DNA of 64,000 nucleotides. Source: an uncultured Eubacteriales bacterium (GTDB taxonomy: Bacteria; Acidobacteriota; Aminicenantia; Aminicenantales; UBA8522). Under the pieces are notes generated by a model. That model had not been told where the DNA came from. It worked only from the letters and a program-made list of their open reading frames with translations, and did no database searches. Position 1 is the stretch's first letter, and each line of letters opens with the position of its first letter. Both the position numbers and the translations under genes were made by a program. Below are positions 1 to 64,000 of the stretch, piece after piece. The DNA lies in the NCBI GenBank assembly GCA_964580435.1, contig CAZOKP010000003.1, positions 3,967-67,966 of the forward strand, in the 5' to 3' direction.

Positions 1-51
1 CGAGAACTATCAAGATGGCTATAAGCAAAATGTAGAAGTGCGTCTTTTTCA

Positions 52-2826
52 TCAGCTCATCTTTCGGACCACATCTTCGCAGCGCGCGCAGAACTGGGGA
101 TAGTCGCTGCTTTTCCCTACGTAGGTCGAATAGTTCCAGCAGCGCTGACACTTCTCTCCAGGCGCCCTGGATACTTGAACGCCAAGCTCCGCTCCAGCGC
201 CGGGTTCAAGGACGACGCGGGAAACGATAAAAAGCGAGGCGAGGTCGCCTTTGTATTTCTGAGCCAGATTCCAGTCAGAAGAGGGGACCTTAAGGCCAAC
301 CTGAGCTTCAAGAGAGTTGCCGATGAGCTTCTCTTCCCTCGCCTTCTCCATCTCCTTGAGGACGGCCTCGCGCCAGACGAGAAGCCTTTCCATTTCCTGG
401 CTGAGGTCCGACTCCAGCCATTTTTCCTTGAAAGTTGGGAATGTCTCGAAGTGCACGGATTCCTCTTTGCCTTTAAAGGGAGGCATGCTTTCCCAGGCTT
501 CCTCTGTGGTGAACGAGAGGATCGGAGCCATCAGGATGAGCGTATTCCTGAGGACATGGAAAAGGGCCGTCTGAGCGGATTTCCGCAGGAGTGAACCCTT
601 GGCCGAGCAATACAGCCTATCTTTGAGCACATCCAGATAAAAAGAGCTGAGGTCCACCGTGAAAAAATTATAGATGGAGTGGAAGATAACATGATATTCA
701 TATTCGTCATAAGCCCGGAGAATTCTTTGGCCGACCTCAGCAGTTTTTTCCATAATCCAGCGGTCAAGAAGAAGCATCTCTTCCTTTTTGACGGTCTCCC
801 GATCCGGCAGGAAATCATGAATGTTCCCCAGGATAAACCGCCATGTGTTCCTGATCTTCCGGTAGGCCTCGACGAGCCTCTGGTGGATTTCGTTCCCGAA
901 CTTGGTATCCTCCTTGAAATTGAGCATAGCCACCCAGAGCCTTAAGACCTCTGCGCCGCTCTGGGAGATGACCTCTTCGGGCTCGATGAAGTTGCCCAGG
1001 GACTTCGACATGGCCCTCCCCTGCTCATCCAGCATGAATCCATGGGTGATGCACGTTTTATAGGGCGACCGGCCTTCGACGCCGACACCGATAAAAAGGG
1101 AGCTGTTGAACCAGCCGCGATGCTGGTCATGGCCTTCAATGTAGACATCCGCGGGCCAGGGTAGGTCGGGTCTTTTTCCAAGCACGGCATGGCTTGTTCC
1201 CGATTCGAACCAGACATCAAGGATATTGTTTTCTTTATCGAACTTCTGGGAACCGCACTGCGGGCACCGGGTTCCCGGCGGCAGGATTTCTGCAGCGTCT
1301 ATCTTGAACCAGGAATTGGAGCCTTCGCGGGAGAAGATTTCGGCAACTCGCAGAGTGATATCTTCCGAAGCCAGAATATGGCTGCAGGAATGGCAGTAGA
1401 AGGCCGGGATAGGAATGCCCCAGCTACGCTGACGGGAGATGCACCAGTCGGGACGGCCGCTTACCATGCCGGCGATCCTTTCCTCTCCCCAGGGCGGAAT
1501 CCAGCGCACTTTCTTAATCTCCTCCAGGGCCTTTTTCTTCAGGTCGCTCTTGTCCATCGAGATGAACCACTGAGCGGTGGCGCGGAAAATGACGGGGTTC
1601 TTGCAGCGCCAGCAATGAGGATAGGAATGGGTGATGACTCCTTCCTTGAGAAGCGTCCCGTCCTTCTTCATGTCCTCGGTGATCACGCGGTTGGCGTCAA
1701 AGACATTTTTGCCCCCATATCGTTCCACCTGGGGGATGAACTTCCCTTCGTTATCGACAGGGGTATAGATCTCCAATTTATAGGCCAGCCCGGTCAGGTA
1801 GTCTTCCTGTCCATGCCCAGGCGCCGTGTGAACGCATCCCGTCCCGTCCTCCAGGGTCACGTAACCAGCAAGAACAAGCAGCGATTCGCGGTCGATCCAG
1901 GGATGGCGCGCCTTCAGTCCCTCCATCTCCTTCCCCTGAAACGTGGCCAGAACATTGCGGTCTCGGAGCCCCAGCTCCTCGGCCACAACGGGGAGAAGCC
2001 TCTTGGCAACAATATAAACTTCATCCCCCGCTTCAAAGGCGACGTATTCATACTCCGGATGGAAGGCGATAGCCAGGTTCGCCGGAAGCGTCCAAGGAGT
2101 AGTCGTCCAGATGATGATGGAGACCTTCTTCCCGGCAAGAGCGGGATATTTGGCTGACAGGTCAGAAACGAGAGGGAACTTCACGTAGATCGAGGGCGAA
2201 GAGCGGTCTTTGTATTCGATTTCCGCTTCAGCCAGGGCGGTCTGGCAATGGGGACACCAGTGAACCGGCCGCAGGCCCTTATAAACATTCCCCGAACCGA
2301 AAAAGGCGGCCAAGTGCTTCAGGACGTCGGCCTCGTATTCCGGGTCCATGGTCAAATAGGGCTTGTGCCACTCGCCGAAGACGCCCAACCTGATGAACTC
2401 CTCTCTCTGGATATCGATGAACTTGAGGGCGTATTTCCTGCATTCTTCCCGGACCTCCATGATGGAAAGTTTCTTTTTTTTCGCCCCTAAGAGCTGGTCC
2501 ACCCTGATCTCGATCGGGAGGCCGTGACAATCCCAGCCGGGGAGATAAGGCGAAAGATAGCCCTGCATCGTCTTGGTCTTGACGATGAAATCCTTTAGGA
2601 TCTTGTTCAGAGCCGTGCCCAGGTGGATTCTTCCGTTGGCATAGGGAGGTCCGTCGTGGAGAATGAAAGTCGGTGCCTTCTCCCTTTTTTTCAGGATCTT
2701 TTTGTAAAGGCCCATCTTGTCCCATTTCTTGAGGATCTCGGGCTCCTTCTGGGCTAGCTTCGCCTTCATAGAAAACGAGGTCTGGGGAAGGTTCAGTGTG
2801 CTCTTAAGATCAAATTCTTCGGCCAT
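52..2826 (-). CDS. ileS: Isoleucine--tRNA ligase (class I aaRS, 924 aa)
   Basis: Full-length ORF. N-terminal MAEEFDLKSTLNLPQTSF...HDGPPYANG (HIGH-like) and a KMSKS region. Size and architecture are typical of bacterial IleRS with a C-terminal Zn-binding Cys cluster (CQRCWNYS...CARC). Confidence 0.95.
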   Translation of the reverse strand: MAEEFDLKSTLNLPQTSFSMKAKLAQKEPEILKKWDKMGLYKKILKKREKAPTFILHDGPPYANGRIHLGTALNKILKDFIVKTKTMQGYLSPYLPGWDCHGLPIEIRVDQLLGAKKKKLSIMEVREECRKYALKFIDIQREEFIRLGVFGEWHKPYLTMDPEYEADVLKHLAAFFGSGNVYKGLRPVHWCPHCQTALAEAEIEYKDRSSPSIYVKFPLVSDLSAKYPALAGKKVSIIIWTTTPWTLPANLAIAFHPEYEYVAFEAGDEVYIVAKRLLPVVAEELGLRDRNVLATFQGKEMEGLKARHPWIDRESLLVLAGYVTLEDGTGCVHTAPGHGQEDYLTGLAYKLEIYTPVDNEGKFIPQVERYGGKNVFDANRVITEDMKKDGTLLKEGVITHSYPHCWRCKNPVIFRATAQWFISMDKSDLKKKALEEIKKVRWIPPWGEERIAGMVSGRPDWCISRQRSWGIPIPAFYCHSCSHILASEDITLRVAEIFSREGSNSWFKIDAAEILPPGTRCPQCGSQKFDKENNILDVWFESGTSHAVLGKRPDLPWPADVYIEGHDQHRGWFNSSLFIGVGVEGRSPYKTCITHGFMLDEQGRAMSKSLGNFIEPEEVISQSGAEVLRLWVAMLNFKEDTKFGNEIHQRLVEAYRKIRNTWRFILGNIHDFLPDRETVKKEEMLLLDRWIMEKTAEVGQRILRAYDEYEYHVIFHSIYNFFTVDLSSFYLDVLKDRLYCSAKGSLLRKSAQTALFHVLRNTLILMAPILSFTTEEAWESMPPFKGKEESVHFETFPTFKEKWLESDLSQEMERLLVWREAVLKEMEKAREEKLIGNSLEAQVGLKVPSSDWNLAQKYKGDLASLFIVSRVVLEPGAGAELGVQVSRAPGEKCQRCWNYSTYVGKSSDYPQFCARCEDVVRKMS

Positions 2827-3038
2827 CGTGCTCTCCGCAGGCTCTCATTTATTCCGTGATTATAAAACAATCCGTTGAATTTCGCCACCCTTAAGTGTCA
2901 GGAAGACGAGCAGAAACCGTCCGAGTTTTGATAGGAAATCGAAGAGCCTTTATCGTTTCAGAGGGTGGAACAAAGTCCAAGAGACAACACGGGGGAATTC
3001 ACATGATTCCGAAATAACATATTGCTCCCGAAGATGTT

Positions 3039-3074
3039 CTTTAAAACGGAAAAAGGCCGCCATCGCGAGCGGCC
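3039..3074 (-). terminator. Rho-independent terminator downstream of nadB
   Basis: On the minus strand, GGCCGC-tcgcgatg-GCGGCC is followed by UUUUUCCGUUUU immediately after the nadB stop. It separates nadB from the ileS leader. Confidence 0.6.
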
Positions 3075-3079
3075 TTTTT

Positions 3080-4663
3080 TTAATCTTTCCGGAAATGCGC
3101 GCCTTTGCTTACGGGGTTGGCCAGGGCGGCGTGGGTGATCATCAAAGCCACCTGGATGCCGTGCTTCAGTCCCACCACCTTGGGGTCCATTTTTGCTTCT
3201 CTATAGAACTTTTCGATCCGGTGACAAAGATATTCCAGGTCGGCCTTAGCCCTTTCCAGCCTCTTCCTGGTGCGGATGATTCCGGCGTAGTTCCACATCG
3301 TCGACTTGATTGACAGCCAATCCTGGTTGACTAAAGCGGGGTCGATCGCCTCTTCTTTTTCCGGATAGTACCAGGGATGGATCTCCGAAGGCTTGTAGGG
3401 AAGCGTCGGATCGAAATGGTCGGCGATGTCCTGGGCCGATCGCGTCCCCCATACCAGCCCCTCAAGAAGGGATGTTGAAGCCAGACGATTGGCTCCATGA
3501 ACACCCGTGCAGGAGACTTCTCCGACCGCATAAAGGCCCCGAAGCGAGCTCTTTCCCCAGGTGTCAACTAGCACTCCGCCACAGCAATAGTGGGCGGCGG
3601 GCACAACAGGAATAGGCTCCTTGGTTATATCGATATCGTATTGAAGGCAGGTTCGATAGATGTTCGGGAATCTTTTCTTGATATCGAACTTAGCGTAAGA
3701 AGCCAGGTCGAGCAGGACATAACTCGAATTGCTGTTGGTCATCTCCTCATATATCGCCCGAGTCACTTCGTCGCGCGGGGCCAAGTCTTTCTTCTCGCTG
3801 TATTTCTCCATGAAAGTCCGGCCTTCCTTTGTCTTCAAGCGGGCCCCTTCACCCCGCACCGTCTCGGAAATCAGGAAGCTGTCAGCATCCCGGTGAAAAA
3901 GAGCGGTCGGATGGAACTGGATATACTCCATATTGACGATCCGGGCGCCGGACCTGTGGGCCATGGCGTACCCTGCTCCGATCGCCTCGGCCGGGTTAGA
4001 CGTATAAAGGAACACTGCCCCGCAGCCTCCCGTCGCCAAAATTGTATACGGAGCAAAAAAGGTCTTGACCAGACTGGTCTTTTTATCGAGGACATAAGCC
4101 CCGATGCATTGGGGTTCACGATAGTAGGCCATGAGATTTTTAGAGTGATGAGGAACAGTCAGCAAATCGACGGCAGTATGGCCAGCAAAGAGAGTCACGT
4201 TGGTGTATTTCCGGAGCGCCTCGACGAATTTTTCCTCTATAGTCCTCCCCGTCGTGTCTTTGACGTGAAGGATGCGCCTTCTCGAATGGCCGCCCTCCTG
4301 GGCATAATCCAGGGCATCCGGGCTGCTTTTCTCGAATGGAATCTGAAGCTCTCCGATGAGGATGTTTTCAACCAGCTCCCTGCCCTGCCGGGCCAACACC
4401 TCTACGGATTCGGGGTTGTTGATCCCATCACCCGTTTTAATGATGTCCTCTTTCAAGATTTCGGGGCGGTCGTCCAGGCCTAGCGAGACGATTCCGCCCT
4501 GGGCATAGTACGTATTCGACTCTTCCGGCTTCGACGACTGGGTGATGATGTTCACTCGGAAGCCCCGCTTAGCGGCCTCAAGAGCGGCGCTGGCCCCGGC
4601 GATACCGCAGCCGATGACCAGGACGTCCGACCGGAATACTTTTTCTTCGGCTATCGTTTTCAT
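3080..4663 (-). CDS. nadB: L-aspartate oxidase (FAD-dependent, SdhA/FrdA-like flavoprotein)
   Basis: N-terminal dinucleotide fold VLVIGCGIAGASAALEAAKRG. The ORF is 527 aa. It overlaps nadC by 4 nt (operon). Confidence 0.85.
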   Translation of the reverse strand: MKTIAEEKVFRSDVLVIGCGIAGASAALEAAKRGFRVNIITQSSKPEESNTYYAQGGIVSLGLDDRPEILKEDIIKTGDGINNPESVEVLARQGRELVENILIGELQIPFEKSSPDALDYAQEGGHSRRRILHVKDTTGRTIEEKFVEALRKYTNVTLFAGHTAVDLLTVPHHSKNLMAYYREPQCIGAYVLDKKTSLVKTFFAPYTILATGGCGAVFLYTSNPAEAIGAGYAMAHRSGARIVNMEYIQFHPTALFHRDADSFLISETVRGEGARLKTKEGRTFMEKYSEKKDLAPRDEVTRAIYEEMTNSNSSYVLLDLASYAKFDIKKRFPNIYRTCLQYDIDITKEPIPVVPAAHYCCGGVLVDTWGKSSLRGLYAVGEVSCTGVHGANRLASTSLLEGLVWGTRSAQDIADHFDPTLPYKPSEIHPWYYPEKEEAIDPALVNQDWLSIKSTMWNYAGIIRTRKRLERAKADLEYLCHRIEKFYREAKMDPKVVGLKHGIQVALMITHAALANPVSKGAHFRKD

Positions 4664-5493
4664 TCCATGAACTCCAGGCTGATATCCACAGATGCGAACG
4701 AGTGGGTCAAACTTCCTACGGAAATAAAATCGACGCCGAGAGAGGCGATCCGGCGCGCCCGGCTCAGGGTCACTTTTCCGGAAACTTCCACAGGGACTTT
4801 TCCCTTCACCCAGCCGAGAACCTCCCGCATTTTCTTTAGGGACATGTTATCGAGCATGATCATCGAGGCGCCGGCCTCGACAGCTTCCTTCGCCTCGGCA
4901 AAATTCGTTACTTCGACTTCGATTTTCGTCCCCGGCTTGATGTTTTTCTGGGCCATTCTCACGGCTTCGGTAATGTTTCCCACAAGCCTGAGGTGATTGT
5001 CCTTGAGGAGGACCATGTCGGAGAGGCTCGAGCGATGGTTCTCGCCTCCTCCCATCTTGACGGCATATTTCTCCAGGAAGCGAAGGGTCGGGGTTGTCTT
5101 CCGGGTATCCAGAATTCTGGTTCCTGTGCCGCTGACCGCCTGGACAAATCGTCTGGCCTTGGTGGCGACGCCCGACATCCGCTGGAGGAAATTGAGAGCG
5201 GTGCGCTCGCCCTTCAAAAGAGAAATGGAATTCCCCTTGACCCTGGCCAGAATATCCTGCGGCTTGAAAGCCTGGCCATCTTTAAAAAACCTTTCAAACC
5301 GGGTCTTAGGGTCGAGCTTTTCGAAAACCCTTACGGCCACATCAATCCCGGCGAGGACTCCGGCTTCTTTCGCCACAAGGACCGCCTCGGAGACCGAATC
5401 AGCCGGGATGACGCTTTCAGAGGTTATGTCGCCTTCCGGCATATCCTCCTTAAGGGCCGCCTCGATAATCTCGTCCAACGCACTGATTTTCAT
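4660..5493 (-). CDS. nadC: Nicotinate-nucleotide pyrophosphorylase (quinolinate phosphoribosyltransferase)
   Basis: 277 aa, typical NadC length and motifs (…GGGENHRSSLSDMVLLKDNH…). It is translationally coupled to nadB. Confidence 0.85.
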   Translation of the reverse strand: MKISALDEIIEAALKEDMPEGDITSESVIPADSVSEAVLVAKEAGVLAGIDVAVRVFEKLDPKTRFERFFKDGQAFKPQDILARVKGNSISLLKGERTALNFLQRMSGVATKARRFVQAVSGTGTRILDTRKTTPTLRFLEKYAVKMGGGENHRSSLSDMVLLKDNHLRLVGNITEAVRMAQKNIKPGTKIEVEVTNFAEAKEAVEAGASMIMLDNMSLKKMREVLGWVKGKVPVEVSGKVTLSRARRIASLGVDFISVGSLTHSFASVDISLEFME

Positions 5494-5552
5494 TGACTAT
5501 GATTATAAGGAGAGGAGGCAGGACAGTCAAACTCAACTCGGATATTGTAAGC

Positions 5553-5827
5553 ATCTCCGTTTCCGTGATCATTTTGGTTTGGAATAGGGGCCTGCCACGT
5601 CTTACCCCCCGACGAGGATCGGGAGATGTGGCTCGAAGTCACGCCGCGATTTCCCCAGCGAGGAAATCTTGCTCGATTCGCTCCTCGCTCTCCTCTTCGA
5701 GGAACCGTGCCCGCTCGTCGCTCATACGGACTTCTTACCACATCATCCCTCCCCTTATCCCCCGGGCGGGGACTACCGCCGTGTCACCTTCCCTGGATCA
5801 TCGCCTCAATATCACGGAAACGGAGAT
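5553..5827. repeat. 17-bp perfect inverted repeat (TCTCCGTTTCCGTGAT / ATCACGGAAACGGAGAT) bracketing a 241-nt noncoding segment
   Basis: Arms are at 5553-5569 and 5811-5827 in the nadC-cobO intergenic region. Only short spurious ORFs lie inside. Confidence 0.6.
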
Positions 5828-5918
5828 CCGTCCTCGGAAATGGAGATGGGTATCGGGAGGGACCTCACCCTCAATAATATGTTGACTGGATAGCCAGCTG
5901 CGATAAAATAGGGGCATC

Positions 5919-6452
5919 ATGGCCGAAAAATTTAGGGGTTACGTTCAGGTTTACACCGGAAACGGTAAGGGTAAGACCACGGCGGCTCTCGGGCTGGCGC
6001 TCCGCGCCGCGGGATACGGCTGGAGAGTTTATGTCGGACAATTCCTCAAAGGACAAAATTACGGTGAGCTCGTATCGGTCAGCAAGCTGGCTCCGCTCAT
6101 CAAGATCGAGCAATTCGGCCGGAAAGGGTTTATCCACGTGACCGACAACCCGGAAGACGAGGACATCGACAGGGCCAAAAAGGGGCTCCAGAAGTGCCTC
6201 AAAGCGATGCTGTCCCGGAAATACAGGATTATCGTCCTGGATGAGATCAATGTCGCTCTCCATTTTCGACTCCTCACCGAGAAGGAAGTCCATGATTTTC
6301 TTGCCCAAAGACCCGAGGACATTGAGGTCGTCCTGACCGGCCGGTATGCCCCTCCCTCGGTTATAAGATCGGCGGATTTGGTCACCGAGATGAAGGAGAA
6401 AAAACACTATTATTCCAAAGGCGTCAGGGCCAGGCTGGGAATCGAGAAATGA
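5919..6452 (+). CDS. cobO: Cob(I)yrinic acid a,c-diamide adenosyltransferase (corrinoid adenosyltransferase, CobA/CobO/BtuR family)
   Basis: P-loop-like YTGNGKGKTTAALGLALRAAG, 177 aa. A strong family signature runs through the C-terminus (…VVLTGRYAP…). Confidence 0.85.
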   Translation: MAEKFRGYVQVYTGNGKGKTTAALGLALRAAGYGWRVYVGQFLKGQNYGELVSVSKLAPLIKIEQFGRKGFIHVTDNPEDEDIDRAKKGLQKCLKAMLSRKYRIIVLDEINVALHFRLLTEKEVHDFLAQRPEDIEVVLTGRYAPPSVIRSADLVTEMKEKKHYYSKGVRARLGIEK

Positions 6453-6478
6453 ACCGGTGAGGTGGACTGCGGAACCCT

Positions 6479-6844
6479 ATGGAGAAAGAAAAATTCGAGA
6501 AATTGGCGGAAGAAGCGCTCACTGACCTCCCCAAAACATTTAAAAAATATCTTCAAAACGTCGCCATTATTGTCGAAGACTACCCCTCAAAAGAGACGCG
6601 GTCCCGGACGGGCACTCCTTCCTATGCCACGCTTTTGGGGCTCTATCACGGCGTTCCTTTCAAACACCGCGGACCTTTTTACGGCAATACTCCGCCCGAT
6701 GTGATTGTTCTCTACCAGAGACCGATCGAAAATCTGTGCTTCACGGAGGAGGAGATCAAAGAAAAAGTCAAAGAAGTCCTGTTGCATGAAGTCGGGCATT
6801 ACTTCGGCCTGAGCGAAAAGGAGCTGAGAAAAATTGAGAAATAA
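6479..6844 (+). CDS. Zincin-like minimal metallopeptidase family protein
   Basis: 121 aa with an HEVGH (HExxH) motif near the C-terminus, typical of the small zincin-like (PF06262-type) family. Confidence 0.6.
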   Translation: MEKEKFEKLAEEALTDLPKTFKKYLQNVAIIVEDYPSKETRSRTGTPSYATLLGLYHGVPFKHRGPFYGNTPPDVIVLYQRPIENLCFTEEEIKEKVKEVLLHEVGHYFGLSEKELRKIEK

Positions 6845-7790
6845 ACCAAAAAAGCCGCCGGAGAAGGACGTAGGAGAGAGCTTCCGAGGCATTTTTGCCG
6901 CCTTGACCACGCCGTTTGTCGGAGAGAAGATTTCTTGCGAAAAGCTCAGGGAAAACATCAAGAGGTACAACCAGACCGACCTTTCAGGATACGTTGTTCT
7001 CGGGTCGACCGGGGAGGCCGTTTTTCTGAGCGACAAAGAATCGGATCAGCTCGTGGCGGAAGCCAAGGCGTCGACCGCAACCGGGAAAAAAATAATCGTC
7101 GGCACGGCGCGGGAGTCGACGGCCCAGACCATCGAGTTCACCAACCGAGTCGCTGAATTTGGCGCGGATGCCGCCCTGATCAAGCCTCCGTATTATTACA
7201 AATCCACCATGAACCAGGATGCTCTCAAAGATCATTTCCTCCGCATCGCCGAAAGGTCCAAACTGCCCGTTCTCCTCTACAATATTCCCCAGAACACGGG
7301 GATTTCCATTAATCCGCCTCTCGTGATCGAGCTCTCGCTTCATCCCAACATCGCGGGCATCAAAGATAGCTCGGGCAACCTAGCCAATCTCGTCGAGGTG
7401 CTTCCTCACGCGAGACAAGGGTTTGCTTTTCTTCTGGGAGCAGGGAGCCTTCTTTGGCCGGGACTTCTGCTGGGCGCAAGCGGCGGCATTTTGGCCATGG
7501 CCGCTGCCGTTCCCGAGCTTTGCGCCAGGCTTTATGAGTTATTTCGCGCCGGACGCACAGAGGAGGCAAAGAAGTTGCAGCTTGATCTCGTCCCTCTCAA
7601 TAAAGCCCTCACCCAGACCATGGGAATCCCGGCGATCAAATACGCTCTTGACCTAATGGGGTACTATGGTGGGCCTGCCCGCCTGCCCCTCCAGCCCCTG
7701 AAGGAGAATGAGAAAAAACAGGTTGAGGCCCTCCTTGGGAAACTCATCCTGGCGGACAGCCGATCACCCGGGAAAAAGAGGCGTCCGTGA
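6834..7790 (+). CDS. Dihydrodipicolinate synthase/N-acetylneuraminate lyase family protein (DapA-like class I aldolase)
   Basis: GIFAALTTPF…GYVVLGSTGEAVFLSDKE… pattern, ~300 aa TIM-barrel lyase family. The exact substrate cannot be assigned. Confidence 0.7.
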   Translation: MRNKPKKPPEKDVGESFRGIFAALTTPFVGEKISCEKLRENIKRYNQTDLSGYVVLGSTGEAVFLSDKESDQLVAEAKASTATGKKIIVGTARESTAQTIEFTNRVAEFGADAALIKPPYYYKSTMNQDALKDHFLRIAERSKLPVLLYNIPQNTGISINPPLVIELSLHPNIAGIKDSSGNLANLVEVLPHARQGFAFLLGAGSLLWPGLLLGASGGILAMAAAVPELCARLYELFRAGRTEEAKKLQLDLVPLNKALTQTMGIPAIKYALDLMGYYGGPARLPLQPLKENEKKQVEALLGKLILADSRSPGKKRRP

Positions 7791-8995
7791 GACGAGAATT
7801 CCTAAAAGCCCTGGCCTGGGGAAGTCTTTCGGCCTTCTCCGCTCTGCCCAAATTTCTATCAGCCGGACAGACGGACCAAGGGCGGAAAATAAAGGGCGAA
7901 ATGGCCTACCGCCGCCTGGGAAGGACAAATCTATTTATTTCTGAGATCGCCCTTGGCGGAAGCCCCATGCCGGATTGGTCGCTCCTGAGGCAGATCATCG
8001 AGCGCGGCGTGAACTACATTGATTCTTCCTGCTCTTATGATAACGGGAACGCCGAGCGGCAGATCGGCCGCCTTGCAAAAGAGGTCGGCTGGGACAAGAT
8101 CGTCGTGGCTACCAAATTCCATCTCCGGGGGAACTGGAGCGAAGCGACGATCATCCGGTCCGTCGAAGGAAGCCTGGCCCGCCTTGACACGGACTCGATC
8201 GATGTCCTTTCCGTTCACGGCGCTGAGCGCGAAAACGAGCTGGTGGATGAACGAGTGCTCAACGCCTTCGAGAAATTAAAAAAGGAAGGCAAATTCAGGT
8301 TCAGCGGCCTCTCCTGTCACTCCAACCATCAGCACGTGGTCAAGAAGGCCGTCGACTGCGGACGTTATGACATGGTGCAATTAGCCTATAATGTCTTTGA
8401 CATCGTGGAATCGGAGAAAGACGTCAAGACCTACGCGGACTATCTCGGAGCAAGCGGGATCAGGGATCTCGTCGCCTCTGCCGCCTCACGGGATGTCGGC
8501 GTCATCGCCATGAAAGTCCTTAAGACCGGGGGAAGAAGGCAGAATCTGGACAAGTATCGGGCCGGAGCCACATCCCTATATCAGTCCATGTTGAGATGGG
8601 CTTTGGAGAACAAAAACATTTCTTCAGTAGTCACGGAAATGCTAAACCGGGAACAAATGGAAGAGGACCTTGGTGCACCGCAGACATCCCTTTCAGCGGA
8701 AGAACGGAAGAATCTTTTCCGTTATGTGGCTGAAAACAGCCGGGATTATTGCCACATGTGCGGCCTTTGTCAGGCTCGCTGCCCTTTCCGCATCGCGACA
8801 ACAGAGATCCTTCGCTATCTTGCCTATTGCGAAAGCTACGGAAAAAAGGAAGCCGCCAGAAGTGCCTATGCTGAACTTAAGCCGGAGCAGACGGCCCTTG
8901 GCTGCAGGAACTGCGGTTCATGCGAAGAGATCTGTCCTTATGCTGTCCGGGTTAGGCGAAGGATCGGCGAAGCCCACGCCGTTCTGGCGGGCTGA
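7787..8995 (+). CDS. Tat-secreted aldo/keto reductase fused to a C-terminal 4Fe-4S ferredoxin-type domain
   Basis: Twin-arginine signal MRREFLKALAWGSL. An AKR body follows. The C-terminus carries two Cys clusters (CHMCGLCQARCP … CRNCGSCEEICP). Confidence 0.7.
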   Translation: MRREFLKALAWGSLSAFSALPKFLSAGQTDQGRKIKGEMAYRRLGRTNLFISEIALGGSPMPDWSLLRQIIERGVNYIDSSCSYDNGNAERQIGRLAKEVGWDKIVVATKFHLRGNWSEATIIRSVEGSLARLDTDSIDVLSVHGAERENELVDERVLNAFEKLKKEGKFRFSGLSCHSNHQHVVKKAVDCGRYDMVQLAYNVFDIVESEKDVKTYADYLGASGIRDLVASAASRDVGVIAMKVLKTGGRRQNLDKYRAGATSLYQSMLRWALENKNISSVVTEMLNREQMEEDLGAPQTSLSAEERKNLFRYVAENSRDYCHMCGLCQARCPFRIATTEILRYLAYCESYGKKEAARSAYAELKPEQTALGCRNCGSCEEICPYAVRVRRRIGEAHAVLAG

Positions 8996-9029
8996 GCCGG
9001 GTTTCCCAAAAAATCCGGCTAAAAGAAAT

Positions 9030-9300
<271 letters not shown>

Positions 9301-9350
9301 GAACGTATTATATCCTGTCTGGAGAATGAAAATAAAGAGAAATCCTCTGG

Positions 9351-10598
9351 TCAGAACCTGTAGCCCACGCCGCCGCGAAAAATAAGGCCGTCCCAGAACC
9401 CGATCTCACCCAAGACAAAAAAGTTTTTATAAATTTCCCCCTTAACCCCAATGGCGGCCTGCAGAACGAGGAAGAGGTCGAGCTCAATGTCCTGTTCTTG
9501 CCGAAGCTGGTCAAAAGTCTTGCTGTCCTCACCCTGAACAGTGGACTGACTGGACCCGCGGCGATAGGTCCCCGTATAAACAAAGTTAAAGTCCCCGCCA
9601 AAAGGTCCAAACCCGAAGCCGAGGACAAAATAGGGAGTAACGCGCCAGTGGGGATTGAAGTCCCACTGAAAGCTTAGGTTCGCCGTGAACGGGTTCGTGG
9701 TCACCGTGCTTGTGCTTTCGACCGTGGCCACTGAGCCATCGGCATAATTCTGGGTCACCGGGCCTTCCATGGAGATCGTAATATTCGTTTTCTCCAAAGA
9801 AAACTCAACGCTAAACGAGCCCTCTTTTCCCAAGGGGTAATACCGGACGCCCAGGCCATAGTTGGAGCCGTTCGAACTTAGGGCAAGACTCTGCGTGCTG
9901 CTCGCAGGAACAAGACGGCCTGCGTAATGGGCGTTCAGCTGTTCCGTGACGTTCTCCAGGATTTCATCAGACACTCGGTTGGTCAAGTTCTCTTGAAGCA
10001 AAGTCTTCGCCGGACTAATACTCCAGCCGGAAAAATGGACCTCGACCTCCCAGCGGCCGGCCTTGCCTTCCTCTGGGACCATACCTGGCGCGGCCGCAGC
10101 CTGCTGCGCTGCTTTCTGGGCCTCCTCTTGTCCTCCCTCGGGCGCTTCGATTTCTGGCTCTATCTTGATGAGGCTAAGCTTGTCCGCGTTCTCTTTTTTG
10201 ACCTGGTCAAAAAGATCGACATACGTCTGGGGATGGAACAAACTGGAGACTTCCTTTTGCGGGTCCAACTCGAGGGCTTTTAAAATATATTTCTTGGAGT
10301 TCTCCGTGTCATTCAGATAAAAATAGCACAGAGAAAGGCCCATGTAGGCCCGGGACAGGTTTATTCTCTTCTCGGCGATCTGTGCGGCCTGAAGGTAATT
10401 ATCGATGGCCTTGGGATAGTTGCCGGCTGAGTACAGTTCGTCGGCCTGGCTGAGATACGCTTCCGCCCGGGCTTCTTTTTCCTGGGAAGTCTGGGCCAAG
10501 AGAGCCTGCGGAAGGCACCAAGAAAGCACTGCGATGAAGAGAAATAAAAAACAAAGACGCTGTTGGCGATTCGGCCGTCGTGTTATGCCGACCTGCAT
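9351..10598 (-). CDS. Secreted TPR-repeat protein with C-terminal outer-membrane beta-barrel-like domain
   Basis: Signal peptide, then TPR-like helices (AEAYLSQADELYSAGNYPKAIDNYLQAAQ). A Gln/Ala/Glu-rich linker follows. The C-terminal half is rich in alternating aromatic/polar strands and ends GVGYRF (terminal Phe typical of OM beta-barrels). Confidence 0.55.
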   Translation of the reverse strand: MQVGITRRPNRQQRLCFLFLFIAVLSWCLPQALLAQTSQEKEARAEAYLSQADELYSAGNYPKAIDNYLQAAQIAEKRINLSRAYMGLSLCYFYLNDTENSKKYILKALELDPQKEVSSLFHPQTYVDLFDQVKKENADKLSLIKIEPEIEAPEGGQEEAQKAAQQAAAAPGMVPEEGKAGRWEVEVHFSGWSISPAKTLLQENLTNRVSDEILENVTEQLNAHYAGRLVPASSTQSLALSSNGSNYGLGVRYYPLGKEGSFSVEFSLEKTNITISMEGPVTQNYADGSVATVESTSTVTTNPFTANLSFQWDFNPHWRVTPYFVLGFGFGPFGGDFNFVYTGTYRRGSSQSTVQGEDSKTFDQLRQEQDIELDLFLVLQAAIGVKGEIYKNFFVLGEIGFWDGLIFRGGVGYRF

Positions 10599-10775
10599 TC
10601 TCTACCTCCGTCCAATCAGTTCTCGGTCAAATTCAAGGCCATCTTAATGGTAAGTTCGTCCTTTGTCAAATGGTCTAAGTAATGATTAAGTCGCGAATGC
10701 CCAAGAATGAGGACGGCCCTCCCCGTCAACCGTCCCTTTCATCTCCCGAGCTGGCGCCCGAATACAGGGGTTCAA

Positions 10776-10805
10776 TTGACAGAACTTGCAGAGCTCATGT
10801 AAGAT
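10776..10805 (+). promoter_or_regulatory. Sigma70-like promoter (TTGACA-18-TAAGAT) upstream of the Zn metallopeptidase gene
   Basis: TTGACA at 10776-10781, TAAGAT at 10800-10805. A GGAGG RBS sits 9 nt before the ATG at 10825. Confidence 0.45.
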
Positions 10806-10824
10806 ATGCGAGGAGGATAGAGAC

Positions 10825-11514
10825 ATGTTTTTCTGGGATTATACATATATTTTCTTGATTCCGCCCCTTATCCTGGCTTTCTATGCTCAGGCGAAGGTCA
10901 GAAGTACATACGCCAAGTTCAGCCGCGTTTTCGCGTCTTCTGGGATCTCCGGGGCTCAGATGGCTGGGGAAATCTTGAACCTGGGCGGCGCCAATGACGT
11001 CAATATAGAAAAAACTCCCGGCCAGCTTAGTGATCATTACGACCCGCGAAAAAAAGCACTCCGGCTCTCGTCCGGAGTCTATGAGGGCAATTCCATTGCG
11101 GCGCTGGGTATCGCCGCTCATGAATCGGGCCATGCTCTCCAGCATCATACCGGATACATGCCGCTCCATATCAGGAACGGGATCTATCCGATCGCTAACT
11201 TCGGTTCAACGCTGGCTTTCCCCCTCTTCCTCATCGGATTTTTTATGAGTTCGAAAGGCCCGAATATCTTGATGGACATCGGCATTCTTCTCTTCGCCGG
11301 CGCCGTGCTTTTCAGCGTCTTGACCCTTCCCGTCGAGTTCAACGCTTCCCGCCGGGCCATGGCTCTTCTCGGGGAGCGGGGCTATCTCAAAGGCCAGGAA
11401 CTTGACGGAGCGAGAAAGGTCCTCCAGGCCGCTGCCCTGACATATGTCGCCGCCACCGCGATGGCCGCGATGCAGCTGCTGCGCATGTTCCTTATCCGGC
11501 AGTCCAGGGACTGA
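10825..11514 (+). CDS. Putative neutral zinc metallopeptidase (Zn_peptidase_2 family), membrane-associated
   Basis: HESGHALQHH (HExxH) motif, hydrophobic N- and C-terminal segments. The start was moved to the ATG at 10825, which has a GGAGG RBS. The track ORF begins 39 nt upstream. Confidence 0.7.
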   Translation: MFFWDYTYIFLIPPLILAFYAQAKVRSTYAKFSRVFASSGISGAQMAGEILNLGGANDVNIEKTPGQLSDHYDPRKKALRLSSGVYEGNSIAALGIAAHESGHALQHHTGYMPLHIRNGIYPIANFGSTLAFPLFLIGFFMSSKGPNILMDIGILLFAGAVLFSVLTLPVEFNASRRAMALLGERGYLKGQELDGARKVLQAAALTYVAATAMAAMQLLRMFLIRQSRD

Positions 11515-11635
11515 AGCCATCCGAGGAACCGGAGACAAAAACCCAATTCTCGTCGGAACCATCTCCTCGTCCGCGATGGACAAGCCTGTCCATCTTCGGA
11601 AGCATTTCCAATTCCGTGATAGTCCCATGATGATA

Positions 11636-11766
11636 GAAGGGGGGTGGCGTGGTTCCGGGGCCCCCCGCCGCCCCGAGCGTTTGATGCCCCGGTCTTTGGC
11701 TCTGGGAACAACATGATTGACCGCGAGGGCGCCGGGGGTGAACCGCGACAGGACCCGCCCCCATCA
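11636..11766. repeat. GC-rich ~130-nt intergenic repeat element, copy A
   Basis: Shares GGGTGGCG.GG…GGGGCCCCCCG.C.CCCG.AGCGTTT.ATGCC.CCGG … CCGCGAGG.GCG.GGGGG…CCGCGACAGGACCCG with 34061..34186, in the same orientation. Confidence 0.6.
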
Positions 11767-11861
11767 TGGAAATAGAGACGCAATCCCCATTTTCCATTTC
11801 CTTGACAGGACAAAGTGCGCGTGATAGATAAGGAAATCCTTATTCTTAAAAGAAGGAGGCT

Positions 11862-14486
11862 TTGATGCACAGAGGGTTCAAAACAATTGTTATCGTGTCG
11901 GGCGTCCTTTTTTCTTTCCTATCGTTCTTATTGGGCACTCTTGGCGCTCAGACATCTCCGGAGAAATTCCTGGGTTTCAAGCCCGGAGCAGACCGGCGGC
12001 TCGCCGATTACAGCCAGATCCAGGCCTATTTCCAGAAACTCGACCAGGAGTCAGCGAAGCTCCAGCTGCTGACCATCGGCCAATCCACGCTCAGGAAGCC
12101 GATGATCATGGCTGTCATCACCGCCGCAGAGAATATGGCTCAGCTTGATGCCTGCCGCGCCATCGTCAAGCGGCTGAGAGACGATCGCACGTTATCGCCG
12201 GAAGAGGCGGGGCAACTGGCAAAGAAAGGCAAGTCTATCCTCCTCATCACCTGCAGCCTCCATGCCAGCGAGATCGCCGCCTCCCAAATGTCCATGGAAC
12301 TGGCCTATAAGCTGGTCACGGGCGATACTCCTTTCGACGCTGCTAAAGTCCTCCAGGACGTCATTGTCCTTCTTGTGCCTACCAGTAACCCCGACGGGGA
12401 GCAGATGATCGTCGACTGGTATAGAAAAAATGTCGGCACCAAATATGAGGGCGGCCCGATGCCCTGGATCTATCATCATTATGCTGGCCACGACGATAAC
12501 CGCGATTGGTTCATGTTCAACCTTTCCGAAACCAGGGCCGTGAGCAAAGTCCTCTACCAAGACTGGCTGCCCCAGATCCATATCGATGAGCACCAGATGG
12601 GGTCCACGGAAGCTCGTCTTTTCATCCCTCCTTTCATGGACCCGCCGGTCCCCAACGTCCAGCCTCTCCTCTGGCGCAGCGTCAACCTCTGCGGGGCCAG
12701 CATGTCCTATGATCTTCAGAAAAACGGGTTCAAGGGCGTTGTGCACGGCCGCAGCTTTACCGGCTGGTATATCGGGGCCTGCGACGATACGTCTTGGCTG
12801 CACAATGTGGCTGGGATCCTCAGTGAGATGGCCTCGGTGAGAGTAGCTACGCCGATCTACATCGAGTCCAATGAAATTCCGCAATCCTATTATGAAAAGC
12901 GCATGGAGTTTATCGATCCGTGGCCGGGAGGTTGGTGGCGGCTGCGCGACCTCGTGGACTATGAACTGACGTTATCGTTGAGCCTGGTCAACACGGCCTC
13001 GCTTCACAAGGAAGATTTCCTTTTCAATTTCTACCAAATGTACAAGAATTCTGTGGAGAAGACGGACAAGAACCAGCCCTATGCCTTCGTTATCCCCGCG
13101 GCCCAGAACGACTATCCGACGACGCTCAAGATGCTCGACGTCCTGATGTTCGGAGGCGTCGAAATCCACCGGGCCAAAGCGGAATTTTTCGCTGCTGGCA
13201 AGCTCTATCCGGCCGGCTCTTTCGTGGTCAAACTCGGCCAGCCTTATAAGCCTTACGCCTGGGCCCTGCTCGAAAGGCAGAAATATCCCGACGTGCGGCA
13301 GTATCCCGGCGGCCCTCCCGTTCCTCCCTATGACAACGCCGGCTGGACTCTGCCGCTGCAGATGGGCGTCGGCTACGACCGGGTCGACGAACCGTTTGAG
13401 GCAATACTCGAAAAGTTGGATAAAGTCCCTGCCCCAGAGACCGCCAGGCCGGGAAGCGGAGCCGCTTATTACCTCCTCGACTGCCGAGTCAATGCCGCCT
13501 ACAGCGCGGTTTTTGCTCTGCTCAAGGAAAAGGCGGAAGTCTTCCGGTCCAAGGAGAAGGTCAAACTGCCGAATTTCGAGGCCGCCGCAGGGAGCTTCAT
13601 CATCAAGAACAGCCCGGCGGTCCAAAAAGTCCTGCCGTCCTTAATCGACAAATGGCACTTAGCCGTTTACGGGCTGTCCGACGCTTCCGCCCTTCCCAAA
13701 GCCCCGCTCCAGCTTCCCCGCATCGCCCTCTATCAATCCTGGCGCAGCAATATGGATGAAGGTTGGACCAGATATGTCTTCGATGACATGGGCGTCCCCT
13801 ACGCCACAATCCACAACGATGCTTTCAAGGGAGGAAAAGATAAACCCGCCGATCTAAAGGCCAAGTATGACGTCGTACTCTTCGCCGATGAGAGCGCCGA
13901 TATCATCAAGACTGGAAAGCCCAGCCCCACCTCCGAGCGGGCCCGCTTCTTCACGGCCAATTACCCTCCCGAATACGAAGGCGGCATCGAAAAAGAAGGC
14001 ATCGACGCCCTCAAGGCCTTTGTCGAATCCGGCGGCATCCTGGTGACGTTGAACGGCGCCTGCGAGCTGGCGATGAAAGACCTTCAGACTCCGGCCCGGG
14101 ATGTCCTGGAACGGGTCGACCGGGCGAAGTTCTTCTGCCCCACCTCCATTCTCCGGATCGAAGTGGATAACACTACGCCCATCGGCTACGGTCTGCCCGA
14201 AAAAGCGGCGGCTGTGTTCGCAGACAGCCCGGTCTTGGGCACCCGGATTCCCTCTCCCGAGTGGGACAGAAAAGTCGTCGCCGCTTATCCGGAAAGCGAC
14301 GTCCTGCTCAGCGGCTGGCTGCTGGGCGAGGACGAGATCGCGCGAAAAGCGGCGGTCGTGGACACAAAGTACAAGAACGGCCGCATCATCCTGATCGGTT
14401 TTCCCTGTCAGAGCAGAGCTCAGTCGCACGGAACATATAAATTCCTGCTGAACGCGCTCCTTTATCCGCAGCCCGACGAAAAATAA
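11862..14486 (+). CDS. Secreted M14-family zinc carboxypeptidase-like protein (874 aa, multi-domain)
   Basis: Signal peptide. The N-terminal domain resembles the M14 carboxypeptidase fold (…HASEIAASQM…DGEQMIVDWYRKN…). A long C-terminal extension follows. No overlapping genes. Confidence 0.6.
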   Translation: MMHRGFKTIVIVSGVLFSFLSFLLGTLGAQTSPEKFLGFKPGADRRLADYSQIQAYFQKLDQESAKLQLLTIGQSTLRKPMIMAVITAAENMAQLDACRAIVKRLRDDRTLSPEEAGQLAKKGKSILLITCSLHASEIAASQMSMELAYKLVTGDTPFDAAKVLQDVIVLLVPTSNPDGEQMIVDWYRKNVGTKYEGGPMPWIYHHYAGHDDNRDWFMFNLSETRAVSKVLYQDWLPQIHIDEHQMGSTEARLFIPPFMDPPVPNVQPLLWRSVNLCGASMSYDLQKNGFKGVVHGRSFTGWYIGACDDTSWLHNVAGILSEMASVRVATPIYIESNEIPQSYYEKRMEFIDPWPGGWWRLRDLVDYELTLSLSLVNTASLHKEDFLFNFYQMYKNSVEKTDKNQPYAFVIPAAQNDYPTTLKMLDVLMFGGVEIHRAKAEFFAAGKLYPAGSFVVKLGQPYKPYAWALLERQKYPDVRQYPGGPPVPPYDNAGWTLPLQMGVGYDRVDEPFEAILEKLDKVPAPETARPGSGAAYYLLDCRVNAAYSAVFALLKEKAEVFRSKEKVKLPNFEAAAGSFIIKNSPAVQKVLPSLIDKWHLAVYGLSDASALPKAPLQLPRIALYQSWRSNMDEGWTRYVFDDMGVPYATIHNDAFKGGKDKPADLKAKYDVVLFADESADIIKTGKPSPTSERARFFTANYPPEYEGGIEKEGIDALKAFVESGGILVTLNGACELAMKDLQTPARDVLERVDRAKFFCPTSILRIEVDNTTPIGYGLPEKAAAVFADSPVLGTRIPSPEWDRKVVAAYPESDVLLSGWLLGEDEIARKAAVVDTKYKNGRIILIGFPCQSRAQSHGTYKFLLNALLYPQPDEK

Positions 14487-14570
14487 GCGCGCCGATTTCC
14501 TATTTTTTCTATAGATTTGATATAATAATAATTGTATCGTTTTTGATTTCCACCCCAAGGAGCCTTGACT

Positions 14571-15065
14571 ATGGCGGAAGAAAAGCCGGAAGGCAAAAGG
14601 AAAAAGCTCTCCATGATCGTCCTGAGCGGGGACCTGGATAAGCTCTTCGCCGCGTTTATCATCGCCACCGGAGCGGCGGCCTCCAACATGGATGTCGTGA
14701 TGTTCTTCACGTTTTGGGGCCTGCGCGCCCTGAAGAAAAAGGTGTCCACGGGGCGGAGCCTGTTCGGCCGCCTTCTCGGGTGGATGTATGGCGGCGATAT
14801 CGAACGGGCAACCCCGAGCAAGATGAGTTTCGGCGGGATCGGCCGCTGGATGTTCAAGAAAATGATGAAGGCGAAACGCATCCCTTCTCTGGCCGAGCTG
14901 CGGCAGATGGCAATCGACCTGGGCGTCAAATTGTACGGCTGCCAGATGAGCATGGACGTCATGGAAATCCCCCGGGAAAAGATGATCGACGGCGTGGCTG
15001 CCTGCGTGGGAGTAGCCTATTTCATCGAACAGGCCCAGCAGTCGGACATCACCTTGTTCATTTGA
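14571..15065 (+). CDS. DsrE/DsrF-like family protein
   Basis: ~165 aa. A conserved Cys-containing C-terminal motif (YGCQMSMDV) is characteristic of DsrE-like sulfur-relay-like proteins. The ATG at 14571 has an AAGGAG RBS 8 nt upstream. Confidence 0.55.
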   Translation: MAEEKPEGKRKKLSMIVLSGDLDKLFAAFIIATGAAASNMDVVMFFTFWGLRALKKKVSTGRSLFGRLLGWMYGGDIERATPSKMSFGGIGRWMFKKMMKAKRIPSLAELRQMAIDLGVKLYGCQMSMDVMEIPREKMIDGVAACVGVAYFIEQAQQSDITLFI

Positions 15066-15169
15066 CCAGGGAGGCAAGAAAAGGACGCCCAAGCCCGCGG
15101 GGGCAGGTTCTTCTTCTTGCTTTGGCGGCTCATCTCTTATAAAATAAGGCTGCAAATAATGACCTTTGA

Positions 15170-16714
15170 TTGATCCAATCGATGTCAAACCTCCTCTCAG
15201 GAAAGCTCGCCCGGCTCAGGGCAAAAAAGGGCCAGCCATCTGAAGCGGAACTCGAAGCCCGCCTCGACCTGCTCTCAAAACAGCTGGTCGCGGCGGAGGC
15301 TCGTTTCTTCAACATCATCGGAAAAAATGCCGACTCCATCCTCATCGTGGACAAGAAGGGCATGGTGAATTTTGCCAACCCCGCCGCCGCCGAACTCTTC
15401 GGCCGCTCGGAGAAGGATTTCCTGGGCAAGCCTTTCGGGTTTCGCCTCTCCCACGGGAAGACCACCGAGATCGATATCCCCTCCGAGAACGGGCCATCAA
15501 AGACAGGAGAAATGCACGTCGTCGATATCGAGTGGCAGAACGCGCCGGCCTATCTCGTGACGGTGAGGGACATCACCGAGCGCAAACAGGCCGAACGGCT
15601 GAAAACGGAGATCGAAAGGCATATCCGCCTGGAAAAGCTCAAGGACGACCTCATCAACACGGTCTCCCACGAGCTCAGGACGCCTCTTTCTATTACTAAG
15701 GAGGCCATCAGTCTCATCCTGGAAAAAGTCCCGGGTGAGATCAACGACCAGCAGACAGAGATTTTGGGCATTGCCAAGAACAATATTGAACGTCTGGCCC
15801 GCATCATCAACGAGCTCCTCGACGTCTCCAAGATCGAAGCCGGCAAAGTGGAATTCAAGAAAGAGGAACTTGACCTTGGCAACCTCCTCAAGATGACCGC
15901 CCTAGCGTTCGAGGCCAAAGCCAAGGACAAGGGACTCGAATTGAGGATAGACCTCCCGGACAAACCCGTTGTGGTCTATGGTGACGAGGACAAACTCAAC
16001 CAGATTTTCACCAACCTCGTGGACAATGCTCTCAAGTTCACGCCCCAGGGGTTCATCGAGATCGCCGCCGAAGAAAATGAAACGGGCATCAGTTGCCGCG
16101 TCCGGGACTCGGGGATCGGGATCGCCAAAGACGACCTGCCGAAAATCTTTGATAAATTCACCCAGTTCGGCCGCAAGGACGGCCCCGGCGAAAAAGGGAC
16201 AGGCCTCGGCCTCTCTATCGTCAAAGGCCTTGTTGAACTGCATCATGGGGAGATCCACATTGAGAGCGAAGTCGGCCGAGGGACAACGGTCATCCTATCC
16301 TTTCCGACGTGGACGTTCGAGGAGCGACTCAATGAATACCTGTCCAGCATGATCCAGGAGGCCGCCGAAAAAAAAAGCTACTTTTCTTTGATCATCTTCA
16401 GCGTCCGCAACTTAGAAGAGATCAGCCAGGCCCTTCCGGAGAAGATGGACATCTCCTTGAAAGAGATGGAAGACGTTCTCAAAAAATCCTTGCGCCGGAG
16501 AGCGGATACGGTGATGTACAACAAAGGCAATTATTTCCTCATCCTCCCAGAGACGAAAAAAAAGGATGCGCCTTTTGTTCTGGACAGGATGAGGGAACAT
16601 CTCGACCAATATATTTCGAAAACCGATTTCCTGAGGGGCAGGATCGAGTTTGAAACACAGATTCTCTCCTACCCGGAGGAGGCTGTGGAGCTGGGCAAAT
16701 GGCTCAGCCAATAA
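15170..16714 (+). CDS. PAS-domain sensor histidine kinase with extra C-terminal GGDEF-like (degenerate) domain
   Basis: PAS region, H-box SHELRTPL, HATPase G-boxes ([16 protein letters not shown]). About 140 additional C-terminal residues resemble a degenerate diguanylate-cyclase fold (…[16 protein letters not shown]…). Confidence 0.75.
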
Positions 16715-16720
16715 GAGGGA

Positions 16721-17698
16721 ATGAAGATGTCTAAAATCTTGGTTATCGAAGACGAGCCAGATCAGAACAAATTGATCAAACTCCGCCTTGAGGCCAGGGG
16801 GTATCTCGTCATGTCCGTGGGCAAGGCCAAAGAAGGCATTGACGTCGCTAAAAAAGAAAGACCAGACCTGATCCTCATGGACATGATCTTGCCGGATATG
16901 CATGGACTCGATGCCACGATCAAGCTCAAAAGAAGTCCAGAGACGGGAAACATACCGATTATCGCCCTTTCAGCCGTGGGGTCGCCCGACTTCATGAAGG
17001 CCTGCCTGCAGGAGGGGATCCTCGCCTACATCAGGAAACCTTATGACCCCCGGGAGCTCTTTAAAACCATCGAAAAATATGTCCCGCTCGCTGCCACAGA
17101 GCCCAAAGCCAAGGCTAAGCCGGCCCCGCCGCCGACTCCGCCGAGCTATGAGGGCAAGCTGGAGGAAATCGAAAAGGAATTCAAAAAAAAGCCAGAAAAG
17201 GCGGTCAAAAGGAAAAAGAGTGTCGATGAGCTCCTCAAGGGGGCCCTTGCCGACTTCGAGATCCCCCTCGATAAGAAACAATCGCCGCTGGCAGCGCATG
17301 AGAAAAGGTCAGCCCGCCCCAAGGAACGGCTTAAAAGCGTCCTGCTCATTGATGATGATACGACTTTCGCCAAGATTATTGCCCCCTGTCTCACAGAACA
17401 CGGCTACGAAGTCATGATCGCCCTGGATGGGGTGAGCGGACTGAGACAGGCCTTCCAGCGGAAGCCCGATTTGATTCTTCTGAATTTGATCCTGCCCGGG
17501 AGCGGCGGGGACGCCGTTCTGTCAAACCTGCGAAAATCTCCCGATACTGAGCATCTTCCCGTCTTCATTATGTCGAGCCTTTTATCTCCCAGAAAGCTCG
17601 AGGAAAAGGCCCGCGAAATCGGGGCGCAGGGGTACATTTCCAAACCCGTCGAGCCTGAGGACCTCCTCTATATCATCGATTCAGTCATCGGATCTTGA
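16721..17698 (+). CDS. Response regulator with two receiver (REC) domains and no output domain
   Basis: Two CheY-like modules (ILVIEDEPD…DLILMDMILPDM ; VLLIDDDT…DLILLNLILPGSGG). They are separated by a Pro/Lys-rich linker. Confidence 0.8.
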   Translation: MKMSKILVIEDEPDQNKLIKLRLEARGYLVMSVGKAKEGIDVAKKERPDLILMDMILPDMHGLDATIKLKRSPETGNIPIIALSAVGSPDFMKACLQEGILAYIRKPYDPRELFKTIEKYVPLAATEPKAKAKPAPPPTPPSYEGKLEEIEKEFKKKPEKAVKRKKSVDELLKGALADFEIPLDKKQSPLAAHEKRSARPKERLKSVLLIDDDTTFAKIIAPCLTEHGYEVMIALDGVSGLRQAFQRKPDLILLNLILPGSGGDAVLSNLRKSPDTEHLPVFIMSSLLSPRKLEEKAREIGAQGYISKPVEPEDLLYIIDSVIGS

Positions 17699-17794
17699 AT
17701 CTGTCTCGGAGGCCCGAGAAACTACTAAAAGGAAAAGAGCTTGTCGAGCCGCTCCGTTTAAGCTAAAATTGATCTAAAGGGAAAATAGGAGCCC

Positions 17795-18556
17795 ATGGAA
17801 AAAAAGCGCATCTTGATCGTCGATGAGGAAGAGGACTTCGTTAAGATGCTCCGGGCCCGGCTTCAGATCGAGGGCTACGAGGTCCTCATCGCCGAAGACG
17901 GGACCAAGGGCCTTCAGATCGCCCGCAAAGAAAGACCTGACCTGATCATCCTGGATATCATGATGCCGGGAATGGATGGCCACGCGGTCTGTGATATGCT
18001 CAAGAAATCGAGCTTGACTTGGTCAATTCCAATCATCTATCTGACGGCGAAAAGCAGCCCGGCCGACGAGGTCCTGGCCCTGGAAAAAGGGGCCAAGTAT
18101 TTCCTGACCAAACCGTACAATCCGCCGATGCTCCTCGAAATGGTCAAGAGCGCCATCATGGATACTAACCAGGTCCCCAAAAAACAAGACCGAATTCTCG
18201 TCATCGATAAAGACCTCGGTTTTGCGGATGAGGCGGGAGCCAGGCTCAAGCAGGCAGGATTCGAAGTCGTATCCGCTCTAACGGCAGAGCAAGGACTCCG
18301 GGAGGCCAGAGAGCATTCGCCCGATATTATTCTGCTGGACTTCCTGACATCCCATGAGGATTCCCATGCCAGCGTCAAAATCATCAGCAGCGACGAAATC
18401 CTTCAGAATATTCCTCTGTTTGTCCTGGCTCCTGAAGCCATTATGGCCAAGGCGGACAAAAACCTGCCTAACCTCGAAAAATTTATCACCAAGCCCGTGA
18501 ACTATATCCTGCTCTTGGAGACGCTCCGCAGAACTCTGGAGACGAGGAAGGCTTAA
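17795..18556 (+). CDS. Response regulator, tandem receiver domains
   Basis: The N-terminal REC has ILIVDEEEDF…DLIILDIMMPGMDG. A second CheY-like module follows. No DNA-binding output domain. Confidence 0.75.
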   Translation: MEKKRILIVDEEEDFVKMLRARLQIEGYEVLIAEDGTKGLQIARKERPDLIILDIMMPGMDGHAVCDMLKKSSLTWSIPIIYLTAKSSPADEVLALEKGAKYFLTKPYNPPMLLEMVKSAIMDTNQVPKKQDRILVIDKDLGFADEAGARLKQAGFEVVSALTAEQGLREAREHSPDIILLDFLTSHEDSHASVKIISSDEILQNIPLFVLAPEAIMAKADKNLPNLEKFITKPVNYILLLETLRRTLETRKA

Positions 18557-18584
18557 GACAAGCGGGCTCAAAGACGCTGGCGGA

Positions 18585-18968
18585 TTATTCGCCTCTCAAA
18601 ATGCCCATGGCTTTATCGATATCCGAGACATCCAGGATGATCGAGGTGGCGCTTCCCTTCCGGCTTAGGGTCCCGTAACAATAATCAATATTGATTCCTT
18701 TGTTTCCCAGCACGGCAGTCACGTCAGCTAAGGCGCCCGGCCGATTTTCCAGGTCGATTTTGAGGACATCGCGCGTCTCCGTTGTGTAATTCAGCTTATT
18801 GAGGAGCTTCACTGCCTTGTTGAGGTTCTTGACATAGATCTTGGCCGTATCGTGGAAAACCCCGATCGCCTCAATGTTGATCTCATGTTCGGCCAGGTGG
18901 CTGCACAATTCGCCCAAGGTGGAAGGCCGATTTTCCAGGACGACAAAAATTTCGGTGATTCTTTCCAT
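18585..18968 (-). CDS. ACT domain-containing protein
   Basis: 127 aa with two small regulatory ACT-like repeats (FVVLENRPSTLGEL… / LENRPGALADVTAVLGNKGINI). Confidence 0.6.
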   Translation of the reverse strand: MERITEIFVVLENRPSTLGELCSHLAEHEINIEAIGVFHDTAKIYVKNLNKAVKLLNKLNYTTETRDVLKIDLENRPGALADVTAVLGNKGINIDYCYGTLSRKGSATSIILDVSDIDKAMGILRGE

Positions 18969-19043
18969 TATTCCCCCATCTTATTAGGTTTGGCCATGAT
19001 ATGCCTTAGGGCTGAGGCCCTTTGTGTGTTCCCGAGCGTGGTC

Positions 19044-20081
19044 TCATAGACCGGATTCGAATATTCGCGCAAATCTTTTCATCTCTTGCTGATACTGAAA
19101 AGCCAGGGCGACTTCCTTCGCCCGGCTCCGATAATTATCGGGAGGTCCGCCAGTGTATTCCTCCTTGGACCAGCGGATCGTCTTTCCCAGCCAGGTTTCA
19201 AAAGGAGTTGAGGAGAAATCGAGGTCCCGCCGCGCCTTTTCGGTGGAAAGAATAAACGGCCTCCTCGTGGAGAAGGGAGAGAACAATGTCCCCAGTCCTG
19301 ACCCATCCAGGACCCACGAAGGCACATCGACGAGGTCCGGGTTTCGGCCCAAGATCCGCGCCGCAGCCTGCACAAAACTCCTTAAGGTTAAGATCTCCTG
19401 CTGAGCCAAATTATAGGCCTGACCGTGCGCTTTGCTATTCAGAAGGTTGCCGGCAACGGTCCGGACGATATCATCCTGATAGATGTGCGTAAAAGCGTTA
19501 AGTCCGCCGTCGGGAAGGACAACCGGCTTCCCGTCTTCGAGGCGCAAGAAATAGGAGTAGGCCCTCAGGGTGTAATCCCTCTCCCCCATCACGACCGGGA
19601 GGCGCAATATGGTCGCGGGAAAGCGGTGTTTTTCGTAGGCCCCGCGAAGAACCTCCTCGCACTTGCGTTTATTAAAGCCGTAGAGCCACCAGTCCTCGTT
19701 CTTCGTCGGCCGGGGAAAGATCTCTCGGTCGAAGTCTTCTTCAAGGAGAGGACACGGAAAATCTTTGGTGACGACGTAAACAGAGCCAGTGCTGATGTGG
19801 AAAAAATGGCCGACCTTGCCGCTGAATGTCTCCACAGCAGACCGGCTGTCTTCGGCCACAAAAGCGATCATGTCCACGACGACATCAAACTTTTCCTTTT
19901 TGAACCTCTGGCGGAAATCCAGGCGGTCGTTCCTGTCGCCTTTGATGCGTCGGACCTGGTCTCCCAGGTCGTCGGGTGTCCGGCCGCGGTTGAAGAGCGA
20001 CACGTCATGGCCCTCAGCCAGGAGCCTTTTGACGATGTGATAGCCGAAAAAGCGTGTTCCGCCGATGACCAGTATTCTCAT
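19044..20081 (-). CDS. NAD-dependent epimerase/dehydratase family protein (SDR)
   Basis: N-terminal Rossmann motif MRILVIGGTRFFGYHIVKRL, ~345 aa. Confidence 0.75.
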   Translation of the reverse strand: MRILVIGGTRFFGYHIVKRLLAEGHDVSLFNRGRTPDDLGDQVRRIKGDRNDRLDFRQRFKKEKFDVVVDMIAFVAEDSRSAVETFSGKVGHFFHISTGSVYVVTKDFPCPLLEEDFDREIFPRPTKNEDWWLYGFNKRKCEEVLRGAYEKHRFPATILRLPVVMGERDYTLRAYSYFLRLEDGKPVVLPDGGLNAFTHIYQDDIVRTVAGNLLNSKAHGQAYNLAQQEILTLRSFVQAAARILGRNPDLVDVPSWVLDGSGLGTLFSPFSTRRPFILSTEKARRDLDFSSTPFETWLGKTIRWSKEEYTGGPPDNYRSRAKEVALAFQYQQEMKRFARIFESGL

Positions 20082-20172
20082 ACTGCCCTAAGAAAAGCTC
20101 AGCCCCTTTTTGTTGTCATGAACAGCAGTCTCATAATAGCGCAAAAGGCGGGCTTTGTCCAGCCGCGTCGTT

Positions 20173-21591
20173 TCAATCAAAAATCTTGCCCGGGTTCAGA
20201 ATATGATGCGGGTCGAAGAGCCGTTTGATGCCCTTCATCAGCTCCACCTGAACCTCGTCCAGGGTCAAAGAAAGGAAAGGCTTCTTGACGATTCCGATGC
20301 CGTGCTCTCCCGAGACCACCCCTCCCCGTTCCTTGCCGTCGGCATAAAGCTCTTCTCGGACTTTATCGACCTTGGCCCGCCACTCCTCTTCTGGGAGAGG
20401 AATCATTTTTCGTCCGGAATAACGGGCCCGCATGATGTGAGTATGGACATTTCCGTCGGCCGCGTGCCCGAACGTGGGCAACCAGATGGCGTATTTCTCG
20501 GAGACCTCGCGGACCCGCCGGACATGTCCGGGGATTTCCGCCCGAGGGATGGAGATGTCCAGGATCTCGATGGTGTGGGATTTTATGGCCTCATAAATTT
20601 TGCTCCGGATCTCCAGCACCGTCTCCTGCTTTTTGGGCGTGTCGGCGATAAAGACATCACTGGCTCCCTTTTCCAGACATACTTCGGCCACGGCCTGGGA
20701 GAGCCTGTCCATTTCTTCCCCGCTCGAAGCATCGAGAACAACAAGAAGATACGTCTTGCCCTCCGAGCACGGCCAGCGCTTGTCAAGATAATCCTCGGTG
20801 ATGCGGATCACTTCCTCCTCGATGAACTCCACGGCCATGGGCATGATTTTTCTGCTCATCAGAAGAGGGACCGATTCGATGGCGCTCTCCAGGTTTCCAA
20901 ACGGTATGACCAAGGAACGGGTCAGCTGAGCTGCGGGAAGAAGCTGGATAATGGCCTCTGTGATCACGCCCAGGGTTCCCTCCGAACCGATCATGAGATG
21001 AAGAAGGTTGTAGCCCGTGCTGCTCTTCATGAGCTTTCCACCCAGCCGGATGACCTTTCCCTGGGGAAGGACGACCTCAAGCCCTCTCACGTAATTCCTG
21101 ACCACGCCGTACTTGACGGCGCAGCTACCGCCCGCGTTCGTGGCAATGAGCCCTCCGATCATGGCGCTCTCCTCTCCCGGATGAGGAGGAAAAGAAAGGC
21201 CGGCCTCCTCCACAGCTTTAGCGAACTCCATCAAGCTCAGCCCAGGTTCTACAACCGCCATCTGATTCTCACGGTCGATCTCGACCATCCTATTCATCTT
21301 TTCCAAAGATAAGACGATGCCTCCAAAAAGAGGTACGCACCCGCCGCAGAGGCCCGTCGCTCCCCCCCGGGGTGTGACAGGGATTCTTTCCTCATCGGCA
21401 AGCTTAAGCACAGCGGCTACCTCTTCTGTCCTTTGAGGCTTGACGACGACCTCCGGGGTTTTCCTGATATCATGGAGAGAAAATTCATCGTGGCTGTAGT
21501 CGGCCATCTTCTCGGGGTCGGAAACCAAGTTCTCCGGCCCGACGAGATTTTCAAGTTGCTGACGAATTCTTGGGTCGACTTTTTTATACAT
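20173..21591 (-). CDS. FAD-linked oxidase (GlcD/D-lactate dehydrogenase-like FAD-binding oxidoreductase)
   Basis: 472 aa with an FAD_binding_4-type N-terminus and an FAD-oxidase C-terminal domain. Resembles glycolate oxidase subunit GlcD. Confidence 0.75.
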   Translation of the reverse strand: MYKKVDPRIRQQLENLVGPENLVSDPEKMADYSHDEFSLHDIRKTPEVVVKPQRTEEVAAVLKLADEERIPVTPRGGATGLCGGCVPLFGGIVLSLEKMNRMVEIDRENQMAVVEPGLSLMEFAKAVEEAGLSFPPHPGEESAMIGGLIATNAGGSCAVKYGVVRNYVRGLEVVLPQGKVIRLGGKLMKSSTGYNLLHLMIGSEGTLGVITEAIIQLLPAAQLTRSLVIPFGNLESAIESVPLLMSRKIMPMAVEFIEEEVIRITEDYLDKRWPCSEGKTYLLVVLDASSGEEMDRLSQAVAEVCLEKGASDVFIADTPKKQETVLEIRSKIYEAIKSHTIEILDISIPRAEIPGHVRRVREVSEKYAIWLPTFGHAADGNVHTHIMRARYSGRKMIPLPEEEWRAKVDKVREELYADGKERGGVVSGEHGIGIVKKPFLSLTLDEVQVELMKGIKRLFDPHHILNPGKIFD

Positions 21592-21636
21592 ATTCCCTCA
21601 CGAAAGCTATAATCCAACGCAATCTTTGTGTCAAAT

Positions 21637-22425
21637 TCATTCCTGGCCAGCTCCTGGACGGAGCTGGCGGGGGAAAAAAACCACGATTTGAGGCTTGCCT
21701 TTATATTCCTCAAGGAAACCGGATGCGATGAGAACGCGGCCCATATAATTCTTCACCGCAGGGAAAGCGCCTGCTCGATTCCGCGGAATCAAGGCTTCGA
21801 ATTCCCCCGCTCCGGAGATAAGATAGATAAACGACCGTCCTTCTTCTACAGAAGAGCAGTTAAACCGGACCGAGATGTATTCTCCAAGGCGCGACCGCGC
21901 CACCGCTGCAGAGATTGTCTCCGGCTCTTCTTCCCGCCAGAGTCCCCTCTTTTCCCTGCGGGCTTCTTGCTGGGCTTCCCGAAAAAGGTCTTGGATATCG
22001 CTCCGGTAGGGAAAAGCCAGGAAAGCATAGGCAAAACCTTCTCTGATGATGAATTCATTGAAAAGCTTGTCTTTATCCGTCCAAACATAAGCCAGGATTC
22101 TTCCGTATTTGTCCACCCGGGTCTGGTCATAGGTCAAACGGACCTTATTGCGATTAAGATAAAAAAAAGAAAACCTCCTGGCCAGCAGCGCCCAAAAAGC
22201 CACGTCCTCTCTCGGGTCATCTATCTCCGGGGTGTCTACACCAATAAGCCTAATCCGCTCGGAAGAGCCGTCAGAAAATTGAACCTGGATGGTATCTCCG
22301 TCATAGACCACGACTACGGTGCCCGCGTCATAATGGCGGGGCGTTTCGGATAGAGGAGCGGCCGAAGCGCTGCTGATCCGGAAAGAGCAGAAAAATAAGG
22401 GCAACAGAAAAAAGCGGTATCTCAA
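21637..22425 (-). CDS. Secreted thermonuclease (staphylococcal nuclease-like) with C-terminal extension of unknown function
   Basis: Signal peptide. The SNase core has VVYDGDTIQV…IRLIGVDTPE…GRILAYV. About 90 additional C-terminal residues follow. Confidence 0.75.
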   Translation of the reverse strand: MRYRFFLLPLFFCSFRISSASAAPLSETPRHYDAGTVVVVYDGDTIQVQFSDGSSERIRLIGVDTPEIDDPREDVAFWALLARRFSFFYLNRNKVRLTYDQTRVDKYGRILAYVWTDKDKLFNEFIIREGFAYAFLAFPYRSDIQDLFREAQQEARREKRGLWREEEPETISAAVARSRLGEYISVRFNCSSVEEGRSFIYLISGAGEFEALIPRNRAGAFPAVKNYMGRVLIASGFLEEYKGKPQIVVFFPRQLRPGAGQE

Positions 22426-22437
22426 AGAAGATTTCCC

Positions 22438-24267
22438 TTAGGCCTGAATAAGCTCTTTGACCGCTTTGAGGATATAAGACGCGCTTATCCCGCACATTTC
22501 CATAAGCTCGGCGGGTTTTCCCGACCGAGGGAGGCGGGTGATACAAAGATGCACGATCGTGGTGTTCCCGTCCAAGGCCAGAGCGACCGCTTCCCCCAGC
22601 CCGCCGCTTGGGAAATGGTCTTCGACAACAATCACCTTGCCACCGGTCTCAGCGACTTCTCTCCTGATCGTTTCACAGTCCAACGGCTGGACGGAATAGG
22701 CGTCGATAAGGCGGATCCCGATGCCCTCTTTTTTCAATTCGTCATGAGCCTTGAGCGCCTCGAACACGGTGATACCCGCGGCAATGACGGTGGCGACGTC
22801 CTTTTCCCCCTTCCGCAGGACTTTGGACCCGCCGATGGGAAAGCTCTCCTCCCGAGAATAGAGAAGCGGTGTCGCCGGCCGTGTCGTCCGCAGATACGCC
22901 AGGCCTTCCTGGCGAAGCATGGACTCCAGACATCCTTCCGCCGAGAAAGCGTCACAAGGATAGAGGACAACGCAACCGGGAATGGGCTTGAAGATGGCCA
23001 TATCCTCGAGTCCCATCTGCGAAGGCCCGTCTTCCCCAATGCTCACGCCTACATGGGATCCGCAGAACTTGATGTTGGAAAAAGAATACGCCGACATCCG
23101 GATCTGGTCATGGGCCCGGCTGAGGAAAGCGGCAAATGTGGCGATAAATGGGATAAATCCCTTGGCCGACAGTCCAATGCCCATCCCCACCATATTTTGT
23201 TCGGCAATATAGGTCTGGAAAGACCTTTTGGGAAAGGCCTCAAAGAATTTCTCCGCATAGGTGGAGTTCTTGACGTCCCCATCAAGAGCCACGACCCATT
23301 CATTGACCTCGCCGATCCTTTGGAGCGCTATCCCGTACGCCAGGCGCGTCGCCGTTTTTTCGGTGTATTGGGATTTATCAAAATCGAGCGCCCTCTTCCA
23401 GCGCGGCCGCTGCGCCGCCCGGGGCTTGCGGACATATTTTCGAGAATCGATCTCCGGCATAGGGCCGATCTCTTCGAGGGCACGCAGCAGTTCATCCTCT
23501 TTCAACGGCTTGCCATGCCAGCCGTTCTTGTCCTCGACAAACGAAACCCCCTTGCCCTTGATCGTTTTGGCCAGGAGAACCGCAGGGCCCTTGGCCTTCC
23601 TGACCTTCTCAAAGACCTCGAGGATGGCGCCGACATTGTGGCCATCCACCTTATAAACCTCCCATCCAAACGCCTTGAATTTACGCTCATAAGCCTTGAG
23701 GTCATGGCCGTGCATTGTCGCTTCGGACTGACCGAGCCTATTGATGTCCGCAATAGCGATAAGATTGTTGAGCCGGAGAAGAACGGCCGAGTTCGCCGCT
23801 TCCCAGACGGATCCTTCGGCGCACTCGCCATCGCCCATCATGACGAATGTCCGGCCGGGCGATTTTCCGATCTTCTGGGCAAGGGCGATGCCGACGCCGA
23901 CAGACAAGCCCTGCCCCAGGGACCCCGTGGCCGCCTTGACCCAGGATATTCGCGGCGTGGGATGGCCTTCGAGAGCAGAGGTCACCCGGCGCAGGCTCAT
24001 CAGATCTTCGAGAGGGAGGATGCCGGCCTCAGCATAAGCTGCCCAAAGGATGGGCGCAGCATGGCCTTTGGAGAGGACGAACTCATCGTTGCCCCAATCG
24101 TGGGGATCACTGATGTTGTATCTCATTTCGCTGAAAAAAAGGCAGGCGGCCAGGTCGGCCATGGACAGGCACGTGGTCGGATGCCCGGAGCCGGCTGTGG
24201 TCGTCATTTGCAGAGAATGGATGCGCAATCTTGTGGCGATTTTTTCTAAGGCCTCTCTTTTGTTCAT
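22438..24267 (-). CDS. tkt: Transketolase
   Basis: 609 aa. The N-terminal TPP-binding region has SGHPTTCLSMADLAACLF…GHAAP. Pyrimidine-binding and C-terminal domains are present in the same ORF. Confidence 0.85.
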   Translation of the reverse strand: MNKREALEKIATRLRIHSLQMTTTAGSGHPTTCLSMADLAACLFFSEMRYNISDPHDWGNDEFVLSKGHAAPILWAAYAEAGILPLEDLMSLRRVTSALEGHPTPRISWVKAATGSLGQGLSVGVGIALAQKIGKSPGRTFVMMGDGECAEGSVWEAANSAVLLRLNNLIAIADINRLGQSEATMHGHDLKAYERKFKAFGWEVYKVDGHNVGAILEVFEKVRKAKGPAVLLAKTIKGKGVSFVEDKNGWHGKPLKEDELLRALEEIGPMPEIDSRKYVRKPRAAQRPRWKRALDFDKSQYTEKTATRLAYGIALQRIGEVNEWVVALDGDVKNSTYAEKFFEAFPKRSFQTYIAEQNMVGMGIGLSAKGFIPFIATFAAFLSRAHDQIRMSAYSFSNIKFCGSHVGVSIGEDGPSQMGLEDMAIFKPIPGCVVLYPCDAFSAEGCLESMLRQEGLAYLRTTRPATPLLYSREESFPIGGSKVLRKGEKDVATVIAAGITVFEALKAHDELKKEGIGIRLIDAYSVQPLDCETIRREVAETGGKVIVVEDHFPSGGLGEAVALALDGNTTIVHLCITRLPRSGKPAELMEMCGISASYILKAVKELIQA

Positions 24268-24488
24268 CGCGTCTCCCTCCCTTCTTTAGATCGAAGGCGT
24301 TTTCAAAAAGGAATCATTATAATATCTTCAGCACTTCTCAACAATAATCTTTTTACGGGCAGGGATGAGGAGGTAGCCCCGAACGGCGAGGACGGCATCT
24401 CAAATTCACCCCGGAAATCATCGCCGGCGGTTATTGACCGAGCGCCGCAAAAATTATATCTATAGTCCTGAAACCCCAAGGAAGAGAT

Positions 24489-24983
24489 ATGTCTGAAAAC
24501 AGAACAGACAGAATGAATGACTTGTTTTCTCAGGCAAGCCAGATCCTTGATGTCCTTCGCGAGATCGAGCTCGCGGTGGCAGAGCTTTATCGCCGCTTCT
24601 CCCTTTTTTTCCCGCACGACCGGGTCTTCTGGCAAGACTTGTCCAAGGACGAGGGGAATCACGCCGCCATGGTGACCGAACTCAAGACCACTCTTCTTAA
24701 AAATGGAGCGCATTTTGAGGTCGGGAAAATCAACCTGTTAGTCCTGACCACCTTCCGCAAGAGAATTGAAGGCAATATCAGCCGCCTCCAGAGAGGGGAA
24801 ATCGGCAGGAGGACCGCCCTTTTCATCGCTCGAGACCATGAAAAGACCCTGATCGAGCACAGCTTTTACAGCGCCATCAGGAGCGAAAACAAAGACTACC
24901 AACAGATCCAGAAAAGGATCGAAAGCGAAACGGAAAACCATTTCCAGAAGCTTGAAAATTACATCCAGACGCTCTTTCCGTGA
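24489..24983 (+). CDS. Hypothetical protein, possible ferritin-like/diiron four-helix-bundle fold
   Basis: 164 aa with several E…H pairs spaced as in ferritin-like domains (DEGNH, DHEKTLIEH, ETENH). Assignment is tentative. Confidence 0.35.
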   Translation: MSENRTDRMNDLFSQASQILDVLREIELAVAELYRRFSLFFPHDRVFWQDLSKDEGNHAAMVTELKTTLLKNGAHFEVGKINLLVLTTFRKRIEGNISRLQRGEIGRRTALFIARDHEKTLIEHSFYSAIRSENKDYQQIQKRIESETENHFQKLENYIQTLFP

Positions 24984-25016
24984 TGGTTTTCATTCTTTTC
25001 CCCAAGCAGAGAAACA

Positions 25017-26138
25017 TCAGGATGACCAGGTGCGCGGGAAAAAGAGTTTTTCGTAGAGAGCCAGGGCATAAAGGTCCGTCATCCCGGCGATAAAATCTGC
25101 GGCTCTCCTCTCCAGCGAATCCCCCCTGGGATAAGGCTTGACGTAGGGGTCGGGGTTGCGAAGGACATAGGCATAAAGGTCGGCGAGAATTTTTTTGGCT
25201 TTGTCGATCTCCTCCGCGGCAGGAGGACTGCAATAGACTTTCGTGTAGAGAAATTCCCTCAACTCGACGACGGCGGACAAGACCTTCTCGCTCATGGCTA
25301 TCCTCTCCAGGTCGGCGCTCAGACTGGCTGTGACGACATCCTCAACCATGCGGTCGATGCGCGTGGCCGGCCATCTCCCCAAAGCCTTAACCAAATGAGG
25401 AGGAATGTCGTCCTCTTCAATGACCCCAGCGCGGAGGGCGTCATCGCTATCATGATTGACATAGGCGATGATATCGGAAACCCTCACGACCTGTCCTTCC
25501 AAGGTCTCGGGCATGTCCTTGAAATTGTCTTCCAAGATCTGTCCCCTGCCCTTGGAATGCTTCTGGATGCCTTCTCTAACTTCGTAAGTGAGATTCAGGC
25601 CCTTGCCCTCGTACTCCAATTTTTCCACAACGCGCAGGCTCTGCTCATAATGGCTAAACCCGTCCGAGAGCAGCTTGTCCAGGGTTTCCTCCCCGGCATG
25701 TCCGAAGGGCGTGTGCCCGAGGTCGTGCCCGAGAGCGATGGCCTCGGTCAAGTCCTCGTTGAGGCGCAAGGCCTTGGCGATCGTCCGGGCGATCTGGGAG
25801 ACCTCCAGGGTGTGGGTCAACCGGGTCCGGAAGTGGTCCCCGAAAGGAGCCAGAAATACCTGCGTCTTGTGCTTTAATCTGCGGAAAGACTTGGAATGGA
25901 TGATCCTGTCGCGGTCCCTCTGAAAGGCTGTTCTTAGACTGTGAGGATTCTCGGGCCGGACTCTCCCCTGGGAGTCAGCGCTCAGGATGGCCTTCGGTGA
26001 AAGAGTCGCTTTTTCGATTTCTTCGAGCTTCTCGCGTATGTTCATGGATGGGAGGGAAACTATTATAACACACGACTCTTTCTTCTTATATTCTTGTTTT
26101 GTTGCCTCAGGCCAGATTTGACACTCCCATCTGTCCAC
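25017..26138 (-). CDS. dgt: dGTPase-like HD-domain phosphohydrolase (deoxyguanosinetriphosphate triphosphohydrolase family)
   Basis: HD motif region [16 protein letters not shown]…[14 protein letters not shown], 373 aa. Confidence 0.8.
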
Positions 26139-26177
26139 TAGTATTATTCAAATAAAACAAAGACAACTGAGCTGAAG

Positions 26178-26390
26178 ATGCTTAAAGAATCTCCTCTGGG
26201 CTCGGTCAAGGCCGCTTTTGGATGCGGTATCCTTATTATCTTCTTTACTGCGTTTCTGGGCATTGTGGTTTCATTCTTTGCCAAGAACCCCGCGTTAGCT
26301 TCAGCGATCCGAAAAAGATGTGCCATAGGAATTATAATAGGTCTATTAATGACAGTTGCTTGGAAGATATATAAGAATCATTCCGAGTGA
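26178..26390 (+). CDS. Small predicted membrane protein (70 aa, two hydrophobic helices)
   Basis: The ORF lies in a noticeably lower-GC stretch (~45%) between dgt and yggS and has two TM-like segments. No homology claim is possible. Confidence 0.25.
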   Translation: MLKESPLGSVKAAFGCGILIIFFTAFLGIVVSFFAKNPALASAIRKRCAIGIIIGLLMTVAWKIYKNHSE

Positions 26391-26477
26391 ACAAGATCGA
26401 GGCAAATGGAGAGCTGCGCTAAGAGATTCCTGATCGAAAGTCTTGAATTATCGCTGTTTTTTGAGTAATTTTAACCC

Positions 26478-27140
26478 GTGATTCAAGAGAACGTTCGGGT
26501 TTTGCTCGAAGAGCTTCCCGAACATGTCGCGCTTGTGGCCGCGGCCAAATCCCGCACTCCCGAGGAAATCCTGGAGGCCATCACAGCCGGCGTAAGGATC
26601 ATCGGCGAAAACTACATCCAAGAAGCCCAGGCGGCCTACGCCGTCATCGGCCGGCAGGTGAAATGGCATTTTATCGGCCACCTCCAGAAAAACAAGGTCA
26701 AGAAAGCCGTGGAGATCTTCGACATGATCGAGACTGTGGACTCGCTCGAGATGGCCAGAGAAATTGACAAACGCTGCGGCGAGCGGGGAAAATCCTTGCC
26801 CGTCCTGATCGAGGTCAATAGCGGCCGGGAGCCGCAAAAATTCGGCCTTCTGCCTGAGGATGCGGAAAGCCTGATCAGGGAACTGGGCCGGTTTCAGCAC
26901 CTCAGAGTAGAAGGATTGATGACCATGGGCCCGGAGTCCGGCGACCCGGAGGATGCCCGTCCATATTTTCGCGAGACCAAGAAGATTTTTGGTCAAATCA
27001 AGGCTCTCGACCTCGAGGGAGTCTCGATGAACTGGCTCTCGATGGGCATGTCCCACTCTTACCGGGTGGCCATAGAAGAAGGGGCGAATATGGTTCGTAT
27101 CGGGACCAGGATTTTCGGGCCAAGGACAGGAAAAAAATGA
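26478..27140 (+). CDS. yggS: YggS-family pyridoxal phosphate homeostasis protein
   Basis: 220 aa with a characteristic N-terminus (…LVAAAKSRTPEEI…AGVRIIGENYIQEA). Confidence 0.85.
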   Translation: MIQENVRVLLEELPEHVALVAAAKSRTPEEILEAITAGVRIIGENYIQEAQAAYAVIGRQVKWHFIGHLQKNKVKKAVEIFDMIETVDSLEMAREIDKRCGERGKSLPVLIEVNSGREPQKFGLLPEDAESLIRELGRFQHLRVEGLMTMGPESGDPEDARPYFRETKKIFGQIKALDLEGVSMNWLSMGMSHSYRVAIEEGANMVRIGTRIFGPRTGKK

Positions 27141-28228
27141 AAATACAAAAGATCGACATTTTCTATTTTGACATCCCCCTTCGGGAGCCGTTCAGAATCT
27201 CGATCGGGACAATGCGTGGAGCAAACAATGTGCTTGTTAGGGTCCTCACCGATTCAGGGCTTTTCGGTCTCGGCGAAGCCTGTCCTTTTCCACCCATCAC
27301 GGGAGAAACCCAGGAGACGAATATTTCTGCCGCCAGAAGCCTGAGGGACCTGCTCATCGGAAAAGACCCGCTGGCGGTAGAACAATTTATCCGCGAAGCC
27401 GGGAGCTTTCTCAGGTCTAATCCGAGCATCGTCGCGGCATTTGATATGGCCCTATATGACATCCTCGGAAAAGCCTCCTCTCTGCCCCTCTTCCGGCTTC
27501 TCGGCGGCTCCGACAAACCCCTCGAGACGGATATCACAGCCGACCTTGACTCTTCCAAAAAAATGGCGGCAAAGGCGAAGCGGTTCGTCGCCGCAGGATA
27601 CAAAAAGATCAAGATAAAGGTGGGCCAAGATCCTGCCATGGATGTGGCCCGGCTCGAGGCGATCAGGGACGCCATCGGCTACGGCAACGAAATCAGCATT
27701 GATGCCAACCAAGGCTGGACTGTTCCTCAAGCCATTTCCGCCCTGAAGAGGATGGAAAGGTTCAGGATTCAGTATGTAGAACAGCCAGTCGCCGCCTGGG
27801 ATTTGGCTGGGCTGCGGACTGTCCGCCAACTGAGCCCGATTCCCGTCATGGCCGATGAGGCCCTCTTCTCACCCCACGATGCCGTCCGGCTCGTCAGAGA
27901 AGACGCCTGCGATTATTTCAACATCAAGCTGATGAAATCCGGTGGAATATTGAATGCGCTCAAAATCGCTCACATCGGAGAAAGCGCCAATGTCCAGGCC
28001 ATGGTCGGGTGCATGCTTGAAACGCGGCTCGCCCTGACCGCAGCGGCGCATCTCATGGCCGCGCAAAGCAACATCATCTTTGCCGACCTCGACGGGAATG
28101 CGTCCCACACGCTGGACCCGGTCAGGGGCGGGATGATTGTCAAGGGCGGGATAATCACCCTTCCGCAAGAGCCGGGGCTTGGCCTGGATATCGACCCGGC
28201 CTTCCTGAAAAAGCTGCCCAAAGTGTGA
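27137..28228 (+). CDS. Dipeptide epimerase (enolase superfamily, L-Ala-D/L-Glu epimerase-like)
   Basis: Mandelate racemase/muconate lactonizing enzyme family features (KIKVG…, metal-ligand region …DANQGW…). It overlaps yggS by 4 nt. Confidence 0.7.
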   Translation: MKIQKIDIFYFDIPLREPFRISIGTMRGANNVLVRVLTDSGLFGLGEACPFPPITGETQETNISAARSLRDLLIGKDPLAVEQFIREAGSFLRSNPSIVAAFDMALYDILGKASSLPLFRLLGGSDKPLETDITADLDSSKKMAAKAKRFVAAGYKKIKIKVGQDPAMDVARLEAIRDAIGYGNEISIDANQGWTVPQAISALKRMERFRIQYVEQPVAAWDLAGLRTVRQLSPIPVMADEALFSPHDAVRLVREDACDYFNIKLMKSGGILNALKIAHIGESANVQAMVGCMLETRLALTAAAHLMAAQSNIIFADLDGNASHTLDPVRGGMIVKGGIITLPQEPGLGLDIDPAFLKKLPKV

Positions 28229-28231
28229 AAC

Positions 28232-29347
28232 TTGTCTAAAAAAACAAAAAATCGTCTGAACGGAATGGAGAGCGCTCCGGGAGCAGAGACGATAATCGGG
28301 GGTAAGCGGCGCCTTTATTTCGCCGGAACGAGCTATTTCGGGCTGCACGGCCATCCTGAATTGATCCGGGCCGGGGTGGAGGCCTTTCAAAAATATGGAA
28401 CGCACAGCGCCACGTCGCGCGCCGGGTTCGGGAACAACCCCGTTTTGCTCGAAGTGGAGGAGCGGCTCAAGGAATTTTTTAGAGGACCCGATGCGGTGTA
28501 TTTCGGCTCAGGATACCTGAGCAGCCTGGTCCTGGCCCGAGGCCTGGCAGAAAAGTATGATGCCGTTTTTATTGACGAGGCCGCCCATTTCTGTATCATC
28601 GACTCTGTTCATTCCCTTGGAAAGCCCGTTTACAGGTTCCGCCACCGCGACCCTGAGGATCTGAGAAAGAAACTCAAGGCAAGACTTAAGGCCCGTCAAA
28701 CACCTTTCCTCCTGACCGACGGTATCTTCCCGACCTATGGGCATATCGCGCCCGTGCCTGATTACCTGGCCGTCCTCACGCCCTATAAGGGCCTCATCGG
28801 CCTGGATGATGCCCACGGTGTGGGAGTCTTGGGACCTAACGGTCGAGGAACGTACGAACATTTCGGGCTGACGTCAGAAAGCCTGCATCTGGCCGGGACA
28901 TTAAGCAAGGCCTTCGGCGGGCACGGCGGGTTCGTCGTCGGAGGGAAAAAATTGATCGCCCGCGTCAGAAACACGGTCGGGGCCTACATCGGGTCGACTC
29001 CGACCCCCACCCCCATCGCGGCGGCGACAGCCAGAGGCATCGAAATCCTGAGAAATCATCCGGAAATGAGAGAACGGCTGAGGAAGAATGTCACCCTGGT
29101 GAAAGCCGGGATGAAAAAATTGGGAGTGCCCATTGACGAAACTCCTGTGCCGATTGTGGCCTGGTCGATGGGATCGGCCGAAAAAATGAAGAAGGTTCAG
29201 AGATCGCTGCTGAGCCGCGGCATCGCCATCGCTTATCTCAAGTATATCGGCGCGCCCGCAGAAGGTGTGCTCAGGGTGACGATTTTTTCCACTCATACTG
29301 CCGAGCATATCCGCAGGCTCCTGGAAGAGCTCGAAAAAGCAATCTGA
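28232..29347 (+). CDS. Class I/II aminotransferase of the alpha-oxoamine synthase family (BioF/serine palmitoyltransferase-like)
   Basis: …YFAGTSYFGL…GTHSATSRAGFGN… with a PLP-lysine region (TLSKAFGGHGG), 371 aa. Confidence 0.65.
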   Translation: MSKKTKNRLNGMESAPGAETIIGGKRRLYFAGTSYFGLHGHPELIRAGVEAFQKYGTHSATSRAGFGNNPVLLEVEERLKEFFRGPDAVYFGSGYLSSLVLARGLAEKYDAVFIDEAAHFCIIDSVHSLGKPVYRFRHRDPEDLRKKLKARLKARQTPFLLTDGIFPTYGHIAPVPDYLAVLTPYKGLIGLDDAHGVGVLGPNGRGTYEHFGLTSESLHLAGTLSKAFGGHGGFVVGGKKLIARVRNTVGAYIGSTPTPTPIAAATARGIEILRNHPEMRERLRKNVTLVKAGMKKLGVPIDETPVPIVAWSMGSAEKMKKVQRSLLSRGIAIAYLKYIGAPAEGVLRVTIFSTHTAEHIRRLLEELEKAI

Positions 29348-29447
29348 ACGCCGGAACAAATAGGACGGGTTTACGTATATATCTAAGGAACGAAAATTAT
29401 GTTCCCCGGGCGCAACCCCGGGTTGAAGGCCATTTAAGGAGAAATCA

Positions 29448-30122
29448 TTGAACCCGAGAAGAGCCCCTTTCCTCATCCTCATCGGAATTCTGCTCGTCGG
29501 CATTTTATCAGGCGGCGCGCCGGCCCAGGAACAGAAGAGAGAGCACAAGCCGATTTCCAAGGATCGTATCTTCGAGTTTAATAGACTCGATGTCGTCGTG
29601 GACGACTTCAAAGCCCAGGGGTTCATCCTGGACATCGGCGGCGGAGGAGAGGGCGTGATCGGACAACTGAAGGGGGCGCAGGTGATCGCGATCGACCTCA
29701 GCAAAAGAGAACTAGAAGACGCGCCTCCTGGTCCAGCCTTGAAGATCGTCATGGACGCGCGGGACCTCAAGTTCCTCGACAAAACCTTTAATACGGCCAC
29801 AGTCTTCTTCACGTTTATGTACATCCAGAGCACCGACCATGAAAAAGTCTTTCGCGAACTCTATCGGGTGGTCGCGCCCGGCGGCCGCCTTCTGATCTGG
29901 GACGTCATGTTCCCGCCAAGAAAAAACGAGAAAAAAGACGTGGCCATGTTCCCGCTCAAAATCCAGCTGCCAGGAAAGACCATCGAGACGGGCTATGGTG
30001 TTTCCTGGCCGCCGCAGGAGCAAGGCCTGCCACATTATGCGGAACTGGGCAAACGGACAGGGTTTAAAGTAATCACCGGGGCGGAGAAAAAGGGCTGGTT
30101 CTTTCTCGAGCTCCAAAAATAA
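29448..30122 (+). CDS. Class I SAM-dependent methyltransferase with N-terminal signal/anchor sequence
   Basis: Glycine-rich SAM motif ILDIGGGGEGVIGQL and motif post-I/II (LLIWDV). An N-terminal hydrophobic segment after a TTG start is unusual for a methyltransferase. Confidence 0.55.
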   Translation: MNPRRAPFLILIGILLVGILSGGAPAQEQKREHKPISKDRIFEFNRLDVVVDDFKAQGFILDIGGGGEGVIGQLKGAQVIAIDLSKRELEDAPPGPALKIVMDARDLKFLDKTFNTATVFFTFMYIQSTDHEKVFRELYRVVAPGGRLLIWDVMFPPRKNEKKDVAMFPLKIQLPGKTIETGYGVSWPPQEQGLPHYAELGKRTGFKVITGAEKKGWFFLELQK

Positions 30123-30498
30123 GACAGGTTACGGCGCTTACAAGGTCGAGCTAACGGTTCTGGAAAAGCACGTCCTCGGGGCCACCGGAAAACGGACCGC
30201 CGCAACTAAGAATAGGGACGGCACTAAGACCCCTGTTCATGTCCAGAAGGACGTTCACGATTTTGCCTGGACAGCCACCACTCTCGAATCTTTGACTGCT
30301 CCTATGCCGTCGGGGCTGATCATTGAAATCTTCGCGACGCCGCAGAAGAATCTATAATAATCAAAACAGCAAGGCCAAGAAATCAAATGGAGAGCAACGC
30401 GCTATCGTTTGGTTTTTTATTGATTTCTCCTCTTCGTTATATAATTATGGTCGCTGTCCCCGGAATTCAAACGATACGAGTGGGAGAGAGAATACCAA

Positions 30499-31701
30499 AT
30501 GAAACGTCTTCATTGGAAAACATGGCTTCTTGTTCTCATCGTCGAGGTCACGATCAATGGACGTGCCTCGGCACAATTCCTGGATGATTTTAGCGGACTC
30601 CTGAAGAAAGACCCGACCGGCGCCACCGGCTGGGCGTTTTTTACGGGAGAAGGAAAGGCGACCATGGATTTCCGTCAAGGGGACGGTTACGCATCCATTC
30701 TGGTCGATGCGACCAAGGACCAGCGGAACGTCTGGTGGGCCCTGATCAAACGGAGAGTCTCCAGCGCTCTCGACCTCGGCCGCTTGAAGGAACCGGGCTA
30801 CGAGCTCCGCATCGAAGCGCGCATCCGGGTGAGCGACGCGCCGCGCCGGGTGAACCTTCATCTTAACACCCAAAAAACCGTCGATTTCCACACCCATATC
30901 ATGGAGTTCGATATCCCTGATACGGAGCGCTGGCATACCATCAGTATGACCACCCGCGATTTCGAGGCCGAGCCGGGAGACACCGTGAACGGCCAGCTCG
31001 CCCTCATGGATTGGGGGCTGGGAAAATATCGTGTGCATGTGGATGATTTTAAAGTGGATGTCGTGAATGTGGCGCTCGCTGGACCCGACCAGGGAGATCA
31101 AGTGCCCTACCATCCGCCCCTCCCGGACCCGAAGACGTTCGCGCATGTCGCCGCAGTGGCCGCAGACGGGATGGTCGACCTCCAATATCCGGACGTGAAC
31201 TTGAAGAACTGGTACGTTCAGGACGCGGGGAAAAAGACGCACGCGCTGACGGTGGGAGGTACCCAATTCGTCATCCTGCGCTGGGACCTTGGTTTTTTTG
31301 CCGGGAAAAAAGCGGCAGGCCACGGCCTGCTGGAACTTACGACCCGGTCGGTCGAGCGGACCTCGGACGACCGGCCCGATTTCGGGTTGATCAGAGTCGT
31401 CGAAATCCTGCGCGGTGACCCGAGCTGGGACAAAAAGACAGTCACCTTCAATAGTCTATGCCGGGGACAGCCTCTCGATCACGTCCTGAACCCTCAGATG
31501 ATCATCGATTGGCCTGTCACCGAAGGAGAGGGCGGCAAGACCTTCCTTACTATCTCAAGGCCGGTCCTGCAACGTTTGATCGATGGAAGAACCCTGGGAA
31601 TAGCCATCAGACCGCTGGGCGCCATAAGCGCGTCTTTTTATTCGCTGGAAAACGAAGGCGAAAAACTCAGCGCTAGGCTGCTTTTCAACGTGCTGGAATG
31701 A
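30499..31701 (+). CDS. Secreted hypothetical protein (400 aa)
   Basis: Clear signal peptide (MKRLHWKTWLLVLIVEVTINGRASA). No recognizable catalytic motifs. Confidence 0.5.
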   Translation: MKRLHWKTWLLVLIVEVTINGRASAQFLDDFSGLLKKDPTGATGWAFFTGEGKATMDFRQGDGYASILVDATKDQRNVWWALIKRRVSSALDLGRLKEPGYELRIEARIRVSDAPRRVNLHLNTQKTVDFHTHIMEFDIPDTERWHTISMTTRDFEAEPGDTVNGQLALMDWGLGKYRVHVDDFKVDVVNVALAGPDQGDQVPYHPPLPDPKTFAHVAAVAADGMVDLQYPDVNLKNWYVQDAGKKTHALTVGGTQFVILRWDLGFFAGKKAAGHGLLELTTRSVERTSDDRPDFGLIRVVEILRGDPSWDKKTVTFNSLCRGQPLDHVLNPQMIIDWPVTEGEGGKTFLTISRPVLQRLIDGRTLGIAIRPLGAISASFYSLENEGEKLSARLLFNVLE

Positions 31702-31732
31702 GGATCCGGGGAAAGGGGGAAAAGCAACCCTA

Positions 31733-32107
31733 TTAGAATTCCTCTTTCTCGCCGCCGTTTCCGCCGTCCTCCTCTCTTCCCTCTGCGCCATCTGCCTCTT
31801 CCATGGCCTCCTCTACGGACTGGTCAAAGTCCTCACCCATATCCTCGCCCATTTCTTTGCCCATATTCTTCATCCAGCGGGCGATGCTCTTGGGGTCCTT
31901 TTCATCCAGCCCGGCCAGCTTGGATGGATCGGCCAGGCTTTCCATGCGGCTTTCTTCGGAGCGAGAGACGGCCACGCGCGAGACGAGCTTCTCGAGGTTC
32001 GTGCTGCCGCATTTCCTGCATTTCGGGTCAAGTGCGGATTTAACCGAAAGGGTCACAAAAGTTGATTTTTTCCCGCAATCCCGGCAACGGTACTCGTATA
32101 TGGGCAA
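31733..32107 (-). CDS. FmdB-family zinc-ribbon protein with acidic C-terminal tail
   Basis: PIYEYRCRDCGKKST…CRKCGS CxxC…CxxC ribbon. The proposed TTG start at 32107 (preceded by AGGAG 7 nt upstream) gives the family-typical M-PIYEY N-terminus. It also removes the overlap with the upstream gene. Confidence 0.6.
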   Translation of the reverse strand: MPIYEYRCRDCGKKSTFVTLSVKSALDPKCRKCGSTNLEKLVSRVAVSRSEESRMESLADPSKLAGLDEKDPKSIARWMKNMGKEMGEDMGEDFDQSVEEAMEEADGAEGREEDGGNGGEKEEF

Positions 32108-32117
32108 GGCCGAACTC

Positions 32118-33011
32118 CTAAATGAGAATGTCCTCTTGCCAGCCGATCTTGACAAGCTCTATGCGGTCGGGGCCGCTGACTCCGAGCCGGTGCCTTGTGT
32201 CCGCATAGACGATGTGGTGCGCCGGCGGCTGCAGCGGACGCTCTTCTCCAAAGAACTTAAGACGCTTGGCCTGCAAAACTCTGACTCCGGTGGCATCAAC
32301 AGCGACAGGATCATGGCCAACGAGAATCCCTTTATACGGCCAGACATATTCGGCGCTGTAGTGATGAGGGCCAATCCCATGGAAGAGAGGAGTCAGCAGG
32401 AGAAGAATATTCAGCCTGGTTTTGCCCTTGATAGAAGGAAGATTCCAGATCGTGCCTAAATCCGCGCAAGCATCGGCGTGATAATCCCAAGGCCTGGGGA
32501 CGAACATGATCATGTTCTTGATGCAACCGCCCATGCCGGCCCAATGGTGGGTCCGCGCCGGCCGGGCATTGATGAGGACCGTGGCATTCTGGAAAATCCG
32601 GTCTCTCAGCACTCCCCTGTCATTGACCGCGATGCGCTCTTCGGGAATGCCGACATCCATGACCCGCCGTTTGAGCGACTGCTCGACAGCCGGCCCTGTC
32701 GGGAGATAATTCCAAACGTTGGTTTTAATGCCCACGGTGTCCGAAGGCTTGACGATCTTCCGCCAGGCATCGGCAGGAGTTTTCTCGCCGAAAAGCGTCA
32801 TGATCGCATCATCGAGCATCTTCTGGATGACCTCAGGGTTTTGCTTCCCCGAAGAATCAAGCGCCTCCTGGTCGCGGACCAGGACAACCCTGGCTTTGTC
32901 CGCAGGCGCTTTCTCGAAAACCCCTTTGAGGCCGGGCGCAACGGCGCCAGCCAACGGGGCGATTGCGGCCATTCTTAAAAAATCGCGACGCGTCAGGATT
33001 TTTATCGCCAT
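32118..33011 (-). CDS. Tat-signal DUF362-like domain protein
   Basis: Twin-arginine motif (TRRDFLRMAAIAPLAGA). The conserved HHWAGMGGCIKN region is reminiscent of DUF362. Confidence 0.45.
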   Translation of the reverse strand: MAIKILTRRDFLRMAAIAPLAGAVAPGLKGVFEKAPADKARVVLVRDQEALDSSGKQNPEVIQKMLDDAIMTLFGEKTPADAWRKIVKPSDTVGIKTNVWNYLPTGPAVEQSLKRRVMDVGIPEERIAVNDRGVLRDRIFQNATVLINARPARTHHWAGMGGCIKNMIMFVPRPWDYHADACADLGTIWNLPSIKGKTRLNILLLLTPLFHGIGPHHYSAEYVWPYKGILVGHDPVAVDATGVRVLQAKRLKFFGEERPLQPPAHHIVYADTRHRLGVSGPDRIELVKIGWQEDILI

Positions 33012-33061
33012 GCCTTCTCCTCCATGGTTACAAAAATATTCTATCCTGTTTCTTTATAATG

Positions 33062-33985
33062 TCATTCAACAATTTTATCCACGACTGAAGCGACAATATT
33101 TCTCGCCTGAGCAGGCGAAAGAACATCGAAAATAATAGCGAGATAGTTGTCCTTATTTTTGACCGCGGTCCATTTTTTGTCCTCGGTCTGGACTAACCCC
33201 GTTTCCGCGGCATCGGGCATATAGGCCTTGGCAAAGCTTTGAAGAGCAAGGACGGCTGCATGGGCGTCAGGATAGCGGACGATCAGCACTAAAACATTGT
33301 CCGGCTTGTCCCCGGAAGAAGCGAGCACCGCTTCTGTTTTCTGGTCGAGAAGGAGGATGTTCTCGGCCGAGACAAAGAAATGATAGTTCAGGATCAAATG
33401 GTTGTGGAAATAGCGGACCCTCTTGAGGTCAAAACCGTCCGGCACATAAGAAAGAAGGGCTGGCTTCTTTCCCTGCGCAGGGATGGCTGAAGCAATCGCT
33501 TCACCCAAATCTAAAAGGGCGAGCTTCGATGCGGGCGTCTCCGCCTCGGCATAGAGAGAAACAAAATAACGGTCTTTCCACAGAGAAAGCAGTCCTCCTT
33601 TGTACACAGCGTCCTGCCCAATCTCCAGGGCTTCTCCTTCGAGGTCGTGAGTAAAGACGCCGAAGGCGTCACTGGCGGTGCCCAGGTCAAAGAAATCGGC
33701 GATAAGGTTGGGTTCTCCCTCTTTGAAATAGCGCCTGGCGACGAGCCTCTCGAAATTGTAGGCCCGGTAGACTTCCCCTGCTCCATCGATATACTCAAAA
33801 ATTGTCTCTGGATTATAGGACTCGTCTTTACCCTCGGCACGCCAGCCGTTTATTTCCAGGGGCAAGAAACGGCTCAGAGTGTTCGCTTCCTCCGCGTTCT
33901 TTCCCATAAGATTATGGCCGCCTCCTCCAAATAGGATTAAAACCAAGCCAACAAGAATAATGAATGGGCGTGCTTCCCGGCGCAT
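33062..33985 (-). CDS. Secreted hypothetical protein (307 aa)
   Basis: N-terminal signal/anchor (MRREARPFIILVGLVLILFGG). No recognizable motifs. Confidence 0.45.
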   Translation of the reverse strand: MRREARPFIILVGLVLILFGGGGHNLMGKNAEEANTLSRFLPLEINGWRAEGKDESYNPETIFEYIDGAGEVYRAYNFERLVARRYFKEGEPNLIADFFDLGTASDAFGVFTHDLEGEALEIGQDAVYKGGLLSLWKDRYFVSLYAEAETPASKLALLDLGEAIASAIPAQGKKPALLSYVPDGFDLKRVRYFHNHLILNYHFFVSAENILLLDQKTEAVLASSGDKPDNVLVLIVRYPDAHAAVLALQSFAKAYMPDAAETGLVQTEDKKWTAVKNKDNYLAIIFDVLSPAQARNIVASVVDKIVE

Positions 33986-34060
33986 GGGAAGCCATTTTAC
34001 CAGATTCGTTCTCTTTCGTCGAACCTAGGTTAATGCCGAAAATTGCTGCAAGGGCTCGGC

Positions 34061-34186
34061 AATGGGTGGCGCGGCTGGGGGGCCCCCCGACCCCGGAGCG
34101 TTTCATGCCTCCGGAATTTGTGTTTGCATAATCAACAAAATGGGCCGCGAGGATGGCGGGGGGATGCCGCGACAGGACCCGTTGGC
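34061..34186. repeat. GC-rich ~130-nt intergenic repeat element, copy B
   Basis: See copy A. It lies between two minus-strand genes (GH2 and a secreted protein). It contains the palindrome GGGGGGCCCCCC and a CCGGAG-N10-CTCCGG hairpin. Confidence 0.6.
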
Positions 34187-34208
34187 CAGCCCTTGCGGCA
34201 GCCGCTGC

Positions 34209-36023
34209 CTATTCGATGGCGGCTTTTTGCTGGTTGACGCGCCTGAACGAGTCGGGGTTGAATTTGGGCTTGCGGTCAAACGAGTAGAGTCCGTTCACCT
34301 CTTGTTCGATATCATAAAGCTGGGTATAGCAGAAGCCGGCTACCTTAGGGTTAAAAAGGAGCGCTTCGGTGAGCTGTTTGTATCGTTCAAGAAATTCCTC
34401 CGCGGTTCTCGGCCTTTCGCCGTAGCCCCAGGCTTTGTCGTCCTTCTGGCCGGGGTTCCACCAGATACCGCCGTATTCACTGACGTAGTAGGGCTGACCC
34501 TGATAAGGTCTATTTGGTTCCCTCTCGCCGTTGACAAAAACAACGGGGGGCGTCTGGAGCAGGCCATCATATGCTGCTTTGAATTTTGCCCCATCCTGGT
34601 CATAGTTATGAGAATCGTAAACATCGGGAGAAGCGAAGTGATATCCGCCTGACGAATCGATGACAAGACGGGCTGGGTCGAGGAGCTTGGTGAAATGGAA
34701 GACGTTCTCGATGATTCCCGGGAAGGAAAGCTCCCATCGTTCGTTCAGCGGACACCAGCCGATGAGGGCGGGATGATTGAAATCCCGTTCCATCGCTTCG
34801 CCCCATTGACGCGCTAAGGTGAGGTAACATTCAGGCCGGGAGAGGTCGAGACCCCAGTCGGGGAATTCTCCCCAGACGAGGTAGCCCAGCCTGTCGGCCC
34901 AGTAGAGGAACCGGCGCTCAAAAACACGCTGATGGAGCCGGGCACCGTCAAACCCCACGCCCAGGGAGATCTCAATATCATTCCTGAGCGCCTGGTCCGA
35001 GGGAGCCGTATAGATCCCATCGGGATAAAATCCCTGGTCGAGGATGGTACGGAGGAACAGGGGCCTATTGTTGAGATAAATCTTGTTCCCGCGGGCCTCG
35101 ATTTTTCTCAACCCAAGATAGCCGCTGACTCTATCCTCTTCGCGATTCTCGAGGAGATAGACGATTTCAAGGTCATAAAGGTACGGTTGGCGGACACTCC
35201 AAAGTTTGGCGTTTTTCAATTTGACCGAAAAAAAGACGCGCCGGGCCGCCTTTTTTTGGGCGGCGTATTCTTCTTTGCCCTTAGCGCTGACGCGGAGGCG
35301 CAGAATCCCTTCTTCCGGGGATTGAGGAAGCTCAACAAAAACCAGCGCTTCTCCGTTGTCCGCATCGGGATAGACCCTATACTTGTCGATAAAGTTGGGA
35401 GCTACGGGCTCCAGCCAGACCGTCTGCCAGATGCCTGTCGTCCTCCGGTAGAGACAACTGTAGGAATGCAGGCGCTGGCACTGCTTTCCGGCGGGCTGGA
35501 GTCCGCTCCTGACATCATCATAGGCTTTGACCACGAGGAGGTTTTCGCCCGAACTCAAAAGGTGGGTCACATCAAAAGTGAAGGGCGTGTAGCCGCCCTC
35601 GTGTTCTCCGGCTTTTTTCCCGTTCACCCAGACGGTCGTCTTGTAGTCGCAGGCTTCAAAATGAAGCAGGACTCTTTTCTCTTTCCAGCTCTTGGGCAGG
35701 GCAAAGGTCCGTTTGTACCAGACCGCTTTCATGAAATCCAAGTTGCCTATTCCGGACAGCGGGCTTTCGGGCGCAAAGGGCACGAGAATTTTCTTGTCGA
35801 ACCCTTCCCCCCGGACGAAATCTCTTTCTTCGCCGCTGTCGGAAAGGTCGAGGGCGAAATCCCACCAGCCGTTCAAGCAGAGCCAGTCCGCCCTCACCAT
35901 TTCCGGCCTGGGGTATTCGGGCCTGGGAATATCAGCGGAAAAAAGACCACTCTTTATTCCAAAAAATACGGATAAAACAAGGGCAAAAAAAAGTGCCCTT
36001 TTTGAAATTATCGATCTCATCAC
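34209..36023 (-). CDS. Secreted glycoside hydrolase family 2 protein (beta-galactosidase/beta-glucuronidase-like)
   Basis: Signal peptide, then the GH2 sugar-binding N-domain signature (…WWDFALD…FEACDYKTTVWVNGKKAGEHEGGYTPFTFDVT…). A TIM-barrel region contains NEP/catalytic Glu context. Confidence 0.75.
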   Translation of the reverse strand: MMRSIISKRALFFALVLSVFFGIKSGLFSADIPRPEYPRPEMVRADWLCLNGWWDFALDLSDSGEERDFVRGEGFDKKILVPFAPESPLSGIGNLDFMKAVWYKRTFALPKSWKEKRVLLHFEACDYKTTVWVNGKKAGEHEGGYTPFTFDVTHLLSSGENLLVVKAYDDVRSGLQPAGKQCQRLHSYSCLYRRTTGIWQTVWLEPVAPNFIDKYRVYPDADNGEALVFVELPQSPEEGILRLRVSAKGKEEYAAQKKAARRVFFSVKLKNAKLWSVRQPYLYDLEIVYLLENREEDRVSGYLGLRKIEARGNKIYLNNRPLFLRTILDQGFYPDGIYTAPSDQALRNDIEISLGVGFDGARLHQRVFERRFLYWADRLGYLVWGEFPDWGLDLSRPECYLTLARQWGEAMERDFNHPALIGWCPLNERWELSFPGIIENVFHFTKLLDPARLVIDSSGGYHFASPDVYDSHNYDQDGAKFKAAYDGLLQTPPVVFVNGEREPNRPYQGQPYYVSEYGGIWWNPGQKDDKAWGYGERPRTAEEFLERYKQLTEALLFNPKVAGFCYTQLYDIEQEVNGLYSFDRKPKFNPDSFRRVNQQKAAIE

Positions 36024-36121
36024 TGCTCCCCTTTAAATGCATCGTCTCTTTGTTCAAGATACATCTTAAAGTCTGACATCTATCTTAAGAGGATGGGCGG
36101 CACGGCACCCATCTATTATTA

Positions 36122-38470
36122 CTACTTATCGCGGCGAAGTTCGCCGGCTTTGATGGCAGTGTGAACGAATTTGCCCAAGAATCGGAGCGCTTCGTCCGCA
36201 CGCCTGAAGACGGGGACTCCGGCTTCCTCCAAAAGGTCCACCAACGGCTGGTAGAGTGCTCCGGCATCGATATTGACAACAAAAGGCTTGCCGGATTTTT
36301 GGAAGATATCGGCCAGGCGGCTTCCGATGCTTTGGGGACTATACATATTTTCGCCGTGAGACTCTCCGGGAGCCAATGTCTGCAACGCGGCCGCCATCGG
36401 CACGGGTGAAACAACAGCGCAGTCGACGCCCTCATCGGCCAGCATCGCTTCGACACAGCCCGCAAAGGCCGCATCATCCGCCACAGGAGTAATATCCAGC
36501 GGGTTGCGAATATCCTGGAGCCGGTCGATGCCCAGCGGCTGGAGATATTTTGCCAGAGCTGACCGTGTTCGTTCCGAAAAAGAAGCCACCTCCAGCGCCG
36601 ACCCATTCTTGAGGCTGTCCGCTAGGATCACGCATTCATACCCGGCGTTGCTGATCAGTCCGACGCGCTTTCCGGCTGGGCTCTTGGCTGCCAGAGGCAA
36701 CAGGTTTTTCAAGGCGTTTTCAAACTCTGCGAGCGTCTCGGCCACGAAGACTCCTGCGCTCTTCAAGACCGCACGGCAGACCGCATAGTCACCCGCAACA
36801 GAGGCGGTATGACTCGAGGTCGCCTGCTTGCCCTCAGGAGTCCTGCCGCTTTTATAGACCACGACCATCTTCCCTTCAAGGACGGCCTCTTTGGCAGCCC
36901 TGGCCAGGGAAAGGCCGTCTCCCGGTTTAAATCCTTCGATATAAAGGGCGCAGAGAGAAATATCCGGTCTGCTTTTGAAATAGTCCAGGTAATCGGAAGC
37001 CGTCAGGTCGAGCTGGTTGCCGAGCGAAACGGCGTAGAGAGGTTCCGCCTGAGGTATCTTGCTCATCCGCGAGGCCATGAACGCTCCGCTCTGGCTGATA
37101 TAGGCCAGGCGGGGGTTTCTTTTCTTCGGCGGCGCCAGTTTGTACCAGGGGATGAAAGTCGTGTCATATCGTCCCGGCCCTGAATAGATTCCCATGCAGT
37201 TCCCGCCGTTAACCACGGGTGTGAGCTTTCCTTCCTTGCGGCTCTCCAACAAGAGGCCTTGGATCTTTGCCTCCAGGGCTTCCGTCCCCTTTTTCTCTCC
37301 GATTCCTGAGGCGATGAGGATGACGGAGCGGGCTTTTTCTGCCGTTATCAATTGTTCCATCAAGCCAACGCTCTGGTCGGCCGATAGCGTCAAAACAAAG
37401 AGGTCGACTGCCTCGGGCAGGTCGGCGACCGTCGGGACACAGAGGCAGCCCTCGATCTCCTCAATCCCCAGTTTGACGACATAGACGCGTTCCTTGGGAA
37501 ATCCTTCTCTCAGGATGTTGTTCAAGATGAAGTGCCCGAGGTTCATTCTTTCAGAAACTCCGATGATGCCGATCGACTCGGGATGAAGGAGATGGTCGAT
37601 GCGTTCATACAGGCGCGTTTTGGCCTTCTCCCGGAGTCTCGAAAAGCGGCACATCCCGTCAAGGGGGATTAGTTTTCCGGCTCGAACGACAAGAGGATTG
37701 ACCTCTGCTTCTTCGATAACATAGGGAGAGCTCTTGACGTAAGGAGAAAAGGACTTGGCCAGCCTTCGAAAACGGTCATAGGCCTCAACCAGCGCTTTCT
37801 CTTGGAGCAACGCTTTCCCACCCCTGAAGCCTTTGGTCAGCTTATCATAGAAAGCCAGGGGCTCGAGCAAATGGAGGATTTGTTTTTTGCCCAGGAGATG
37901 GGCCGACCCGATCCCGACAGCATGCTCTTCCTTTATCCTTTCATTGACGTATTCAACGTCGAGTCCTCCCAGGCCCATGGTGACGACCGGCCCGAACTCT
38001 CTGGAGCGGCGAATGCCCAGCAACAGCTCTGAGCCGAAGCCAACGTTCAGATAGGGCACTCTTTCCAAGACCAGGGTACCCCGGATATCCGGTTCGGTCT
38101 TCTGGAGGGAAGGCCTCCTTGCAGTGCCGAATGCCTTGGTCCATTCCGCGTATCTTATTGGAACCTCGGCCAGCATCCGTTTGATGGCCCGGTTGACCTC
38201 GCCCGCCTTGTTTTTGACAAAAGCAACGCCCCTTACATCTGTTTTATGGATGATGGAGGGAGAGACGATCTTGAGGACCACCTGGTCGGACCGAAGGGCC
38301 GCGAGTTTCTCGGGAATAGCCTTTTCTCCCTTTTTGACAAAGAAAAAACGCGGCACTTCGATTCCCAAGGCCCTGAGGAGGGCATAAACTTCGTGCTCCA
38401 GGAGGAAACTTCTCTGGTCGGTTTCGGCCACCTCTAAAATTCTTATGATCTTTTGCCTATCCGCGTTCAT
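36122..38470 (-). CDS. acd: ADP-forming acetyl-/acyl-CoA synthetase (NDP-forming acyl-CoA ligase; fused subunits)
   Basis: 782 aa with ATP-grasp and CoA-binding/ligase-CoA regions. It lies directly downstream of, and co-oriented with, iorAB. Confidence 0.7.
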   Translation of the reverse strand: MNADRQKIIRILEVAETDQRSFLLEHEVYALLRALGIEVPRFFFVKKGEKAIPEKLAALRSDQVVLKIVSPSIIHKTDVRGVAFVKNKAGEVNRAIKRMLAEVPIRYAEWTKAFGTARRPSLQKTEPDIRGTLVLERVPYLNVGFGSELLLGIRRSREFGPVVTMGLGGLDVEYVNERIKEEHAVGIGSAHLLGKKQILHLLEPLAFYDKLTKGFRGGKALLQEKALVEAYDRFRRLAKSFSPYVKSSPYVIEEAEVNPLVVRAGKLIPLDGMCRFSRLREKAKTRLYERIDHLLHPESIGIIGVSERMNLGHFILNNILREGFPKERVYVVKLGIEEIEGCLCVPTVADLPEAVDLFVLTLSADQSVGLMEQLITAEKARSVILIASGIGEKKGTEALEAKIQGLLLESRKEGKLTPVVNGGNCMGIYSGPGRYDTTFIPWYKLAPPKKRNPRLAYISQSGAFMASRMSKIPQAEPLYAVSLGNQLDLTASDYLDYFKSRPDISLCALYIEGFKPGDGLSLARAAKEAVLEGKMVVVYKSGRTPEGKQATSSHTASVAGDYAVCRAVLKSAGVFVAETLAEFENALKNLLPLAAKSPAGKRVGLISNAGYECVILADSLKNGSALEVASFSERTRSALAKYLQPLGIDRLQDIRNPLDITPVADDAAFAGCVEAMLADEGVDCAVVSPVPMAAALQTLAPGESHGENMYSPQSIGSRLADIFQKSGKPFVVNIDAGALYQPLVDLLEEAGVPVFRRADEALRFLGKFVHTAIKAGELRRDK

Positions 38471-39057
38471 CTTTTTCTCGCTGGAGAGCCGGAAGCTTCG
38501 CGGCCGAGCTCGAAGGCCCTGAGATTGGCCGCGACAATATTCTCTCCCCTGGCCTTGAAGAGCATTCCAATGAACTCAATAAGATTGTCCTTTTTTACCA
38601 TGAGCAACCCAGACGCTGCTCCCAGCATGACCATGTTCTGCGTGCGCGAGGAGCCCGCCTCCCTGGCCAGTTCTTCCGAATCGATGAGGAGGTGACGTCC
38701 CGCTTGGCAGATGGCGGACAGGATCTTCTCTAGGTCAGGATAATCCGGTATGTTCACAAAGGGAGATCGGCTCGAAATCACCGTGCCCTCGGGCCGGAGA
38801 TAATCCAAATAGCGGAGGGCTTCCAGAGGCTCGACGCTCAAAATAAGGTCGGCTTCGCCCTTGGGAATCAGGTCGCTGAAAATATGCTCCTGGGAGAGCC
38901 GGAGATGCGATTGGACGGCTCCGCCGCGCTGCGACATCCCGTGAACCTCGGCCTGTTTGACCGTGAGGCCTTCTTTGAGAGCGGCGTTGTCAATGACAAA
39001 AGCGATCGAGAGGATCCCCTGCCCTCCGACACCGGCCAAGATGATATCCTGCTTCAT
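38467..39057 (-). CDS. iorB: Indolepyruvate:ferredoxin oxidoreductase beta subunit (2-oxoacid:Fd oxidoreductase gamma-type)
   Basis: MKQDIILAGVGGQGILSIAFVI… motif, 196 aa. Overlaps neighbours by 4 nt and 0 nt. Confidence 0.8.
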   Translation of the reverse strand: MKQDIILAGVGGQGILSIAFVIDNAALKEGLTVKQAEVHGMSQRGGAVQSHLRLSQEHIFSDLIPKGEADLILSVEPLEALRYLDYLRPEGTVISSRSPFVNIPDYPDLEKILSAICQAGRHLLIDSEELAREAGSSRTQNMVMLGAASGLLMVKKDNLIEFIGMLFKARGENIVAANLRAFELGREASGSPARKR

Positions 39058-40656
39058 CTATTCGCTCCTCCTCTTTTTCCTTGCTTCCACAAGGCATTCG
39101 CGAACGGCCACGATGACAGAAATCCCGTTATGATCGATCTCTTCTTTAATAACCTTGGCGTTCTTCTCCAGGTTCTTGGGCAACGGCTCGATAACCCGGA
39201 TGTGTTCTTTGGGGACGCCGACCCCTTTGATCATCCTGAGCAGGTTTTCTCCGGAAGCGTAGCTCGGCTGGCCCCCGGTCATGGCCACTGTGCTGTTGTC
39301 CAGGACGATCACGGTCATGTTTGTGTTGGAGGCCGCCGCCTCAAGCAGGGGCGTCAGCCCGGAATGTCCGAACGTCGAATCCCCGATCACCGCTACAGAA
39401 GGAAAAATCCCTGCCTCGGCGCCGCCCTTGGCCATGCTGACGCTTGCACCCATGCAAACGCAGGTCTGGACAGCCCTGTAGGGCGGAAAAGCGCCGAGCG
39501 TATAGCAGCCAATGTCGCTGAAAACATTGGCGCCGGGATAGTCTTTGAGAACTCTGTTCAGGGCTTGAAAAGTATCAGCATGCGGACAGCCCTGGCAGAG
39601 CTGAGGGGGACGGGCCGCGGGCTCGAATTCGGCGAGCTTAAGCCGCTCGAGAGGTTTGAGCCCCAAGGCGGCTCGGACGATCTCCGGCGACAGTTCTCCT
39701 CGAAGCGGGAGATGGCCGCTCAGCTTTCCCTTGAGGATTTTTCCGGGCACCCCAAATGTCCCGCGCAAGGCTTTTTCGATGAAGGGATAGCCCTCCTCGA
39801 CGACGAGGACAGAGTCCACATGCCCGACGAGCTTTTCCAGCAGCTTCTGCGGGAGTGGATAGGTGCCGATTTTGAGAAGGGATGGGCCTCTCCGGATGTC
39901 TCTGAGGTTCTCCCTGACATAATTGTAGGCAATTCCTGAAGCGATAACGCCGGTCGAACGGTCGTCCTCGTTCAGCGCGAGAGAGTTGAATTCCGATTCT
40001 TCTGACAGCCTGACAAGCTCGGGCTGCTTCTCCAGCAGGATCTTGAAGCGTCGCCTGGCATTGACCGGAAGAAGCGTCCAGTCCTGCCCAGCGCCGTGAT
40101 GAAGCTCATTCTCTTCCCTGGCGGCGCGGGGCTCAACGCTCGAGCGGCTATGGGAGAGGCGGGTGACCAGCCTCATCATCACCGGAATTCCGAGCTCTTC
40201 GGAAAGGTCGAAGGCCCGGCGGGTCATATCATAGGCTTCCTGGTGATCGGAGGGCTCAAAGCAAAAGATCAGGGCGAACTGGGCGTAGTAGCGGCTGTCC
40301 TGCTCGTTCTGGGAGCTGTGCATGCTGGGGTCATCGGCAACGACAACGGCAAGGCCGCCGTTCGCCCCCGTGAGGGCGGAGTTCATGAACGGGTCCGCGG
40401 CAACGTTTAATCCCACGTGTTTCATCGAGACCAGAGCCCGTTTGCCGGCAAACGAGACACCCAGTGCTTCCTCGTAGGCGACTTTTTCGTTCACCGACCA
40501 GGAGGCCTTGAGCCTTGTGTTCTTGGCCGCAGCCTTGATCAAGTACTCCATGATCTCCGTAGCCGGGGTTCCCGGATATGAATAGGCCGCCGTTAGGCCG
40601 GCGTGGATGGCGCCCAGGGCAACGGCCTCATCGCCGAGCAGAATTTCTGTTGTCAT
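39058..40656 (-). CDS. iorA: Indolepyruvate:ferredoxin oxidoreductase alpha subunit (TPP-dependent)
   Basis: Pyruvate-flavodoxin/ferredoxin oxidoreductase N-terminal and TPP-binding regions (GDSTFGHSG…). Confidence 0.75.
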   Translation of the reverse strand: MTTEILLGDEAVALGAIHAGLTAAYSYPGTPATEIMEYLIKAAAKNTRLKASWSVNEKVAYEEALGVSFAGKRALVSMKHVGLNVAADPFMNSALTGANGGLAVVVADDPSMHSSQNEQDSRYYAQFALIFCFEPSDHQEAYDMTRRAFDLSEELGIPVMMRLVTRLSHSRSSVEPRAAREENELHHGAGQDWTLLPVNARRRFKILLEKQPELVRLSEESEFNSLALNEDDRSTGVIASGIAYNYVRENLRDIRRGPSLLKIGTYPLPQKLLEKLVGHVDSVLVVEEGYPFIEKALRGTFGVPGKILKGKLSGHLPLRGELSPEIVRAALGLKPLERLKLAEFEPAARPPQLCQGCPHADTFQALNRVLKDYPGANVFSDIGCYTLGAFPPYRAVQTCVCMGASVSMAKGGAEAGIFPSVAVIGDSTFGHSGLTPLLEAAASNTNMTVIVLDNSTVAMTGGQPSYASGENLLRMIKGVGVPKEHIRVIEPLPKNLEKNAKVIKEEIDHNGISVIVAVRECLVEARKKRRSE

Positions 40657-40889
40657 GATTTGTCCTTATGACCCGTTCACCCAGAATGTCTTCTGTCAGG
40701 GAATTGGGATGAGACTAAAGGATACAAATCCGAGCCTGGGGTGTCAAGCCGAGAGGATCAACGGTCGGGATTTCCAGGTGCGGGGAGAACCAGCCCCCCC
40801 TTATTTACGGCGACGGAAAGGCACAACTCCCGGCAGCTCAAGGAATACGTCCTATACCTTATAATTCTTATAAAACCTATAAAATTATG

Positions 40890-40918
40890 TTGAAATAGCC
40901 CGGAAACTGATATAGAAT
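40890..40918 (+). promoter_or_regulatory. Sigma70-like promoter (TTGAAA-17-TAGAAT) for the Rrf2 regulator gene
   Basis: AT-rich region. The -35 is at 40890-40895 and the -10 at 40913-40918. It sits just upstream of the palindromic operator. Confidence 0.5.
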
Positions 40919-40929
40919 ATTTTTTGCGA

Positions 40930-40958
40930 GGAGCTTTCATCATTATCATGAAAGCTCC
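40930..40958 (+). promoter_or_regulatory. Perfect 11-bp inverted repeat (GGAGCTTTCAT-N7-ATGAAAGCTCC), candidate Rrf2 operator
   Basis: Seen directly in the sequence, between the -10 element and the RBS (AGGAGG) of the Rrf2 gene. The 29-bp size matches IscR/NsrR-type sites. Confidence 0.55.
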
Positions 40959-40973
40959 ATCAAGGAGGTCATC

Positions 40974-41432
40974 GTGATCAAAGTTTCTACCAAAGGAAGA
41001 TATGGTCTCCGCTTAATGTTAAACCTGGCCCGCCATTATAACAGCGGTACAAAGGCAGTCATCCTGAGAAACGTGGCCGAAGAGGAGGAAATCTCCCTCC
41101 GCTATCTAGAGCAGATCATCATTCCTCTGAAGATCTACAAGCTTGTGAAAAGTATTCGCGGAGCCGGCGGCGGCTACACTCTGGCCCGGAAACCTTCAGA
41201 GATCAACCTCTGCGAAATTCTGGAAGCCCTGGAAGGGACGTGCGCCCTCGTCGACTGCATCGAGGACAAGGATTTTTGCGACCGTCTCCCCGGCTGCGCC
41301 GCCTACGAGGTCTGGAAAGAAGCCAGCCGGATCCTGAAAAACTATTTCGAAAAGGTCACCCTCCAGTACGTCCTGGATATCTCCGAAAAAAAGAAGCCCA
41401 AAGGCAGGGATAAAGGCCGAGTTCGGCGCTGA
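40974..41432 (+). CDS. Rrf2-family transcriptional regulator with Cys cluster (probable Fe-S/redox sensing)
   Basis: N-terminal wHTH (STKGRYGLRLMLNLA). It has the GTCALVDC-x6-C-x5-C cysteine pattern. GTG start with a good RBS. Confidence 0.8.
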   Translation: MIKVSTKGRYGLRLMLNLARHYNSGTKAVILRNVAEEEEISLRYLEQIIIPLKIYKLVKSIRGAGGGYTLARKPSEINLCEILEALEGTCALVDCIEDKDFCDRLPGCAAYEVWKEASRILKNYFEKVTLQYVLDISEKKKPKGRDKGRVRR

Positions 41433-41518
41433 TTCCCTGCTCATTTTTTTCCTGCAAAAGGGTCTTTTCCCCGTTTTGATTGCGGCGGCCCGCCGGGATA
41501 AAAAAGGTCACTTTTCTC

Positions 41519-41547
41519 TTGACATTCCCTGCCCTCTTCTGTATAAA
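41519..41547 (+). promoter_or_regulatory. Sigma70-like promoter (TTGACA-17-TATAAA) upstream of the multiheme cytochrome cluster
   Basis: Near-consensus -35 and -10 boxes, ~80 nt upstream of the proposed TTG start of the decaheme gene. Confidence 0.5.
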
Positions 41548-41626
41548 ATCTATCGAATTTATAGAACATATAAATTCTCTCAATAAAGAGACAAGATGGA
41601 CGAAGAATTCCTCAAGGAGGTTGGAG

Positions 41627-42487
41627 TTGCCAGCGACAATAAAAAGAAGGCGAAATAGAGTCTCCCTCACGACGTGCGCCCTCCTGGTTGTGGTTATTGC
41701 CGCCGTCGGGTTGGGGATAGCAGCCAGGCCGGCTCCTCAGGCAAAAGACGCCGAGACCTGCGGCACCTGCCACGAAGACCTGGTCAAGGCCTTTGCCTCC
41801 CGGCCTCATGCTGCTTTAGCCGGCAAGACCTGCACGGCCTGCCACGGCAGCGGAGAAAAACACATTGAAGAAGGGGGCAAAACCGGGATCTTTGCCTTTG
41901 CGGCCTCGGACCTGGTCAGCGAAAAAACCAACACGTGCCTGACCTGTCACGCCAAGGACAATCCCCGCTTCCTGACGAGCCCGCATGGAAAAGCTTCTCT
42001 CGACTGCACCACCTGCCACAGCGTTCACGGCGAGGAAGCCGCTTCTCCCCTGCTCAAGACCAAAGAGAACAAAGTCTGCGCCCGCTGCCATGAAGACATT
42101 TTTGCCCAGTTCCAGCTCAACGAACGGCACCGGCTTCAGGAAGGAATCCTGTCCTGCGCCACCTGCCACAACCCCCACGAACCTTCTGCAAGAACGATGC
42201 TGGGCGGGTTCAAACAGGAACAGTGCCTCAAATGCCACACCGACAAGGGCGGACCTTTCCTGTATGAGCATCAAGCCTCCCGCGTCGAGGGCTGCACTGC
42301 CTGCCATGAAGTCCATGGATCACCTAATCGGCATATGCTGACCCACCAGAGCGTCGCCGACCTCTGCTTCAGCTGCCACGCCGAAGCGCCGGCCTGGCAC
42401 GCCGACTTCAGTCCCGAAGGGACCAACTGCGTGAACTGTCATTCCGCCATCCATGGCTCGAACCTGGACAAGAGATTCCTGAAATAG
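41627..42487 (+). CDS. Periplasmic decaheme c-type cytochrome, MtrA/PioA/MtoA-like
   Basis: Ten CXXCH motifs in ~290 mature residues. The N-terminal signal/anchor follows the proposed TTG start, which has GGAGG 6 nt upstream. The track ORF starts at 41480. Size and haem count match MtrA-family electron conduits. A porin-like gene follows. Confidence 0.7.
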   Translation: MPATIKRRRNRVSLTTCALLVVVIAAVGLGIAARPAPQAKDAETCGTCHEDLVKAFASRPHAALAGKTCTACHGSGEKHIEEGGKTGIFAFAASDLVSEKTNTCLTCHAKDNPRFLTSPHGKASLDCTTCHSVHGEEAASPLLKTKENKVCARCHEDIFAQFQLNERHRLQEGILSCATCHNPHEPSARTMLGGFKQEQCLKCHTDKGGPFLYEHQASRVEGCTACHEVHGSPNRHMLTHQSVADLCFSCHAEAPAWHADFSPEGTNCVNCHSAIHGSNLDKRFLK

Positions 42488-42497
42488 GAGAAATAGG

Positions 42498-44363
42498 ATG
42501 AGTCGGGAAAAAACCATCGGAATGTTCTTGGGCGTGGCGTTTGTGTTCTCCCTCGCCCCTACCCTCGAGGCCCAGAGCAGCAACTTTTACGGCGATTTCC
42601 TGCTGGGATATCGATATGTGAACAAGAGCGGCCCCGGAGCCAACTACAAGTATAGAGAGGACTACAACCTCCGCAGCGGGGCTCGCCTGACGAACTTCAC
42701 TCTCAGCTTCTCGCCGGATAACGGGCTCAAAAAGTTCTTCGACCGGCTGGACATCCGGATGTACAACCTTGGCGGAGACCCCTATGAGAACATCACCGTG
42801 GCCATGCAGAAGTACGGCAAGTATCTGATCCAGTATGACCGGAACAAATCGACCTATTTCTATCACGACCTGAACCTGGGCGACGGCGGCATCCCTTACG
42901 ACCTGTACAGGTTTGATTTCGACCGGGTCAGGGATACGGGCCTGGCTAAAGTCTGGCTGACCGGTCAAGCCGACCTCTATCTGAGCTTTGACCGTTACAC
43001 CAAAAAGGGGGACAGCCGGTACCCCCGCGACATCGAAAGACTGGAATTCCAGATGACCGGGCCCATCCAGGAAGAATCCAAGGAAGCCGCTGTCGGTCTC
43101 GACCTCCACTTCAACCGCTACTCCTTTATTTTCGAAGAAAAATTCCTGAACTCCAAGATCGAAAATAGGACCTTCCTTCCCGGCTACCTCGACGGAGGCC
43201 CTAACGCTGAATTTCCCACGGCGCTTTATTATTACTTCCTGAATGAGCCCTACGAGATCAAGTCCAACACCAGTTCCTTCAGATTCAACGCCCGACCGAT
43301 CAGCCGGCTCTTCCTGAGCGGGTCGGCCCAACTCACCCAGCTCGACCTGAACCTGGATTATTCAGAGCGAGCTAAGGGGGTCAATTATCTCGACAGGTAT
43401 TTTCAATACGACATCACCGGCACTGGCAAATTCGAGCGCAACTTTCAGCTCTATGGCCTGGATGTCTCTTACAATCTCTTCGATAACCTCAGCATCGTCG
43501 GGGCCTTTCGCTATCACAACTTCGACCAGACCGGCTCTCTCGAGATAAGCGGCGAGACAGAATCCCAGGATTTCGGGTACAAAACCCTTGGAGTCGACGC
43601 CGGCGTCCAATACCAGTTCTCCCCGAAGTTGGCCATGACCCTCGGCTATCGCTATGAAGACCGGAATCTGGACAACCTGGAGACGGTCACTTTTGAATTC
43701 GACACGGTCAAGAACGGCGGTTTCGGGAACCTTAAATGGGACGTTTCCCGGGCCTTAAAGCTGACCGTTGATTACGAGCGCAGCCAGTACACAGACCCCT
43801 TTACGCTGATCTCCCCGACAGCTTTTGACAGGCTGAGGATAACGGCAAGATACCAGGCCAATAACCTGAGCATCTCGGGGTCCTATCTCTGGAACAACTC
43901 CAAGAGCGAGGTCTTCGAGGATATCTGGAGAGCATCCAAGAACCAGTTCAATCTGCGCTTGGGCTATCATGTCGACCGTTTCAACGCCTCCGGAGGATTC
44001 GCTTACATCCAGGCCAAACGTCAAGGCAACCGGACCGTGAGCTTTCCTCCCTGGTGGACGGGGCCGGGCGGGACTTTCCTTTGGGAGATTCTTTACGAGG
44101 GGAAATCCAGCCTGCTGGACGGCTTGCTCTCTTATGACCTAGACAAGAATTGGAAACTCGGCGGCTATGCCAACTATTATTCCAATACAGGTTCCTGGGA
44201 AACCAGACGGACTGTTCTCAAGGCCTTCGTTGAATATGCTTTTACGGCCGGATATGTGGCCCAGGTCGGCTACAGGTTCGTTGATTATAAAGAGATAAAA
44301 TTCGGCTACAGTGATTACAAAGCCAATATTGTCGAGTTCGCCTTTGGCTATCGCTGGAAATAA
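42498..44363 (+). CDS. Outer-membrane beta-barrel porin, MtrB/PioB/MtoB-like partner of the decaheme cytochrome
   Basis: Signal peptide (…APTLEA/QSS), 621 aa, pervasive alternating aromatic/hydrophilic beta-strand pattern. It ends in the aromatic C-terminus FAFGYRWK. Immediately 3-prime of the MtrA-like gene, as in known porin-cytochrome gene pairs. Confidence 0.6.
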   Translation: MSREKTIGMFLGVAFVFSLAPTLEAQSSNFYGDFLLGYRYVNKSGPGANYKYREDYNLRSGARLTNFTLSFSPDNGLKKFFDRLDIRMYNLGGDPYENITVAMQKYGKYLIQYDRNKSTYFYHDLNLGDGGIPYDLYRFDFDRVRDTGLAKVWLTGQADLYLSFDRYTKKGDSRYPRDIERLEFQMTGPIQEESKEAAVGLDLHFNRYSFIFEEKFLNSKIENRTFLPGYLDGGPNAEFPTALYYYFLNEPYEIKSNTSSFRFNARPISRLFLSGSAQLTQLDLNLDYSERAKGVNYLDRYFQYDITGTGKFERNFQLYGLDVSYNLFDNLSIVGAFRYHNFDQTGSLEISGETESQDFGYKTLGVDAGVQYQFSPKLAMTLGYRYEDRNLDNLETVTFEFDTVKNGGFGNLKWDVSRALKLTVDYERSQYTDPFTLISPTAFDRLRITARYQANNLSISGSYLWNNSKSEVFEDIWRASKNQFNLRLGYHVDRFNASGGFAYIQAKRQGNRTVSFPPWWTGPGGTFLWEILYEGKSSLLDGLLSYDLDKNWKLGGYANYYSNTGSWETRRTVLKAFVEYAFTAGYVAQVGYRFVDYKEIKFGYSDYKANIVEFAFGYRWK

Positions 44364-44381
44364 CACCTCGAGGAGGAGATC

Positions 44382-46703
44382 ATGTTCAAAAGACCATACC
44401 TCTTAGGTCTTCTGGCTGTCCTTTTGATTTCTTCATTCCTGCTGGCGAATTCAGGCAGCCACAAATTCAAAGCTCAATCCAAGGAAGACAAAAATCGAAG
44501 GCTCTGGGCCACCTCGGCCCACGCCGCCAAGGATGACGAGCCTTTCGTCCATTGGAATGACACAGGCTCGATCCCCAAAGAGTGCGCCAAATGCCACAGC
44601 ACGCCCGGCTTCCGTGATTATCTCGGCGTCGACGGCACGGCCGTGGATGTGGTAGAAAATAGCGTTCCTGTGGGCACAACGGTCGAGTGCGCCGCCTGCC
44701 ATTCCGACCCTGACAACGGGGTCGTCCATGACCGCACCTATGCCATCTTTCCTTCGGGCGTGAAGGTCGAAGGACTCGGCCCGGAAGCGATGTGCATGGA
44801 ATGTCACCAGGGAAGGGCTTCGACGAAATCCATCAACAGTTCAATCGCCGGCTCCGGCGTGACTTCAGATGACGACCCCAGCTCCAAGCTGAAGTTTATC
44901 AACGTCCACTACTTTGCCGCTGCCGCCACTCAGCTCGGGACAGTCGTCCAGGGAGGATATCAGTACGCTGGAAAATCGTACGACGCCCGGTTCGCCCATA
45001 TCCCCGGATACAACGCCTGCCAGGTCTGTCATAATCCTCACTCTCTCGAAGTCGACCTAGAAGCCTGCAATACCTGCCATACCGGCGTCAAGGACCCGAA
45101 AGACATCCGCTTTTACGGATCTTTGGTCGACTACGACGGCGACGGGAATATCACCGAAGGCATCTACTACGAGATCGAGACAATCAGGGAGAACCTGTAC
45201 AACAGCATGCGGGCTTACGCCAGGGATGTCGTTGGGAAACCGATCGCCTATGATGGAAATAGCTATCCCTATTTCTTCAATGATAAGAACGACAACGGAG
45301 TTGTTGATTCCGACGAAGCGGACCCCAGCAACGGATACAGCTCCTTTACCGCCCGACTTCTCAAGGCCGCCTACAATCTCCAAGTGTCCGTAAAAGATCC
45401 TTGCCAATATGTCCACAACGGAAAATACATCATCGAGCTCTTGTATGATTCGATCGAGGACCTCAATTCTTCCCGTGGCGCCGGAACAGCCAAGACCGCG
45501 GTTTCGAAACCCCGTCTTACAAGGCCTTTGCAGGCCGACCGCAGGATCAAAGCCGGCGGCCAAGATCGAATCTCTCTCTTGAGGAATGATGATATCCTCA
45601 CCGGGAACCAGGTGGAGTCGTTCGGGGATGACTATTTGCAATATGCGCCTGCCCCCGGCCACGGCCTTGTCCGGACTGACGAAGGCCATTTCGACGGTTC
45701 TGCCGAAGCCTGGAGACACTGGGATGAAGAGGGAGAGGTTCCGTCAAGCTGCGCCAAATGCCATAGCGCCGAAGGTCTCCCCTACTTGCTCGAGAACGGC
45801 AAGATCGACAAGGCCATGGATATTTCTAACGGCCTGCTCTGCATGACCTGCCACATCGTGCCACCCCAGACAAGGCCAGTCGGTCCGGTGAAATTTCCCT
45901 CCGGAGTGAGCGTGGACCTGGGCGACAGCTCCAACCTGTGTCTCAACTGCCATCAGGGAAGAGCTTCAAAATTCTCGGTTGACAAGAGCATCGCCGGCGG
46001 CCCGGGGCCATACGGCTTTACCAACATCCATTATTATGCAGCGGCGGCTTCCTTCTTCGGCTCCGAAGTCCATGGCGGATACGAATTCAGCGGCAAAACT
46101 TATGCCGGGCGCAATATCTACACCAACCACAGCGGACTTTTCACCGATTGTATCGAGTGTCATATGGGGACCAAGAGCTTCAACAGGAAGCACGACGACT
46201 CTGACGCCTTGTTCCACAACGTCCAGACGCCCAACCCCGCCGATTGTGCGCCCTGTCATGGACAGGACATCGCCCAGCCCCATCCCGGTGCTGACCCCGG
46301 CCAGTTCGAGTTCGAGGGGATTCGGCCGGCCCAGACTCCTGACTACGATGCCGACGGAAACAAGAACGAATCCCTGCAGGCTGAGATCAAAGGGCTCGAA
46401 AATGCGCTCTACGCCCAGATTCAGACGTATGGCTCGAATATCGGCGCACCGATTGTCTACAACGAAACAAGCTATCCTTATTTCTTCAAAGATACGAACG
46501 GGAACGGCATTGTGGACCCTGATGAGCTGGATCCCGGCAACGGGTACGAATTCAATGCGCCCATGCTTAAGGCCGCGTATAATTTTCAGATGAGCAAGAA
46601 AGAGCCGTGCGGCTATATCCACAATCCCCGTTATATCGCTGAATTGCTCGCCGATTCTATCGGAAGTCTTGGCGGAAATATGAAAAAGTACACTTGGCGG
46701 TAA
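44382..46703 (+). CDS. Secreted decaheme c-type cytochrome built from two duplicated pentaheme modules
   Basis: Signal peptide and ten CXXCH motifs. Two internally homologous halves each end in …SYPYFF(N/K)D.N.NG.VD.DE.DP.NGY…LKAAYN(L/F)Q.S.K.PC.Y.HN..YI.ELL.DS. No lipobox. Confidence 0.7.
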   Translation: MFKRPYLLGLLAVLLISSFLLANSGSHKFKAQSKEDKNRRLWATSAHAAKDDEPFVHWNDTGSIPKECAKCHSTPGFRDYLGVDGTAVDVVENSVPVGTTVECAACHSDPDNGVVHDRTYAIFPSGVKVEGLGPEAMCMECHQGRASTKSINSSIAGSGVTSDDDPSSKLKFINVHYFAAAATQLGTVVQGGYQYAGKSYDARFAHIPGYNACQVCHNPHSLEVDLEACNTCHTGVKDPKDIRFYGSLVDYDGDGNITEGIYYEIETIRENLYNSMRAYARDVVGKPIAYDGNSYPYFFNDKNDNGVVDSDEADPSNGYSSFTARLLKAAYNLQVSVKDPCQYVHNGKYIIELLYDSIEDLNSSRGAGTAKTAVSKPRLTRPLQADRRIKAGGQDRISLLRNDDILTGNQVESFGDDYLQYAPAPGHGLVRTDEGHFDGSAEAWRHWDEEGEVPSSCAKCHSAEGLPYLLENGKIDKAMDISNGLLCMTCHIVPPQTRPVGPVKFPSGVSVDLGDSSNLCLNCHQGRASKFSVDKSIAGGPGPYGFTNIHYYAAAASFFGSEVHGGYEFSGKTYAGRNIYTNHSGLFTDCIECHMGTKSFNRKHDDSDALFHNVQTPNPADCAPCHGQDIAQPHPGADPGQFEFEGIRPAQTPDYDADGNKNESLQAEIKGLENALYAQIQTYGSNIGAPIVYNETSYPYFFKDTNGNGIVDPDELDPGNGYEFNAPMLKAAYNFQMSKKEPCGYIHNPRYIAELLADSIGSLGGNMKKYTWR

Positions 46704-46719
46704 GAGAGAAGACCTTCAA

Positions 46720-46749
46720 GGCGGCATCAAAAAATGCCGCCGTTTTTTT
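46720..46749 (+). terminator. Rho-independent terminator after the decaheme cytochrome gene
   Basis: GGCGGCAT-caaaaa-ATGCCGCC followed by GTTTTTTTA. Confidence 0.75.
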
Positions 46750-46758
46750 ACCATTTTT

Positions 46759-46789
46759 TTGACTTTTTGAAGGGGCAATGTTATAGAAT
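46759..46789 (+). promoter_or_regulatory. Sigma70-like promoter (TTGACT-17-TATAGAAT) for the octaheme cytochrome / ccs genes
   Basis: Located between the terminator and the RBS (AGGAAGG) of the 46841 gene. Confidence 0.45.
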
Positions 46790-46840
46790 AATCCGCCAAA
46801 TCTCTGGGAGAGGGCTTCAACATAAGCAGGAAGGTTTATC

Positions 46841-48076
46841 ATGAAGAAAGGATTTTTCCTGATCGCCTTGCTCAGCTTGCTTTTGCCTCCGGCTCTCCGC
46901 GGCCAGGAGTGCCTGGAATGTCATAAAAAGACTACGCCCAACATCGTCGGCGACTGGCTGGAAAGCAAGCACAGCAAAAATGACGTAACCTGTTCTATTT
47001 GCCACGGGGAAGAACACAAGACTGCTGCGGATTTTGCCAAAGCCAGGATCCCCACACCTGAAACGTGCGCTGCCTGTCACGAAGAACAGGTAAGCCAGTT
47101 CAAACGGGGCAAACACGCCTTGGCGTGGGCCGCCATGAAAGCCATGCCTACAGCCCATGCTCAGCCCGTCGCGATGATGGAGGGGATGAAGGGATGCGGC
47201 GGATGCCATAAGATCGGACTGAAAACCGAAGCGGAAATAGAAGAGCTCGATAAAGCCGGCGCTGGATTCGGTCGAGCCTCATGCGATGCCTGCCACACGC
47301 GGCATATTTTCTCCACCGCCGAAGCCCGGCAACCTCAAGCCTGCCAGACCTGTCACATGGGCTTCGATCATCCTCAATGGGAGATGTACTCCGCTTCCAA
47401 GCACGGCGTCCGCTTTCTCCTGAAACAAAACAAGACCCTCCCCGAGTCGGTTGCCGCGCCGACCTGCCAGACCTGCCATATGCAGGAGAAAAACCACGAA
47501 GTCCGGACCGCTTGGGGTTTTCTGGCCGTCCGGCTGCCCATGCCTGAGGACAAGCAATGGGCTGCAGATAGAGCAACCATCCTCCAGGCTCTCGGCGTTC
47601 TGGACCCTGCCGGTAACCCCACAGCAAGGCTCGATGTCGTCAAGGCAGCGGACGTCGCCCGTCTTAGTCAGGAAGCCTGGCAGAAAGAACGGGACAAAAT
47701 GATCGGCATCTGCAACCGTTGCCACAGCGTGAATTTTGCCAAAGCAGAGCTCGAAAAAGGCGACCAGATGATCAAAGAAGTGGACCATCTGATGGCGGAG
47801 GCCATCCTGACGGTCGCGTCTCTCTACAAAGACGGCGTTTTGCCGAAACCGGCGAACTACGCTTATCCGTTTCCCGATCTTCTGACCTTCCATGACGCGC
47901 CGACCGAAGTGGAGCAGAAGCTCTTCGTGATGTTTCTCGAACACCGGATGCGCGCCTTCCAGGGGACCTTCCACGCCAACCCGGACTATGCACTCTGGTA
48001 CGGTTGGAGCGAAATGAGGCGGTCGCTCACAGAGATCCAGACTCTCGCTGCGGCTAAGCGCAAAAACCAAACGTGA
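46841..48076 (+). CDS. Periplasmic octaheme c-type cytochrome
   Basis: Signal peptide and eight CXXCH motifs (CLECH, CSICH, CAACH, CGGCH, CDACH, CQTCH, CQTCH, CNRCH) in 411 aa. Confidence 0.7.
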   Translation: MKKGFFLIALLSLLLPPALRGQECLECHKKTTPNIVGDWLESKHSKNDVTCSICHGEEHKTAADFAKARIPTPETCAACHEEQVSQFKRGKHALAWAAMKAMPTAHAQPVAMMEGMKGCGGCHKIGLKTEAEIEELDKAGAGFGRASCDACHTRHIFSTAEARQPQACQTCHMGFDHPQWEMYSASKHGVRFLLKQNKTLPESVAAPTCQTCHMQEKNHEVRTAWGFLAVRLPMPEDKQWAADRATILQALGVLDPAGNPTARLDVVKAADVARLSQEAWQKERDKMIGICNRCHSVNFAKAELEKGDQMIKEVDHLMAEAILTVASLYKDGVLPKPANYAYPFPDLLTFHDAPTEVEQKLFVMFLEHRMRAFQGTFHANPDYALWYGWSEMRRSLTEIQTLAAAKRKNQT

Positions 48077-48145
48077 CCAAGACGGGACGGTGTTTAACCA
48101 CCGCTAAAATTAGTGGCCATTGAAAGGACGATGTAAGGATCAGGA

Positions 48146-49501
48146 ATGAAGGCCCTGCTCAATTTTTTCACCTCGGTCCGGGTGGCCATCACCCTGCTGA
48201 TCATCCTCATCTGCGCCTCGATCATAGGAACGCTCATACCTCAAGGGAGAAGCGCGCAGGAATACCTCGTCCGCTACGGCCAGCTCGGCACCCTGCTGGA
48301 GCGGCTCCAGCTCACCAGGCTTTATCATTCCTTCTGGTTTATTGCACTGCTCGCGCTATTTTCCCTGAACATCATCGTCTGCACGCTCGAAAGGCTCTTT
48401 CCCAAATTCCGGCGGACCTTCCGGCCGAAGTTGGAGACCGAACCCAAGAACATTCTCGCTTTGAAAATCAGGGATAAATTCAAAGTCGGCCTGACAGTTG
48501 CCGAAACCAGGGAGATGGTCAAGAAGGAACTCACCCGCCGCCGCTACCGGCTTAGGGAAGCTGAGACCGAAACCAAGCACTGCTTTACCGCCCGGAAGAG
48601 GGACCTGGGCTGGTTCGGGTCCGATATCGTCCACTTGGGCATCCTCGTGATCCTAGCCGGAGGAATCGCCAGCGGACTCGGTGGTTACCGCAAAGACCTC
48701 ACCTTTAGTGAAGGCCAGACTCTTTCCGTTCCCGGGGCGAATTTCTCTGTCCGACTGGACAAGTTCGTCACGGAATACTATCCTAACGGAAGTGTCAAGG
48801 ACTGGAAAAGCCTCCTCACCGTGACTGAGGACGGAAAGCCCCTCTTCCAAAAAGCAGTCGAAGTCAATTATCCCCTAAATCATCAAGGCTACGTTTTTTA
48901 TCAAAGCGGCTACGGTTGGGATTGGGAGCATCCCTCGCTCGAAGTCTGGGTGAAGAAAAAGCAGAACCCGACCTATCTCAAAAAGGTCTGGCTGAAGGTC
49001 GGCGAGAAAACGGCCCTGGAAGGTGAATCCCTTGTGCTCAACGCGCTCCAGTTCATCCCTGATTTCGTCCTCGACGAAAAAAACCAGCCGGCCGCCCGCT
49101 CGTTGGAGCCAAACAATCCGGCGGCTTTCATCGAAGGCTGGGAGGGGCCCGAAAAGGTGTTCTCCGGCTGGATTTTCGCCAAGTTCCCCGATTTTTCACG
49201 CCTCCACTCGGGGGCCAAGGAACCGGATATTTCCCTCGAACTCAAGGACGTCCGGGCGCCCAATTACTCGGTCATCCACGTGGCCAAGGACCCGGGCGTA
49301 TCGCTCATCTGGAGCGGCTGCGTCCTGCTGATGGCGGGGCTCGTCCTGGCCTTTTACTGGCCGACGAGAGAATTGAAGATTATTCTGGAGGACAGCCAGG
49401 GGAAGACAGGCGTCACAGCCGGCGGAATTTCTATTAAGAGCCGGGAGGTCTTTCAAACGGAATTTGAAAGCATCATCAACTCTCTAAGGAAACGCAAATG
49501 A
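48146..49501 (+). CDS. resB: Cytochrome c biogenesis protein ResB/CcsB (System II)
   Basis: N-terminal TM segments (…VRVAITLLIILICASIIGTL…). A large periplasmic domain and a C-terminal TM helix follow. 451 aa. Overlaps ccsA by 4 nt. Confidence 0.8.
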   Translation: MKALLNFFTSVRVAITLLIILICASIIGTLIPQGRSAQEYLVRYGQLGTLLERLQLTRLYHSFWFIALLALFSLNIIVCTLERLFPKFRRTFRPKLETEPKNILALKIRDKFKVGLTVAETREMVKKELTRRRYRLREAETETKHCFTARKRDLGWFGSDIVHLGILVILAGGIASGLGGYRKDLTFSEGQTLSVPGANFSVRLDKFVTEYYPNGSVKDWKSLLTVTEDGKPLFQKAVEVNYPLNHQGYVFYQSGYGWDWEHPSLEVWVKKKQNPTYLKKVWLKVGEKTALEGESLVLNALQFIPDFVLDEKNQPAARSLEPNNPAAFIEGWEGPEKVFSGWIFAKFPDFSRLHSGAKEPDISLELKDVRAPNYSVIHVAKDPGVSLIWSGCVLLMAGLVLAFYWPTRELKIILEDSQGKTGVTAGGISIKSREVFQTEFESIINSLRKRK

Positions 49502-50316
49502 CTGAATCCACTTTTTTCCTGCTTGCTTTCATCCTTTATGCTTTGGCCGCTGCCTTCTACTTTTCCTATCTTTTCTCCAAAAAGGAAAACCGGGCCACGA
49601 TCGGTTTCGCCGTTGCCCTGGCGGGTCTGCTCATCCATACGCTGGCCTTAGTTTTTAGGACGGTCGAAAGCGGCCATGCGCCCTTCACCAACATGTACGA
49701 GTCCCTCTCCTTTCTGGCCTGGGCTTCTATCCTGGCCTTCATCATCATCGAGGCAAAATACAAGGTCAGGAGGCCGGGGGCTTACCTGCTGCTTATTGTG
49801 ATCGCCCTCATGGCCCTGGCGTCTTCGCCGCTCATGCCGAAAGAAGCCACTCCTCTTGTTCCGGCGCTGCAGAGTTACTGGCTCTGGCTGCATGTTTCCG
49901 TTACGCTTATCGGCGAGGCCTTTTTTGCCATCGCCTTCATCACCAGCATCATGTACCTTGCGGCCGACGCCAAAGAACGAAAAGGGAAAGCAGCGAAATC
50001 GGGGCTCACCGCGGAGAGACTTGACTCCATCAGCTACCGCACCATCGCGATCGGTTTTCCGCTCTTCACCTTGGGAGGGCTCGTCTTCGGCATGGTCTGG
50101 GCTTATAAGGCCTGGGGAACCTACTGGAGCTGGGACCCCAAGGAGGTTTGGAGCCTGATCACCTGGTTCGTCTTTGCCCTGTATCTCCACACCCGGATCG
50201 TCATGGGCTGGAAGGGCCGGCGTTCGGCCGCCATCGCCATCATCGGATTTCTCGCTGCCCTCTTCACTTACTTTGGCGTGAATTACCTGCTGGCGGGGCT
50301 GCACAGTTATGCCTGA
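49498..50316 (+). CDS. ccsA: Cytochrome c biogenesis protein CcsA/ResC (System II haem exporter-lyase)
   Basis: Polytopic membrane protein with a Trp-rich WGxxWxWD-type region (WAYKAWGTYWSWDPKEVW), 272 aa. Confidence 0.8.
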   Translation: MTESTFFLLAFILYALAAAFYFSYLFSKKENRATIGFAVALAGLLIHTLALVFRTVESGHAPFTNMYESLSFLAWASILAFIIIEAKYKVRRPGAYLLLIVIALMALASSPLMPKEATPLVPALQSYWLWLHVSVTLIGEAFFAIAFITSIMYLAADAKERKGKAAKSGLTAERLDSISYRTIAIGFPLFTLGGLVFGMVWAYKAWGTYWSWDPKEVWSLITWFVFALYLHTRIVMGWKGRRSAAIAIIGFLAALFTYFGVNYLLAGLHSYA

Positions 50317-50409
50317 GCGCAGCCGCGGCGGCAAATAGAAAGAAGACTGCAAATATTTCCGCAGAACAGACAGGCCGAACAGTCGGACCTTCGAGGAAAG
50401 CGATATAAG

Positions 50410-52422
50410 ATGAAGATGCGGATAACCAAGAAAAGGACCCTTATCTCCCTTGCCGTTCTTGGCTTTCTCCTGCTTCTTTTCATCGCCGCAGCCGAAATCA
50501 CGTCCCAGTCCAGGTTCTGCTCCACCTGCCACTACATGAAACCCTTTTACCAGAGCTGGAAAACCTCCTCCCATGGCAACGTCCAGTGTAGTGTCTGTCA
50601 TTATCCTCCCGGATTGAGGTCCTTCTTCAGGGCGAAGGTGGAAGGATTGATGCAGCTGGGCCGGTATTGGACCAAGCTCTACCTCAAGTCCAGACCCTGG
50701 GCGGAGATTCCGGATGAAAGCTGTCTGCGTCAGGGATGCCACGACACCAGGCTTCTCGAGGGCCGAGTGAAATTCAAGGAGGTCATCTTCGACCACAAGA
50801 TCCACCTCGAGGACTTGAAAAGAGGAAAGAAACTTCGCTGCACGAGCTGCCACTCCCAGATCGTCCAGGGAGAGCATATTACTGTCACCGAGACTACGTG
50901 TTTTATCTGCCATTTTAAAAAGAGCGAACATTACCCCCAGATCGGCCAGTGCTCCCACTGTCACATCCAGCAAGATCTGGTCTCGAAACAAACCTCCCGG
51001 TTCAACCATACGGTCGTTTTCGAAAAAAAATTCAGCTGCGACAAATGTCACAGCCAGGTCGTCGTGGGCGACGGTGCCGTCCCCCGCGAGAACTGTTATA
51101 AATGTCATTTTGAGAAAGAGAGGCTGGATCAATATTCCGACACGGATTTAATCCATTCCACCCATATCACAGCCCATAAGATCGAGTGTAACCAATGCCA
51201 TTTGCAGATTCAGCACAAAATTGTCAAAGACATCGAGACCATCGCCGATTGCCGGACCTGCCACACGGGCTTCCATCAGGCCCAGAAGATTCTGTACACC
51301 GGCGAAGGCGGAAAAGGCATTGCCCATGCTCTGCCCAATGTCATGCTGGAAAAAGGGCTGAGCTGCAAGGGCTGCCACATGTTCCACGAGGAGGCGGGCG
51401 GAAAGTTGGTCAAGAGCGAGACCTCGATCTCGAAGGAGCAGGCCTGCGAATCCTGTCACGGAGCAGGATTCGCTCGAGTTCTCCGGTACTGGCAGGTCTC
51501 GACCGAGAAAAGGCTGAGCCAGATCAGGAGGATCTATCAAAGATCTTCCCAGGAAGTCGGGCTGAGCAAGAGCCCTAATCGGGAAAGGGCCAAGCCATTG
51601 CTTGACGATGCGGCCTTTAACATCGACGTCGTCGAGAGAGGCAAAAGCGTCCATAATATGGCCTACTCACAAGAGCTTCTTCAGGCCGCCATTGCCTATA
51701 TGGAGGAAGCCCTGCAGCTCGTCGGTTCTTCTTATAAGCCAGAAAAATTCCTGCCGGAAACAAAGGACATCCCCTCGCAATGCTCCCAGTGCCACGCCGG
51801 GATCGAAGAGATCAATGGCCGGGTCTTCGGGCTGTCCTTTCCCCACAAAACGCATGTCGTCGGCCAGAAAATGCAGTGTTCGACCTGCCATTCCAATGCG
51901 AAAAAACACGGTGAATTCATCGGCTCCAAAAAACAGTGCGCCACTTGTCATCATCAGGATATCAAGAAAGACTGCGGAAGCTGCCATATCCTCCAAAAGA
52001 CCCTCTATGTGGGAGGGACGTTAGATGGCTGGGAAGTCCCCAAGGATATGATGGCCGAGGCGAACGTCGGCTGTGCCGATTGCCACGCCCTGGACAAAGG
52101 TCAGATCCGCCCGGCCGACAGCTCCACGTGCATGAATTGCCATGAAGAGAGCTACACAAAGACGTTTGCGGAATGGCAGGATGCATATAAAAAGCAGCGG
52201 GATTCTCTCCTCACCAGCCTTGAAGTAAAGAGAAGGCTTAAGCTGCCCGAGGGAGACCGAGCCAAACTTGCCGAGGTCGAGCAGATGCTCAGAAAACTCG
52301 AGGACGACGGAAGCTCCTCCGTTCACAACTCCCAGTTCATCGAAGACCTGTTGACAAAACTTGAACTCCGGATAAAATCTATCCAGGAACAGCCGGCGCA
52401 TGAAGAGACGGACATTCGTTAA
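50410..52422 (+). CDS. Membrane-anchored multiheme cytochrome with NapC/NirT/NrfH-like N-terminus (17 CXXCH + 1 CX4CH)
   Basis: N-terminal TM helix followed by CSTCHYMKPFYQSWKTSSHGNVQCSVCH, as in NrfH/NapC quinol dehydrogenases. Fifteen further CXXCH motifs and one CLRQGCH follow. C-terminal coiled-coil-like tail. 670 aa. Confidence 0.7.
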   Translation: MKMRITKKRTLISLAVLGFLLLLFIAAAEITSQSRFCSTCHYMKPFYQSWKTSSHGNVQCSVCHYPPGLRSFFRAKVEGLMQLGRYWTKLYLKSRPWAEIPDESCLRQGCHDTRLLEGRVKFKEVIFDHKIHLEDLKRGKKLRCTSCHSQIVQGEHITVTETTCFICHFKKSEHYPQIGQCSHCHIQQDLVSKQTSRFNHTVVFEKKFSCDKCHSQVVVGDGAVPRENCYKCHFEKERLDQYSDTDLIHSTHITAHKIECNQCHLQIQHKIVKDIETIADCRTCHTGFHQAQKILYTGEGGKGIAHALPNVMLEKGLSCKGCHMFHEEAGGKLVKSETSISKEQACESCHGAGFARVLRYWQVSTEKRLSQIRRIYQRSSQEVGLSKSPNRERAKPLLDDAAFNIDVVERGKSVHNMAYSQELLQAAIAYMEEALQLVGSSYKPEKFLPETKDIPSQCSQCHAGIEEINGRVFGLSFPHKTHVVGQKMQCSTCHSNAKKHGEFIGSKKQCATCHHQDIKKDCGSCHILQKTLYVGGTLDGWEVPKDMMAEANVGCADCHALDKGQIRPADSSTCMNCHEESYTKTFAEWQDAYKKQRDSLLTSLEVKRRLKLPEGDRAKLAEVEQMLRKLEDDGSSSVHNSQFIEDLLTKLELRIKSIQEQPAHEETDIR

Positions 52423-52825
52423 CTTCTTCTTGGGAGGCTCTCTCGTCGGGACTCTAAGCTCGCTTCTTTATCCCATCATCCGCTATCTCATCCCCCCGCG
52501 TCAGGCTGAGGCGGTGGCAAAGAAAATTGCCGCCGCCAAAGTAGGAGAGTTAGCTCCCAACTCCGCGAAGCTGTTCAAATTCGGGTCCTCTCCCGCCCTC
52601 TTGATTAATACCGCCGAGGGCCAGCTCCGGGCTTTTTCCGCCGTGTGCACTCACCTAACCTGCACGGTCAGCTATGAGAGCGACACCAGCACGCTTTATT
52701 GTCCCTGTCATAACGGCCGGTTCGACCTCGCCGGGAATGTCATATCCGGGCCGCCGCCCCGCCCATTAGAGACTTATGAAATCGAGGTGGTCAGCGGCGA
52801 TATCCTTGTCTCTAAGAAAGCTTAG
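52400..52825 (+). CDS. Rieske [2Fe-2S] iron-sulfur protein (bc-complex type)
   Basis: N-terminal TM/Tat-like segment and Rieske boxes CTHLTC…CPCHNG. The start overlaps the preceding cytochrome gene by 23 nt. Confidence 0.8.
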   Translation: MKRRTFVNFFLGGSLVGTLSSLLYPIIRYLIPPRQAEAVAKKIAAAKVGELAPNSAKLFKFGSSPALLINTAEGQLRAFSAVCTHLTCTVSYESDTSTLYCPCHNGRFDLAGNVISGPPPRPLETYEIEVVSGDILVSKKA

Positions 52826-52826
52826 A

Positions 52827-53900
52827 ATGAGCCAGCTCATTAGGAACGCGGTCGCCTATCTCGAATCCAGATTCCAGTTTTCCGCCCTGGCCGAATTCGG
52901 CAAGAAAAAGAAAGTCCCGGAGCATAAATATTCTTTCTGGTATTACTTTGGCGGGCTGTGTCTTTTTCTTTTCTTTGTGCAGGTCGTTACGGGCATCCTC
53001 CTCCTTTTGTACTACACTCCCTCAGTCGATGCGGCTCATGAAAGCATTCAGTTCATCATGAGCCAGGTCAAATTCGGCTGGCTCATTCGTTCTGTCCACA
53101 GCTGGACGGCCAACATCCTGGTCGGAGCCATTTTCATCCACATGTTCAGCGCGTTCTTTCTCAAGGCCTACCGGCCGCCGCGGGATCTCACCTGGATCAG
53201 TGGATTCTTTCTCCTCATCTTCTTCCTGGCCTTCGGTTTCAGCGGCTATCTTCTTCCCTGGAATGAACTCTCGTTTTTCGCCACCCGGGTGGGAACGGAT
53301 ATCGCCGGCGTTATCCCTTACATTGGCAAAGCCCTCAAAACGTTCATTCTCGGAGGCCCGGAGGTTTCCGGCGCCACCCTGAGCCGGTTCTTCTGGCTTC
53401 ACGTGGCTGTTCTCCCGGCGATTGCGTTCGTCGTCCTGGGGATCCATATCTTCCTGGTCCAGGTCCTGGGGATGAGCAAGCCGATCGGGATCTCCGAGAG
53501 GAAGGAGATCTCTTTCTTCCCGACGTTCATCCTCAAGGACGCCCTGGTCTGGCTCCTCGTCTTGACTGCCATCGGCGTCCTCTGCGTCTTTTTCCCTTGG
53601 GAAGTGGGCCAAAAGGCCGACCCTTTCGCAGCGACGCCGATCGGCATCAAGCCCGAATGGTATTTCACCTTCATGTTCACGACACTCAAGCTCATCCCCC
53701 CTCACATTTTCTCCCTGGAAGGTGAGGTTCTGGCCATCCTGGGATTCATGCTGGGCGGATTGCTCTGGATGCTCGTTCCCTATCTTGACCGGAGGGCCGG
53801 CCGGGAGACGAAGAGTCCTGTTTTTTCAGGGGCAGGTTTTCTTATTCTGCTCTATATCATTGTCATGACGGCTCTGACCTACCTTGCACCCCGCATATAA
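52827..53900 (+). CDS. Cytochrome b of a bc-type complex (b6/subunit IV-like, fused)
   Basis: Polytopic with conserved haem-ligand His context (…SVHSWTANILVGAIFIHM…FGFSGYLLPWN…). The ATG at 52827 is 2 nt after the Rieske stop. The track ORF starts further upstream at 52776. Confidence 0.8.
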   Translation: MSQLIRNAVAYLESRFQFSALAEFGKKKKVPEHKYSFWYYFGGLCLFLFFVQVVTGILLLLYYTPSVDAAHESIQFIMSQVKFGWLIRSVHSWTANILVGAIFIHMFSAFFLKAYRPPRDLTWISGFFLLIFFLAFGFSGYLLPWNELSFFATRVGTDIAGVIPYIGKALKTFILGGPEVSGATLSRFFWLHVAVLPAIAFVVLGIHIFLVQVLGMSKPIGISERKEISFFPTFILKDALVWLLVLTAIGVLCVFFPWEVGQKADPFAATPIGIKPEWYFTFMFTTLKLIPPHIFSLEGEVLAILGFMLGGLLWMLVPYLDRRAGRETKSPVFSGAGFLILLYIIVMTALTYLAPRI

Positions 53901-53919
53901 CTGAGGTCAAAATATTACA

Positions 53920-55206
53920 TTGAAAGTGAAAGAGAACAAAGAACGGGACAAAAACCGGATGAGATCGAAGCTCGTCTCTGTTGTCTCATTTTTGTTCCTC
54001 CTGGCCCTTCCTCTCTCGCTCTTCGGCCAAAAAAATTCCTGCCTGGAATGCCACAAGGAGATGGATGATCAGAACCTGCGCGCTCCTGTGGATGGATTCG
54101 CGACGGATGTTCATCGGCAATTCGGTCTGGGCTGCCAGGACTGCCATGGAGGCAACCCCCTGCAGGATGACGTGGGACTGGCCAAGGACAAGTCCTTCAA
54201 GGGGGCGCCCGGGAAAGCCAAGGTGCCGGAATTCTGCGGCTCCTGCCATTCCAATTCCGAGTACATGAGGCGCTTCAATCCAAATGTACGCGTGGACCAG
54301 CTTCAGACCTACTGGACGAGCAAGCACGGCGAGCTCCTGAGAAAAGGCGACACGAATGTCGCCGTCTGCACGGACTGCCATGGAATTCATGGGATTCAAG
54401 CCTCCAATTTCCCCAAATCCTCGACCTTCGCCTGGAACATCCCCCAGACCTGCGGCCGTTGCCATTCCAGCCAGGATGTGATGAAGGCCTACGGCATTCC
54501 CGTCAACCAAGTCGACGATTATAAACACAGCGTCCATGCGACCGCCCTTTTCGATAAAAAGGACCTCTCGGCGCCGGTCTGCAATGACTGCCATGGAAAT
54601 CACGGCGCTGCACCCCCTCAAGTTACGTCAATCGCTTTTGTCTGCCGGCAGTGCCATCCGAGCGCCGGAGACCTCTTTACTCAAAGCCCTCACAAGGCTG
54701 CTTTCGACGGACTGGGGATTTCGGAATGCGAAGCCTGCCACGGCAATCACAAGATTCTCGCCCCCACCGACGAGATGCTCGCCGGAGGACGCAACGACGT
54801 CTGCAGCCAGTGCCATGACACCGGGACCAAGCCTTATGAGACCGGGCTCGAGATGAAGCGGAAGCTCTCGGGCTATGTGGCCACATTTCAAACCGCCGAA
54901 GACCTTCTCGAAAGAGCCGAAAAACAGGGCGTCGAGGTCAGCGATCCTCGGTTCAAGCTCCAGGAGGCCTCCACGGCCTTGATCCTCGTCCGGAACCTGA
55001 CCCACGGCCTTTCCCTCACGGACATGGAAGCGAAGCTCGCTGAAGGGGACAACGTCATCGCCGAGGTCAAAGCGCTCGGCGGCGCCGCTTTGAAGGAAGC
55101 GAAATTCCGCAAGACAGGCCTTGTCATCACCACCGTCTTCATCTTCCTTCTCGCCCTGGCCCTTTATTTCAAGATCCGCGAGCTCCAGTCGCGACCCAAG
55201 GCCTAG
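53920..55206 (+). CDS. Nonaheme c-type cytochrome with C-terminal transmembrane anchor
   Basis: Nine CXXCH motifs and a C-terminal hydrophobic helix (GLVITTVFIFLLALALYF). The real start may be the internal Met near 53950, which is followed by a signal peptide. It follows the Rieske/cyt b genes directly. Confidence 0.7.
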   Translation: MKVKENKERDKNRMRSKLVSVVSFLFLLALPLSLFGQKNSCLECHKEMDDQNLRAPVDGFATDVHRQFGLGCQDCHGGNPLQDDVGLAKDKSFKGAPGKAKVPEFCGSCHSNSEYMRRFNPNVRVDQLQTYWTSKHGELLRKGDTNVAVCTDCHGIHGIQASNFPKSSTFAWNIPQTCGRCHSSQDVMKAYGIPVNQVDDYKHSVHATALFDKKDLSAPVCNDCHGNHGAAPPQVTSIAFVCRQCHPSAGDLFTQSPHKAAFDGLGISECEACHGNHKILAPTDEMLAGGRNDVCSQCHDTGTKPYETGLEMKRKLSGYVATFQTAEDLLERAEKQGVEVSDPRFKLQEASTALILVRNLTHGLSLTDMEAKLAEGDNVIAEVKALGGAALKEAKFRKTGLVITTVFIFLLALALYFKIRELQSRPKA

Positions 55207-55447
55207 AAACCCTGTCCTTCTCCCCAAAAAACGGGATCTGCGAATTGACAGCGAACTATTCCTCTTCAGAAAAAATATAAGAAGGGGTGGCGCGGTGCGT
55301 TCCCGAAGCGGCCGAGCGAATGGGGCGGGTGGGGGGGTCTTTAGCGAGGACGTGCGGGAACGCACCGGGACAGGCCCCCTTCGAGACACCTTTTATTATT
55401 ATTTCTATCGGTTACCTAAAAACTATCGCTTTTGTAGGAAATGGATA

Positions 55448-55476
55448 TTGACAATTTTCCGGGACTTCTCTAAAAT
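55448..55476 (+). promoter_or_regulatory. Sigma70 consensus-like promoter (TTGACA-17-TAAAAT)
   Basis: Seen in the 313-nt gap before the tetraheme cytochrome gene. It probably heads the 55520-59349 operon. Confidence 0.5.
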
Positions 55477-55519
55477 GGGGTTTCTTTTTGGAACAATTCA
55501 TGATCCCCAGGGAGGAACG

Positions 55520-56041
55520 ATGAAAAAGATCATTGTGCTTATCGTCATCATAGTTGCGATTTTGCTCATCAATCTTTTGGGCCAGAACTTCACCTATGTG
55601 GGATCGGCCAAGTGTGCGATCTGCCACAAGACGGAAACACAGGGCCAGCAGTATCCGATCTGGCAGAAGTCCAAGCATTCCATGTCCTTCGCCGCGCTCA
55701 GCTCTCCTGAGGCTGCTCCAAAAGCCCAGGCCGCCGGAGTGCAGAACCCGGCGGAAAGCCCCCAGTGTCTCAAATGCCATGCACCCCTCTTCGAGAAGGC
55801 CGCCGAACTCAAGGCCGAGGGCGTCACCTGCGAGGTCTGCCACGGCCCGGGAAGCGAATACAAAAAACTCACCATCATGAAAGACAAAGCCCTGGCCCAG
55901 AAGAACGGCCTGGTCCTCTATGAATCTTCGGATGCCGCTAAAAAACACTGCCTGACCTGCCATGAGAATGCTCACGGCACGAGCTTCGATTACGCGGCAG
56001 CCTGGGAAAAGATCAAACACGACAAACCGGCCGCAAAATAG
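55520..56041 (+). CDS. Small tetraheme c-type cytochrome (periplasmic, 174 aa)
   Basis: ATG with GGAGG 4 nt upstream, signal/anchor MKKIIVLIVIIVAILLINLLG, four CXXCH motifs. The track ORF 55121..56041 is over-extended at the 5-prime end. Confidence 0.7.
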   Translation: MKKIIVLIVIIVAILLINLLGQNFTYVGSAKCAICHKTETQGQQYPIWQKSKHSMSFAALSSPEAAPKAQAAGVQNPAESPQCLKCHAPLFEKAAELKAEGVTCEVCHGPGSEYKKLTIMKDKALAQKNGLVLYESSDAAKKHCLTCHENAHGTSFDYAAAWEKIKHDKPAAK

Positions 56042-56050
56042 ACCGCATTT

Positions 56051-57331
56051 TTGGCGATCATTTCCTGGATGCGAAAACCTGAGGTTGGCGTTTTATTCCT
56101 TCTGATTCTCGGGGCCTTCCTGTGGGCCGGTCCAGAAAAGACCCCTTCTTCGAACGCCCAGTGCTTGGCCTGTCACGGTTCCCAAGCCGCGGTCAGCGAA
56201 AAACTCAGGATCAATGAAAAGAACTTCCTCGGGTCGGCGCACGCATCCCTCGCCTGCACCGATTGCCACATGATCCAGCCGGGAGAGAGGGAAGGCGAGA
56301 TCCCGCATAGAAAGACTCTTCCGGATGTCAATTGCACAGCCGCCTGTCATCGTGAAAGCGGCCGGATCGGCACCGGACTGACTCCTCTTTCCTACCCCGA
56401 CAGCGTCCACGGCCGAGCCTATCTCGAAAGAGGAGTCAGGGAAGTGGCCAAGTGCTGGGACTGTCACGGAAAGCACAATATCAGGCCCGTTTCTGATCCC
56501 GAGTCCTCAGTCAGCAGGAAGAACATCCCCCTGACATGCTCGGCCTGTCATGAGGATATGCACGTCGTCATCAAGTACAACATCCACAGCGAAATGCCCT
56601 ATCACGAATACATGAAGAGCGTCCACGGCAAGGCCCTTTTTGAGAAAGGGCTTGTCCAATTCGCCGCCGTCTGCACCGACTGCCACGGCGTCCATGACAT
56701 CAAAGGCGTCGGCGAGCCCCATCTGATGGCCAAGCAGCCCCAGACCTGCGGCCGCTGCCACGAGCTCATCTTTGACGAGTACAAGCAGAGCCTCCACGGC
56801 CAGCAGGCCCTCGGCGGGAATGTTGATGCTCCGTTCTGTGTCGACTGCCACGGAGAACACGGCATCGCCTCGCCTAAGGAAGAAGGCTCCCCTACTTCTG
56901 TCAACAAGGTCCTCGATACCTGCTCGGCCTGCCACGCCCGGCCGGAGATCATGCAGAAATACGGCGTTCCCGAAGACCGGATTGCCACGTTTATCGACAG
57001 CCTGCACGGGATCGCCGTCGGGTTTGGCTACAAAGCCGCGGCCAATTGCACGAGCTGCCACGGCGTTCACGATATCAGGCCGGCCTCTGATCCCCTGTCC
57101 AAAATCAGCCCGGCCAACCTGCGGAAGACCTGCGGACAGCCCAGCTGCCATCCGAATATGCCAGAAAAAATTGCCACGGCCAAGATTCATATCGGCGCTG
57201 CTCAAAAAAACCCCGCCGCTCTCTTTTATGTTCAAAGGGTGCTCCTCATCCTGGTCATCGCCGTTCTCGTCATCACCGTGCTCTGGTTCATTCCCGGTTT
57301 CATCAAAAAAATGAGGCTCTTGAAAAAGTAG
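56051..57331 (+). CDS. Multiheme c-type cytochrome (9 CXXCH + CX3CH + CX4CH) with C-terminal TM anchor
   Basis: Signal peptide and repeated HG…C..CHG.H.I….DP.S…N…TC..CH units. It is a paralog of the next gene and of 53920. C-terminal helix VLLILVIAVLVITVLWFIPGFI. Confidence 0.7.
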   Translation: MAIISWMRKPEVGVLFLLILGAFLWAGPEKTPSSNAQCLACHGSQAAVSEKLRINEKNFLGSAHASLACTDCHMIQPGEREGEIPHRKTLPDVNCTAACHRESGRIGTGLTPLSYPDSVHGRAYLERGVREVAKCWDCHGKHNIRPVSDPESSVSRKNIPLTCSACHEDMHVVIKYNIHSEMPYHEYMKSVHGKALFEKGLVQFAAVCTDCHGVHDIKGVGEPHLMAKQPQTCGRCHELIFDEYKQSLHGQQALGGNVDAPFCVDCHGEHGIASPKEEGSPTSVNKVLDTCSACHARPEIMQKYGVPEDRIATFIDSLHGIAVGFGYKAAANCTSCHGVHDIRPASDPLSKISPANLRKTCGQPSCHPNMPEKIATAKIHIGAAQKNPAALFYVQRVLLILVIAVLVITVLWFIPGFIKKMRLLKK

Positions 57332-57335
57332 CGCC

Positions 57336-58580
57336 ATGGGTCAAGGCAAAGCTGTCTTTCTCGGGGTCGTCTTTCTTTTCTTCGGCGTGGCCTCGCCCTT
57401 TCTCCTCTCCCAGTCGAACGAGGACTGCCTCACCTGCCACGGAGACGCCGAGCTTAAGTCCGAAGCAGGGAAATCCCTTTTCTTGGATAGCGAGAAATTC
57501 CTGGCCTCAAGCCACGGCAAGGCGGAAATCTCCTGCGTCGATTGCCACGCCGACCTCGCCAAAATTAAGGATTTTCCGCACTCTTCTCCGTTGAAACCCG
57601 TTGATTGCAGCCGGTGTCATGAAGCGGCCGCCCGAGAATTCCAGAAAAGCGCCCATTATGCGGCCACGGGGACCGGGGAAAACGCTCTGGCTGTCAGCTG
57701 CAAGGACTGTCATGGAACGCATGACATCAAGGGCAAGTCAGATTATGACTCAGCCATCTTCCCCATCAACCTTCCCTCCACCTGCGAGAAATGTCATCTC
57801 GAGAGGGTGGCGGCCAAGAAAGGACCTGGTTTCGTCGGTCAATACAGGGAGAGCGTTCACTTCAAAGCCCTCGAAAAATCCGGGCTGACGATGTCGGCCA
57901 ACTGCAGCAACTGCCACGGAGCCCATGACATCAAAAAAGTTTCCGACCCGCTCGCCCCGGTCGCCCGCAAGAACATCATCAAGACCTGCGGAATGTGCCA
58001 CGTCGGTATAGAACGAGACTATCTCGAGGGAGTGCACGGCAAGGACTATGTCAAAGGCATCAAGGATGTTCCCGTCTGCACCGACTGCCACAGCGAGCAC
58101 GATATCCTCTCGCCGCAGGACCTGAACTCCACGGTATATGCAACCAAGGTTGCGGAGGTCTGTTCCCGCTGCCATGACAACATGGCTTTGAGCCGGGAGT
58201 ACGGCTTCCTGACTTCGCGCCTGAAAACTTACAACCAAACCTTCCACGGGACCGCCTCGAGATACGGGGAAACGCGCGTGGCCAATTGCGCCTCCTGCCA
58301 CGGTTTCCACGGCATCCGGCCATCTTCGGACCCGAAATCCTCCATTAACCCGGAAAACCTGCCCAAAACCTGCGGGAAATGCCATCCCGGCGCCAGCCGC
58401 CACTTCGCTGAGGGCCAGGTTCACGTCATCCCCGAAGAAATTGTCACGGCCAAATATAGGTCTGCCCATCTTGTCAAGAACATCTATATTATCGTGATTT
58501 CGATTATTATCACGGTCTTCCTCATTTTTATCGCCGCGGACCTGTTCAGACGGATTATTAGAAAGGAAAAACATGGCTAG
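57336..58580 (+). CDS. Undecaheme c-type cytochrome with C-terminal TM anchor
   Basis: Eleven canonical CXXCH motifs and the same repeat unit. C-terminal helix IYIIVISIIITVFLIFIAADLF. It overlaps the next gene by 8 nt. Confidence 0.7.
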   Translation: MGQGKAVFLGVVFLFFGVASPFLLSQSNEDCLTCHGDAELKSEAGKSLFLDSEKFLASSHGKAEISCVDCHADLAKIKDFPHSSPLKPVDCSRCHEAAAREFQKSAHYAATGTGENALAVSCKDCHGTHDIKGKSDYDSAIFPINLPSTCEKCHLERVAAKKGPGFVGQYRESVHFKALEKSGLTMSANCSNCHGAHDIKKVSDPLAPVARKNIIKTCGMCHVGIERDYLEGVHGKDYVKGIKDVPVCTDCHSEHDILSPQDLNSTVYATKVAEVCSRCHDNMALSREYGFLTSRLKTYNQTFHGTASRYGETRVANCASCHGFHGIRPSSDPKSSINPENLPKTCGKCHPGASRHFAEGQVHVIPEEIVTAKYRSAHLVKNIYIIVISIIITVFLIFIAADLFRRIIRKEKHG

Positions 58581-59349
58581 TTCTCCCCTTGTCCGCGACG
58601 ACGAGATCTTCCTGCGGATGAATCTCGCCGAACGGATCCAGCACTATCTCCTCATCGCCACGTTCTTTCTGCTCATGGTCACGGGGATTCCCCTTTTCTT
58701 CTACGAATTCAAGGCCTTCAAGTGGTTCTTCCCGACAGAGCAGGTTTTCTATATCCGGGGGATCATCCACAGGATTGCCGCGGTCGTTTTGATCATAAAT
58801 CTCATTTGGCACCTCTTTTACGCGACTCTGACGGCCCGGGGCCGGAATAACCTCAAGGTCATGATCCCCAAATTCCGCGACGGCAAAGACGCCTTTGAAC
58901 TTTTCTGGTACAACGTCGGGTTAACCCGCTTCCTCTACAGGCTGGGGTTCTTTCAGAAATTCTTCGAAACCCACCCCTACTGGCTTTTCCAGAACCCGCC
59001 CCTTTTCGGGCGCTATAATTTTATCGAGAAGTTCGAATACTGGGCCGTGGGCTGGGGCTCGGTCGTGATGATCATCAGCGGCTTCTTCATGTGGAATGTG
59101 GAGCTTTCGCTCCGCTTCTTCCCCCTCTGGGTCCATGACATCCTGGTCATGGTCCACGGCTACGAAGCCCTGCTGGCCTTTCTGGCGGTCATCATTTGGC
59201 ACATGTACAATGTCCATCTCAACCCCGAGGTCTTCCCCATGAGCAAAATCTGGCTGAACGGCAAAATCACGGGGAAAGAGCTCCGGCTGCTCCATCCTCT
59301 CGAATACCAGAAGATTGTCGAGGAACGGAAGAAAAGCCTCCGCCCGTAA
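58573..59349 (+). CDS. Dihaem b-type cytochrome, membrane subunit (FdnI/HydC/cytochrome b561-like, PF01292-type)
   Basis: Four to five TM helices with His pairs in characteristic positions (RIQHYLL…, IIHRIAAV…, HDILVMVHGYEA…, WHMYNVH). It is the last gene of the cytochrome operon. Confidence 0.6.
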   Translation: MASSPLVRDDEIFLRMNLAERIQHYLLIATFFLLMVTGIPLFFYEFKAFKWFFPTEQVFYIRGIIHRIAAVVLIINLIWHLFYATLTARGRNNLKVMIPKFRDGKDAFELFWYNVGLTRFLYRLGFFQKFFETHPYWLFQNPPLFGRYNFIEKFEYWAVGWGSVVMIISGFFMWNVELSLRFFPLWVHDILVMVHGYEALLAFLAVIIWHMYNVHLNPEVFPMSKIWLNGKITGKELRLLHPLEYQKIVEERKKSLRP

Positions 59350-59495
59350 GCCGGCACTTCTCGACTTCCTGTTAGGAACAGCCTTTTTGTTTTCGTGACA
59401 GGACCCTGTTTCCATTCCCAATGCTCACGGAAACGGGATGCGAGATCTCTCTATTAAATCTATAGTTTTTATATAAATAGTAGTATAATTTTTCC

Positions 59496-60860
59496 ATGGC
59501 TGGGGCATTCCCTCTCCGGTCCGGCTCTCAGATCGCCGTCATCGGCGGCGGCCCGGCCGGTTCCTTCTTCGCCCATTTCGCCCAAAAACAGGCCAGGAAA
59601 AAAGGGCTGGCGGTTTCAATCGTCATCTTTGACGGCAAAGACTTTCTCCAGCGCGGGCCCAGCGGCTGCAATCTCTGCGCGGGCGTGATTTCCGGAAGCC
59701 TGGAAACGAAATTGCGCGAAGAAGGCCTCTTTCTGCCGGAGGGCAGGATCATCAACCGCATCGAGGGGTACTGCCTCCATCTGGAAAAGGAAACGCTTCG
59801 CCTGTCCTGTGCCGAAAACGGAAATCGCTCTATCGCCACTGTCTTTCGGGGAAACGGCCCGCGTTATTCCCATTTCCCTCAGATCATCAGTTTTGATGAT
59901 TATCTCCTTAGGTGCGCCCAGGACAGCGGGGCCAAGGTCATCTCTCAGCCCGTTTGGAAAATCCTGCTCCCCCAAAACCCGGCTGATCGCATCGCTCTTT
60001 TCTTCGGCGGGCGGAGCTCGCTCGAGCGCTATGAGGCGGACCTGGTTGTCGGAGCCTTCGGAGTGAACACGCATCTTTTTAAGATCGTCCAAAGCCTGGG
60101 CATCGATTATCGCCCGCCTTCCACTTTGAAGACGTTCCAGGCAGAATTCAAGCTGGGTCGGTCGGAGATAGAAAAACACTTTCGAAACGACATCCATGTC
60201 TATCTGCTGCGCTCCAAGGCCATCCGCTATGCCACCGTCATCCCTAAAGGCGATTATGTCACCGTAAGCATTATTGGAAAGAAGGATGCTACGCCTGAGC
60301 TCGCGAGAGAATTCTTCGCCCTTCCGGAAATCTGGCGGGTTTTTCCTCCCTCCAAGCCTCAATGCCTCTGCTTCCCCAAGATCGCCGTTTCGGCAGCAAG
60401 AAACCCGTTCTCCAACCGGCTGGTCCTAATCGGAGACGCGAGCTTCTCCCGACACTACAAAAACGGCATTGAATCCGCGTTCCTGACGGCCATGCTGGCT
60501 GCGAGTGCGGCTTTTGGTCAAGGCGTCAATGCCGCCTCCTTCCGCCGCGCGTTCTATGGACCTGCGAAAAAGCTGATCGTCCGGGATAATATCTACGGCC
60601 GTGTGCTCATCCGTCTCCATGACGTCCTGACGTCGGTCTCCCTTCTGTCCCATTCGCATTTCTCCCTGGCCGGCAAAGAGGGTCATGCGGCCGCCCCAAG
60701 AAAGCTCAGGCGAATCCTCTGGAGCATGTTCACAGGGGATATTCCCTTCCGCAGGATCTTCGCCCTCACCCTCGACATGCGATTGCAAATTGCCCTTTTC
60801 CTGAATACAATAAGGCATCTTATCCGCATGATGAAACATTTTCTCACCGGCTCCGCCTAA
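59496..60860 (+). CDS. FAD-dependent oxidoreductase (geranylgeranyl reductase/FixC-like family)
   Basis: N-terminal IAVIGGGPAGSFFA dinucleotide motif, 454 aa. Paralogous to the next gene. Confidence 0.6.
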   Translation: MAGAFPLRSGSQIAVIGGGPAGSFFAHFAQKQARKKGLAVSIVIFDGKDFLQRGPSGCNLCAGVISGSLETKLREEGLFLPEGRIINRIEGYCLHLEKETLRLSCAENGNRSIATVFRGNGPRYSHFPQIISFDDYLLRCAQDSGAKVISQPVWKILLPQNPADRIALFFGGRSSLERYEADLVVGAFGVNTHLFKIVQSLGIDYRPPSTLKTFQAEFKLGRSEIEKHFRNDIHVYLLRSKAIRYATVIPKGDYVTVSIIGKKDATPELAREFFALPEIWRVFPPSKPQCLCFPKIAVSAARNPFSNRLVLIGDASFSRHYKNGIESAFLTAMLAASAAFGQGVNAASFRRAFYGPAKKLIVRDNIYGRVLIRLHDVLTSVSLLSHSHFSLAGKEGHAAAPRKLRRILWSMFTGDIPFRRIFALTLDMRLQIALFLNTIRHLIRMMKHFLTGSA

Positions 60861-60870
60861 AGGGAAGCCT

Positions 60871-62130
60871 ATGACATCGCCTCCTCAGATGCTGACTGAA
60901 AAGAGCACGATTGTCATCATCGGCTGCGGCCCGGCAGGCGCAAGCTGCGCCATCAAGTTGAAAAAAATGACTGATGACGCGGGGATAAGACCCCGTATCG
61001 TCGTCTATGAAGGGAAGCCTCTCGAGAAGAAAAGCCACTACAACCAGTGCCTGGGGGTCCTTTCTCCCCCTTTAGAAAAAATCCTCGAGAGCGACCTGGG
61101 GCTTCCCTTCCCTTGGACGATCGTTCAAAGGAAGATCGATGGGTATCTCATCCATGCCGGACATAGCGTCATCAAACTGGGCGGGGAGCACGCTCCCTCC
61201 TATGCTTGCCGCAGAGTCGAGTTCGACAATTACCTCTTCCAAAAGGCCAAGGAAGCCGGCGTCGAGATTGTCCCGGCGCGTGTCATTGATATGGACTTTT
61301 CAACCGACGGCGTCATGGTCTACAGCGAAAGCAATAATCTCAAAGCGGACGTCATTATCGGAGCGTTCGGGCTGGACGACGGCATGGCCAAGATCTTCGA
61401 AAGAGTCACGGATTACCGGCAGCCCCGATTTCTTTCTTCGGTCGTCACGAAGATCCATCCCGGAGAAGAAGCCATGGCCACTTTCGGTAACTCTATCCAT
61501 GCCTTTCTCCCCTCCTCGCTGCCCTCCGTCGAATTCGGGGCTATAACACCCAAAGCCAACCATTTGAGCATCAATATCGCCGGACAAAAAGTCGATGCAG
61601 TGATGATGGACAGGTTTCTCCGGCTTGATGAAGTCAGGGAGTCCATGCCGGGGCCGCTCCAGGACAATCTCCCTGAACTCGCCTATTTCAAGGGCAAGTT
61701 CCCCACGCTTCCCGCCAGAGCGCCGGTCGGTCATCGATATGTGATGATCGGCGATGCCGCCGGACTCAACCGCCCTTTCAAGGGCAAAGGAATCAATTCA
61801 GCCGTCATCACGGGGATAAAAGCAGCTCAGGCCATCGCTTCAAAAGGCCTTACCCGCTCCGCCCTCGAGGGATACCTGGAAGACTGCTGCGAGCTCACAG
61901 ATGATATCCCCTATGGAAGGGCACTCAGAGCTCTAACCATCCAGTTCTCCAAATACGGATTGATGGAGGGAGTGCTGGAAGCAGCCAGGAATGAGCCCGC
62001 CCTAAGAAAGGCCATGTTCAATGTTGTCTCCGGCCAGGAGACCTACAAGAAAACGTGGCGAGAGACAAGGAATGTCGGGCTTCTTTTCCGGGTATTTTTT
62101 GCGTCTCTTCGCCACGCCCTGAAAAAATGA
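60871..62130 (+). CDS. FAD-dependent oxidoreductase (geranylgeranyl reductase/FixC-like family), paralog
   Basis: IVIIGCGPAGASCA motif, 419 aa, co-linear similarity to 59496..60860. Confidence 0.6.
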   Translation: MTSPPQMLTEKSTIVIIGCGPAGASCAIKLKKMTDDAGIRPRIVVYEGKPLEKKSHYNQCLGVLSPPLEKILESDLGLPFPWTIVQRKIDGYLIHAGHSVIKLGGEHAPSYACRRVEFDNYLFQKAKEAGVEIVPARVIDMDFSTDGVMVYSESNNLKADVIIGAFGLDDGMAKIFERVTDYRQPRFLSSVVTKIHPGEEAMATFGNSIHAFLPSSLPSVEFGAITPKANHLSINIAGQKVDAVMMDRFLRLDEVRESMPGPLQDNLPELAYFKGKFPTLPARAPVGHRYVMIGDAAGLNRPFKGKGINSAVITGIKAAQAIASKGLTRSALEGYLEDCCELTDDIPYGRALRALTIQFSKYGLMEGVLEAARNEPALRKAMFNVVSGQETYKKTWRETRNVGLLFRVFFASLRHALKK

Positions 62131-62286
62131 GACGTCTTTCCTAGGGCTTTATTTTTGCAGGCTCAGCACCACTTTTTTCAGCTTTTCCTGGACCGTCATA
62201 GCAACATCGAGGAGGTTCGGGTTCTCCACGGCCTTCATCGAGACGAGCTGAAATAATAATCCACTTTTCCTTCTTTCCCCTTCTCT

Positions 62287-63483
62287 TTGTTTCATAGAAC
62301 CTGTAAAATAGCACAAATGCACTCCGCTGCTCAACCCCGAAATTATAGCAGGACCACTTCCAAAAGGGCATATCTTGTCCTCGAGAACGGGGTCATCTTC
62401 GAGGGACGGAGCGCAGGTTTTGAGGGGGACGCAGAAGGCGAAATCGTCTTCAACACCTCGATGACAGGGTATCAAGAGATCCTGACCGACCCGTCCTACA
62501 AAGGCCAGATTGTGACCATGACCTATCCGCTTATCGGCAACTATGGCGTCAATGCCGAGGACGTCGAATCCGGCAAGCCCTGGGTGGAAGGTTTTGTCAT
62601 CAAAGAAATGGCCGCTGCGCCGTCCAACTGGAGATCGCAGGAAAGCCTGACCGGCTACCTGAAGCGGCACAGGATCCCGGCCATCGAGGGAATTGACACA
62701 CGAAAACTGACCAAAATGATCCGCCAGAGCGGCGCCCAGAGGGCCCTCATCTCGACCTCGGAAAAGGATGTCAGGACGCTCTTGGAGCGGGTGAAAAAAA
62801 TCCCTTCCATCGTCGGCCTGGATCTGGTCAAAGACGTAACGACGTCCGAGCCGTACAAGTGGCGGAGAGGTGCTTATGACTGGCCCAAAGGATATCCAGA
62901 GAGACGGCGGTTTAAGTACCTCGTGGCCGCCTATGATTTCGGAATCAAGAGAAACATCCTCCGCAGTCTCGTGAACGAGAAAATGGAGGTGGTCGTTGTC
63001 CCCGCCCAGACTCCGGCAGAGGAAATCCTGAAGCTCAAACCCGACGGAGTGCTACTCTCCAATGGTCCCGGAGACCCGGCTCCGCTCGCATACGCCATCG
63101 AAAATATCAGAGCTATGGTCGGCAGAGTGCCCCTCTTCGGGATCTGCCTGGGCCACCAGCTATTGGCCCTGGCCCTGGGAGGCAAGACCTACAAGCTCAA
63201 GTTCGGCCATCATGGCGCCAATCATCCGGTAAAGAACCTGGAAACAGGCGCGATCGAGATCACATCGCAAAACCATGGGTTCGCTGTCGATATAGAATCC
63301 CTCAAGGGACTGGCCAACCTGACCCACGTCAACCTCAACGACCTGACTTCTGAGGGATTCTCCCTGAAAGAAAAATTTCTTTTTACCGTCCAGTACCATC
63401 CGGAGAGCTCCCCGGGCCCCAGGGATTCCCGGTATCTCTTCCATGATTTCAGCCGCATGATCGAAAACTTTAAGGGGAAATAA
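62287..63483 (+). CDS. carA: Carbamoyl-phosphate synthase small (glutamine amidotransferase) subunit
   Basis: [18 protein letters not shown]…[12 protein letters not shown]…, and the GATase triad region ([13 protein letters not shown]…H…E). The true start may be the internal Met at ~62320. Confidence 0.9.
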
Positions 63484-63484
63484 C

Positions 63485-64000
63485 GTGCCCAGGCGTCAGG
63501 ACATCCACTCCATATTAGTCATCGGGTCAGGCCCGATCATCATCGGCCAGGCCTCCGAGTTTGATTACTCGGGAACTCAGGCCCTCAAAGCTCTGAAGGA
63601 GGAAAATTTCAAGCTGATCCTGGTCAATTCAAACCCGGCGACGATCATGACCGACCCCGAATTCGCCGACCGGACCTACCTTGAACCTTTGACTTCAGCC
63701 TACCTCGAAAGAATCATCGAGAGAGAAAGGCCGGACGCCCTGCTCGCCACTCTCGGCGGGCAGAAAGCTCTCAACCTGGCTCTGGAGCTCGACAGTAAAG
63801 GCATCCTCGACAAGCACCATATCCAGCTCATCGGAATCACCGTCGCTTCGATCCGCAAGGCCGAGGACAGGTTGCTATTCCGCCAGGCCATGGAAAAAAT
63901 TCACCTCGAAATCCCGGACTCAGGCTATGCCTCCAGCCTTAAGGAAGCCGTAGACATCGTCAAGCGGATCCATTTCCCCGTCGTCCTCCGCCCCTCCTTC
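63485..64000 (+). CDS. carB: Carbamoyl-phosphate synthase large subunit, 5-prime partial (runs off window)
   Basis: GTG start 1 nt after the carA stop. [33 protein letters not shown] matches the conserved CarB N-terminus. It is not in the ORF track because of the GTG start and truncation. Confidence 0.85.

Follow-up and report, generated by a model that had tools for sequence, protein, structure and literature searches.

The locus reported here has precedents in two gene clusters, the Mtr plus PetAB cluster of Zixibacteria RBG-1 (PMC3903129) and the extHIJKLMNOPQS cluster of Geobacter (PMC5877670). The former was interpreted as serving Fe(II) oxidation, on the argument that it includes no extracellular cytochrome (PMC3903129). 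With respect to the outer membrane, a decahaem cytochrome housed in a barrel of 26 to 28 strands is known in no other role than that of a wire across this membrane (PMC7198977). We describe a locus of 15 consecutive, co-oriented genes on the plus strand (40974-59349) of a 64,000-nt stretch of Aminicenantes DNA, hereafter the window. The host belongs to the class Aminicenantia of the Acidobacteriota in GTDB usage, and we know of no cultured member of the Aminicenantes. Published studies describe these bacteria as fermenting organisms or scavengers of peptides, the one gene that FeGenie flagged in them was cyc2 (iron oxidation), and a later paper likewise suggested iron oxidation via cyc2; this background weighs against the outward respiratory reading proposed below. 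A literature search found no published description of such a locus in Aminicenantes.

Gene content and haem-motif census

Overall, the locus is a genuine, conserved 15-gene multihaem respiratory supercluster (Table 1). Its eight cytochrome genes contain 78 canonical CXXCH motifs (10+10+8+17+9+4+9+11), numbers that are kept in nearly all orthologues, and three variant sites conserved in orthologues, a CX4CH in the 17-haem protein plus a CX3CH and a CX4CH in the first 11-haem paralogue, bring the total to about 81. A six-frame count gave 79 CXXCH within 40890-59349 and none, in any frame, across the 45.5 kb of the window that lie outside this interval, a density far beyond chance. The true starts of several genes lie downstream of the longest-ORF start: c10A at about 41627, cytochrome b at 52827, the 9-haem gene at about 53959 and the tetrahaem gene at 55520.

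A preliminary description of this DNA had reported about 80 haem motifs, which these counts bear out, and twelve genes, which must be corrected to the 15 that its own list names. Each of its family assignments was recovered by Pfam or NCBIfam profile search (Rrf2, DmsE/MtrA-type decahaem, beta-barrel, ResB, CcsA, NapC/NirT-type N-terminus, Rieske, cytochrome b and PF01292). Specifically, the searches confirm the locus's own regulator (PF02082, TIGR00738), in-locus System II maturation genes (PF05140, PF01578, TIGR03144), a Rieske-cytochrome b pair (PF00355, PF00033, PF00032) and a dihaem cytochrome b (PF01292). The proposed 17-haem NapC-like quinol dehydrogenase does have a NapC/NrfH-like head (PF03264, 2j7a_C), along with one further CX4CH site, and the octahaem is more precisely an HAO-family protein (PF13447). 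The porin-cytochrome reading agrees with the match of the decahaem to MtrA (6r2q_A) and with MtrB (6r2q_B) as best match of the barrel model, and the decahaem described as duplicated indeed has halves that are 38% identical (E 1e-66).

Table 1. Features of the locus and its downstream margin (window coordinates)
Feature	Coordinates	Strand	Details
Promoter-like site near rrf2	40890-40918
Rrf2-family transcription regulator, 152 aa	40974..41432	+	PF02082 E 1.9e-33; TIGR00738 112.5 bits, cutoff 73.3
Promoter-like TTGACA-17-TATAAA, then palindromes; candidate operator	41519..41577	+
Palindrome TCTAT-N7-ATAGA	41549-41565	+	part of candidate operator upstream of c10A
9+9 palindrome	41555-41577	+	overlaps TCTAT-N7-ATAGA
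c10A, periplasmic decahaem, MtrA/DmsE family	41627..42487	+	10 CXXCH
Large outer-membrane beta-barrel, 621 aa	42498..44363	+	MtrB-like by fold (predicted)
Secreted tandem decahaem, 773 aa	44382..46703	+	two pentahaem-plus-helical-domain repeats
Strong intrinsic-terminator-like hairpin	46720..46741	+	8 bp, 6 G-C, then T7
Promoter-like TTGACT-17-TATAGA	46759-46787	+	3' of terminator-like hairpin
HAO-family octahaem, 411 aa	46841..48076	+	PF13447 99.5 bits, cutoff 21.9
ResB/Ccs1, System II cytochrome c maturation	48146-49501	+	PF05140 272.9 bits
CcsA/CcsB, System II	49498-50316	+	PF01578 185.4 bits; TIGR03144 270.3 bits, cutoff 187.6
Membrane-anchored 17+1-haem cytochrome, 670 aa	50410..52422	+	17 CXXCH + conserved CX4CH
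Rieske 2Fe-2S subunit, b6f PetC type, 141 aa	52400..52825	+	PF00355 58.2 bits; PetC TM-anchor match
Cytochrome b, unsplit b6 + subunit-IV-like part, 357 aa	52827..53900	+	PF00033 163 bits; PF00032
9-haem cytochrome, signal peptide + C-terminal TM anchor	53959..55206	+	9 CXXCH; ORF start 53920
Promoter-like TTGACA-17-TAAAAT	55448..55476	+	11/12 consensus matches; in 313-bp spacer before tetrahaem gene
Tetrahaem cytochrome c554-like, N-terminal hydrophobic anchor or signal, 173 aa	55520..56041	+	PF13435 46.9 bits, cutoff 20.8
First 11-haem cytochrome, C-terminal TM anchor	56051-57331	+	9 CXXCH + CX3CH + CX4CH
Second 11-haem cytochrome, C-terminal TM anchor	57336-58580	+	11 CXXCH
Dihaem cytochrome b, FdnI-like, 258 aa	58573..59349	+	PF01292 44.6 bits, cutoff 30.1
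Possible regulon extension: operator-like palindromes + two flavoproteins	59450..62130	+	palindromes at 59450-59475, 1 mismatch
Two geranylgeranyl-reductase-family flavoproteins	59496-60860 and 60871-62130	+	profile search

Outer-membrane module

The c10A reading frame could open at 41480 (longest ORF) or at 41690 (gene callers), and its likely start is a TTG that follows AAGGAGG. The protein aligns with positions 2-257 of the 258 in TIGR03508 at 184.5 bits, just under the cutoff of 192.2, and with MtrA at E 1.9e-28; ten motifs are present in 20 of 21 orthologues. The barrel was modelled by AF2 with about 28 strand elements (pLDDT 83), and Foldseek placed MtrB first (E 1.3e-15, TM 0.65), followed by 22-strand TonB receptors (E 5e-9, TM 0.45). 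These best matches point to an MtrB-like outer-membrane porin. The barrel protein of the window has no match to the MtrB/PioB sequence models PF11854/TIGR03509, which, like the sub-cutoff TIGR03508 score, weighs against the outward path; some homologues 50% identical to it carry PF11854, and NCBI names one of these 'MtrB/PioB family'.

In the tandem decahaem, a disordered linker of roughly 70 residues connects the two repeats, and the protein has no lipobox. An MtrC fold was rejected for this protein; its repeats show the NrfA/OcwA fold, a call that comes from AF2 models built without haems, whose confidence is moderate (pLDDT 73). The Foldseek match of the tandem decahaem to OcwA, a terminal reductase, is weak (E 6.5e-3, TM 0.34). 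The PDB titles of OcwA and of the Carboxydothermus S-layer undecahaem describe both as cytochromes of the cell surface. To judge from the place of its gene behind the barrel gene, and from these fold relatives, which come from other cell-envelope types, the tandem decahaem would be extracellular. The missing lipobox and MtrC fold, the moderate model confidence and the weak OcwA match count against the outward path.

HAO-family octahaem

The best PDB match of the octahaem is Kustc0458 of Kuenenia (6h5l, E 4.8e-34), which reduces nitrite to NO (PMC8042395); other HAO, HOX and HDH matches are at about 1e-25. The cross-link residue Tyr467 of NeHAO aligns with a Leu in 'HANPDYALWYGW', and the distal Asp-His of 'CHMGFDH' is invariant in 29 orthologues. 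The octahaem is thus apparently of the reductive type without a tyrosine cross-link, and its HAO-family identity opens a branch to nitrogen-oxide reduction. HAO-like folds, as well as NrfA-like ones, are typical of enzymes acting on soluble substrates, an observation that weighs against extracellular electron transfer as the main function.

Inner-membrane modules

The ResB/Ccs1 and CcsA/CcsB genes overlap by 4 nt, and in about 55 loci they are neighbours of the gene for the 17-haem protein. The N-terminus of the 17+1-haem protein matches PF03264 (36 bits, cutoff 24.1), its residues 11-71 align with D. vulgaris NrfH (2j7a_C) over a stretch that takes in both the TM helix and CXXCHXM, and 68 of 72 homologues keep CXXCHXM; by sequence, this part is an NrfH-type quinol-dehydrogenase head. 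The end of its gene overlaps the Rieske gene by 23 nt, and cytochrome b starts 1 nt past the Rieske stop codon. The CTHLTC...CPCHNG boxes can be read in the Rieske protein, which scores 87.7 bits against NF045928 (cutoff 250). Cytochrome b carries PEWY and the haem-ligand motifs HX13H and HX14H, has no Cys at the haem-ci position, and scores 201.7 bits as cytochrome b6 and 205.4 as ExtP, both under the respective NCBIfam cutoffs.

Nine motifs are found in 46 of 47 orthologues of the 9-haem protein, which is related to both 11-haem paralogues (E 1e-23 to 1e-25), and four in all 51 orthologues of the tetrahaem; the latter matches the Nitrosomonas c554 model at E 5.5e-12, far under the equivalog cutoff. 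The 11-haem paralogues are 37% identical (E 2e-71), with motif numbers conserved in orthologues. The gene for the dihaem cytochrome b (conserved His66/His80 and His195/His210) overlaps the preceding 11-haem gene by 8 nt, and in five relatives an 11-haem cytochrome is fused with a PF01292 cytochrome b. The inner-membrane core also recurs in other phyla, namely Neomarinimicrobiota, Bacteroidota, Kryptonia and Bipolaricaulota.

Transcription units and candidate operator

Terminator-like and promoter-like elements lie between units of the locus, which on this evidence comprises at least three predicted transcription units rather than a single operon. The hairpin after the tandem decahaem ends an rrf2-c10A-porin-decahaem unit, in agreement with this unit being inverted or absent in some relatives; in others, rrf2 heads the locus even without the porin module (four loci). 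A C-x4-C-x6-C-x5-C motif, kept in 15 of 16 orthologues, suggests that the Rrf2 regulator probably binds Fe-S. In 1.23 Mb of related loci, the exact TCTAT-N7-ATAGA palindrome occurs 13 times, always between genes and just upstream of c10A (4), c4 (5), ResB (2) or FAD1 (2); relatives carry it in the same spacer before the tetrahaem gene. Its location upstream of separate units, here and in relatives, suggests one regulon. The units appear to share this operator, and the Fe-S-type Rrf2 whose gene heads the locus is its probable ligand.

The regulon possibly extends to the two downstream flavoproteins, whose sole functional clue is a weak MenJ-like match. Both genes follow the locus in six relatives, two of which have an exact palindrome ahead of the FAD1 orthologue. 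Upstream lie a 2-oxoacid:ferredoxin oxidoreductase and an ADP-forming acetyl-CoA synthetase, in keeping with an anaerobic heterotroph needing an electron sink.

Discussion

We consider it somewhat more probable than its alternatives combined (roughly 55%) that the locus is a respiratory supercluster of chromosomal location and vertical descent, passing electrons from membrane quinol to periplasmic and extracellular acceptors. Complexes, substrates and direction of flow are here inferred. As many as three inner-membrane modules would oxidize the quinol, presumably menaquinol. One is the NrfH-type head of the 18-haem protein. Another is the Rieske/b6-type cytochrome b pair with its PEWY Qo site; its genes overlap or abut the 18-haem gene, so the pair is probably in one complex with the 18-haem protein, and the 9-haem and c554-like 4-haem proteins would stand in for cytochrome c1/f. 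The last is a CbcBA-like pair of C-terminally anchored 11-haem cytochrome and dihaem cytochrome b. Electrons would then cross the periplasm along the long haem chains. One branch may end at the HAO-type octahaem, seemingly without cross-link tyrosine and of a kind shown in Kuenenia to convert nitrite to NO. The other would run through the MtrA-type decahaem threaded in the MtrB-like barrel to the secreted tandem decahaem, which would be the terminal reductase, with Fe(III)/Mn(IV) minerals, humics or partner cells as its acceptors. ResB/CcsA, encoded mid-locus, would attach the roughly 81 haems. Three quinol-oxidizing modules exceed the need of a single linear path, so the wiring may differ from this proposal. 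The path from quinone pool to exterior that had been suggested earlier is kept as the most economical reading.

The same hardware might instead run inward, the MtrAB-like conduit drawing on Fe(II), reduced humics, an electrode or a syntrophic partner as electron donor and delivering the electrons to acceptors in the periplasm, where the HAO-type reductase would use nitrite or NO, or uphill through Rieske/cytochrome b to the quinone pool. The homologues MtoAB and PioAB function in Fe(II) oxidation, the RBG-1 cluster was interpreted likewise (PMC3903129), the HAO-type enzyme could form the oxidant-side terminus, cyc2 has already prompted such a proposal for Aminicenantes, and direction is not given by sequence. 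We nonetheless regard inward flow as unlikely: a candidate outer decahaem fold-related to surface cytochromes follows the barrel gene, NrfH-type heads and CbcBA-like modules are known quinol oxidizers, the neighbouring genes encode fermentative acetate-forming enzymes, and the window contains no carbon-fixation or terminal-oxidase genes. A mainly periplasmic reductase system acting on oxyanions in soluble or colloidal form (for example nitrite, NO, hydroxylamine, sulfite, polysulfide or selenite) would have the octahaem and the NrfA-fold tandem decahaem as catalytic subunits, fed by the NrfH-like, Rieske/cytochrome b and CbcBA-like quinol dehydrogenases, and the barrel-decahaem pair as substrate access or side branch. 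This is quite doubtful, as the tandem decahaem has ten CXXCH motifs and lacks the CXXCK of NrfA, its gene is predicted to share a transcript with the MtrA/MtrB homologues that ends at a terminator of its own, the decahaem-in-barrel arrangement has the wire role cited above, and the octahaem is absent from many loci that retain the inner-membrane core.

In terms of origin, the preliminary description had seen a possibly horizontally transferable island. A self-contained unit recently acquired as a whole could account for the locus having its own regulator and maturation genes, for a tetranucleotide correlation that dips slightly, to r 0.87-0.90 in 5-kb windows, where the porin and the tandem decahaem are encoded, for an outer-membrane module inverted or missing in some relatives, and for the homologues of the inner-membrane core in several phyla. 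The suggested comparison of composition with the flanks argues otherwise: GC is flat across the window (0.53-0.57), and the whole-locus tetranucleotide profile resembles that of the flanks (r 0.95; control blocks reach 0.97-0.98). Moreover, no tRNA gene was found and no integrase or transposase occurs among the larger ORFs of the window, which were those scanned, and the flanking genes are housekeeping genes. Gene order and neighbours, POR upstream and the GG-reductase-like gene downstream, recur across dozens of Aminicenantes MAGs; full synteny was seen in eight loci and the core ResB-CcsA-17haem-Rieske-cytb-9haem-4haem in about 50, and protein identities of 55-90% track together across all 15 genes. 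Recent transfer is therefore highly improbable and already largely refuted; the sequence evidence indicates inherited chromosomal DNA, not a mobile island.

Whether such an arrangement has been described can be answered in part: its kind has, in the RBG-1 Mtr plus PetAB and Geobacter extHIJKLMNOPQS clusters, and a gene-for-gene match has not. A difference from RBG-1 is the candidate outer decahaem that follows the barrel gene here, RBG-1 being without an extracellular cytochrome. This decahaem differs from MtrC in fold and in having no lipobox. The octahaem is an HAO-family protein, the cross-link tyrosine seemingly being absent, and the 11-haem cytochrome followed by dihaem cytochrome b has the same layout as Geobacter CbcBA, CbcA and then CbcB.

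Proposed electron path

Our preferred reading of the locus is an outward electron path from quinol to extracellular acceptors; we infer its direction, substrates and complexes, and place its probability at roughly 0.55. Electrons would enter redundantly from quinol through an NrfH-type head, a Rieske/cytochrome b pair and a CbcBA-like pair (an 11-heme cytochrome with a PF01292 diheme cytochrome b), and long heme wires would carry them onward to two candidate exits: a periplasmic HAO-type reductase, and a conduit of the MtrAB type leading to a surface decaheme.

Gene content and heme sites

The 15 consecutive genes of the locus are separated by short gaps or overlap. Eight of them encode cytochromes with, in order, 10, 10, 8, 17, 9, 4, 9 and 11 CXXCH motifs (78 in all), and three variant sites are also kept across orthologs: a CX4CH in the 17-heme protein, and a CX3CH and a CX4CH in the first "11-heme" paralog, at positions where its sister paralog has CXXCH. 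The total is therefore ~81 heme sites (78 CXXCH plus the three variants), in agreement with the ~80 motifs of the preliminary description, which spoke of twelve genes but correctly named all 15. A six-frame count found 79 CXXCH in the region versus none in the remaining 45.5 kb of the window, and the motif counts per gene are nearly always identical in orthologs from related genomes. These are real c-type cytochrome genes under selection.

Features of the locus and its surroundings (window coordinates)
Feature	Position	Strand	Remark
Large bacterial SRP RNA	9032-9298	-	full length, 157 bits; only Rfam match in the window
TCTAT-N7-ATAGA pair, one mismatch	14499-14524		between an M14-peptidase-like ORF and the following gene
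PAS/HisKA/HATPase protein	15170-16714		GGDEF-like tail
ADP-forming acetyl-CoA synthetase-like gene and two-gene 2-oxoacid:ferredoxin oxidoreductase	36122-40656	-	divergent from the locus
Locus	40974-59349	+	15 genes
Outer-membrane unit	40974-46741	+
TCTAT-N7-ATAGA, exact	41549-41565		right after a TTGACA-17-TATAAA promoter-like site; 78 nt 5' of the likely decaheme start
Terminator-like hairpin	46720-46741		strong; closes the outer-membrane unit
Middle unit	46841-55206	+	octaheme to 9-heme gene
Longest ORF through spacer	from 55121
Spacer before tetraheme gene	55207-55519		313 bp
Third unit	55448-59349	+	c554-like tetraheme, two 11-heme paralogs, PF01292 cytochrome b, in this order
TCTAT-N7-ATAGA copies, one mismatch	59450-59475		precede the flavoprotein genes
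Two geranylgeranyl-reductase-family flavoprotein genes	59496-62130	+	straight after the locus
TCTAT-N7-ATAGA copy, one mismatch	62282-62298		5 nt 5' of the carA ORF start

The outer-membrane unit

The unit opens with an Rrf2 regulator in which a C-x4-C-x6-C-x5-C motif is conserved. The decaheme, which had been called MtrA-like on first inspection, bears this name out: it has 10 CXXCH, matches the MtrA chain in the Mtr complex structure (6r2q_A, E 1.9e-28) and aligns over its full length to the DmsE/MtrA model TIGR03508 at 184.5 bits, slightly below the curated cutoff of 192.2, which makes it a divergent member of the MtrA/DmsE family. The PDB chain 6r2q_A itself bears the molecule name 'Cystathionine beta-synthase'.

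With respect to the adjoining barrel, encoded after an intergenic gap of 10 nt, the proposed MtrB-like identity stood in fold but not in sequence models. Neither PF11854 nor TIGR03509 (MtrB/PioB) matched the 621-aa protein at E <= 0.01, and a profile of 20 orthologs retrieved no MtrB from the PDB by sequence. The AlphaFold (AF2) model (44 homologs, pLDDT 83, ~28 strand elements) has MtrB as its clear top PDB match (6r2q_B, E 1.3e-15, TM 0.65), versus E 5e-9 and TM 0.45 for 22-strand TonB receptors. Among homologs at ~50% identity, some contain PF11854, and one has the NCBI name "MtrB/PioB family". MtrB is a barrel of 26 strands; the modeled barrel, whose strand count is approximate, is predicted to be large enough to sheathe the decaheme.

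The 773-aa protein that follows is the tandem duplication that had been proposed, with halves 38% identical to each other (E 1e-66), each composed of a pentaheme region and a helical domain, and a disordered linker between them. A phmmer search of the PDB gave no sequence-level match to any solved structure. Because its matches include no MtrC or OmcA structure and it has no lipobox, the tandem decaheme is not an MtrC, and we rejected the identity of an MtrC/OmcA-family lipoprotein. Its gene position and its relatives in fold suggest an extracellular location.

The exact sequence of the tandem decaheme recurs as homolog P0121 on Logan contigs from ERR4334733/35/36. For the barrel, and for cytochrome b with either of two start positions, exact-sequence look-ups gave no match. 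Two relatives of ~1070 residues (P0204 and P0205, 38-41% identity) have an extra Paired_CXXCH domain and may be three-repeat or extended tandem decahemes. Another homolog, P0231, is labelled Candidatus Heimdallarchaeota and probably lies on a mis-binned contig.

The middle unit and its inner-membrane core

The octaheme belongs to the HAO family (PF13447, 99.5 bits), with its eight CXXCH in HAO order. Its PDB matches are HAO, HOX and HDH (E 5e-34 to 5e-24), the best being Kuenenia Kustc0458 (E 4.8e-34), which is without the tyrosine cross-link and converts nitrite to NO (PMC8042395). The cross-linking Tyr467 of NeHAO aligns, next to a gap, to a Leu within the invariant "HANPDYALWYGW" of the octaheme, and some orthologs have Trp at this position, as does Kustc0458. 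The distal Asp-His ("CHMGFDH") does not vary across 29 orthologs. The cross-link is probably absent from the octaheme, with a small doubt left by Tyr residues two positions to either side.

The System II maturation genes of the preliminary description are an unambiguous ResB and CcsA pair (ResB/Ccs1 PF05140, 272.9 bits; CcsA/CcsB PF01578, 185.4 bits; TIGR03144, 270.3 bits, cutoff 187.6). The NapC-like quinol dehydrogenase noted there is the 670-aa, 17-heme protein, or 18-heme NrfH fusion when its variant site is counted. It begins with a transmembrane helix and a NapC/NirT-type domain (PF03264, 36 bits, cutoff 24.1), a head that aligns to Desulfovibrio NrfH (2j7a_C) over the helix and CSTCHYM. 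The quinol-site heme motif CXXCHXM is kept in 68 of 72 homologs. Fusion of an NrfH-type head to ~14 further hemes is atypical, and the TIGR03153 equivalog score falls far below cutoff.

This gene overlaps that of the Rieske protein by 23 nt, and the cytochrome b gene starts one base past the Rieske stop codon. Both identities were recognized initially and hold here: the Rieske protein belongs to the PetC type known from b6f (PF00355 above cutoff, boxes CTHLTC/CPCHNG), and cytochrome b unites b6 and a subunit-IV-like part in one unsplit protein (PF00033 and PF00032 above cutoff) with four His heme ligands, HX13H and HX14H, and the PEWY Qo motif. At what we take to be the heme-ci Cys position, judged from the b6 motif in a by-eye alignment, the window cytochrome b has a Tyr and no Cys. 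No homolog of cytochrome c1 or f was found; the pair is flanked instead by multiheme cytochromes, the one following cytochrome b being the 9-heme protein with a C-terminal anchor.

At E <= 1e-10, a distant-homolog profile of the 17-heme protein recovered at least 2498 relatives, all with generic annotations, from sources that include Kryptonia, Rhodothermia, Bacteroidota, Ignavibacteria, Neomarinimicrobiota and Bipolaricaulia. On a Neomarinimicrobiota contig the order is multiheme-b561 fusion, 17-heme, Rieske, cytochrome b, multiheme and multiheme-b561 fusion. A second contig, with secretion-tail-domain neighbors, has 17-heme and c554-like genes, with Rieske, split cytochrome b and multiheme genes a few genes on. 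On a Bacteroidota contig the 17-heme gene adjoins multiheme/b561 modules, and the part read contains no Rieske or cytochrome b gene. An MtrAB-like unit was observed in none of these three contexts; among the loci examined, such a unit accompanies the core only in Aminicenantes. The inner-membrane core is a widespread, uncharacterized module.

The third unit

The spacer before the tetraheme gene is unusually long and includes a G-rich stretch; it matched no Rfam family. Within it lies a promoter-like site that agrees with 11 of 12 consensus positions. The N-terminal 133 residues of the longest ORF through the spacer look non-coding, being of low complexity and without homolog support.

As the preliminary description had it, two anchored ~11-heme paralogs and a cytochrome b occur together. 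The paralogs are 37% identical and have C-terminal anchors, and the cytochrome b is a PF01292 protein with four conserved His, its gene overlapping the last 11-heme gene by 8 nt in the Geobacter order of CbcA, then CbcB. In relatives, CbcL-like fusions join an 11-heme-type cytochrome and PF01292 in single proteins of 640-840 aa (related loci L022, L024, L029 (minus strand), L082 and L083), and we therefore argue that the two proteins act together. The conserved His reported for the C-terminal anchor of CbcA is not consistently present in that of the 11-heme protein.

A second CbcBA-like paralog family, absent from the window, occurs in related loci L001, L012, L014-L016, L019, L021, L024, L029, L030, L036, L073 and L078. 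This extra module is diverged (~30% identity) and pairs a C-terminally anchored 19-heme protein of ~924 aa with a separate PF01292 cytochrome b.

Conservation in Aminicenantes

A search with the 17-heme protein against one genome per species gave 78 loci. Nearly the whole set comes from Candidatus Aminicenantes (OP8) MAGs, with identities of 55-85%; the few others are distant and belong to Thermokryptus, Bipolaricaulota, Armatimonadetes and WOR-1. Many records named 'uncultured Eubacteriales' have the gene order and identities of those named Aminicenantes. When all window proteins were compared with the related loci by tblastn, the complete order (Rrf2, decaheme, barrel, tandem decaheme, octaheme, ResB, CcsA, 17-heme, Rieske, cytochrome b, 9-heme, 4-heme, 11-heme, 11-heme, cytochrome b561) was kept in L003, L004, L006, L007, L048, L053, L056 and L064, with identities in L053 of 72-93%, mostly 82-93%. 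The core from ResB through 17-heme, Rieske, cytochrome b and 9-heme to 4-heme recurs in ~50 loci. The decaheme-barrel-tandem-decaheme unit is inverted in L031, L036, L042, L052 and L059 and missing in L017, L039 and L047. The flanks are recurrent as well, with the 2-oxoacid:ferredoxin oxidoreductase upstream and the two geranylgeranyl-reductase-family genes downstream.

These data bear on the suggestion that the locus is a horizontally transferable island. GC content is flat (0.53-0.57) and like that of the flanks. Between the locus and the rest of the window, tetranucleotide profiles correlate at r 0.95, where control blocks reach 0.97-0.98; this slight difference sits over the barrel and cytochrome genes and is tentatively attributed to their unusual amino-acid composition. 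The comparison with flanking DNA that had been recommended as a check revealed no island signature. The window has no tRNA genes, its scanned (larger) ORFs include no integrase or transposase, the locus has no Rfam match, and the rest of the window is housekeeping in character (IleRS, SRP RNA, transketolase, CarA). Composition, tRNA genes, larger ORFs and synteny together speak against a recent genomic island, which we regard as highly improbable; the locus belongs to the inherited chromosome of the Aminicenantes lineage.

A fermentative, acetate-forming gene set directly adjoins this respiratory locus, and its 2-oxoacid:ferredoxin oxidoreductase gene is also the conserved upstream neighbor in L017, L039, L047 and L054.

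A probable shared operator

The palindrome TCTAT-N7-ATAGA, allowing at most one mismatch, occurs seven times in the window versus 0.86 expected. In 1.23 Mb of related loci we found 13 exact copies, all intergenic, where ~1 would be expected by chance on our own estimate; they lie upstream of the decaheme (4), the tetraheme (5), ResB (2) and the first downstream flavoprotein gene (2). The pattern argues strongly for a single regulon comprising the units of the locus, and the Rrf2 protein is the presumed binder. A 23-bp palindrome overlapping TCTAT-N7-ATAGA, GAATTTATA-N5-TATAAATTC, was dropped in its favor, being unique in the window and unconserved in relatives.

The copies before the flavoprotein genes are exact in the L003 and L064 orthologs, and one of these genes has a weak match to MenJ (menaquinone reductase); the flavoprotein genes may be regulon members, with a role in, for example, quinone side-chain modification. 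The remaining one-mismatch copies outside the locus (table) may be chance occurrences or mark more regulon members.

Alternatives and significance

The outward path has two rivals that draw on the same genes. Aminicenantes have been described as fermenting or peptide-scavenging bacteria, or as potential iron oxidizers via cyc2, and the last of these descriptions would accord with inward uptake, in which Fe(II) or a partner organism is oxidized; this we hold to be unlikely. Transcripts of "otr" and "nrfAH" have been reported for an Aminicenantes bin in one metatranscriptome. The second rival, a role mainly as a periplasmic oxyanion reductase, would make the HAO-type octaheme and the tandem decaheme the catalytic subunits and give the barrel-decaheme pair a lesser part, and appears quite improbable to us.

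Building on the outward path, a joint reading can be put forward tentatively, and it may well fail as a whole. Aminicenantes, which are abundant in anoxic sediments and treated as fermenters, would respire extracellular acceptors via a so far uncharacterized chain. A Q-cycle-capable Rieske/b6-type complex with the 18-heme NrfH fusion as its 'cytochrome c1', a core also present in Marinimicrobia, Bacteroidota, Kryptonia and Bipolaricaulota, would link energy-conserving quinol oxidation to an MtrAB-type conduit whose cap, built of two NrfA-fold pentaheme modules, would represent a new class of outer cytochrome, all under one Fe-S Rrf2 regulon with the TCTAT-N7-ATAGA operator.

Were the locus to function along the proposed path, an uncultured lineage widespread in anoxic sediments, aquifers and peat would respire metals or humics, or exchange electrons, rather than live purely by fermentation, and carbon and iron turnover in those systems would be assigned differently. 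MtrAB-type conduits would gain a third kind of outer partner, the NrfA/OcwA-fold tandem decaheme, and the 18-heme NrfH fusion with Rieske/cytochrome b would constitute a multi-phylum module that could be an energy-conserving quinol:multiheme oxidoreductase, unlike the CymA type of Shewanella. The short operator motif would allow regulon prediction in MAGs. Should the HAO-like and NrfA-like proteins be nitrogen or sulfur oxyanion enzymes, their wiring to Rieske/cytochrome b would be new outside anammox bacteria.

Comparison with known systems

Whether the arrangement had been described before was left open initially, and the answer is divided: its kind is known (PMC3903129, PMC5877670), whereas we found no description of the locus in Aminicenantes in the literature. 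The Dibrova 2017 survey of bc complexes mentions neither Aminicenantes nor multiheme partners.

The outer-membrane unit resembles Shewanella MtrCAB, MtoAB and PioAB in that an MtrA homolog lies directly upstream of a barrel whose best match is MtrB, with a second decaheme gene in the same unit. This third component is an NrfA/OcwA-fold tandem decaheme and not an MtrC/OmcA lipoprotein, and the gene order is A-B-X, whereas that of Shewanella is C-A-B. CymA is absent; the quinol side consists of the 18-heme NrfH fusion, Rieske/cytochrome b and the CbcBA-like pair. OcwA of Thermincola potens and the Carboxydothermus S-layer undecaheme are surface cytochromes of NrfA-like fold. They have 9 and 11 hemes, respectively, as opposed to the 5+5 tandem here, and their hosts are Gram-positive bacteria, whereas ours is a putative diderm with an MtrAB-type conduit.

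The closest described arrangement that we found, likened by description and derived from a MAG, is the Zixibacteria RBG-1 cluster of Castelle et al. 2013, whose account lists MtrA and MtrB homologs, multihemes and PetAB (PMC3903129). The relevant passage reports an extracellular cytochrome as missing and two monoheme cytochromes as present, and itself makes no mention of an HAO-type octaheme, in-cluster ResB/CcsA or a CbcBA-like module (PMC3903129).

In Geobacter sulfurreducens, extHIJKLMNOPQS (GSU2940-2930, with extM-S listed as Cbc6/CbcMNOPQR) places genes for a porin-like protein and a periplasmic multiheme beside 12-heme, 10-heme, Rieske, cytochrome b, membrane-protein and 4-heme genes (PMC5877670). 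Common to both loci is the order large multiheme(s), Rieske, cytochrome b, ..., tetraheme. All Ext equivalog models missed or scored below cutoff (ExtP on the window cytochrome b, 205 bits against 290; ExtN/ExtO, ~31 against 200; ExtM, E 0.0078 on the wrong protein), and orthology to Cbc6/Ext was rejected. Furthermore, ExtI is a ~21-strand porin with a rhodanese partner and is not MtrB-like, and the cytochrome b is unsplit here, where Geobacter has ExtP (23 kDa) and then a separate membrane protein, ExtQ (PMC5877670).

In architecture and gene order, the third unit is like Geobacter CbcBA, a C-anchored multiheme c cytochrome followed by a 4-TM diheme cytochrome b, and the fused versions in relatives are like CbcL. 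There are 11 hemes here and 7 in CbcBA, and four His are conserved within the b subunit itself, against three in CbcB.

The octaheme, a putative enzyme that is apparently of the reductive type, is most like the reductive HAO Kustc0458; a Leu aligns to the cross-linking Tyr, and the distal Asp-His pair is kept. It is ~100 residues shorter than solved HAOs, without their N-terminal 55-75 residues, and has no diheme partner like the Kustc0457 of Kustc0458. As in the HAO-c554-cM552 system of Nitrosomonas, where cM552 is of the NapC/NrfH type, a c554-like tetraheme and an NrfH/NapC-type membrane cytochrome share the locus; this NrfH-type protein differs in having 18 hemes, and the host is neither a nitrifier nor an anammox bacterium. 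Set against these systems, what is new is the NrfA/OcwA-fold tandem decaheme as partner of an MtrAB-type pair, together with the HAO-type branch, the coupling of an 18-heme NrfH fusion to Rieske/cytochrome b, and the shared operator.

What the first reader, a model, noticed from the sequence alone, without database searches (positions are those of the whole stretch)
41627..44363. MtrA-like decaheme plus MtrB-like 600-aa beta-barrel: candidate porin-cytochrome transmembrane conduit
A 10-CXXCH periplasmic cytochrome of ~290 mature residues is immediately followed by a secreted 621-aa protein. That protein has beta-barrel strand periodicity and an aromatic C-terminus. This is the hallmark gene pair of MtrAB/PioAB/MtoAB outer-membrane electron conduits. 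The putative TTG start with strong RBS for the cytochrome is notable.
Basis: partly seen in the sequence, partly recalled or inferred. Interest (0 to 1): 0.7.

Follow-up and report, generated by a model that had tools for sequence, protein, structure and literature searches.

The report
Mtr-like outer-membrane electron conduit operon
This stretch of an uncultured Aminicenantes (Acidobacteriota) genome encodes a ten-heme cytochrome and a large outer-membrane barrel that closely resemble the MtrA/MtrB "insulated wire" that metal-respiring bacteria use to pass electrons across the outer membrane. A third, structurally uncharacterised ten-heme protein sits in the same operon.

Summary

- **Cytochrome:** 41627-42487 encodes a 286-aa precursor with exactly 10 CXXCH. 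Its best solved relative is MtrA (6r2q_A, E 9e-29). It scores 185.2 bits on the DmsE/MtrA decaheme model, just under the 192.2 cutoff, against 41 bits for NrfB.
- **Synteny:** the decaheme-barrel pair is adjacent in all 75 related genomes where upstream DNA exists, mostly Aminicenantes, plus other Acidobacteriota, Gemmatimonadota and Calditrichaceae.
- **Operon:** a conserved promoter, a conserved TTG start and a terminator at 46720 bracket a three-gene operon. The third gene (44382-46703) encodes a 773-aa decaheme built from two tandem pentaheme modules. It has no lipobox and no solved relative.
- **Context:** the operon opens an ~18-kb cytochrome island with quinol-oxidase-like modules and system II cytochrome maturation genes.

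Verdict: a divergent member of the known Mtr-type porin-cytochrome kind. Direction of electron flow and the location of the third cytochrome are inferred only. Interest is moderate.

The parts
40974..41432 (+). Rrf2-family transcription regulator with a C-x4-C-x6-C-x5-C cluster of cysteines. It is the candidate regulator of the conduit operon.
   Evidence: Pfam Rrf2 at 115.9 bits. An rrf2 homologue lies upstream of the decaheme gene in more than half of the 80 related loci. A regulatory link is inferred, not shown.
41519..41547 (+). Sigma-70-type promoter: TTGACA, 17 nt, TATAAA.
   Evidence: Read directly from the sequence. CTTGACA and TATAAA are invariant columns in the alignment of nine related intergenic regions. 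The consensus scan did not list it because the scan requires T at position 6 of the -10 hexamer.
41555..41577 (+). Perfect 9-bp inverted repeat GAATTTATA-N5-TATAAATTC at the expected transcription start. It is a candidate operator.
   Evidence: It occurs once in the window against 0.02 expected by chance. A core YTAT-N7-ATAR is conserved in the nine-locus alignment. Which protein binds it is unknown.
41614..41629 (+). Ribosome-binding site AAGGAGG plus the TTG start codon of the decaheme gene.
   Evidence: GAGGAGGT and TTG invariant in 9 loci. The NCBI gene call is the 286-aa form.
41627..42487 (+). MtrA/DmsE-like periplasmic decaheme c-type cytochrome: a 286-aa precursor, about 250 aa mature.
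   Evidence: It has 10 CXXCH. TIGR03508 scores 185.2 bits against a cutoff of 192.2. Its best PDB relative is 6r2q_A, MtrA, at E 9.3e-29 over residues 40-280. All ten motifs are present in 64 of 65 orthologues, and 11 further His are conserved.
42498..44363 (+). MtrB-like outer-membrane beta-barrel (621 aa, signal peptide, no cysteine).
44382..46703 (+). 773-aa decaheme cytochrome made of two tandem pentaheme modules joined by a linker of about 75 residues that is predicted to be disordered. It has a Sec signal peptide and no lipobox. It is the candidate surface or terminal partner of the conduit.
   Evidence: It has 10 CXXCH, and its two halves are 38% identical (E 1e-66). PF22113 (MtrC/MtrF domain II/IV) scores 30.1 bits against a cutoff of 30. 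The AF2 model has pLDDT 66 and the linker 368-445 scores below 30. No solved relative was found by fold or profile. The gene follows the barrel gene in 64 related loci.
46720..46750 (+). Intrinsic terminator (GGCGGCAT-loop-ATGCCGCC followed by T7) that closes the three-gene operon.
46841..50316 (+). Context: an octaheme HAO-like cytochrome (46841-48076) and the system II cytochrome c maturation genes ResB (48146-49501) and CcsA (49498-50316).
   Evidence: Pfam PF13447, ResB and Cytochrom_C_asm. There are 8 CXXCH in the first protein. The genes are syntenic in many related loci.
50410..59349 (+). Context: candidate inner-membrane and periplasmic feeders.
- A NapC/NirT-type 17-heme cytochrome (50410-52422).
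- Rieske protein (52400-52825), cytochrome b (52776-53900) and a 9-heme cytochrome (53920-55206).
- A 4-heme c554-like protein (55523-56041).
- 9-heme and 11-heme membrane-anchored cytochromes (56051-57331, 57336-58580).
- A b561-type cytochrome b (58573-59349).
   Evidence: Pfam hits and heme counts. Their connection to the conduit is inferred from clustering only.

Best explanation
The operon 41519-46750 encodes an Mtr-type porin-cytochrome conduit of an Aminicenantes bacterium.

- The decaheme is exported by Sec and matured by the neighbouring ResB/CcsA system. It inserts as a roughly linear chain of ten bis-His hemes into the lumen of the ~26-stranded barrel, forming an insulated wire across the outer membrane as in MtrAB.
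- On the periplasmic side it is fed by the multiheme and quinol-oxidising modules encoded downstream.
- On the outer side it most likely hands electrons to the co-transcribed 773-aa tandem-pentaheme decaheme. That protein would play the role of MtrC and reduce extracellular acceptors such as Fe(III)/Mn(IV) minerals, humic or particulate organic matter, or partner cells.
- The upstream Rrf2 regulator and the palindrome at the transcription start probably tie expression to iron or redox status.

Shown here: heme count and conservation, homology of the cytochrome to MtrA, the MtrB-like fold of the barrel, strict synteny, and the operon boundaries.

Inferred: threading of A into B, extracellular location of C, outward direction of electron flow, and the regulation.
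For: - The cytochrome has ten CXXCH. These are conserved in 64 of 65 orthologues, with 11 extra conserved His, enough for bis-His ligation.
- MtrA of the solved Mtr complex is the best PDB relative, E 9.3e-29 over residues 40-280 of 286. The DmsE/MtrA model scores 185.2 bits.
- 12 of 49 family members hit Pfam MtrB_PioB, best E 9.8e-10. NCBI names one relative 'MtrB/PioB family'.
- The decaheme gene is immediately upstream of the barrel gene in all 75 loci with upstream DNA, across several phyla. The third decaheme follows in 64 loci.
- Intergenic gaps are 10 and 18 nt, each with its own RBS. The promoter and TTG start are conserved and a terminator follows gene 3.
- Cytochrome maturation genes and NapC/NirT, Rieske/cytochrome b and b561 modules are adjacent.
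- Some orthologues of gene 3 carry a Cys at the end of the signal peptide, making them possible lipoproteins like MtrC.
Against: - The barrel itself gives no hit to PF11854 or TIGR03509, and neither it nor its family profile matches MtrB by sequence. Identity in the structural alignment is only 14%, so common descent with MtrB is not proven, as opposed to convergence on a large barrel.
- The decaheme is under the curated cutoff (185.2 < 192.2) and about 50 residues shorter than MtrA.
- The third cytochrome has no lipobox. Its model shows no MtrC-like beta-barrel domains and is of low confidence (pLDDT 66). It has no structural or profile match. It could therefore be periplasmic.
- No complex model, localisation data or expression data were obtainable.
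- Papers in the searched library describe Aminicenantes as fermentative or saccharolytic (reference list).
Confidence: 0.85

Rival explanations
1. The same MtrAB-like conduit works inward, as in MtoAB/PioAB. It would take electrons from extracellular Fe(II), a cathodic mineral or a syntrophic partner and deliver them to the periplasm. The Rieske/cytochrome b complex downstream would handle the uphill or downhill branches.
For: - Distant relatives of the pair in other Acidobacteriota, Gemmatimonadota and Calditrichaceae occur as AB only, without the third cytochrome, like mtoAB/pioAB.
- The barrel lacks the N-terminal CXXC motif. From my own recollection, this motif is typical of MtrB in metal-reducing Gammaproteobacteria and absent from the homologues of Fe(II) oxidisers (zero Cys).
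- A bc-type complex is encoded nearby.
- Aminicenantes have been proposed as Fe(II) oxidisers on the basis of cyc2 (PMC7005843; PMC7914226).
Against: - A co-transcribed third decaheme is the hallmark of the reductive MtrCAB type.
- No MtoD-, PioC- or HiPIP-type carrier and no terminal oxidase were found in the island.
- NapC/NirT-type and b561-plus-multiheme modules resemble quinol oxidases of metal reducers. The comparison with CymA and CbcL rests on my own knowledge.
- Mtr conduits are reversible in vitro, so sequence cannot settle the direction.
Confidence: 0.2
2. The pair is a DmsEF-type conduit that serves an extracellular non-cytochrome terminal reductase, or a soluble extracellular substrate, rather than minerals. 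In that case the 773-aa cytochrome is a periplasmic shuttle.
For: - The best-scoring curated model is named for DmsE.
- The 773-aa protein has an ordinary Sec signal, no lipobox and no MtrC-like fold evidence.
Against: - No molybdopterin or other reductase gene lies in or next to the operon. The neighbours are all cytochromes and maturation genes.
- Gene 3 is translationally tightly linked to the barrel gene and is co-conserved with it in 64 loci.
Confidence: 0.08
3. The barrel is an ordinary large porin or transporter, and the decaheme is a free periplasmic electron carrier (NrfB-like or STC-like). On this reading their adjacency has no mechanistic meaning.
For: - The only Pfam hit of the barrel above threshold is the generic OMP_b-brl.
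- The decaheme also matches NrfB-like and c7/c3 domain models.
Against: - Adjacency holds in 75 of 75 loci across phyla.
- MtrB is the best structural match by a clear margin.
- The MtrA/DmsE score is far above NrfB, 185 against 41 bits.
- The genes sit 10 nt apart in a single operon.
Confidence: 0.04

Closest known systems
MtrCAB of Shewanella (structure 6R2Q, S. baltica; Edwards et al. 2020, Cell, as cited in PMC8528874)
   Same: - A periplasmic decaheme homologous to MtrA, with the match spanning residues 40-280 of 286.
- A large barrel with MtrB as its best structural match.
- A third decaheme built from two pentaheme units in the same operon, with a borderline hit to the MtrC/MtrF pentaheme domain model.
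   Different: - Gene order is A-B-C, not C-A-B.
- The barrel is only 14% identical to MtrB, has no CXXC motif and is about 50 residues shorter.
- The decaheme is about 50 residues shorter than MtrA.
- The third cytochrome has no lipobox. It has helical rather than beta-barrel accessory regions in a low-confidence model, a long disordered linker, and no detectable relation to solved MtrC, OmcA or UndA structures.
MtoAB / PioAB of Fe(II)-oxidising bacteria (same MtrA/MtrB superfamily)
   Same: - A decaheme gene is immediately followed by the barrel gene in A-then-B order.
- The barrel has no CXXC motif.
- Distant relatives of this family occur as AB pairs only.
   Different: - A third decaheme is co-transcribed here.
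- No MtoD-, PioC- or CymA(MtoC)-type partners are present in the operon.
- No sequence-model hit to MtrB/PioB was found for this barrel.
Mtr-like porin-cytochrome clusters of Acidobacteriota (Acidobacteriia MtrCAB, Baker et al. 2022, PMC8805035; peat 'EET1/EET2' clusters, bioRxiv 10.64898/2026.05.27.727921)
   Same: - The same phylum in the GTDB sense.
- Syntenic multiheme plus porin clusters that are structurally Mtr-like but have low sequence identity to the model systems.
   Different: - Those reports concern Acidobacteriia and Terriglobia (Bryobacterales), and Verrucomicrobiota.
- None of the papers found treats Aminicenantes.
- I could not compare sequences with their clusters, so the relationship is untested.
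Geobacter porin-cytochrome complexes (OmaB-OmbB-OmcB, ExtABCD) and the GSU2203/GSU2204 pair
   Same: - The same three-part logic: a periplasmic multiheme, a porin-like protein and an outer multiheme.
- Weak hits to the GSU2203 decaheme model (157.9 bits) and the GSU2204 model (41.1 bits).
   Different: - Both scores are far below their cutoffs of 325 and 350.
- From my own knowledge, Geobacter Pcc uses an octaheme periplasmic partner and a smaller porin that are not homologous to MtrAB.
- Here the periplasmic partner is clearly of the MtrA type.

Membership tests
MtrA/DmsE decaheme cytochromes (NCBIfam TIGR03508) | Ten CXXCH heme-binding motifs in a protein of about 300 aa | tested here: met
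   The protein has 10 CXXCH in 286 aa. All ten are present in 64 of 65 orthologues.
MtrA/DmsE decaheme cytochromes (NCBIfam TIGR03508) | Score at or above the curated family cutoff (192.2 bits) | tested here: not met
   The score is 185.2 bits (E 1.5e-54) with full-length coverage of the model, positions 2-257 of 258. That is 7 bits short. It is still the best-scoring family by a wide margin.
MtrA/DmsE decaheme cytochromes (NCBIfam TIGR03508) | Closest solved relative is MtrA, not NrfB or another non-conduit cytochrome | tested here: met
   6r2q_A (MtrA) matches at E 9.3e-29 over residues 40-280. NrfB (2ozy) matches at E 4.8e-8 over 60-158.
MtrA/DmsE decaheme cytochromes (NCBIfam TIGR03508) | Enough conserved distal His for bis-His ligation, and a Sec signal peptide | tested here: met
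   11 non-motif His are at least 91% conserved. The N-terminus has RRRNR followed by a hydrophobic stretch ending IAA|RP. Actual ligation cannot be tested here.
MtrB/PioB outer-membrane barrels (Pfam PF11854; NCBIfam TIGR03509) | Hit to the family HMM | tested here: not met
   The window protein gives no PF11854 or TIGR03509 hit at E<=1. However, 12 of 49 close relatives hit PF11854 (best E 9.8e-10), and a distant relative scores 26.1 bits against a cutoff of 23. The family profile does not find 6r2q_B.
MtrB/PioB outer-membrane barrels (Pfam PF11854; NCBIfam TIGR03509) | Large (~26-strand) plug-less beta-barrel fold like MtrB | tested here: met
MtrB/PioB outer-membrane barrels (Pfam PF11854; NCBIfam TIGR03509) | Gene adjacent to, and co-conserved with, an MtrA-type decaheme gene | tested here: met
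   This holds in 75 of 75 related loci with upstream DNA. The gap in the window is 10 nt.
MtrB/PioB outer-membrane barrels (Pfam PF11854; NCBIfam TIGR03509) | N-terminal CXXC motif. This is a Shewanella-type, metal-reducer MtrB feature recalled from the literature and not a feature of the whole family. | tested here: not met
   The protein contains no cysteine at all.
MtrB/PioB outer-membrane barrels (Pfam PF11854; NCBIfam TIGR03509) | Decaheme threaded through the barrel lumen | not testable with these tools
MtrC/OmcA/MtrF outer-surface decahemes | Ten hemes in two pentaheme domains | tested here: met
   The protein has 5 + 5 CXXCH, and its halves are 38% identical.
MtrC/OmcA/MtrF outer-surface decahemes | Lipoprotein signal peptide (lipobox Cys) | tested here: not met
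   The signal peptide ...SSFLLANSGSH has no Cys. Most orthologues lack it too. Six of 24 have a Cys at that position.
MtrC/OmcA/MtrF outer-surface decahemes | Sequence or fold relation to MtrC: PF22113, and a four-domain fold with two beta-barrel domains | tested here: inconclusive
   PF22113 scores 30.1 bits against a cutoff of 30, over residues 61-147 only. The AF2 model has pLDDT 66 and shows helices but no beta-barrel domains. No PDB match was found by Foldseek, by sequence or by profile.
   NF008659 scores 40.9 bits against a cutoff of 184. The protein has ten hemes, not five.
Geobacter GSU2203 / GSU2204 pair (NCBIfam NF041028 / NF041027) | Scores at or above the family cutoffs | tested here: not met
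   The scores are 157.9 against 325 for the decaheme and 41.1 against 350 for the barrel. The barrel has no CXXCH, unlike the GSU2204 family as named.

The most novel reading that the evidence does not exclude
Aminicenantes are treated as fermenters in the papers I found. On this reading they carry, as a lineage-wide trait, a complete respiratory route to extracellular electron acceptors. Its outer component would be a previously uncharacterised class of surface cytochrome: a lipid-anchor-free tandem-pentaheme decaheme with a long flexible linker, unrelated in fold to MtrC, OmcA or UndA, that docks on an MtrAB-like wire. This would be an independent solution for the last step of extracellular electron transfer.
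Probability: 0.4. Interest if true: 0.6.

Novelty: new member of a known kind. Interest (0 to 1): 0.4.

Why it matters
Aminicenantes are abundant in anoxic sediments, aquifers, peat and digesters. In the papers I could search they are described as fermenters, or linked to iron only through cyc2.

A conserved Mtr-type conduit was found in related loci from 80 species-representative genomes, most of them Aminicenantes. It sits in an ~18-kb island encoding about 80 heme-binding motifs. This would mean these organisms can respire minerals or humic matter, or exchange electrons with partners, which would change how carbon and iron budgets in those habitats are assigned.

The barrel family is also practically relevant. 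Standard MtrB/PioB models mostly miss it, so marker-gene surveys that rely on those HMMs probably under-count it.

The third cytochrome offers a new family for structural work on how electrons leave an MtrAB-type wire.

Tried and rejected
- **Barrel sequence against PDB:** searches with the barrel alone and with a 49-sequence profile found nothing relevant and did not find MtrB. The link to MtrB rests on fold, synteny and sporadic Pfam hits.
- **Bridging through distant relatives:** a full profile search of 1.84 billion representatives found 881 relatives. I scanned ten distant full-length ones for MtrB/PioB models. Only one passed PF11854 and none hit TIGR03509, so there is no clean sequence continuum to the curated family.
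- **The 773-aa cytochrome:** the model was only pLDDT 66. Foldseek against PDB, a PDB sequence search and a PDB profile search gave no meaningful match, so neither an MtrC-like nor any other known fold could be assigned.
- **afdb50 fold library:** not available.
- **The 9-bp palindrome at the transcription start:** it is not conserved exactly in other species. Only a shorter core is conserved.
- **Literature:** searches for Aminicenantes together with MtrB, porin-cytochrome or decaheme found no paper describing such a conduit. One hit was a false friend, the methanogen methyltransferase MtrB.
- **Upstream half of the window:** it holds housekeeping genes only and no type II secretion genes among the ten ORFs scanned.
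- **Rejected, the 265-aa start:** one gene caller used it, but it removes the signal peptide and ignores the conserved RBS and TTG.
Full report
**What is there**

On the + strand, a Rrf2-family regulator gene (40974-41432) is followed by a 195-nt intergenic region. That region contains TTGACA-17 nt-TATAAA (41519-41547), a perfect 9-bp inverted repeat at the expected transcription start (41555-41577), AAGGAGG (41614-41620) and a TTG codon at 41627.

Three tightly spaced genes follow.
- 41627-42487 encodes 286 aa.
- 42498-44363 encodes 621 aa, after a 10-nt gap with its own AGGAG.
- 44382-46703 encodes 773 aa, after an 18-nt gap with GAGGAGGAG.

A strong intrinsic terminator, an 8-bp GC-rich stem followed by T7, lies at 46720-46750. 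The unit is therefore a three-gene operon, one gene longer than the finding.

**Check of the observation**

The first protein has exactly ten CXXCH motifs and no variant motifs. Chance would give about 0.001.

The TTG start is well supported.
- In an alignment of the same intergenic region from nine related genomes, whose proteins are 55-77% identical, the -35 box, the -10 box, GAGGAGGT and the TTG are invariant columns.
- NCBI's own gene call on the 87-kb source contig is the 286-aa form.
- A 265-aa alternative used by another caller would delete the signal peptide.

- 286 aa is the precursor length, so the mature protein is about 250 aa, not 290.
- The barrel ends ...FGYRWK, with an invariant Trp at position -2 and a terminal Lys.

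The 621-aa protein has a signal peptide (cleavage around LEA|QSS) and contains no cysteine.

**The cytochrome**

- Against NCBIfam, the best model is the DmsE/MtrA decaheme family TIGR03508. It scores 185.2 bits (E 1.5e-54) and covers the whole model, but falls 7 bits under the curated cutoff of 192.2. NrfB scores 40.9 bits.
- Against all PDB sequences, the best hit is chain A of 6R2Q, the MtrA subunit of the Shewanella baltica Mtr complex, at E 9.3e-29 over residues 40-280. The local file labels that molecule wrongly. NrfB matches at E 4.8e-8 over a third of the protein.
- In 65 orthologues taken from loci where the gene precedes a barrel gene, all ten motifs are present in 64. Eleven further histidines are at least 91% conserved, enough for bis-His ligation of every heme.

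**The barrel**

Sequence models see only a generic outer-membrane beta-barrel domain (PF13505, 31 bits) and a weak similarity to the Geobacter GSU2204 family. The window protein gives no hit to Pfam MtrB_PioB or to TIGR03509. Neither the protein nor a 49-sequence profile finds MtrB in the PDB by sequence.

Structure tells a different story.
- An AlphaFold2 model built on 49 homologues is confident (pLDDT 86.4, pTM 0.77) and consists of 27 DSSP strand segments joined by mostly short turns.
- Foldseek against the PDB puts MtrB (6r2q_B) first at E 8e-18 and TM 0.66/0.64. The next hits are 22-strand TonB-dependent receptors at E about 1e-9 and TM about 0.44.

Alignment of 530 of about 595 mature residues implies essentially the same strand count as MtrB. 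That figure is 26 strands according to the structure paper, which I recall rather than tested here.

At family level there is a faint sequence link.
- 12 of 49 relatives hit PF11854, best E 9.8e-10.
- One distant relative passes its gathering score.
- NCBI names one relative 'MtrB/PioB family outer membrane beta-barrel protein'.

The second refutation criterion, that no barrel is predicted, is also not met.

**Conservation and distribution**

- The barrel has 311 relatives in the 90%-clustered database. All are from metagenomes, and the named ones are mostly Candidatus Aminicenantes.
- A filter-free profile search of 1.84 billion representatives found 881 clusters at E<=1e-3 and 142 at E<=1e-30.
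- In GTDB species representatives, 107 stretches encode a relative, and 80 loci were fetched.
- tblastn of the window's proteins against those loci shows a decaheme gene immediately upstream of the barrel gene in every one of the 75 loci that have upstream DNA.
- The 773-aa cytochrome gene lies immediately downstream in 64 loci.
- The most distant loci (33-35% barrel identity) carry the AB pair only. They are labelled Acidobacteriota, Thermoanaerobaculia, Gemmatimonadota and Calditrichaceae.

The AB pair is thus the conserved core, and the third gene is an addition typical of the Aminicenantes clade.

**The third gene**

- The 773-aa protein has a Sec-type signal peptide without a lipobox cysteine. 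It has ten CXXCH arranged as 5 + 5, and its two halves are 38% identical (E 1e-66), so it is a tandem duplication of a pentaheme module.
- Each module scores at threshold on the MtrC/MtrF pentaheme-domain model (PF22113, 30.1 bits against 30).
- Its AlphaFold model is only moderately confident (pLDDT 66). It shows helical accessory regions, no beta-barrel domains, and a linker of about 75 residues (368-445) with pLDDT below 30.
- Foldseek, a PDB sequence search and a PDB profile search all find nothing meaningful.
- In six of 24 orthologues a cysteine sits at the end of the signal peptide, for example ...VLAC and ...GTAC, so some relatives may be lipoproteins as MtrC is. The window protein and most others are not.

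Its role as the extracellular partner is therefore an inference from operon position and heme content. It is not a demonstrated homology.

**Surroundings**

Downstream, under its own promoter, lie the following genes.
- An octaheme HAO-like cytochrome (46841-48076).
- ResB and CcsA for system II cytochrome maturation (48146-50316).
- A membrane-anchored NapC/NirT-type cytochrome with 17 CXXCH (50410-52422).
- A Rieske protein, a cytochrome b and a 9-heme cytochrome (52400-55206).
- A 4-heme c554-like protein.
- Two membrane-anchored cytochromes with 9 and 11 hemes.
- A b561-type cytochrome b (58573-59349).

The pairing of an 11-heme cytochrome with a b561-type subunit resembles a split version of Geobacter CbcL. 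That comparison is from my own knowledge and was not tested. These are plausible quinol-pool connections, and many are syntenic in the related loci. The upstream 36 kb is housekeeping.

**Mechanism proposed**

The decaheme is exported, receives its hemes from ResB/CcsA, and sits inside the barrel as a heme wire spanning the outer membrane. Electrons from quinol oxidation at the inner membrane reach it through periplasmic or membrane-anchored multihemes. At the outer face they pass to the tandem-pentaheme cytochrome and on to insoluble or macromolecular acceptors.

The direction is the least certain part. The AB-only relatives, the lack of the CXXC motif and the nearby bc complex are compatible with inward transfer, as in MtoAB/PioAB. 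I give outward transfer about 0.6 and inward about 0.2. Such conduits are also known to be reversible.

**Comparison with what is known**

Functionally and architecturally this is an Mtr-type porin-cytochrome conduit.
- **Membership, decaheme:** MtrA/DmsE-family in everything except 7 bits of score.
- **Membership, barrel:** MtrB-like in fold and genomic context, but it fails the sequence models. I describe it as a divergent relative at the fringe of PF11854, not as a filed member.
- **Membership, third cytochrome:** not shown to be an MtrC-family protein.

Published surveys already report MtrCAB in Acidobacteriia and Gemmatimonadetes (PMC8805035). A 2026 preprint describes sequence-divergent Mtr-like clusters in peat Acidobacteriota and Verrucomicrobiota.

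In the searchable library no paper describes such a conduit in Aminicenantes. They are linked to iron only through cyc2 (PMC7005843; PMC7914226).

**Verdict**

It is a new, divergent member of a known kind. The co-transcribed tandem-pentaheme cytochrome is its one notably unfamiliar element, and it has clear ecological relevance. It is not a new principle. Interest 0.4. Confidence in the conduit explanation 0.85.

Noticed in passing
window 41555-41577 (and alignment A3 of nine loci): A perfect inverted repeat GAATTTATA-N5-TATAAATTC overlaps the expected transcription start of the conduit operon. A shorter core, YTAT-N7-ATAR, is conserved in related genomes. It is probably an operator, perhaps for the adjacent Rrf2 regulator, which has a C-x4-C-x6-C-x5-C cysteine cluster suggesting an Fe-S sensor.
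   Followed up: partly
window 46841-48076: An octaheme HAO-like cytochrome (PF13447; partial match to hydrazine dehydrogenase, 93 bits against a cutoff of 900) has its own promoter-like site. In related loci it is more conserved (71-87% identity) than the conduit proteins (42-77%). Its substrate is unknown.
   Followed up: no
window 50410-52422: A 670-aa membrane-anchored NapC/NirT-family cytochrome has 17 CXXCH plus one CX4CH, far more hemes than CymA or NrfH. It is syntenic with the conduit in many loci, in either orientation. It is a candidate quinol dehydrogenase with a built-in periplasmic wire.
   Followed up: partly
window 52400-55206: A Rieske protein and a cytochrome b are followed by a 9-heme cytochrome with a C-terminal membrane anchor. 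This is a bc-type complex with a multiheme in place of cytochrome c1.
   Followed up: no
window 56051-59349: Two multiheme cytochromes with C-terminal anchors (9 and 11 CXXCH) are followed by a b561/HydC-type cytochrome b. Together they resemble a split version of the Geobacter CbcL quinol oxidase. The resemblance is from memory and was not tested.
   Followed up: no
loci L002, L003, L007, L010, L029 (5' leader of the decaheme gene; alignment A3 columns ~250-295): One clade of related genomes has an extra conserved leader element, GAATGTCATCCCGCnCTGCGGGA, a short GC hairpin between promoter and RBS. It is absent from the window. It could be a regulatory RNA structure.
   Followed up: no
loci L067-L079: Distant relatives carry the decaheme-barrel pair without the 773-aa cytochrome. 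They are labelled other Acidobacteriota, Thermoanaerobaculia, Gemmatimonadota and Calditrichaceae. In L064 a 17-heme NapC-like gene directly follows the barrel gene. Many records are labelled 'uncultured Eubacteriales/Clostridia', which looks like a placeholder taxonomy for Aminicenantes-like bins.
   Followed up: partly
window 59496-62130: Two paralogous FAD-dependent oxidoreductase-like genes (454 and 419 aa; one has weak Pyr_redox_2/FAD_binding_3 hits and the other has no Pfam hit) lie directly after the cytochrome island. Their function is unknown.
   Followed up: no

Follow-up and report, generated by a model that had tools for sequence, protein, structure and literature searches.

INTRODUCTION

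To our knowledge, nearly all outer-surface cytochromes described in diderm bacteria belong to the MtrC/OmcA and Geobacter Omc families. Surface reductases with the NrfA fold, namely OcwA and OmhA, have been thought a Gram-positive solution. Some conduit gene clusters have the order A-porin-X with a periplasmic X, as for PioC in pioABC and MtoD in the mto cluster. The Aminicenantes (Acidobacteriota), which are abundant in anoxic sediments and aquifers, are generally regarded as fermenters.

OcwA from Thermincola potens (PDB 6I5B) and OmhA from Carboxydothermus ferrireducens (PDB 6QVM) are NrfA-fold cell-surface terminal reductases of Gram-positive hosts (PMC6703420, PMC9250108). In both, an N-terminal cytochrome c554-like tetrahaem is fused to a NrfA-like module, giving 9 or 11 haems (PMC6703420 for OcwA). 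The MtrC, OmcA and UndA proteins instead alternate two Greek-key beta-barrel domains with two pentahaem domains, and MtrC and OmcB are lipid-anchored. The mto genes, including MtoC in Gallionellaceae, have been named in a study in which the extracellular decahaem discussed is of the OmcA/MtrC family (PMC10734462), and conduits of the MtoAB/PioAB type and those with MtrAB only are considered able to operate with no cytochrome at the surface (PMC7005843). Clusters of porin and multihaem genes in peat Acidobacteriota and Verrucomicrobiota include ‘OwcA-like’ cytochromes of 8-13 haems (bioRxiv 10.64898/2026.05.27.727921), so the general idea already exists; those clusters are from Terriglobia and Verrucomicrobiota, not Aminicenantes, and are set beside ours by description only.

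We describe an Aminicenantes locus in which an MtrA + barrel pair has, as its constant third partner, a tandem duplicate of the NrfA/OcwA fold.

THE LOCUS

The window is the whole 64,000-nucleotide stretch of DNA that was analysed. The features that concern us are as follows.

40890-40918, upstream of the Rrf2 gene: promoter-like site
40974..41432, + strand: Rrf2-family regulator (PF02082, E 1.9e-33)
41480..42487, + strand: MtrA/DmsE-type decahaem cytochrome with ten CxxCH (TIGR03508; 6r2q chain A)
42498..44363, + strand: predicted outer-membrane beta-barrel, 621 aa, with signal peptide (PF13505)
44382..46703, + strand: decahaem gene, 773 aa, ATG start, two tandem pentahaem modules
46720..46751, + strand: intrinsic-terminator-like hairpin and T run, 8-bp stem with 6 G-C pairs
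46841..59349, + strand: downstream cytochrome island, with the seven entries below
46841-48076, + strand: HAO-like octahaem of the HAO family, first gene after the decahaem gene
48146-50316, + strand: ResB and CcsA haem-attachment genes
50410-52422, + strand: membrane-anchored NapC/NirT-type cytochrome, 17 CxxCH and one Cx4CH
52400-52825, + strand: Rieske
52776-53900, + strand: cytochrome b
53920-58580, + strand: four further multihaem cytochromes
58573-59349, + strand: cytochrome b561

The term ‘decahaem’ in what follows is restricted to the product of 44382..46703, whose ORF is directly preceded by a GGAGGAG ribosome-binding site. Gaps in the triad are short, 10 nt between the mtrA-like and barrel genes and 18 nt between the barrel and decahaem genes, and the terminator-like hairpin starts 17 nt past the decahaem stop codon. 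As read from the DNA, the MtrA homologue, the 621-aa barrel and the decahaem form a three-gene unit with the decahaem gene last, and this hairpin is its predicted close.

The MtrA-like protein scores 184.5 bits with TIGR03508, just below the cut-off of 192.2, and matches PDB 6r2q chain A (phmmer E 7.6e-29, residues 19-259); the start of its gene is uncertain, gene callers using 41690, which gives 265 aa. It is presumed to be the wire from periplasm to outer membrane. The 621-aa barrel candidate matches PF13505 OMP_b-brl (31.4 bits, cut-off 28.7), and neither the MtrB_PioB and MtrB/PioB models nor any PDB sequence matched it. The Rrf2-family regulator has a Cys-rich C-x5-C-x6-C-x5-C stretch in its translation, and a homologue lies upstream of the triad in many related loci, usually just upstream.

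From 41.5 to 59.3 kb of the window, eight cytochromes contain 78 CxxCH. The downstream island likely encodes quinol-oxidising and periplasmic feeders. The window also encodes indolepyruvate:ferredoxin oxidoreductase and ADP-forming acetyl-CoA synthetase, which are fermentative, anaerobic enzymes; its annotated parts showed neither a terminal oxidase nor a nitrate reductase.

THE DECAHAEM PROTEIN

The protein is divided as follows.

44382..44456, + strand: signal peptide, residues 1-25, Sec-like, read from the sequence with orthologue N-termini compared
44493..45476, + strand: module 1, residues 38-365, five CxxCH, NrfA/OcwA fold, C-terminal three-helix bundle
45477..45653, + strand: inter-module linker, residues 366-424, predicted disordered
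45654..46700, + strand: module 2, residues 425-773, five CxxCH, paralogue of module 1 by self-alignment

The N-terminus consists of MFKRP, 17 hydrophobic residues and ANS|G, and looks like a Sec signal peptide. There is no lipobox, since the first Cys is residue 68; here the original prediction, which had also proposed ten haems in two duplicated modules, was right. Exactly ten CxxCH are present, at residues 68, 103, 138, 213 and 229 and at 457, 487, 520, 590 and 622, and a scan of the protein for CxxCK and Cx3-4CH variants found none. The self-alignment that had been proposed as a check was run as BLASTP of one half against the other: residues 1-400 and 401-773 are 38% identical over 343 columns (E = 1e-66), a duplication far beyond chance. 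The two stretches of the long, nearly co-linear motif that had been quoted as common to the halves were both located in each of them, the first as SYPYFFNDKNDNGVVDSDEADPSNGY and SYPYFFKDTNGNGIVDPDELDPGNGY, the second as LKAAYNLQVSVKDPCQYVHNGKYIIELLYDS and LKAAYNFQMSKKEPCGYIHNPRYIAELLADS. The inter-module linker is longer in the clade of the window protein than in orthologues of 706-720 aa.

Each module combines its five CxxCH with five further invariant His, at residues 47, 176, 206, 220 and 345 in module 1 and at 436, 550, 583, 612 and 747 in module 2 (invariant columns of the orthologue alignment).

SYNTENY

Synteny was evaluated at the 61 genome loci for which 2.9 kb or more of upstream sequence was available. 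In 50 of these the decahaem gene directly follows the mtrA-like and barrel genes, and the 11 loci without them are 10 from Chloroflexota and one truncated copy, so that the triad is intact in 50/50 Aminicenantes-type loci. The reverse test took barrel homologues in metagenomes as its starting point: the decahaem gene is directly downstream of the barrel in 76/76 loci, and an mtrA-like gene is upstream of it in 61/61. The triad is also found alone, apart from bc-type genes, at L004 and several other loci. Complete Aminicenantes genomes that carry it include CP070750.1 and OY970261.1.

The original prediction, that this may be a distinct family of terminal extracellular reductases partnering an MtrAB-like conduit, is supported in part. 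Geobacter Pcc/Ext clusters have the same three parts as the triad, a periplasmic cytochrome, a barrel and an outer cytochrome.

RELATIVES

Among the candidates scored, the decahaem family has more than 4,900 proteins at E <= 0.001; in the representative library it comprises 1,358 clusters at a 50% identity level. All cluster members, among which a named or characterised relative was sought, are ‘hypothetical protein’ or unnamed, and no description of the family was found in the literature searched. No Pfam or NCBIfam family model scores above its curated cut-off for the decahaem except generic cytochrome c domains, so the protein is apparently not covered by iron-cycling annotation.

Orthologues in Chloroflexota, regarded as monoderm (PMC7399161, PMC5808234), are 44-47% identical and have no MtrA and barrel genes. 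They carry canonical lipoboxes followed by Pro/Thr/Glu-rich linkers of ~40-60 residues, and at one locus, L087, the decahaem gene comes after NapC-like, Rieske and cytochrome b genes. A lipobox-like Cys occurs in several Aminicenantes orthologues. Among the relatives, P0121 and P0134 have three to five Big_2 Ig-like domains as fusion partners; in another, P0127, two modules are fused directly to a cytochrome b561 membrane domain, and the two-module unit is therefore able to function on the outer side of the cytoplasmic membrane. Indirect hints of a surface or extracytoplasmic site include the Chloroflexota orthologues with lipobox and linker, the lipobox-like Cys in Aminicenantes, the Big_2 fusions and the synteny with MtrA and barrel genes.

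Single-module relatives occur in varied contexts, one beside a multihaem cytochrome and cytochrome b and another beside a NOX-like ferric reductase, and such variety gives little information on the location of the decahaem. Two candidate counterparts were set aside: the Ardenticatena surface cytochrome ARMA_0580, which is a 430-aa heptahaem, and the Thermoanaerobaculia clusters (PMC8528874), which encode NHL-repeat proteins in a different layout.

An A-porin-X order is found in pioABC and mtoAB-mtoD, both of which put a periplasmic carrier after the porin gene. The decahaem might likewise be a periplasmic relay or capacitor that receives electrons from a complex of Rieske/cytochrome b and NapC type and delivers them to the MtrA-like wire, whose exposed end would be the terminal site, as in MtoAB/PioAB. 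The missing lipobox of the window protein, the b561 fusion of P0127 and the Chloroflexota gene directly adjoining Rieske/cytochrome b genes are all in keeping with this, as is the view that MtrAB-only systems are functional (PMC7005843). Against it, the barrel family never occurs without the decahaem (76/76 metagenome loci), the triad is often apart from bc-type genes, and other periplasmic cytochromes encoded nearby could serve as the relay; the known periplasmic partners are of 9-12 kDa while the decahaem is of 83 kDa, and some orthologues have Ig-domain fusions or long linkers of surface type. We regard a periplasmic relay as less likely than a surface site, but as a serious competitor to it.

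FOLD AND COMPARISON WITH NrfA AND OcwA

The decahaem module has the NrfA/OcwA pentahaem fold with C-terminal long helices and a three-helix bundle. The AF2 model of the whole protein is poor (pLDDT 65, pTM 0.46; residues 367-450 have pLDDT < 50), and for this reason the mutual packing of the two modules is not readable from it. The full-length decahaem had no match among PDB sequences at E <= 1, and a module profile gave only weak matches, to MtrA, NrfA and nonahaem cytochromes.

OcwA and OmhA have the NrfA-like pentahaem module with three-helix bundle in common with the decahaem. The arrangement differs: each decahaem module has five NrfA-type haems, the C-terminal half duplicates the N-terminal one, and there is no c554-like module. 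A further feature of OcwA and OmhA is the presence of five-coordinate haems that are exposed to solvent and have a His-His motif over the distal face. No HH motif was found in the decahaem, in which a conserved His-Tyr (176-177, 550-551) is the candidate counterpart.

The CxxCH and His complement of a module would fit all-bis-His ligation. OcwA, however, has open haems despite enough His for such ligation, so His counting cannot settle the matter (PMC6703420), and we dropped it as a means of assigning haem 1. Haem 1 of each module may be either bis-His or open in the manner of OcwA haem 5, with His176 (module 1) and His550 (module 2) as candidate distal residues.

NrfA (1QDB, 6V0A, E. coli b4070) and the decahaem module have the pentahaem fold and C-terminal long helices in common, and haem 1 of the module aligns with the NrfA active-site haem. 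The latter has a CxxCK Lys ligand, whereas haem 1 is CAKCH in both modules (68, 457). The missing CxxCK alone is not decisive against NrfA, because a few true NrfA enzymes use CxxCH. Further differences appear when the active site is mapped by eye: NrfA has CHVEYY after haem 3 where the decahaem has an invariant CHQGR, and counterparts of Arg106, Tyr216 and the Glu215/Lys261/Gln263 Ca site were not found in the decahaem. In the orthologue alignment no Arg is conserved at the position 16 residues ahead of haem 1. The sole counterpart is a His (176/550, motif N-x-H-Y) at the place of NrfA His264, as judged by eye and not by structural superposition. The NrfA model PF02335 (Cytochrom_C552) does not match the window decahaem; it matches 5 of 19 aligned sequences at E <= 0.1, the best at 4.1e-10, among them P0222 at 16.3 bits (cut-off 24.1). 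NrfA is a homodimer with a calcium site at the active site, while the decahaem has both modules on one chain and calcium-type loops in the helical domain. The NrfA partners NrfH or NrfBCD are not encoded beside the decahaem, no nrfH or nrfBCD genes being found in the cluster. Nitrite reductase was rejected as an identity for the decahaem on the absence of CxxCK, the CHQGR after haem 3 and the unmatched PF02335.

A catalytic multihaem enzyme in a wider sense would have a five-coordinate haem 1 in a pocket of His176/Tyr177 (His550/Tyr551) and would reduce or oxidise a small substrate, for instance nitrite, NO, hydroxylamine or a sulfur oxyanion, possibly in detoxification under control of the neighbouring Rrf2 protein. 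The NrfA/ONR fold, the alignment of haem 1 with the NrfA active-site haem and the position of His176 at the place of the catalytic His264 (mapped by eye) point this way, and so do the HAO-family octahaem encoded by the next gene downstream and the membership of the NO sensor NsrR among Rrf2 regulators. OcwA has open haems and reduces nitrite (PMC6703420), and all superfamily members have nitrite or NO reductase activity in vitro (PMC9250108). We nevertheless find an enzymatic role quite improbable: CxxCK and counterparts of Arg106, Tyr216 and the Glu215 Ca site are missing, PF02335 is unmatched, and the five CxxCH and five invariant His per module fit all-bis-His ligation. Moreover, soluble substrates diffuse into the periplasm and need no MtrA + barrel conduit.

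CALCIUM-TYPE LOOPS

Four Asp/Asn-rich loops are found, two per module.

45129..45146, + strand: DxDxDG motif of module 1 (DYDGDG), residues 250-255, directly before the first long helix
45282..45317, + strand: EF-hand-like 12-residue loop DKNDNGVVDSDE, residues 301-312, inserted after a beta-hairpin (regex match)
46341..46358, + strand: DxDxDG motif of module 2 (DYDADG), residues 654-659
46491..46529, + strand: EF-hand loop DTNGNGIVDPDEL, residues 704-716, matching the full PROSITE PS00018 pattern

Residues 301-312 and 704-715 both match the canonical EF-hand loop pattern of 12 residues; at least one such match occurred in 1.5% of 20,000 composition-preserving shuffles of the protein. D301, N303, N305, G306, D309 and E312 are invariant among 26 orthologues (59-84% identity). 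The module-1 DxDxDG is kept in most single-module relatives, and the EF-hand-like loop is missing from some of them (P0231 and P0269). These loops had been likened to calcium sites. The likeness holds for the EF-hand loop consensus and the DxDxDG motifs, but not for the helix-loop-helix context of 301-312: in the predicted structure this loop comes after a beta-strand and does not lie between two helices, and we therefore call it EF-hand-like rather than a canonical EF-hand. The four loops may bind calcium, and we read them as probable stabilisers of exposed loops on an extracytoplasmic protein. No description of a tandem NrfA-fold decahaem or of its calcium-type loops was found in the literature searched.

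PROPOSED FUNCTION

The decahaem was considered for membership in the MtrC/OmcA group and rejected, having no TIGR03507 match, no barrel domains and no structural match. TIGR03507 is not among its matches at E <= 0.01, and PF22113 (domains II/IV) reaches 30.1 bits, with a cut-off of 30, over residues 61-147 only. An architecture unlike that of MtrC/OmcA, as originally predicted, is evident in that the decahaem lacks the alternation of barrel and pentahaem domains seen in MtrC, OmcA and UndA, and it differs from MtrC and OmcB also in having no lipid anchor. It resembles MtrC, OmcA and UndA (PDB 6R2Q) in having ten haems in two pentahaem units and a size of ~75-85 kDa, and in having as neighbours the genes for an MtrA-type decahaem and for a barrel of the outer membrane, here a predicted one. 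On the grounds of haem count, size and partners, the decahaem is probably equivalent to them in function.

Since it is always encoded with an MtrA-like cytochrome and porin in uncultured Aminicenantes, the decahaem is probably the outward-facing end of an electron wire. We accordingly lean, with slightly better than even confidence, to the reading that it is the surface cytochrome of a porin-cytochrome conduit in Aminicenantes (Acidobacteriota), the third and outward-facing component; both the surface location and the direction of electron flow through the triad are what we infer. Weighing against this reading are the missing lipid anchor of the window protein, the A-porin-X clusters with a periplasmic X, the b561 fusion of P0127, the MtoAB/PioAB-type conduits that need no surface cytochrome, the module packing that the AF2 model does not show, and the barrel that matches no MtrB/PioB model. 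The Rieske/cytochrome b and NapC-type cytochromes of the downstream genes would draw electrons out of the quinol pool; once across the periplasm, these would travel along the MtrA-like cytochrome, itself threaded in the 621-aa barrel, and be handed to the decahaem at the cell surface. The two NrfA-type five-haem chains of the decahaem would deliver them to acceptors that are insoluble or macromolecular, for example Fe(III)/Mn(IV) oxides, humic matter or partner cells. The same chain could run in reverse.

Run in that way, the triad would supply the quinone pool or periplasmic reductases with electrons drawn from Fe(II) minerals, cathodes or partner cells. Mtr/Mto conduits can work both ways, and their direction cannot be read from sequence (PMC10734462); one Aminicenantes genome was marked by FeGenie as having iron-oxidation potential (PMC7005843). 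The fermentative, anaerobic enzymes encoded nearby speak against inward flow, as does the lack of a terminal oxidase or nitrate reductase in the annotated parts of the window, which is part of one genome only; we hold inward flow to be improbable.

A more elaborate version of the surface-cytochrome reading is offered tentatively, and we would sooner doubt it than adopt it. The single chain would mimic the NrfA homodimer, with four calcium loops, helix-bundle packing, a continuous ten-haem path and an OcwA-like open haem at each end for docking or catalysis. It would be an ancient cross-phylum electron-output device, lipid-tethered in monoderm Chloroflexota and plugged into MtrA + barrel in diderm Aminicenantes. 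If this were true, the Aminicenantes would be widespread mineral or humic respirers.

The decahaem belongs to a very large, unnamed, wholly unannotated and uncharacterised family. If it is a surface cytochrome, it would be a marker gene that apparently falls outside current iron-cycling annotation, and the family would represent a natural experiment in which one electron-output module was adapted to monoderm and diderm envelopes. The Aminicenantes would gain a respiratory outlet to minerals, humics or partner cells.

Gene and haem modules

The decahaem open reading frame (44382-46703, +) has 773 codons with a GGAGGAG ribosome-binding site 5′ of the start, and encodes exactly ten CxxCH motifs, five per half (residues 68, 103, 138, 213 and 229; 457, 487, 520, 590 and 622). 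A motif scan of the 773 residues found no variant haem motifs. The original prediction of a decahaem made of duplicated pentahaem modules is borne out by self-alignment, in which the N- and C-terminal halves, holding module 1 (residues 38-365) and module 2 (residues 425-773) respectively, match at 38% identity over 343 columns (E = 1e-66), and each of the two long motifs that it quoted is found in either half. It was also right that there is no lipobox, since the first cysteine is residue 68; judged by sequence alone, the N-terminus resembles a Sec signal peptide.

The Asp/Asn-rich loops had been likened to calcium sites, and the likeness stands. DKNDNGVVDSDE (residues 301-312) and DTNGNGIVDPDEL (residues 704-716) match the canonical 12-residue EF-hand loop, the second also matching the complete PROSITE pattern PS00018, and a DxDxDG motif occurs once per half (250-255, 654-659). 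At least one such 12-residue match appeared in only 1.5% of 20,000 shuffles of the protein, and in 26 orthologues (59-84% identity) none of the first loop's six liganding positions varies. Structural sites on exposed loops are plausible. The loops are missing from some single-module relatives in an alignment of both halves with 17 such proteins, so the module fold does not need them.

Fold of each half

Pfam and NCBIfam gave generic multihaem matches only: no model from either spans the whole module, the C-terminal ~130 residues are wholly uncovered, and PF22113 barely reaches threshold, over 87 residues only. The AlphaFold model of the entire protein was of middling quality (pLDDT 65); with it, Foldseek placed OcwA, an NrfA-fold cell-surface reductase, best and NrfA next. 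Module 1, modelled after the 19-sequence alignment had been made, gave a confident structure (pLDDT 89.3, pTM 0.90). The predicted departure from MtrC/OmcA architecture agrees with the failure of TIGR03507, the MtrC/OmcA model, to match the protein and of MtrC, OmcA and UndA to match the module 1 model. In a profile comparison with Escherichia coli NrfA (probability 94%), haem 1 CAKCH falls on the active-site CWSCK and haem 2 on CADCH; in a PDB profile search the C-terminal AAYNxQ...HNxxY helices align on NrfA AQWRWD...HAPEE, a stretch below significance. The model and these structure and profile matches identify each half as a pentahaem module of NrfA type, complete with the three-helix bundle usual in the superfamily. 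Soares et al. (PMC9250108) call the corresponding unit the ‘C-terminal module’.

Judged by its residues, the protein is probably not a nitrite reductase. The Lys ligand of a CxxCK motif is absent from the sequence. When mapped by eye on the E. coli NrfA sequence, without superposition, it lacks the conserved Arg at the Arg106 position and has an invariant CHQGR after haem 3, where NrfA has CHVEYY with the Ca ligand Glu215 and catalytic Tyr216. Each module has exactly five invariant histidines beyond those of CxxCH (47, 176, 206, 220 and 345; 436, 550, 583, 612 and 747), four of which match by position the distal ligands that NrfA supplies to haems 2-5; His206, for instance, precedes the haem-4 Cys by six residues, the very spacing of NrfA His275. 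The fifth, His176 in the motif N-x-H-Y, is at the position of NrfA catalytic His264. It could ligate haem 1, making all haems bis-His, or alternatively could line an open pocket there. OcwA has two open haems despite enough histidines for full bis-His ligation, and reduces nitrite slowly (PMC6703420). That haem 1 is open here and acts in catalysis seems to us quite unlikely.

The three-gene unit and its surroundings

The decahaem gene closes a compact unit, following these genes:

40974-41432, +: Rrf2 regulator, first gene of the unit
41480 or 41690 to 42487, +: MtrA/DmsE-type decahaem, E 7.6e-29 to PDB 6r2q chain A
42498-44363: 621-aa barrel candidate with signal peptide, PF13505 above threshold

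Gaps between the last three genes (the triad) are 10 and 18 nt, and 17 nt past the decahaem stop codon begins a strong hairpin that, together with its T run, resembles a terminator. The mtrA-like product scores 184.5 bits with TIGR03508 (cut-off 192.2); the barrel candidate matches no MtrB/PioB model and no PDB entry. Entry 6R2Q is the Shewanella baltica MtrCAB complex. The PDB table searched names its 333-aa chain A ‘cystathionine beta-synthase’, apparently a mislabelling, given that the aligned sequence is rich in CxxCH and acts in the searches like MtrA. The mtrA-like start (41480-41690, +) is ambiguous: the longest reading frame, from TTG, gives 335 aa, the gene callers' 265-aa version cuts into the hydrophobic signal region, and a start just before KRRRNRVSLTTCALLVVV would yield a normal signal peptide. 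The regulator, whose homologue accompanies the triad in many loci, has a Cys-rich C-x5-C-x6-C-x5-C stretch, GTCALVDCIEDKDFCDRLPGC, suggestive of Fe-S cluster sensing in the manner of IscR, NsrR or RirA.

Downstream of the decahaem gene a cytochrome island continues to ~59.3 kb, with an octahaem of the hydroxylamine oxidoreductase (HAO) family, ResB, CcsA, a NapC/NirT-type cytochrome, Rieske protein, cytochrome b, four more multihaem cytochromes and cytochrome b561. Counted with the mtrA-like and decahaem genes (41.5-59.3 kb), there are 78 CxxCH in eight cytochromes. Features of the region are:

36122-40656, -: directly upstream, indolepyruvate:ferredoxin oxidoreductase subunits and an ADP-forming acetyl-CoA synthetase-like protein
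41480-59349, +: 18-kb island on one strand, eight c-type cytochromes plus system II haem attachment (ResB, CcsA)
46841-48076, +: 411-aa HAO-family octahaem, first gene past the terminator
50410-52422, +: 670-aa membrane-anchored NapC/NirT-type cytochrome, 17 CxxCH and one Cx4CH, immediately 5′ of the Rieske and cytochrome b genes

The island looks like a complete quinol-to-outside electron path. The upstream genes fit an amino-acid-fermenting anaerobe, which an external electron sink would help. The octahaem, best matched in the PDB by 6h5l_A (‘similar to hydroxylamine oxidoreductase’, E 4.8e-34) and then by HAO and hydrazine dehydrogenase, is shorter than these enzymes (500-580 aa); its gene comes after the triad in many related loci.

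Relatives and synteny

Relatives number in the thousands, all unnamed or ‘hypothetical’, the named records being mostly Candidatus Aminicenantes MAGs. The representative library holds 1,358 clusters (E <= 0.001). Of its 150 top-ranked representatives, 70 are single-module proteins (37 of them with five haems) and 72 carry two modules (50 of them with ten haems); one is a three-module protein with 15 haems.

A one-genome-per-species scan gave 494 relatives, whose best 80 loci were examined. The expected pairing with mtrAB-like genes was found: where 2.9 kb or more of upstream sequence was available (61 loci), mtrA-like and barrel genes lie directly upstream in 50, the other 11 being ten from Chloroflexota and one truncated copy. 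Most of the 50 have record titles that name Aminicenantes or ‘uncultured Eubacteriales’, the second of which is probably unreliable. Conversely, on metagenome contigs with barrel homologues (46-86% identity), the decahaem was directly downstream in 76/76 loci with enough downstream sequence, and the mtrA-like gene directly upstream in 61/61 with enough upstream sequence. The triad also occurs alone, apart from Rieske/cytochrome b genes (L004 and several other loci).

On an Aminicenantes chromosome (CP070825.1; L067, 8001-9605) a shortened copy of the decahaem, ~508 aa with six CxxCH, has no mtrA-like or barrel gene upstream, but on its downstream side the genes for ResB, CcsA, NapC-like cytochrome, Rieske protein and cytochrome b are retained; this may be a decayed or rearranged locus. 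A longer relative with Paired_CXXCH matches (P0084, 1067 aa; L006, 10001-13204) stands by itself, with neither barrel nor MtrA-like gene; molybdopterin oxidoreductase/NrfD-type complexes and further multihaem cytochromes are among the products encoded nearby. The gene for single-module P0222 (L089, 6401-9092) is divergently oriented to that of a Ferric_reduct/FAD/NAD-binding (NOX/FRE-like) membrane protein, a hint that a haem module of this sort may also be fed from NAD(P)H.

Location and direction of electron flow

Chloroflexota orthologues (44-47% identity) occur without MtrA-like and barrel genes and have canonical N-terminal lipoboxes (LAAC, LGAC and similar), after which come ~40-60 residues of Pro/Thr/Glu-rich linker. 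In one genome (L087) the orthologue comes straight after a set of NapC-like, Rieske and cytochrome b genes (2343-7392) that is arranged as in the window. These Chloroflexota are considered monoderm (PMC7399161, PMC5808234). A lipobox-like Cys is present in several Aminicenantes orthologues too.

Fusions among relatives point different ways. P0121 and P0134 are fused to Big_2 Ig-like domains, which are typical of surface proteins. In P0127 two modules are joined to a cytochrome b561 membrane domain, which would tether them to the outward side of the cytoplasmic membrane. Fusions of the pentahaem module in other organisms to Ser/Thr kinase, methyl-accepting chemotaxis protein, AAA-ATPase/TPR and cytochrome b561 (P0126, P0207, P0239, P0258, P0127) suggest that it also serves as an extracytoplasmic redox sensor or quinol-linked module.

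The main rival to a surface location, that the decahaem is a periplasmic relay feeding MtrA, draws on its lack of a lipid anchor, on the b561 fusion and on gene order, an A-porin-X order with periplasmic X being found also in pioABC and mtoAB-mtoD; we think it rather unlikely. Reversed electron flow through the triad, which is independent of where the decahaem resides, we consider quite unlikely.

No description of the family was found in the literature searched. NrfA-like haem cores recur among uncharacterised cytochromes (PMC11492766), and ‘OwcA-like’ cytochromes have been reported from peat Acidobacteriota and Verrucomicrobiota, within porin-cytochrome clusters, in a preprint of 2026 (10.64898/2026.05.27.727921), so the general idea is already emerging; the tandem duplication, the calcium-type loops, the strict Aminicenantes triad and the contrast between monoderm and diderm appear to be new.

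The most economical reading, towards which we lean somewhat, makes the two-module cytochrome a device for electron output beyond the cytoplasmic membrane. In monoderm Chloroflexota it would be lipid-tethered through a long linker. In diderm Aminicenantes an MtrA-plus-barrel adaptor, invariably supplied, would carry electrons across the outer membrane to the decahaem. On this reading the decahaem, with its OcwA/NrfA fold, would play the part that MtrC or OmcB plays elsewhere.
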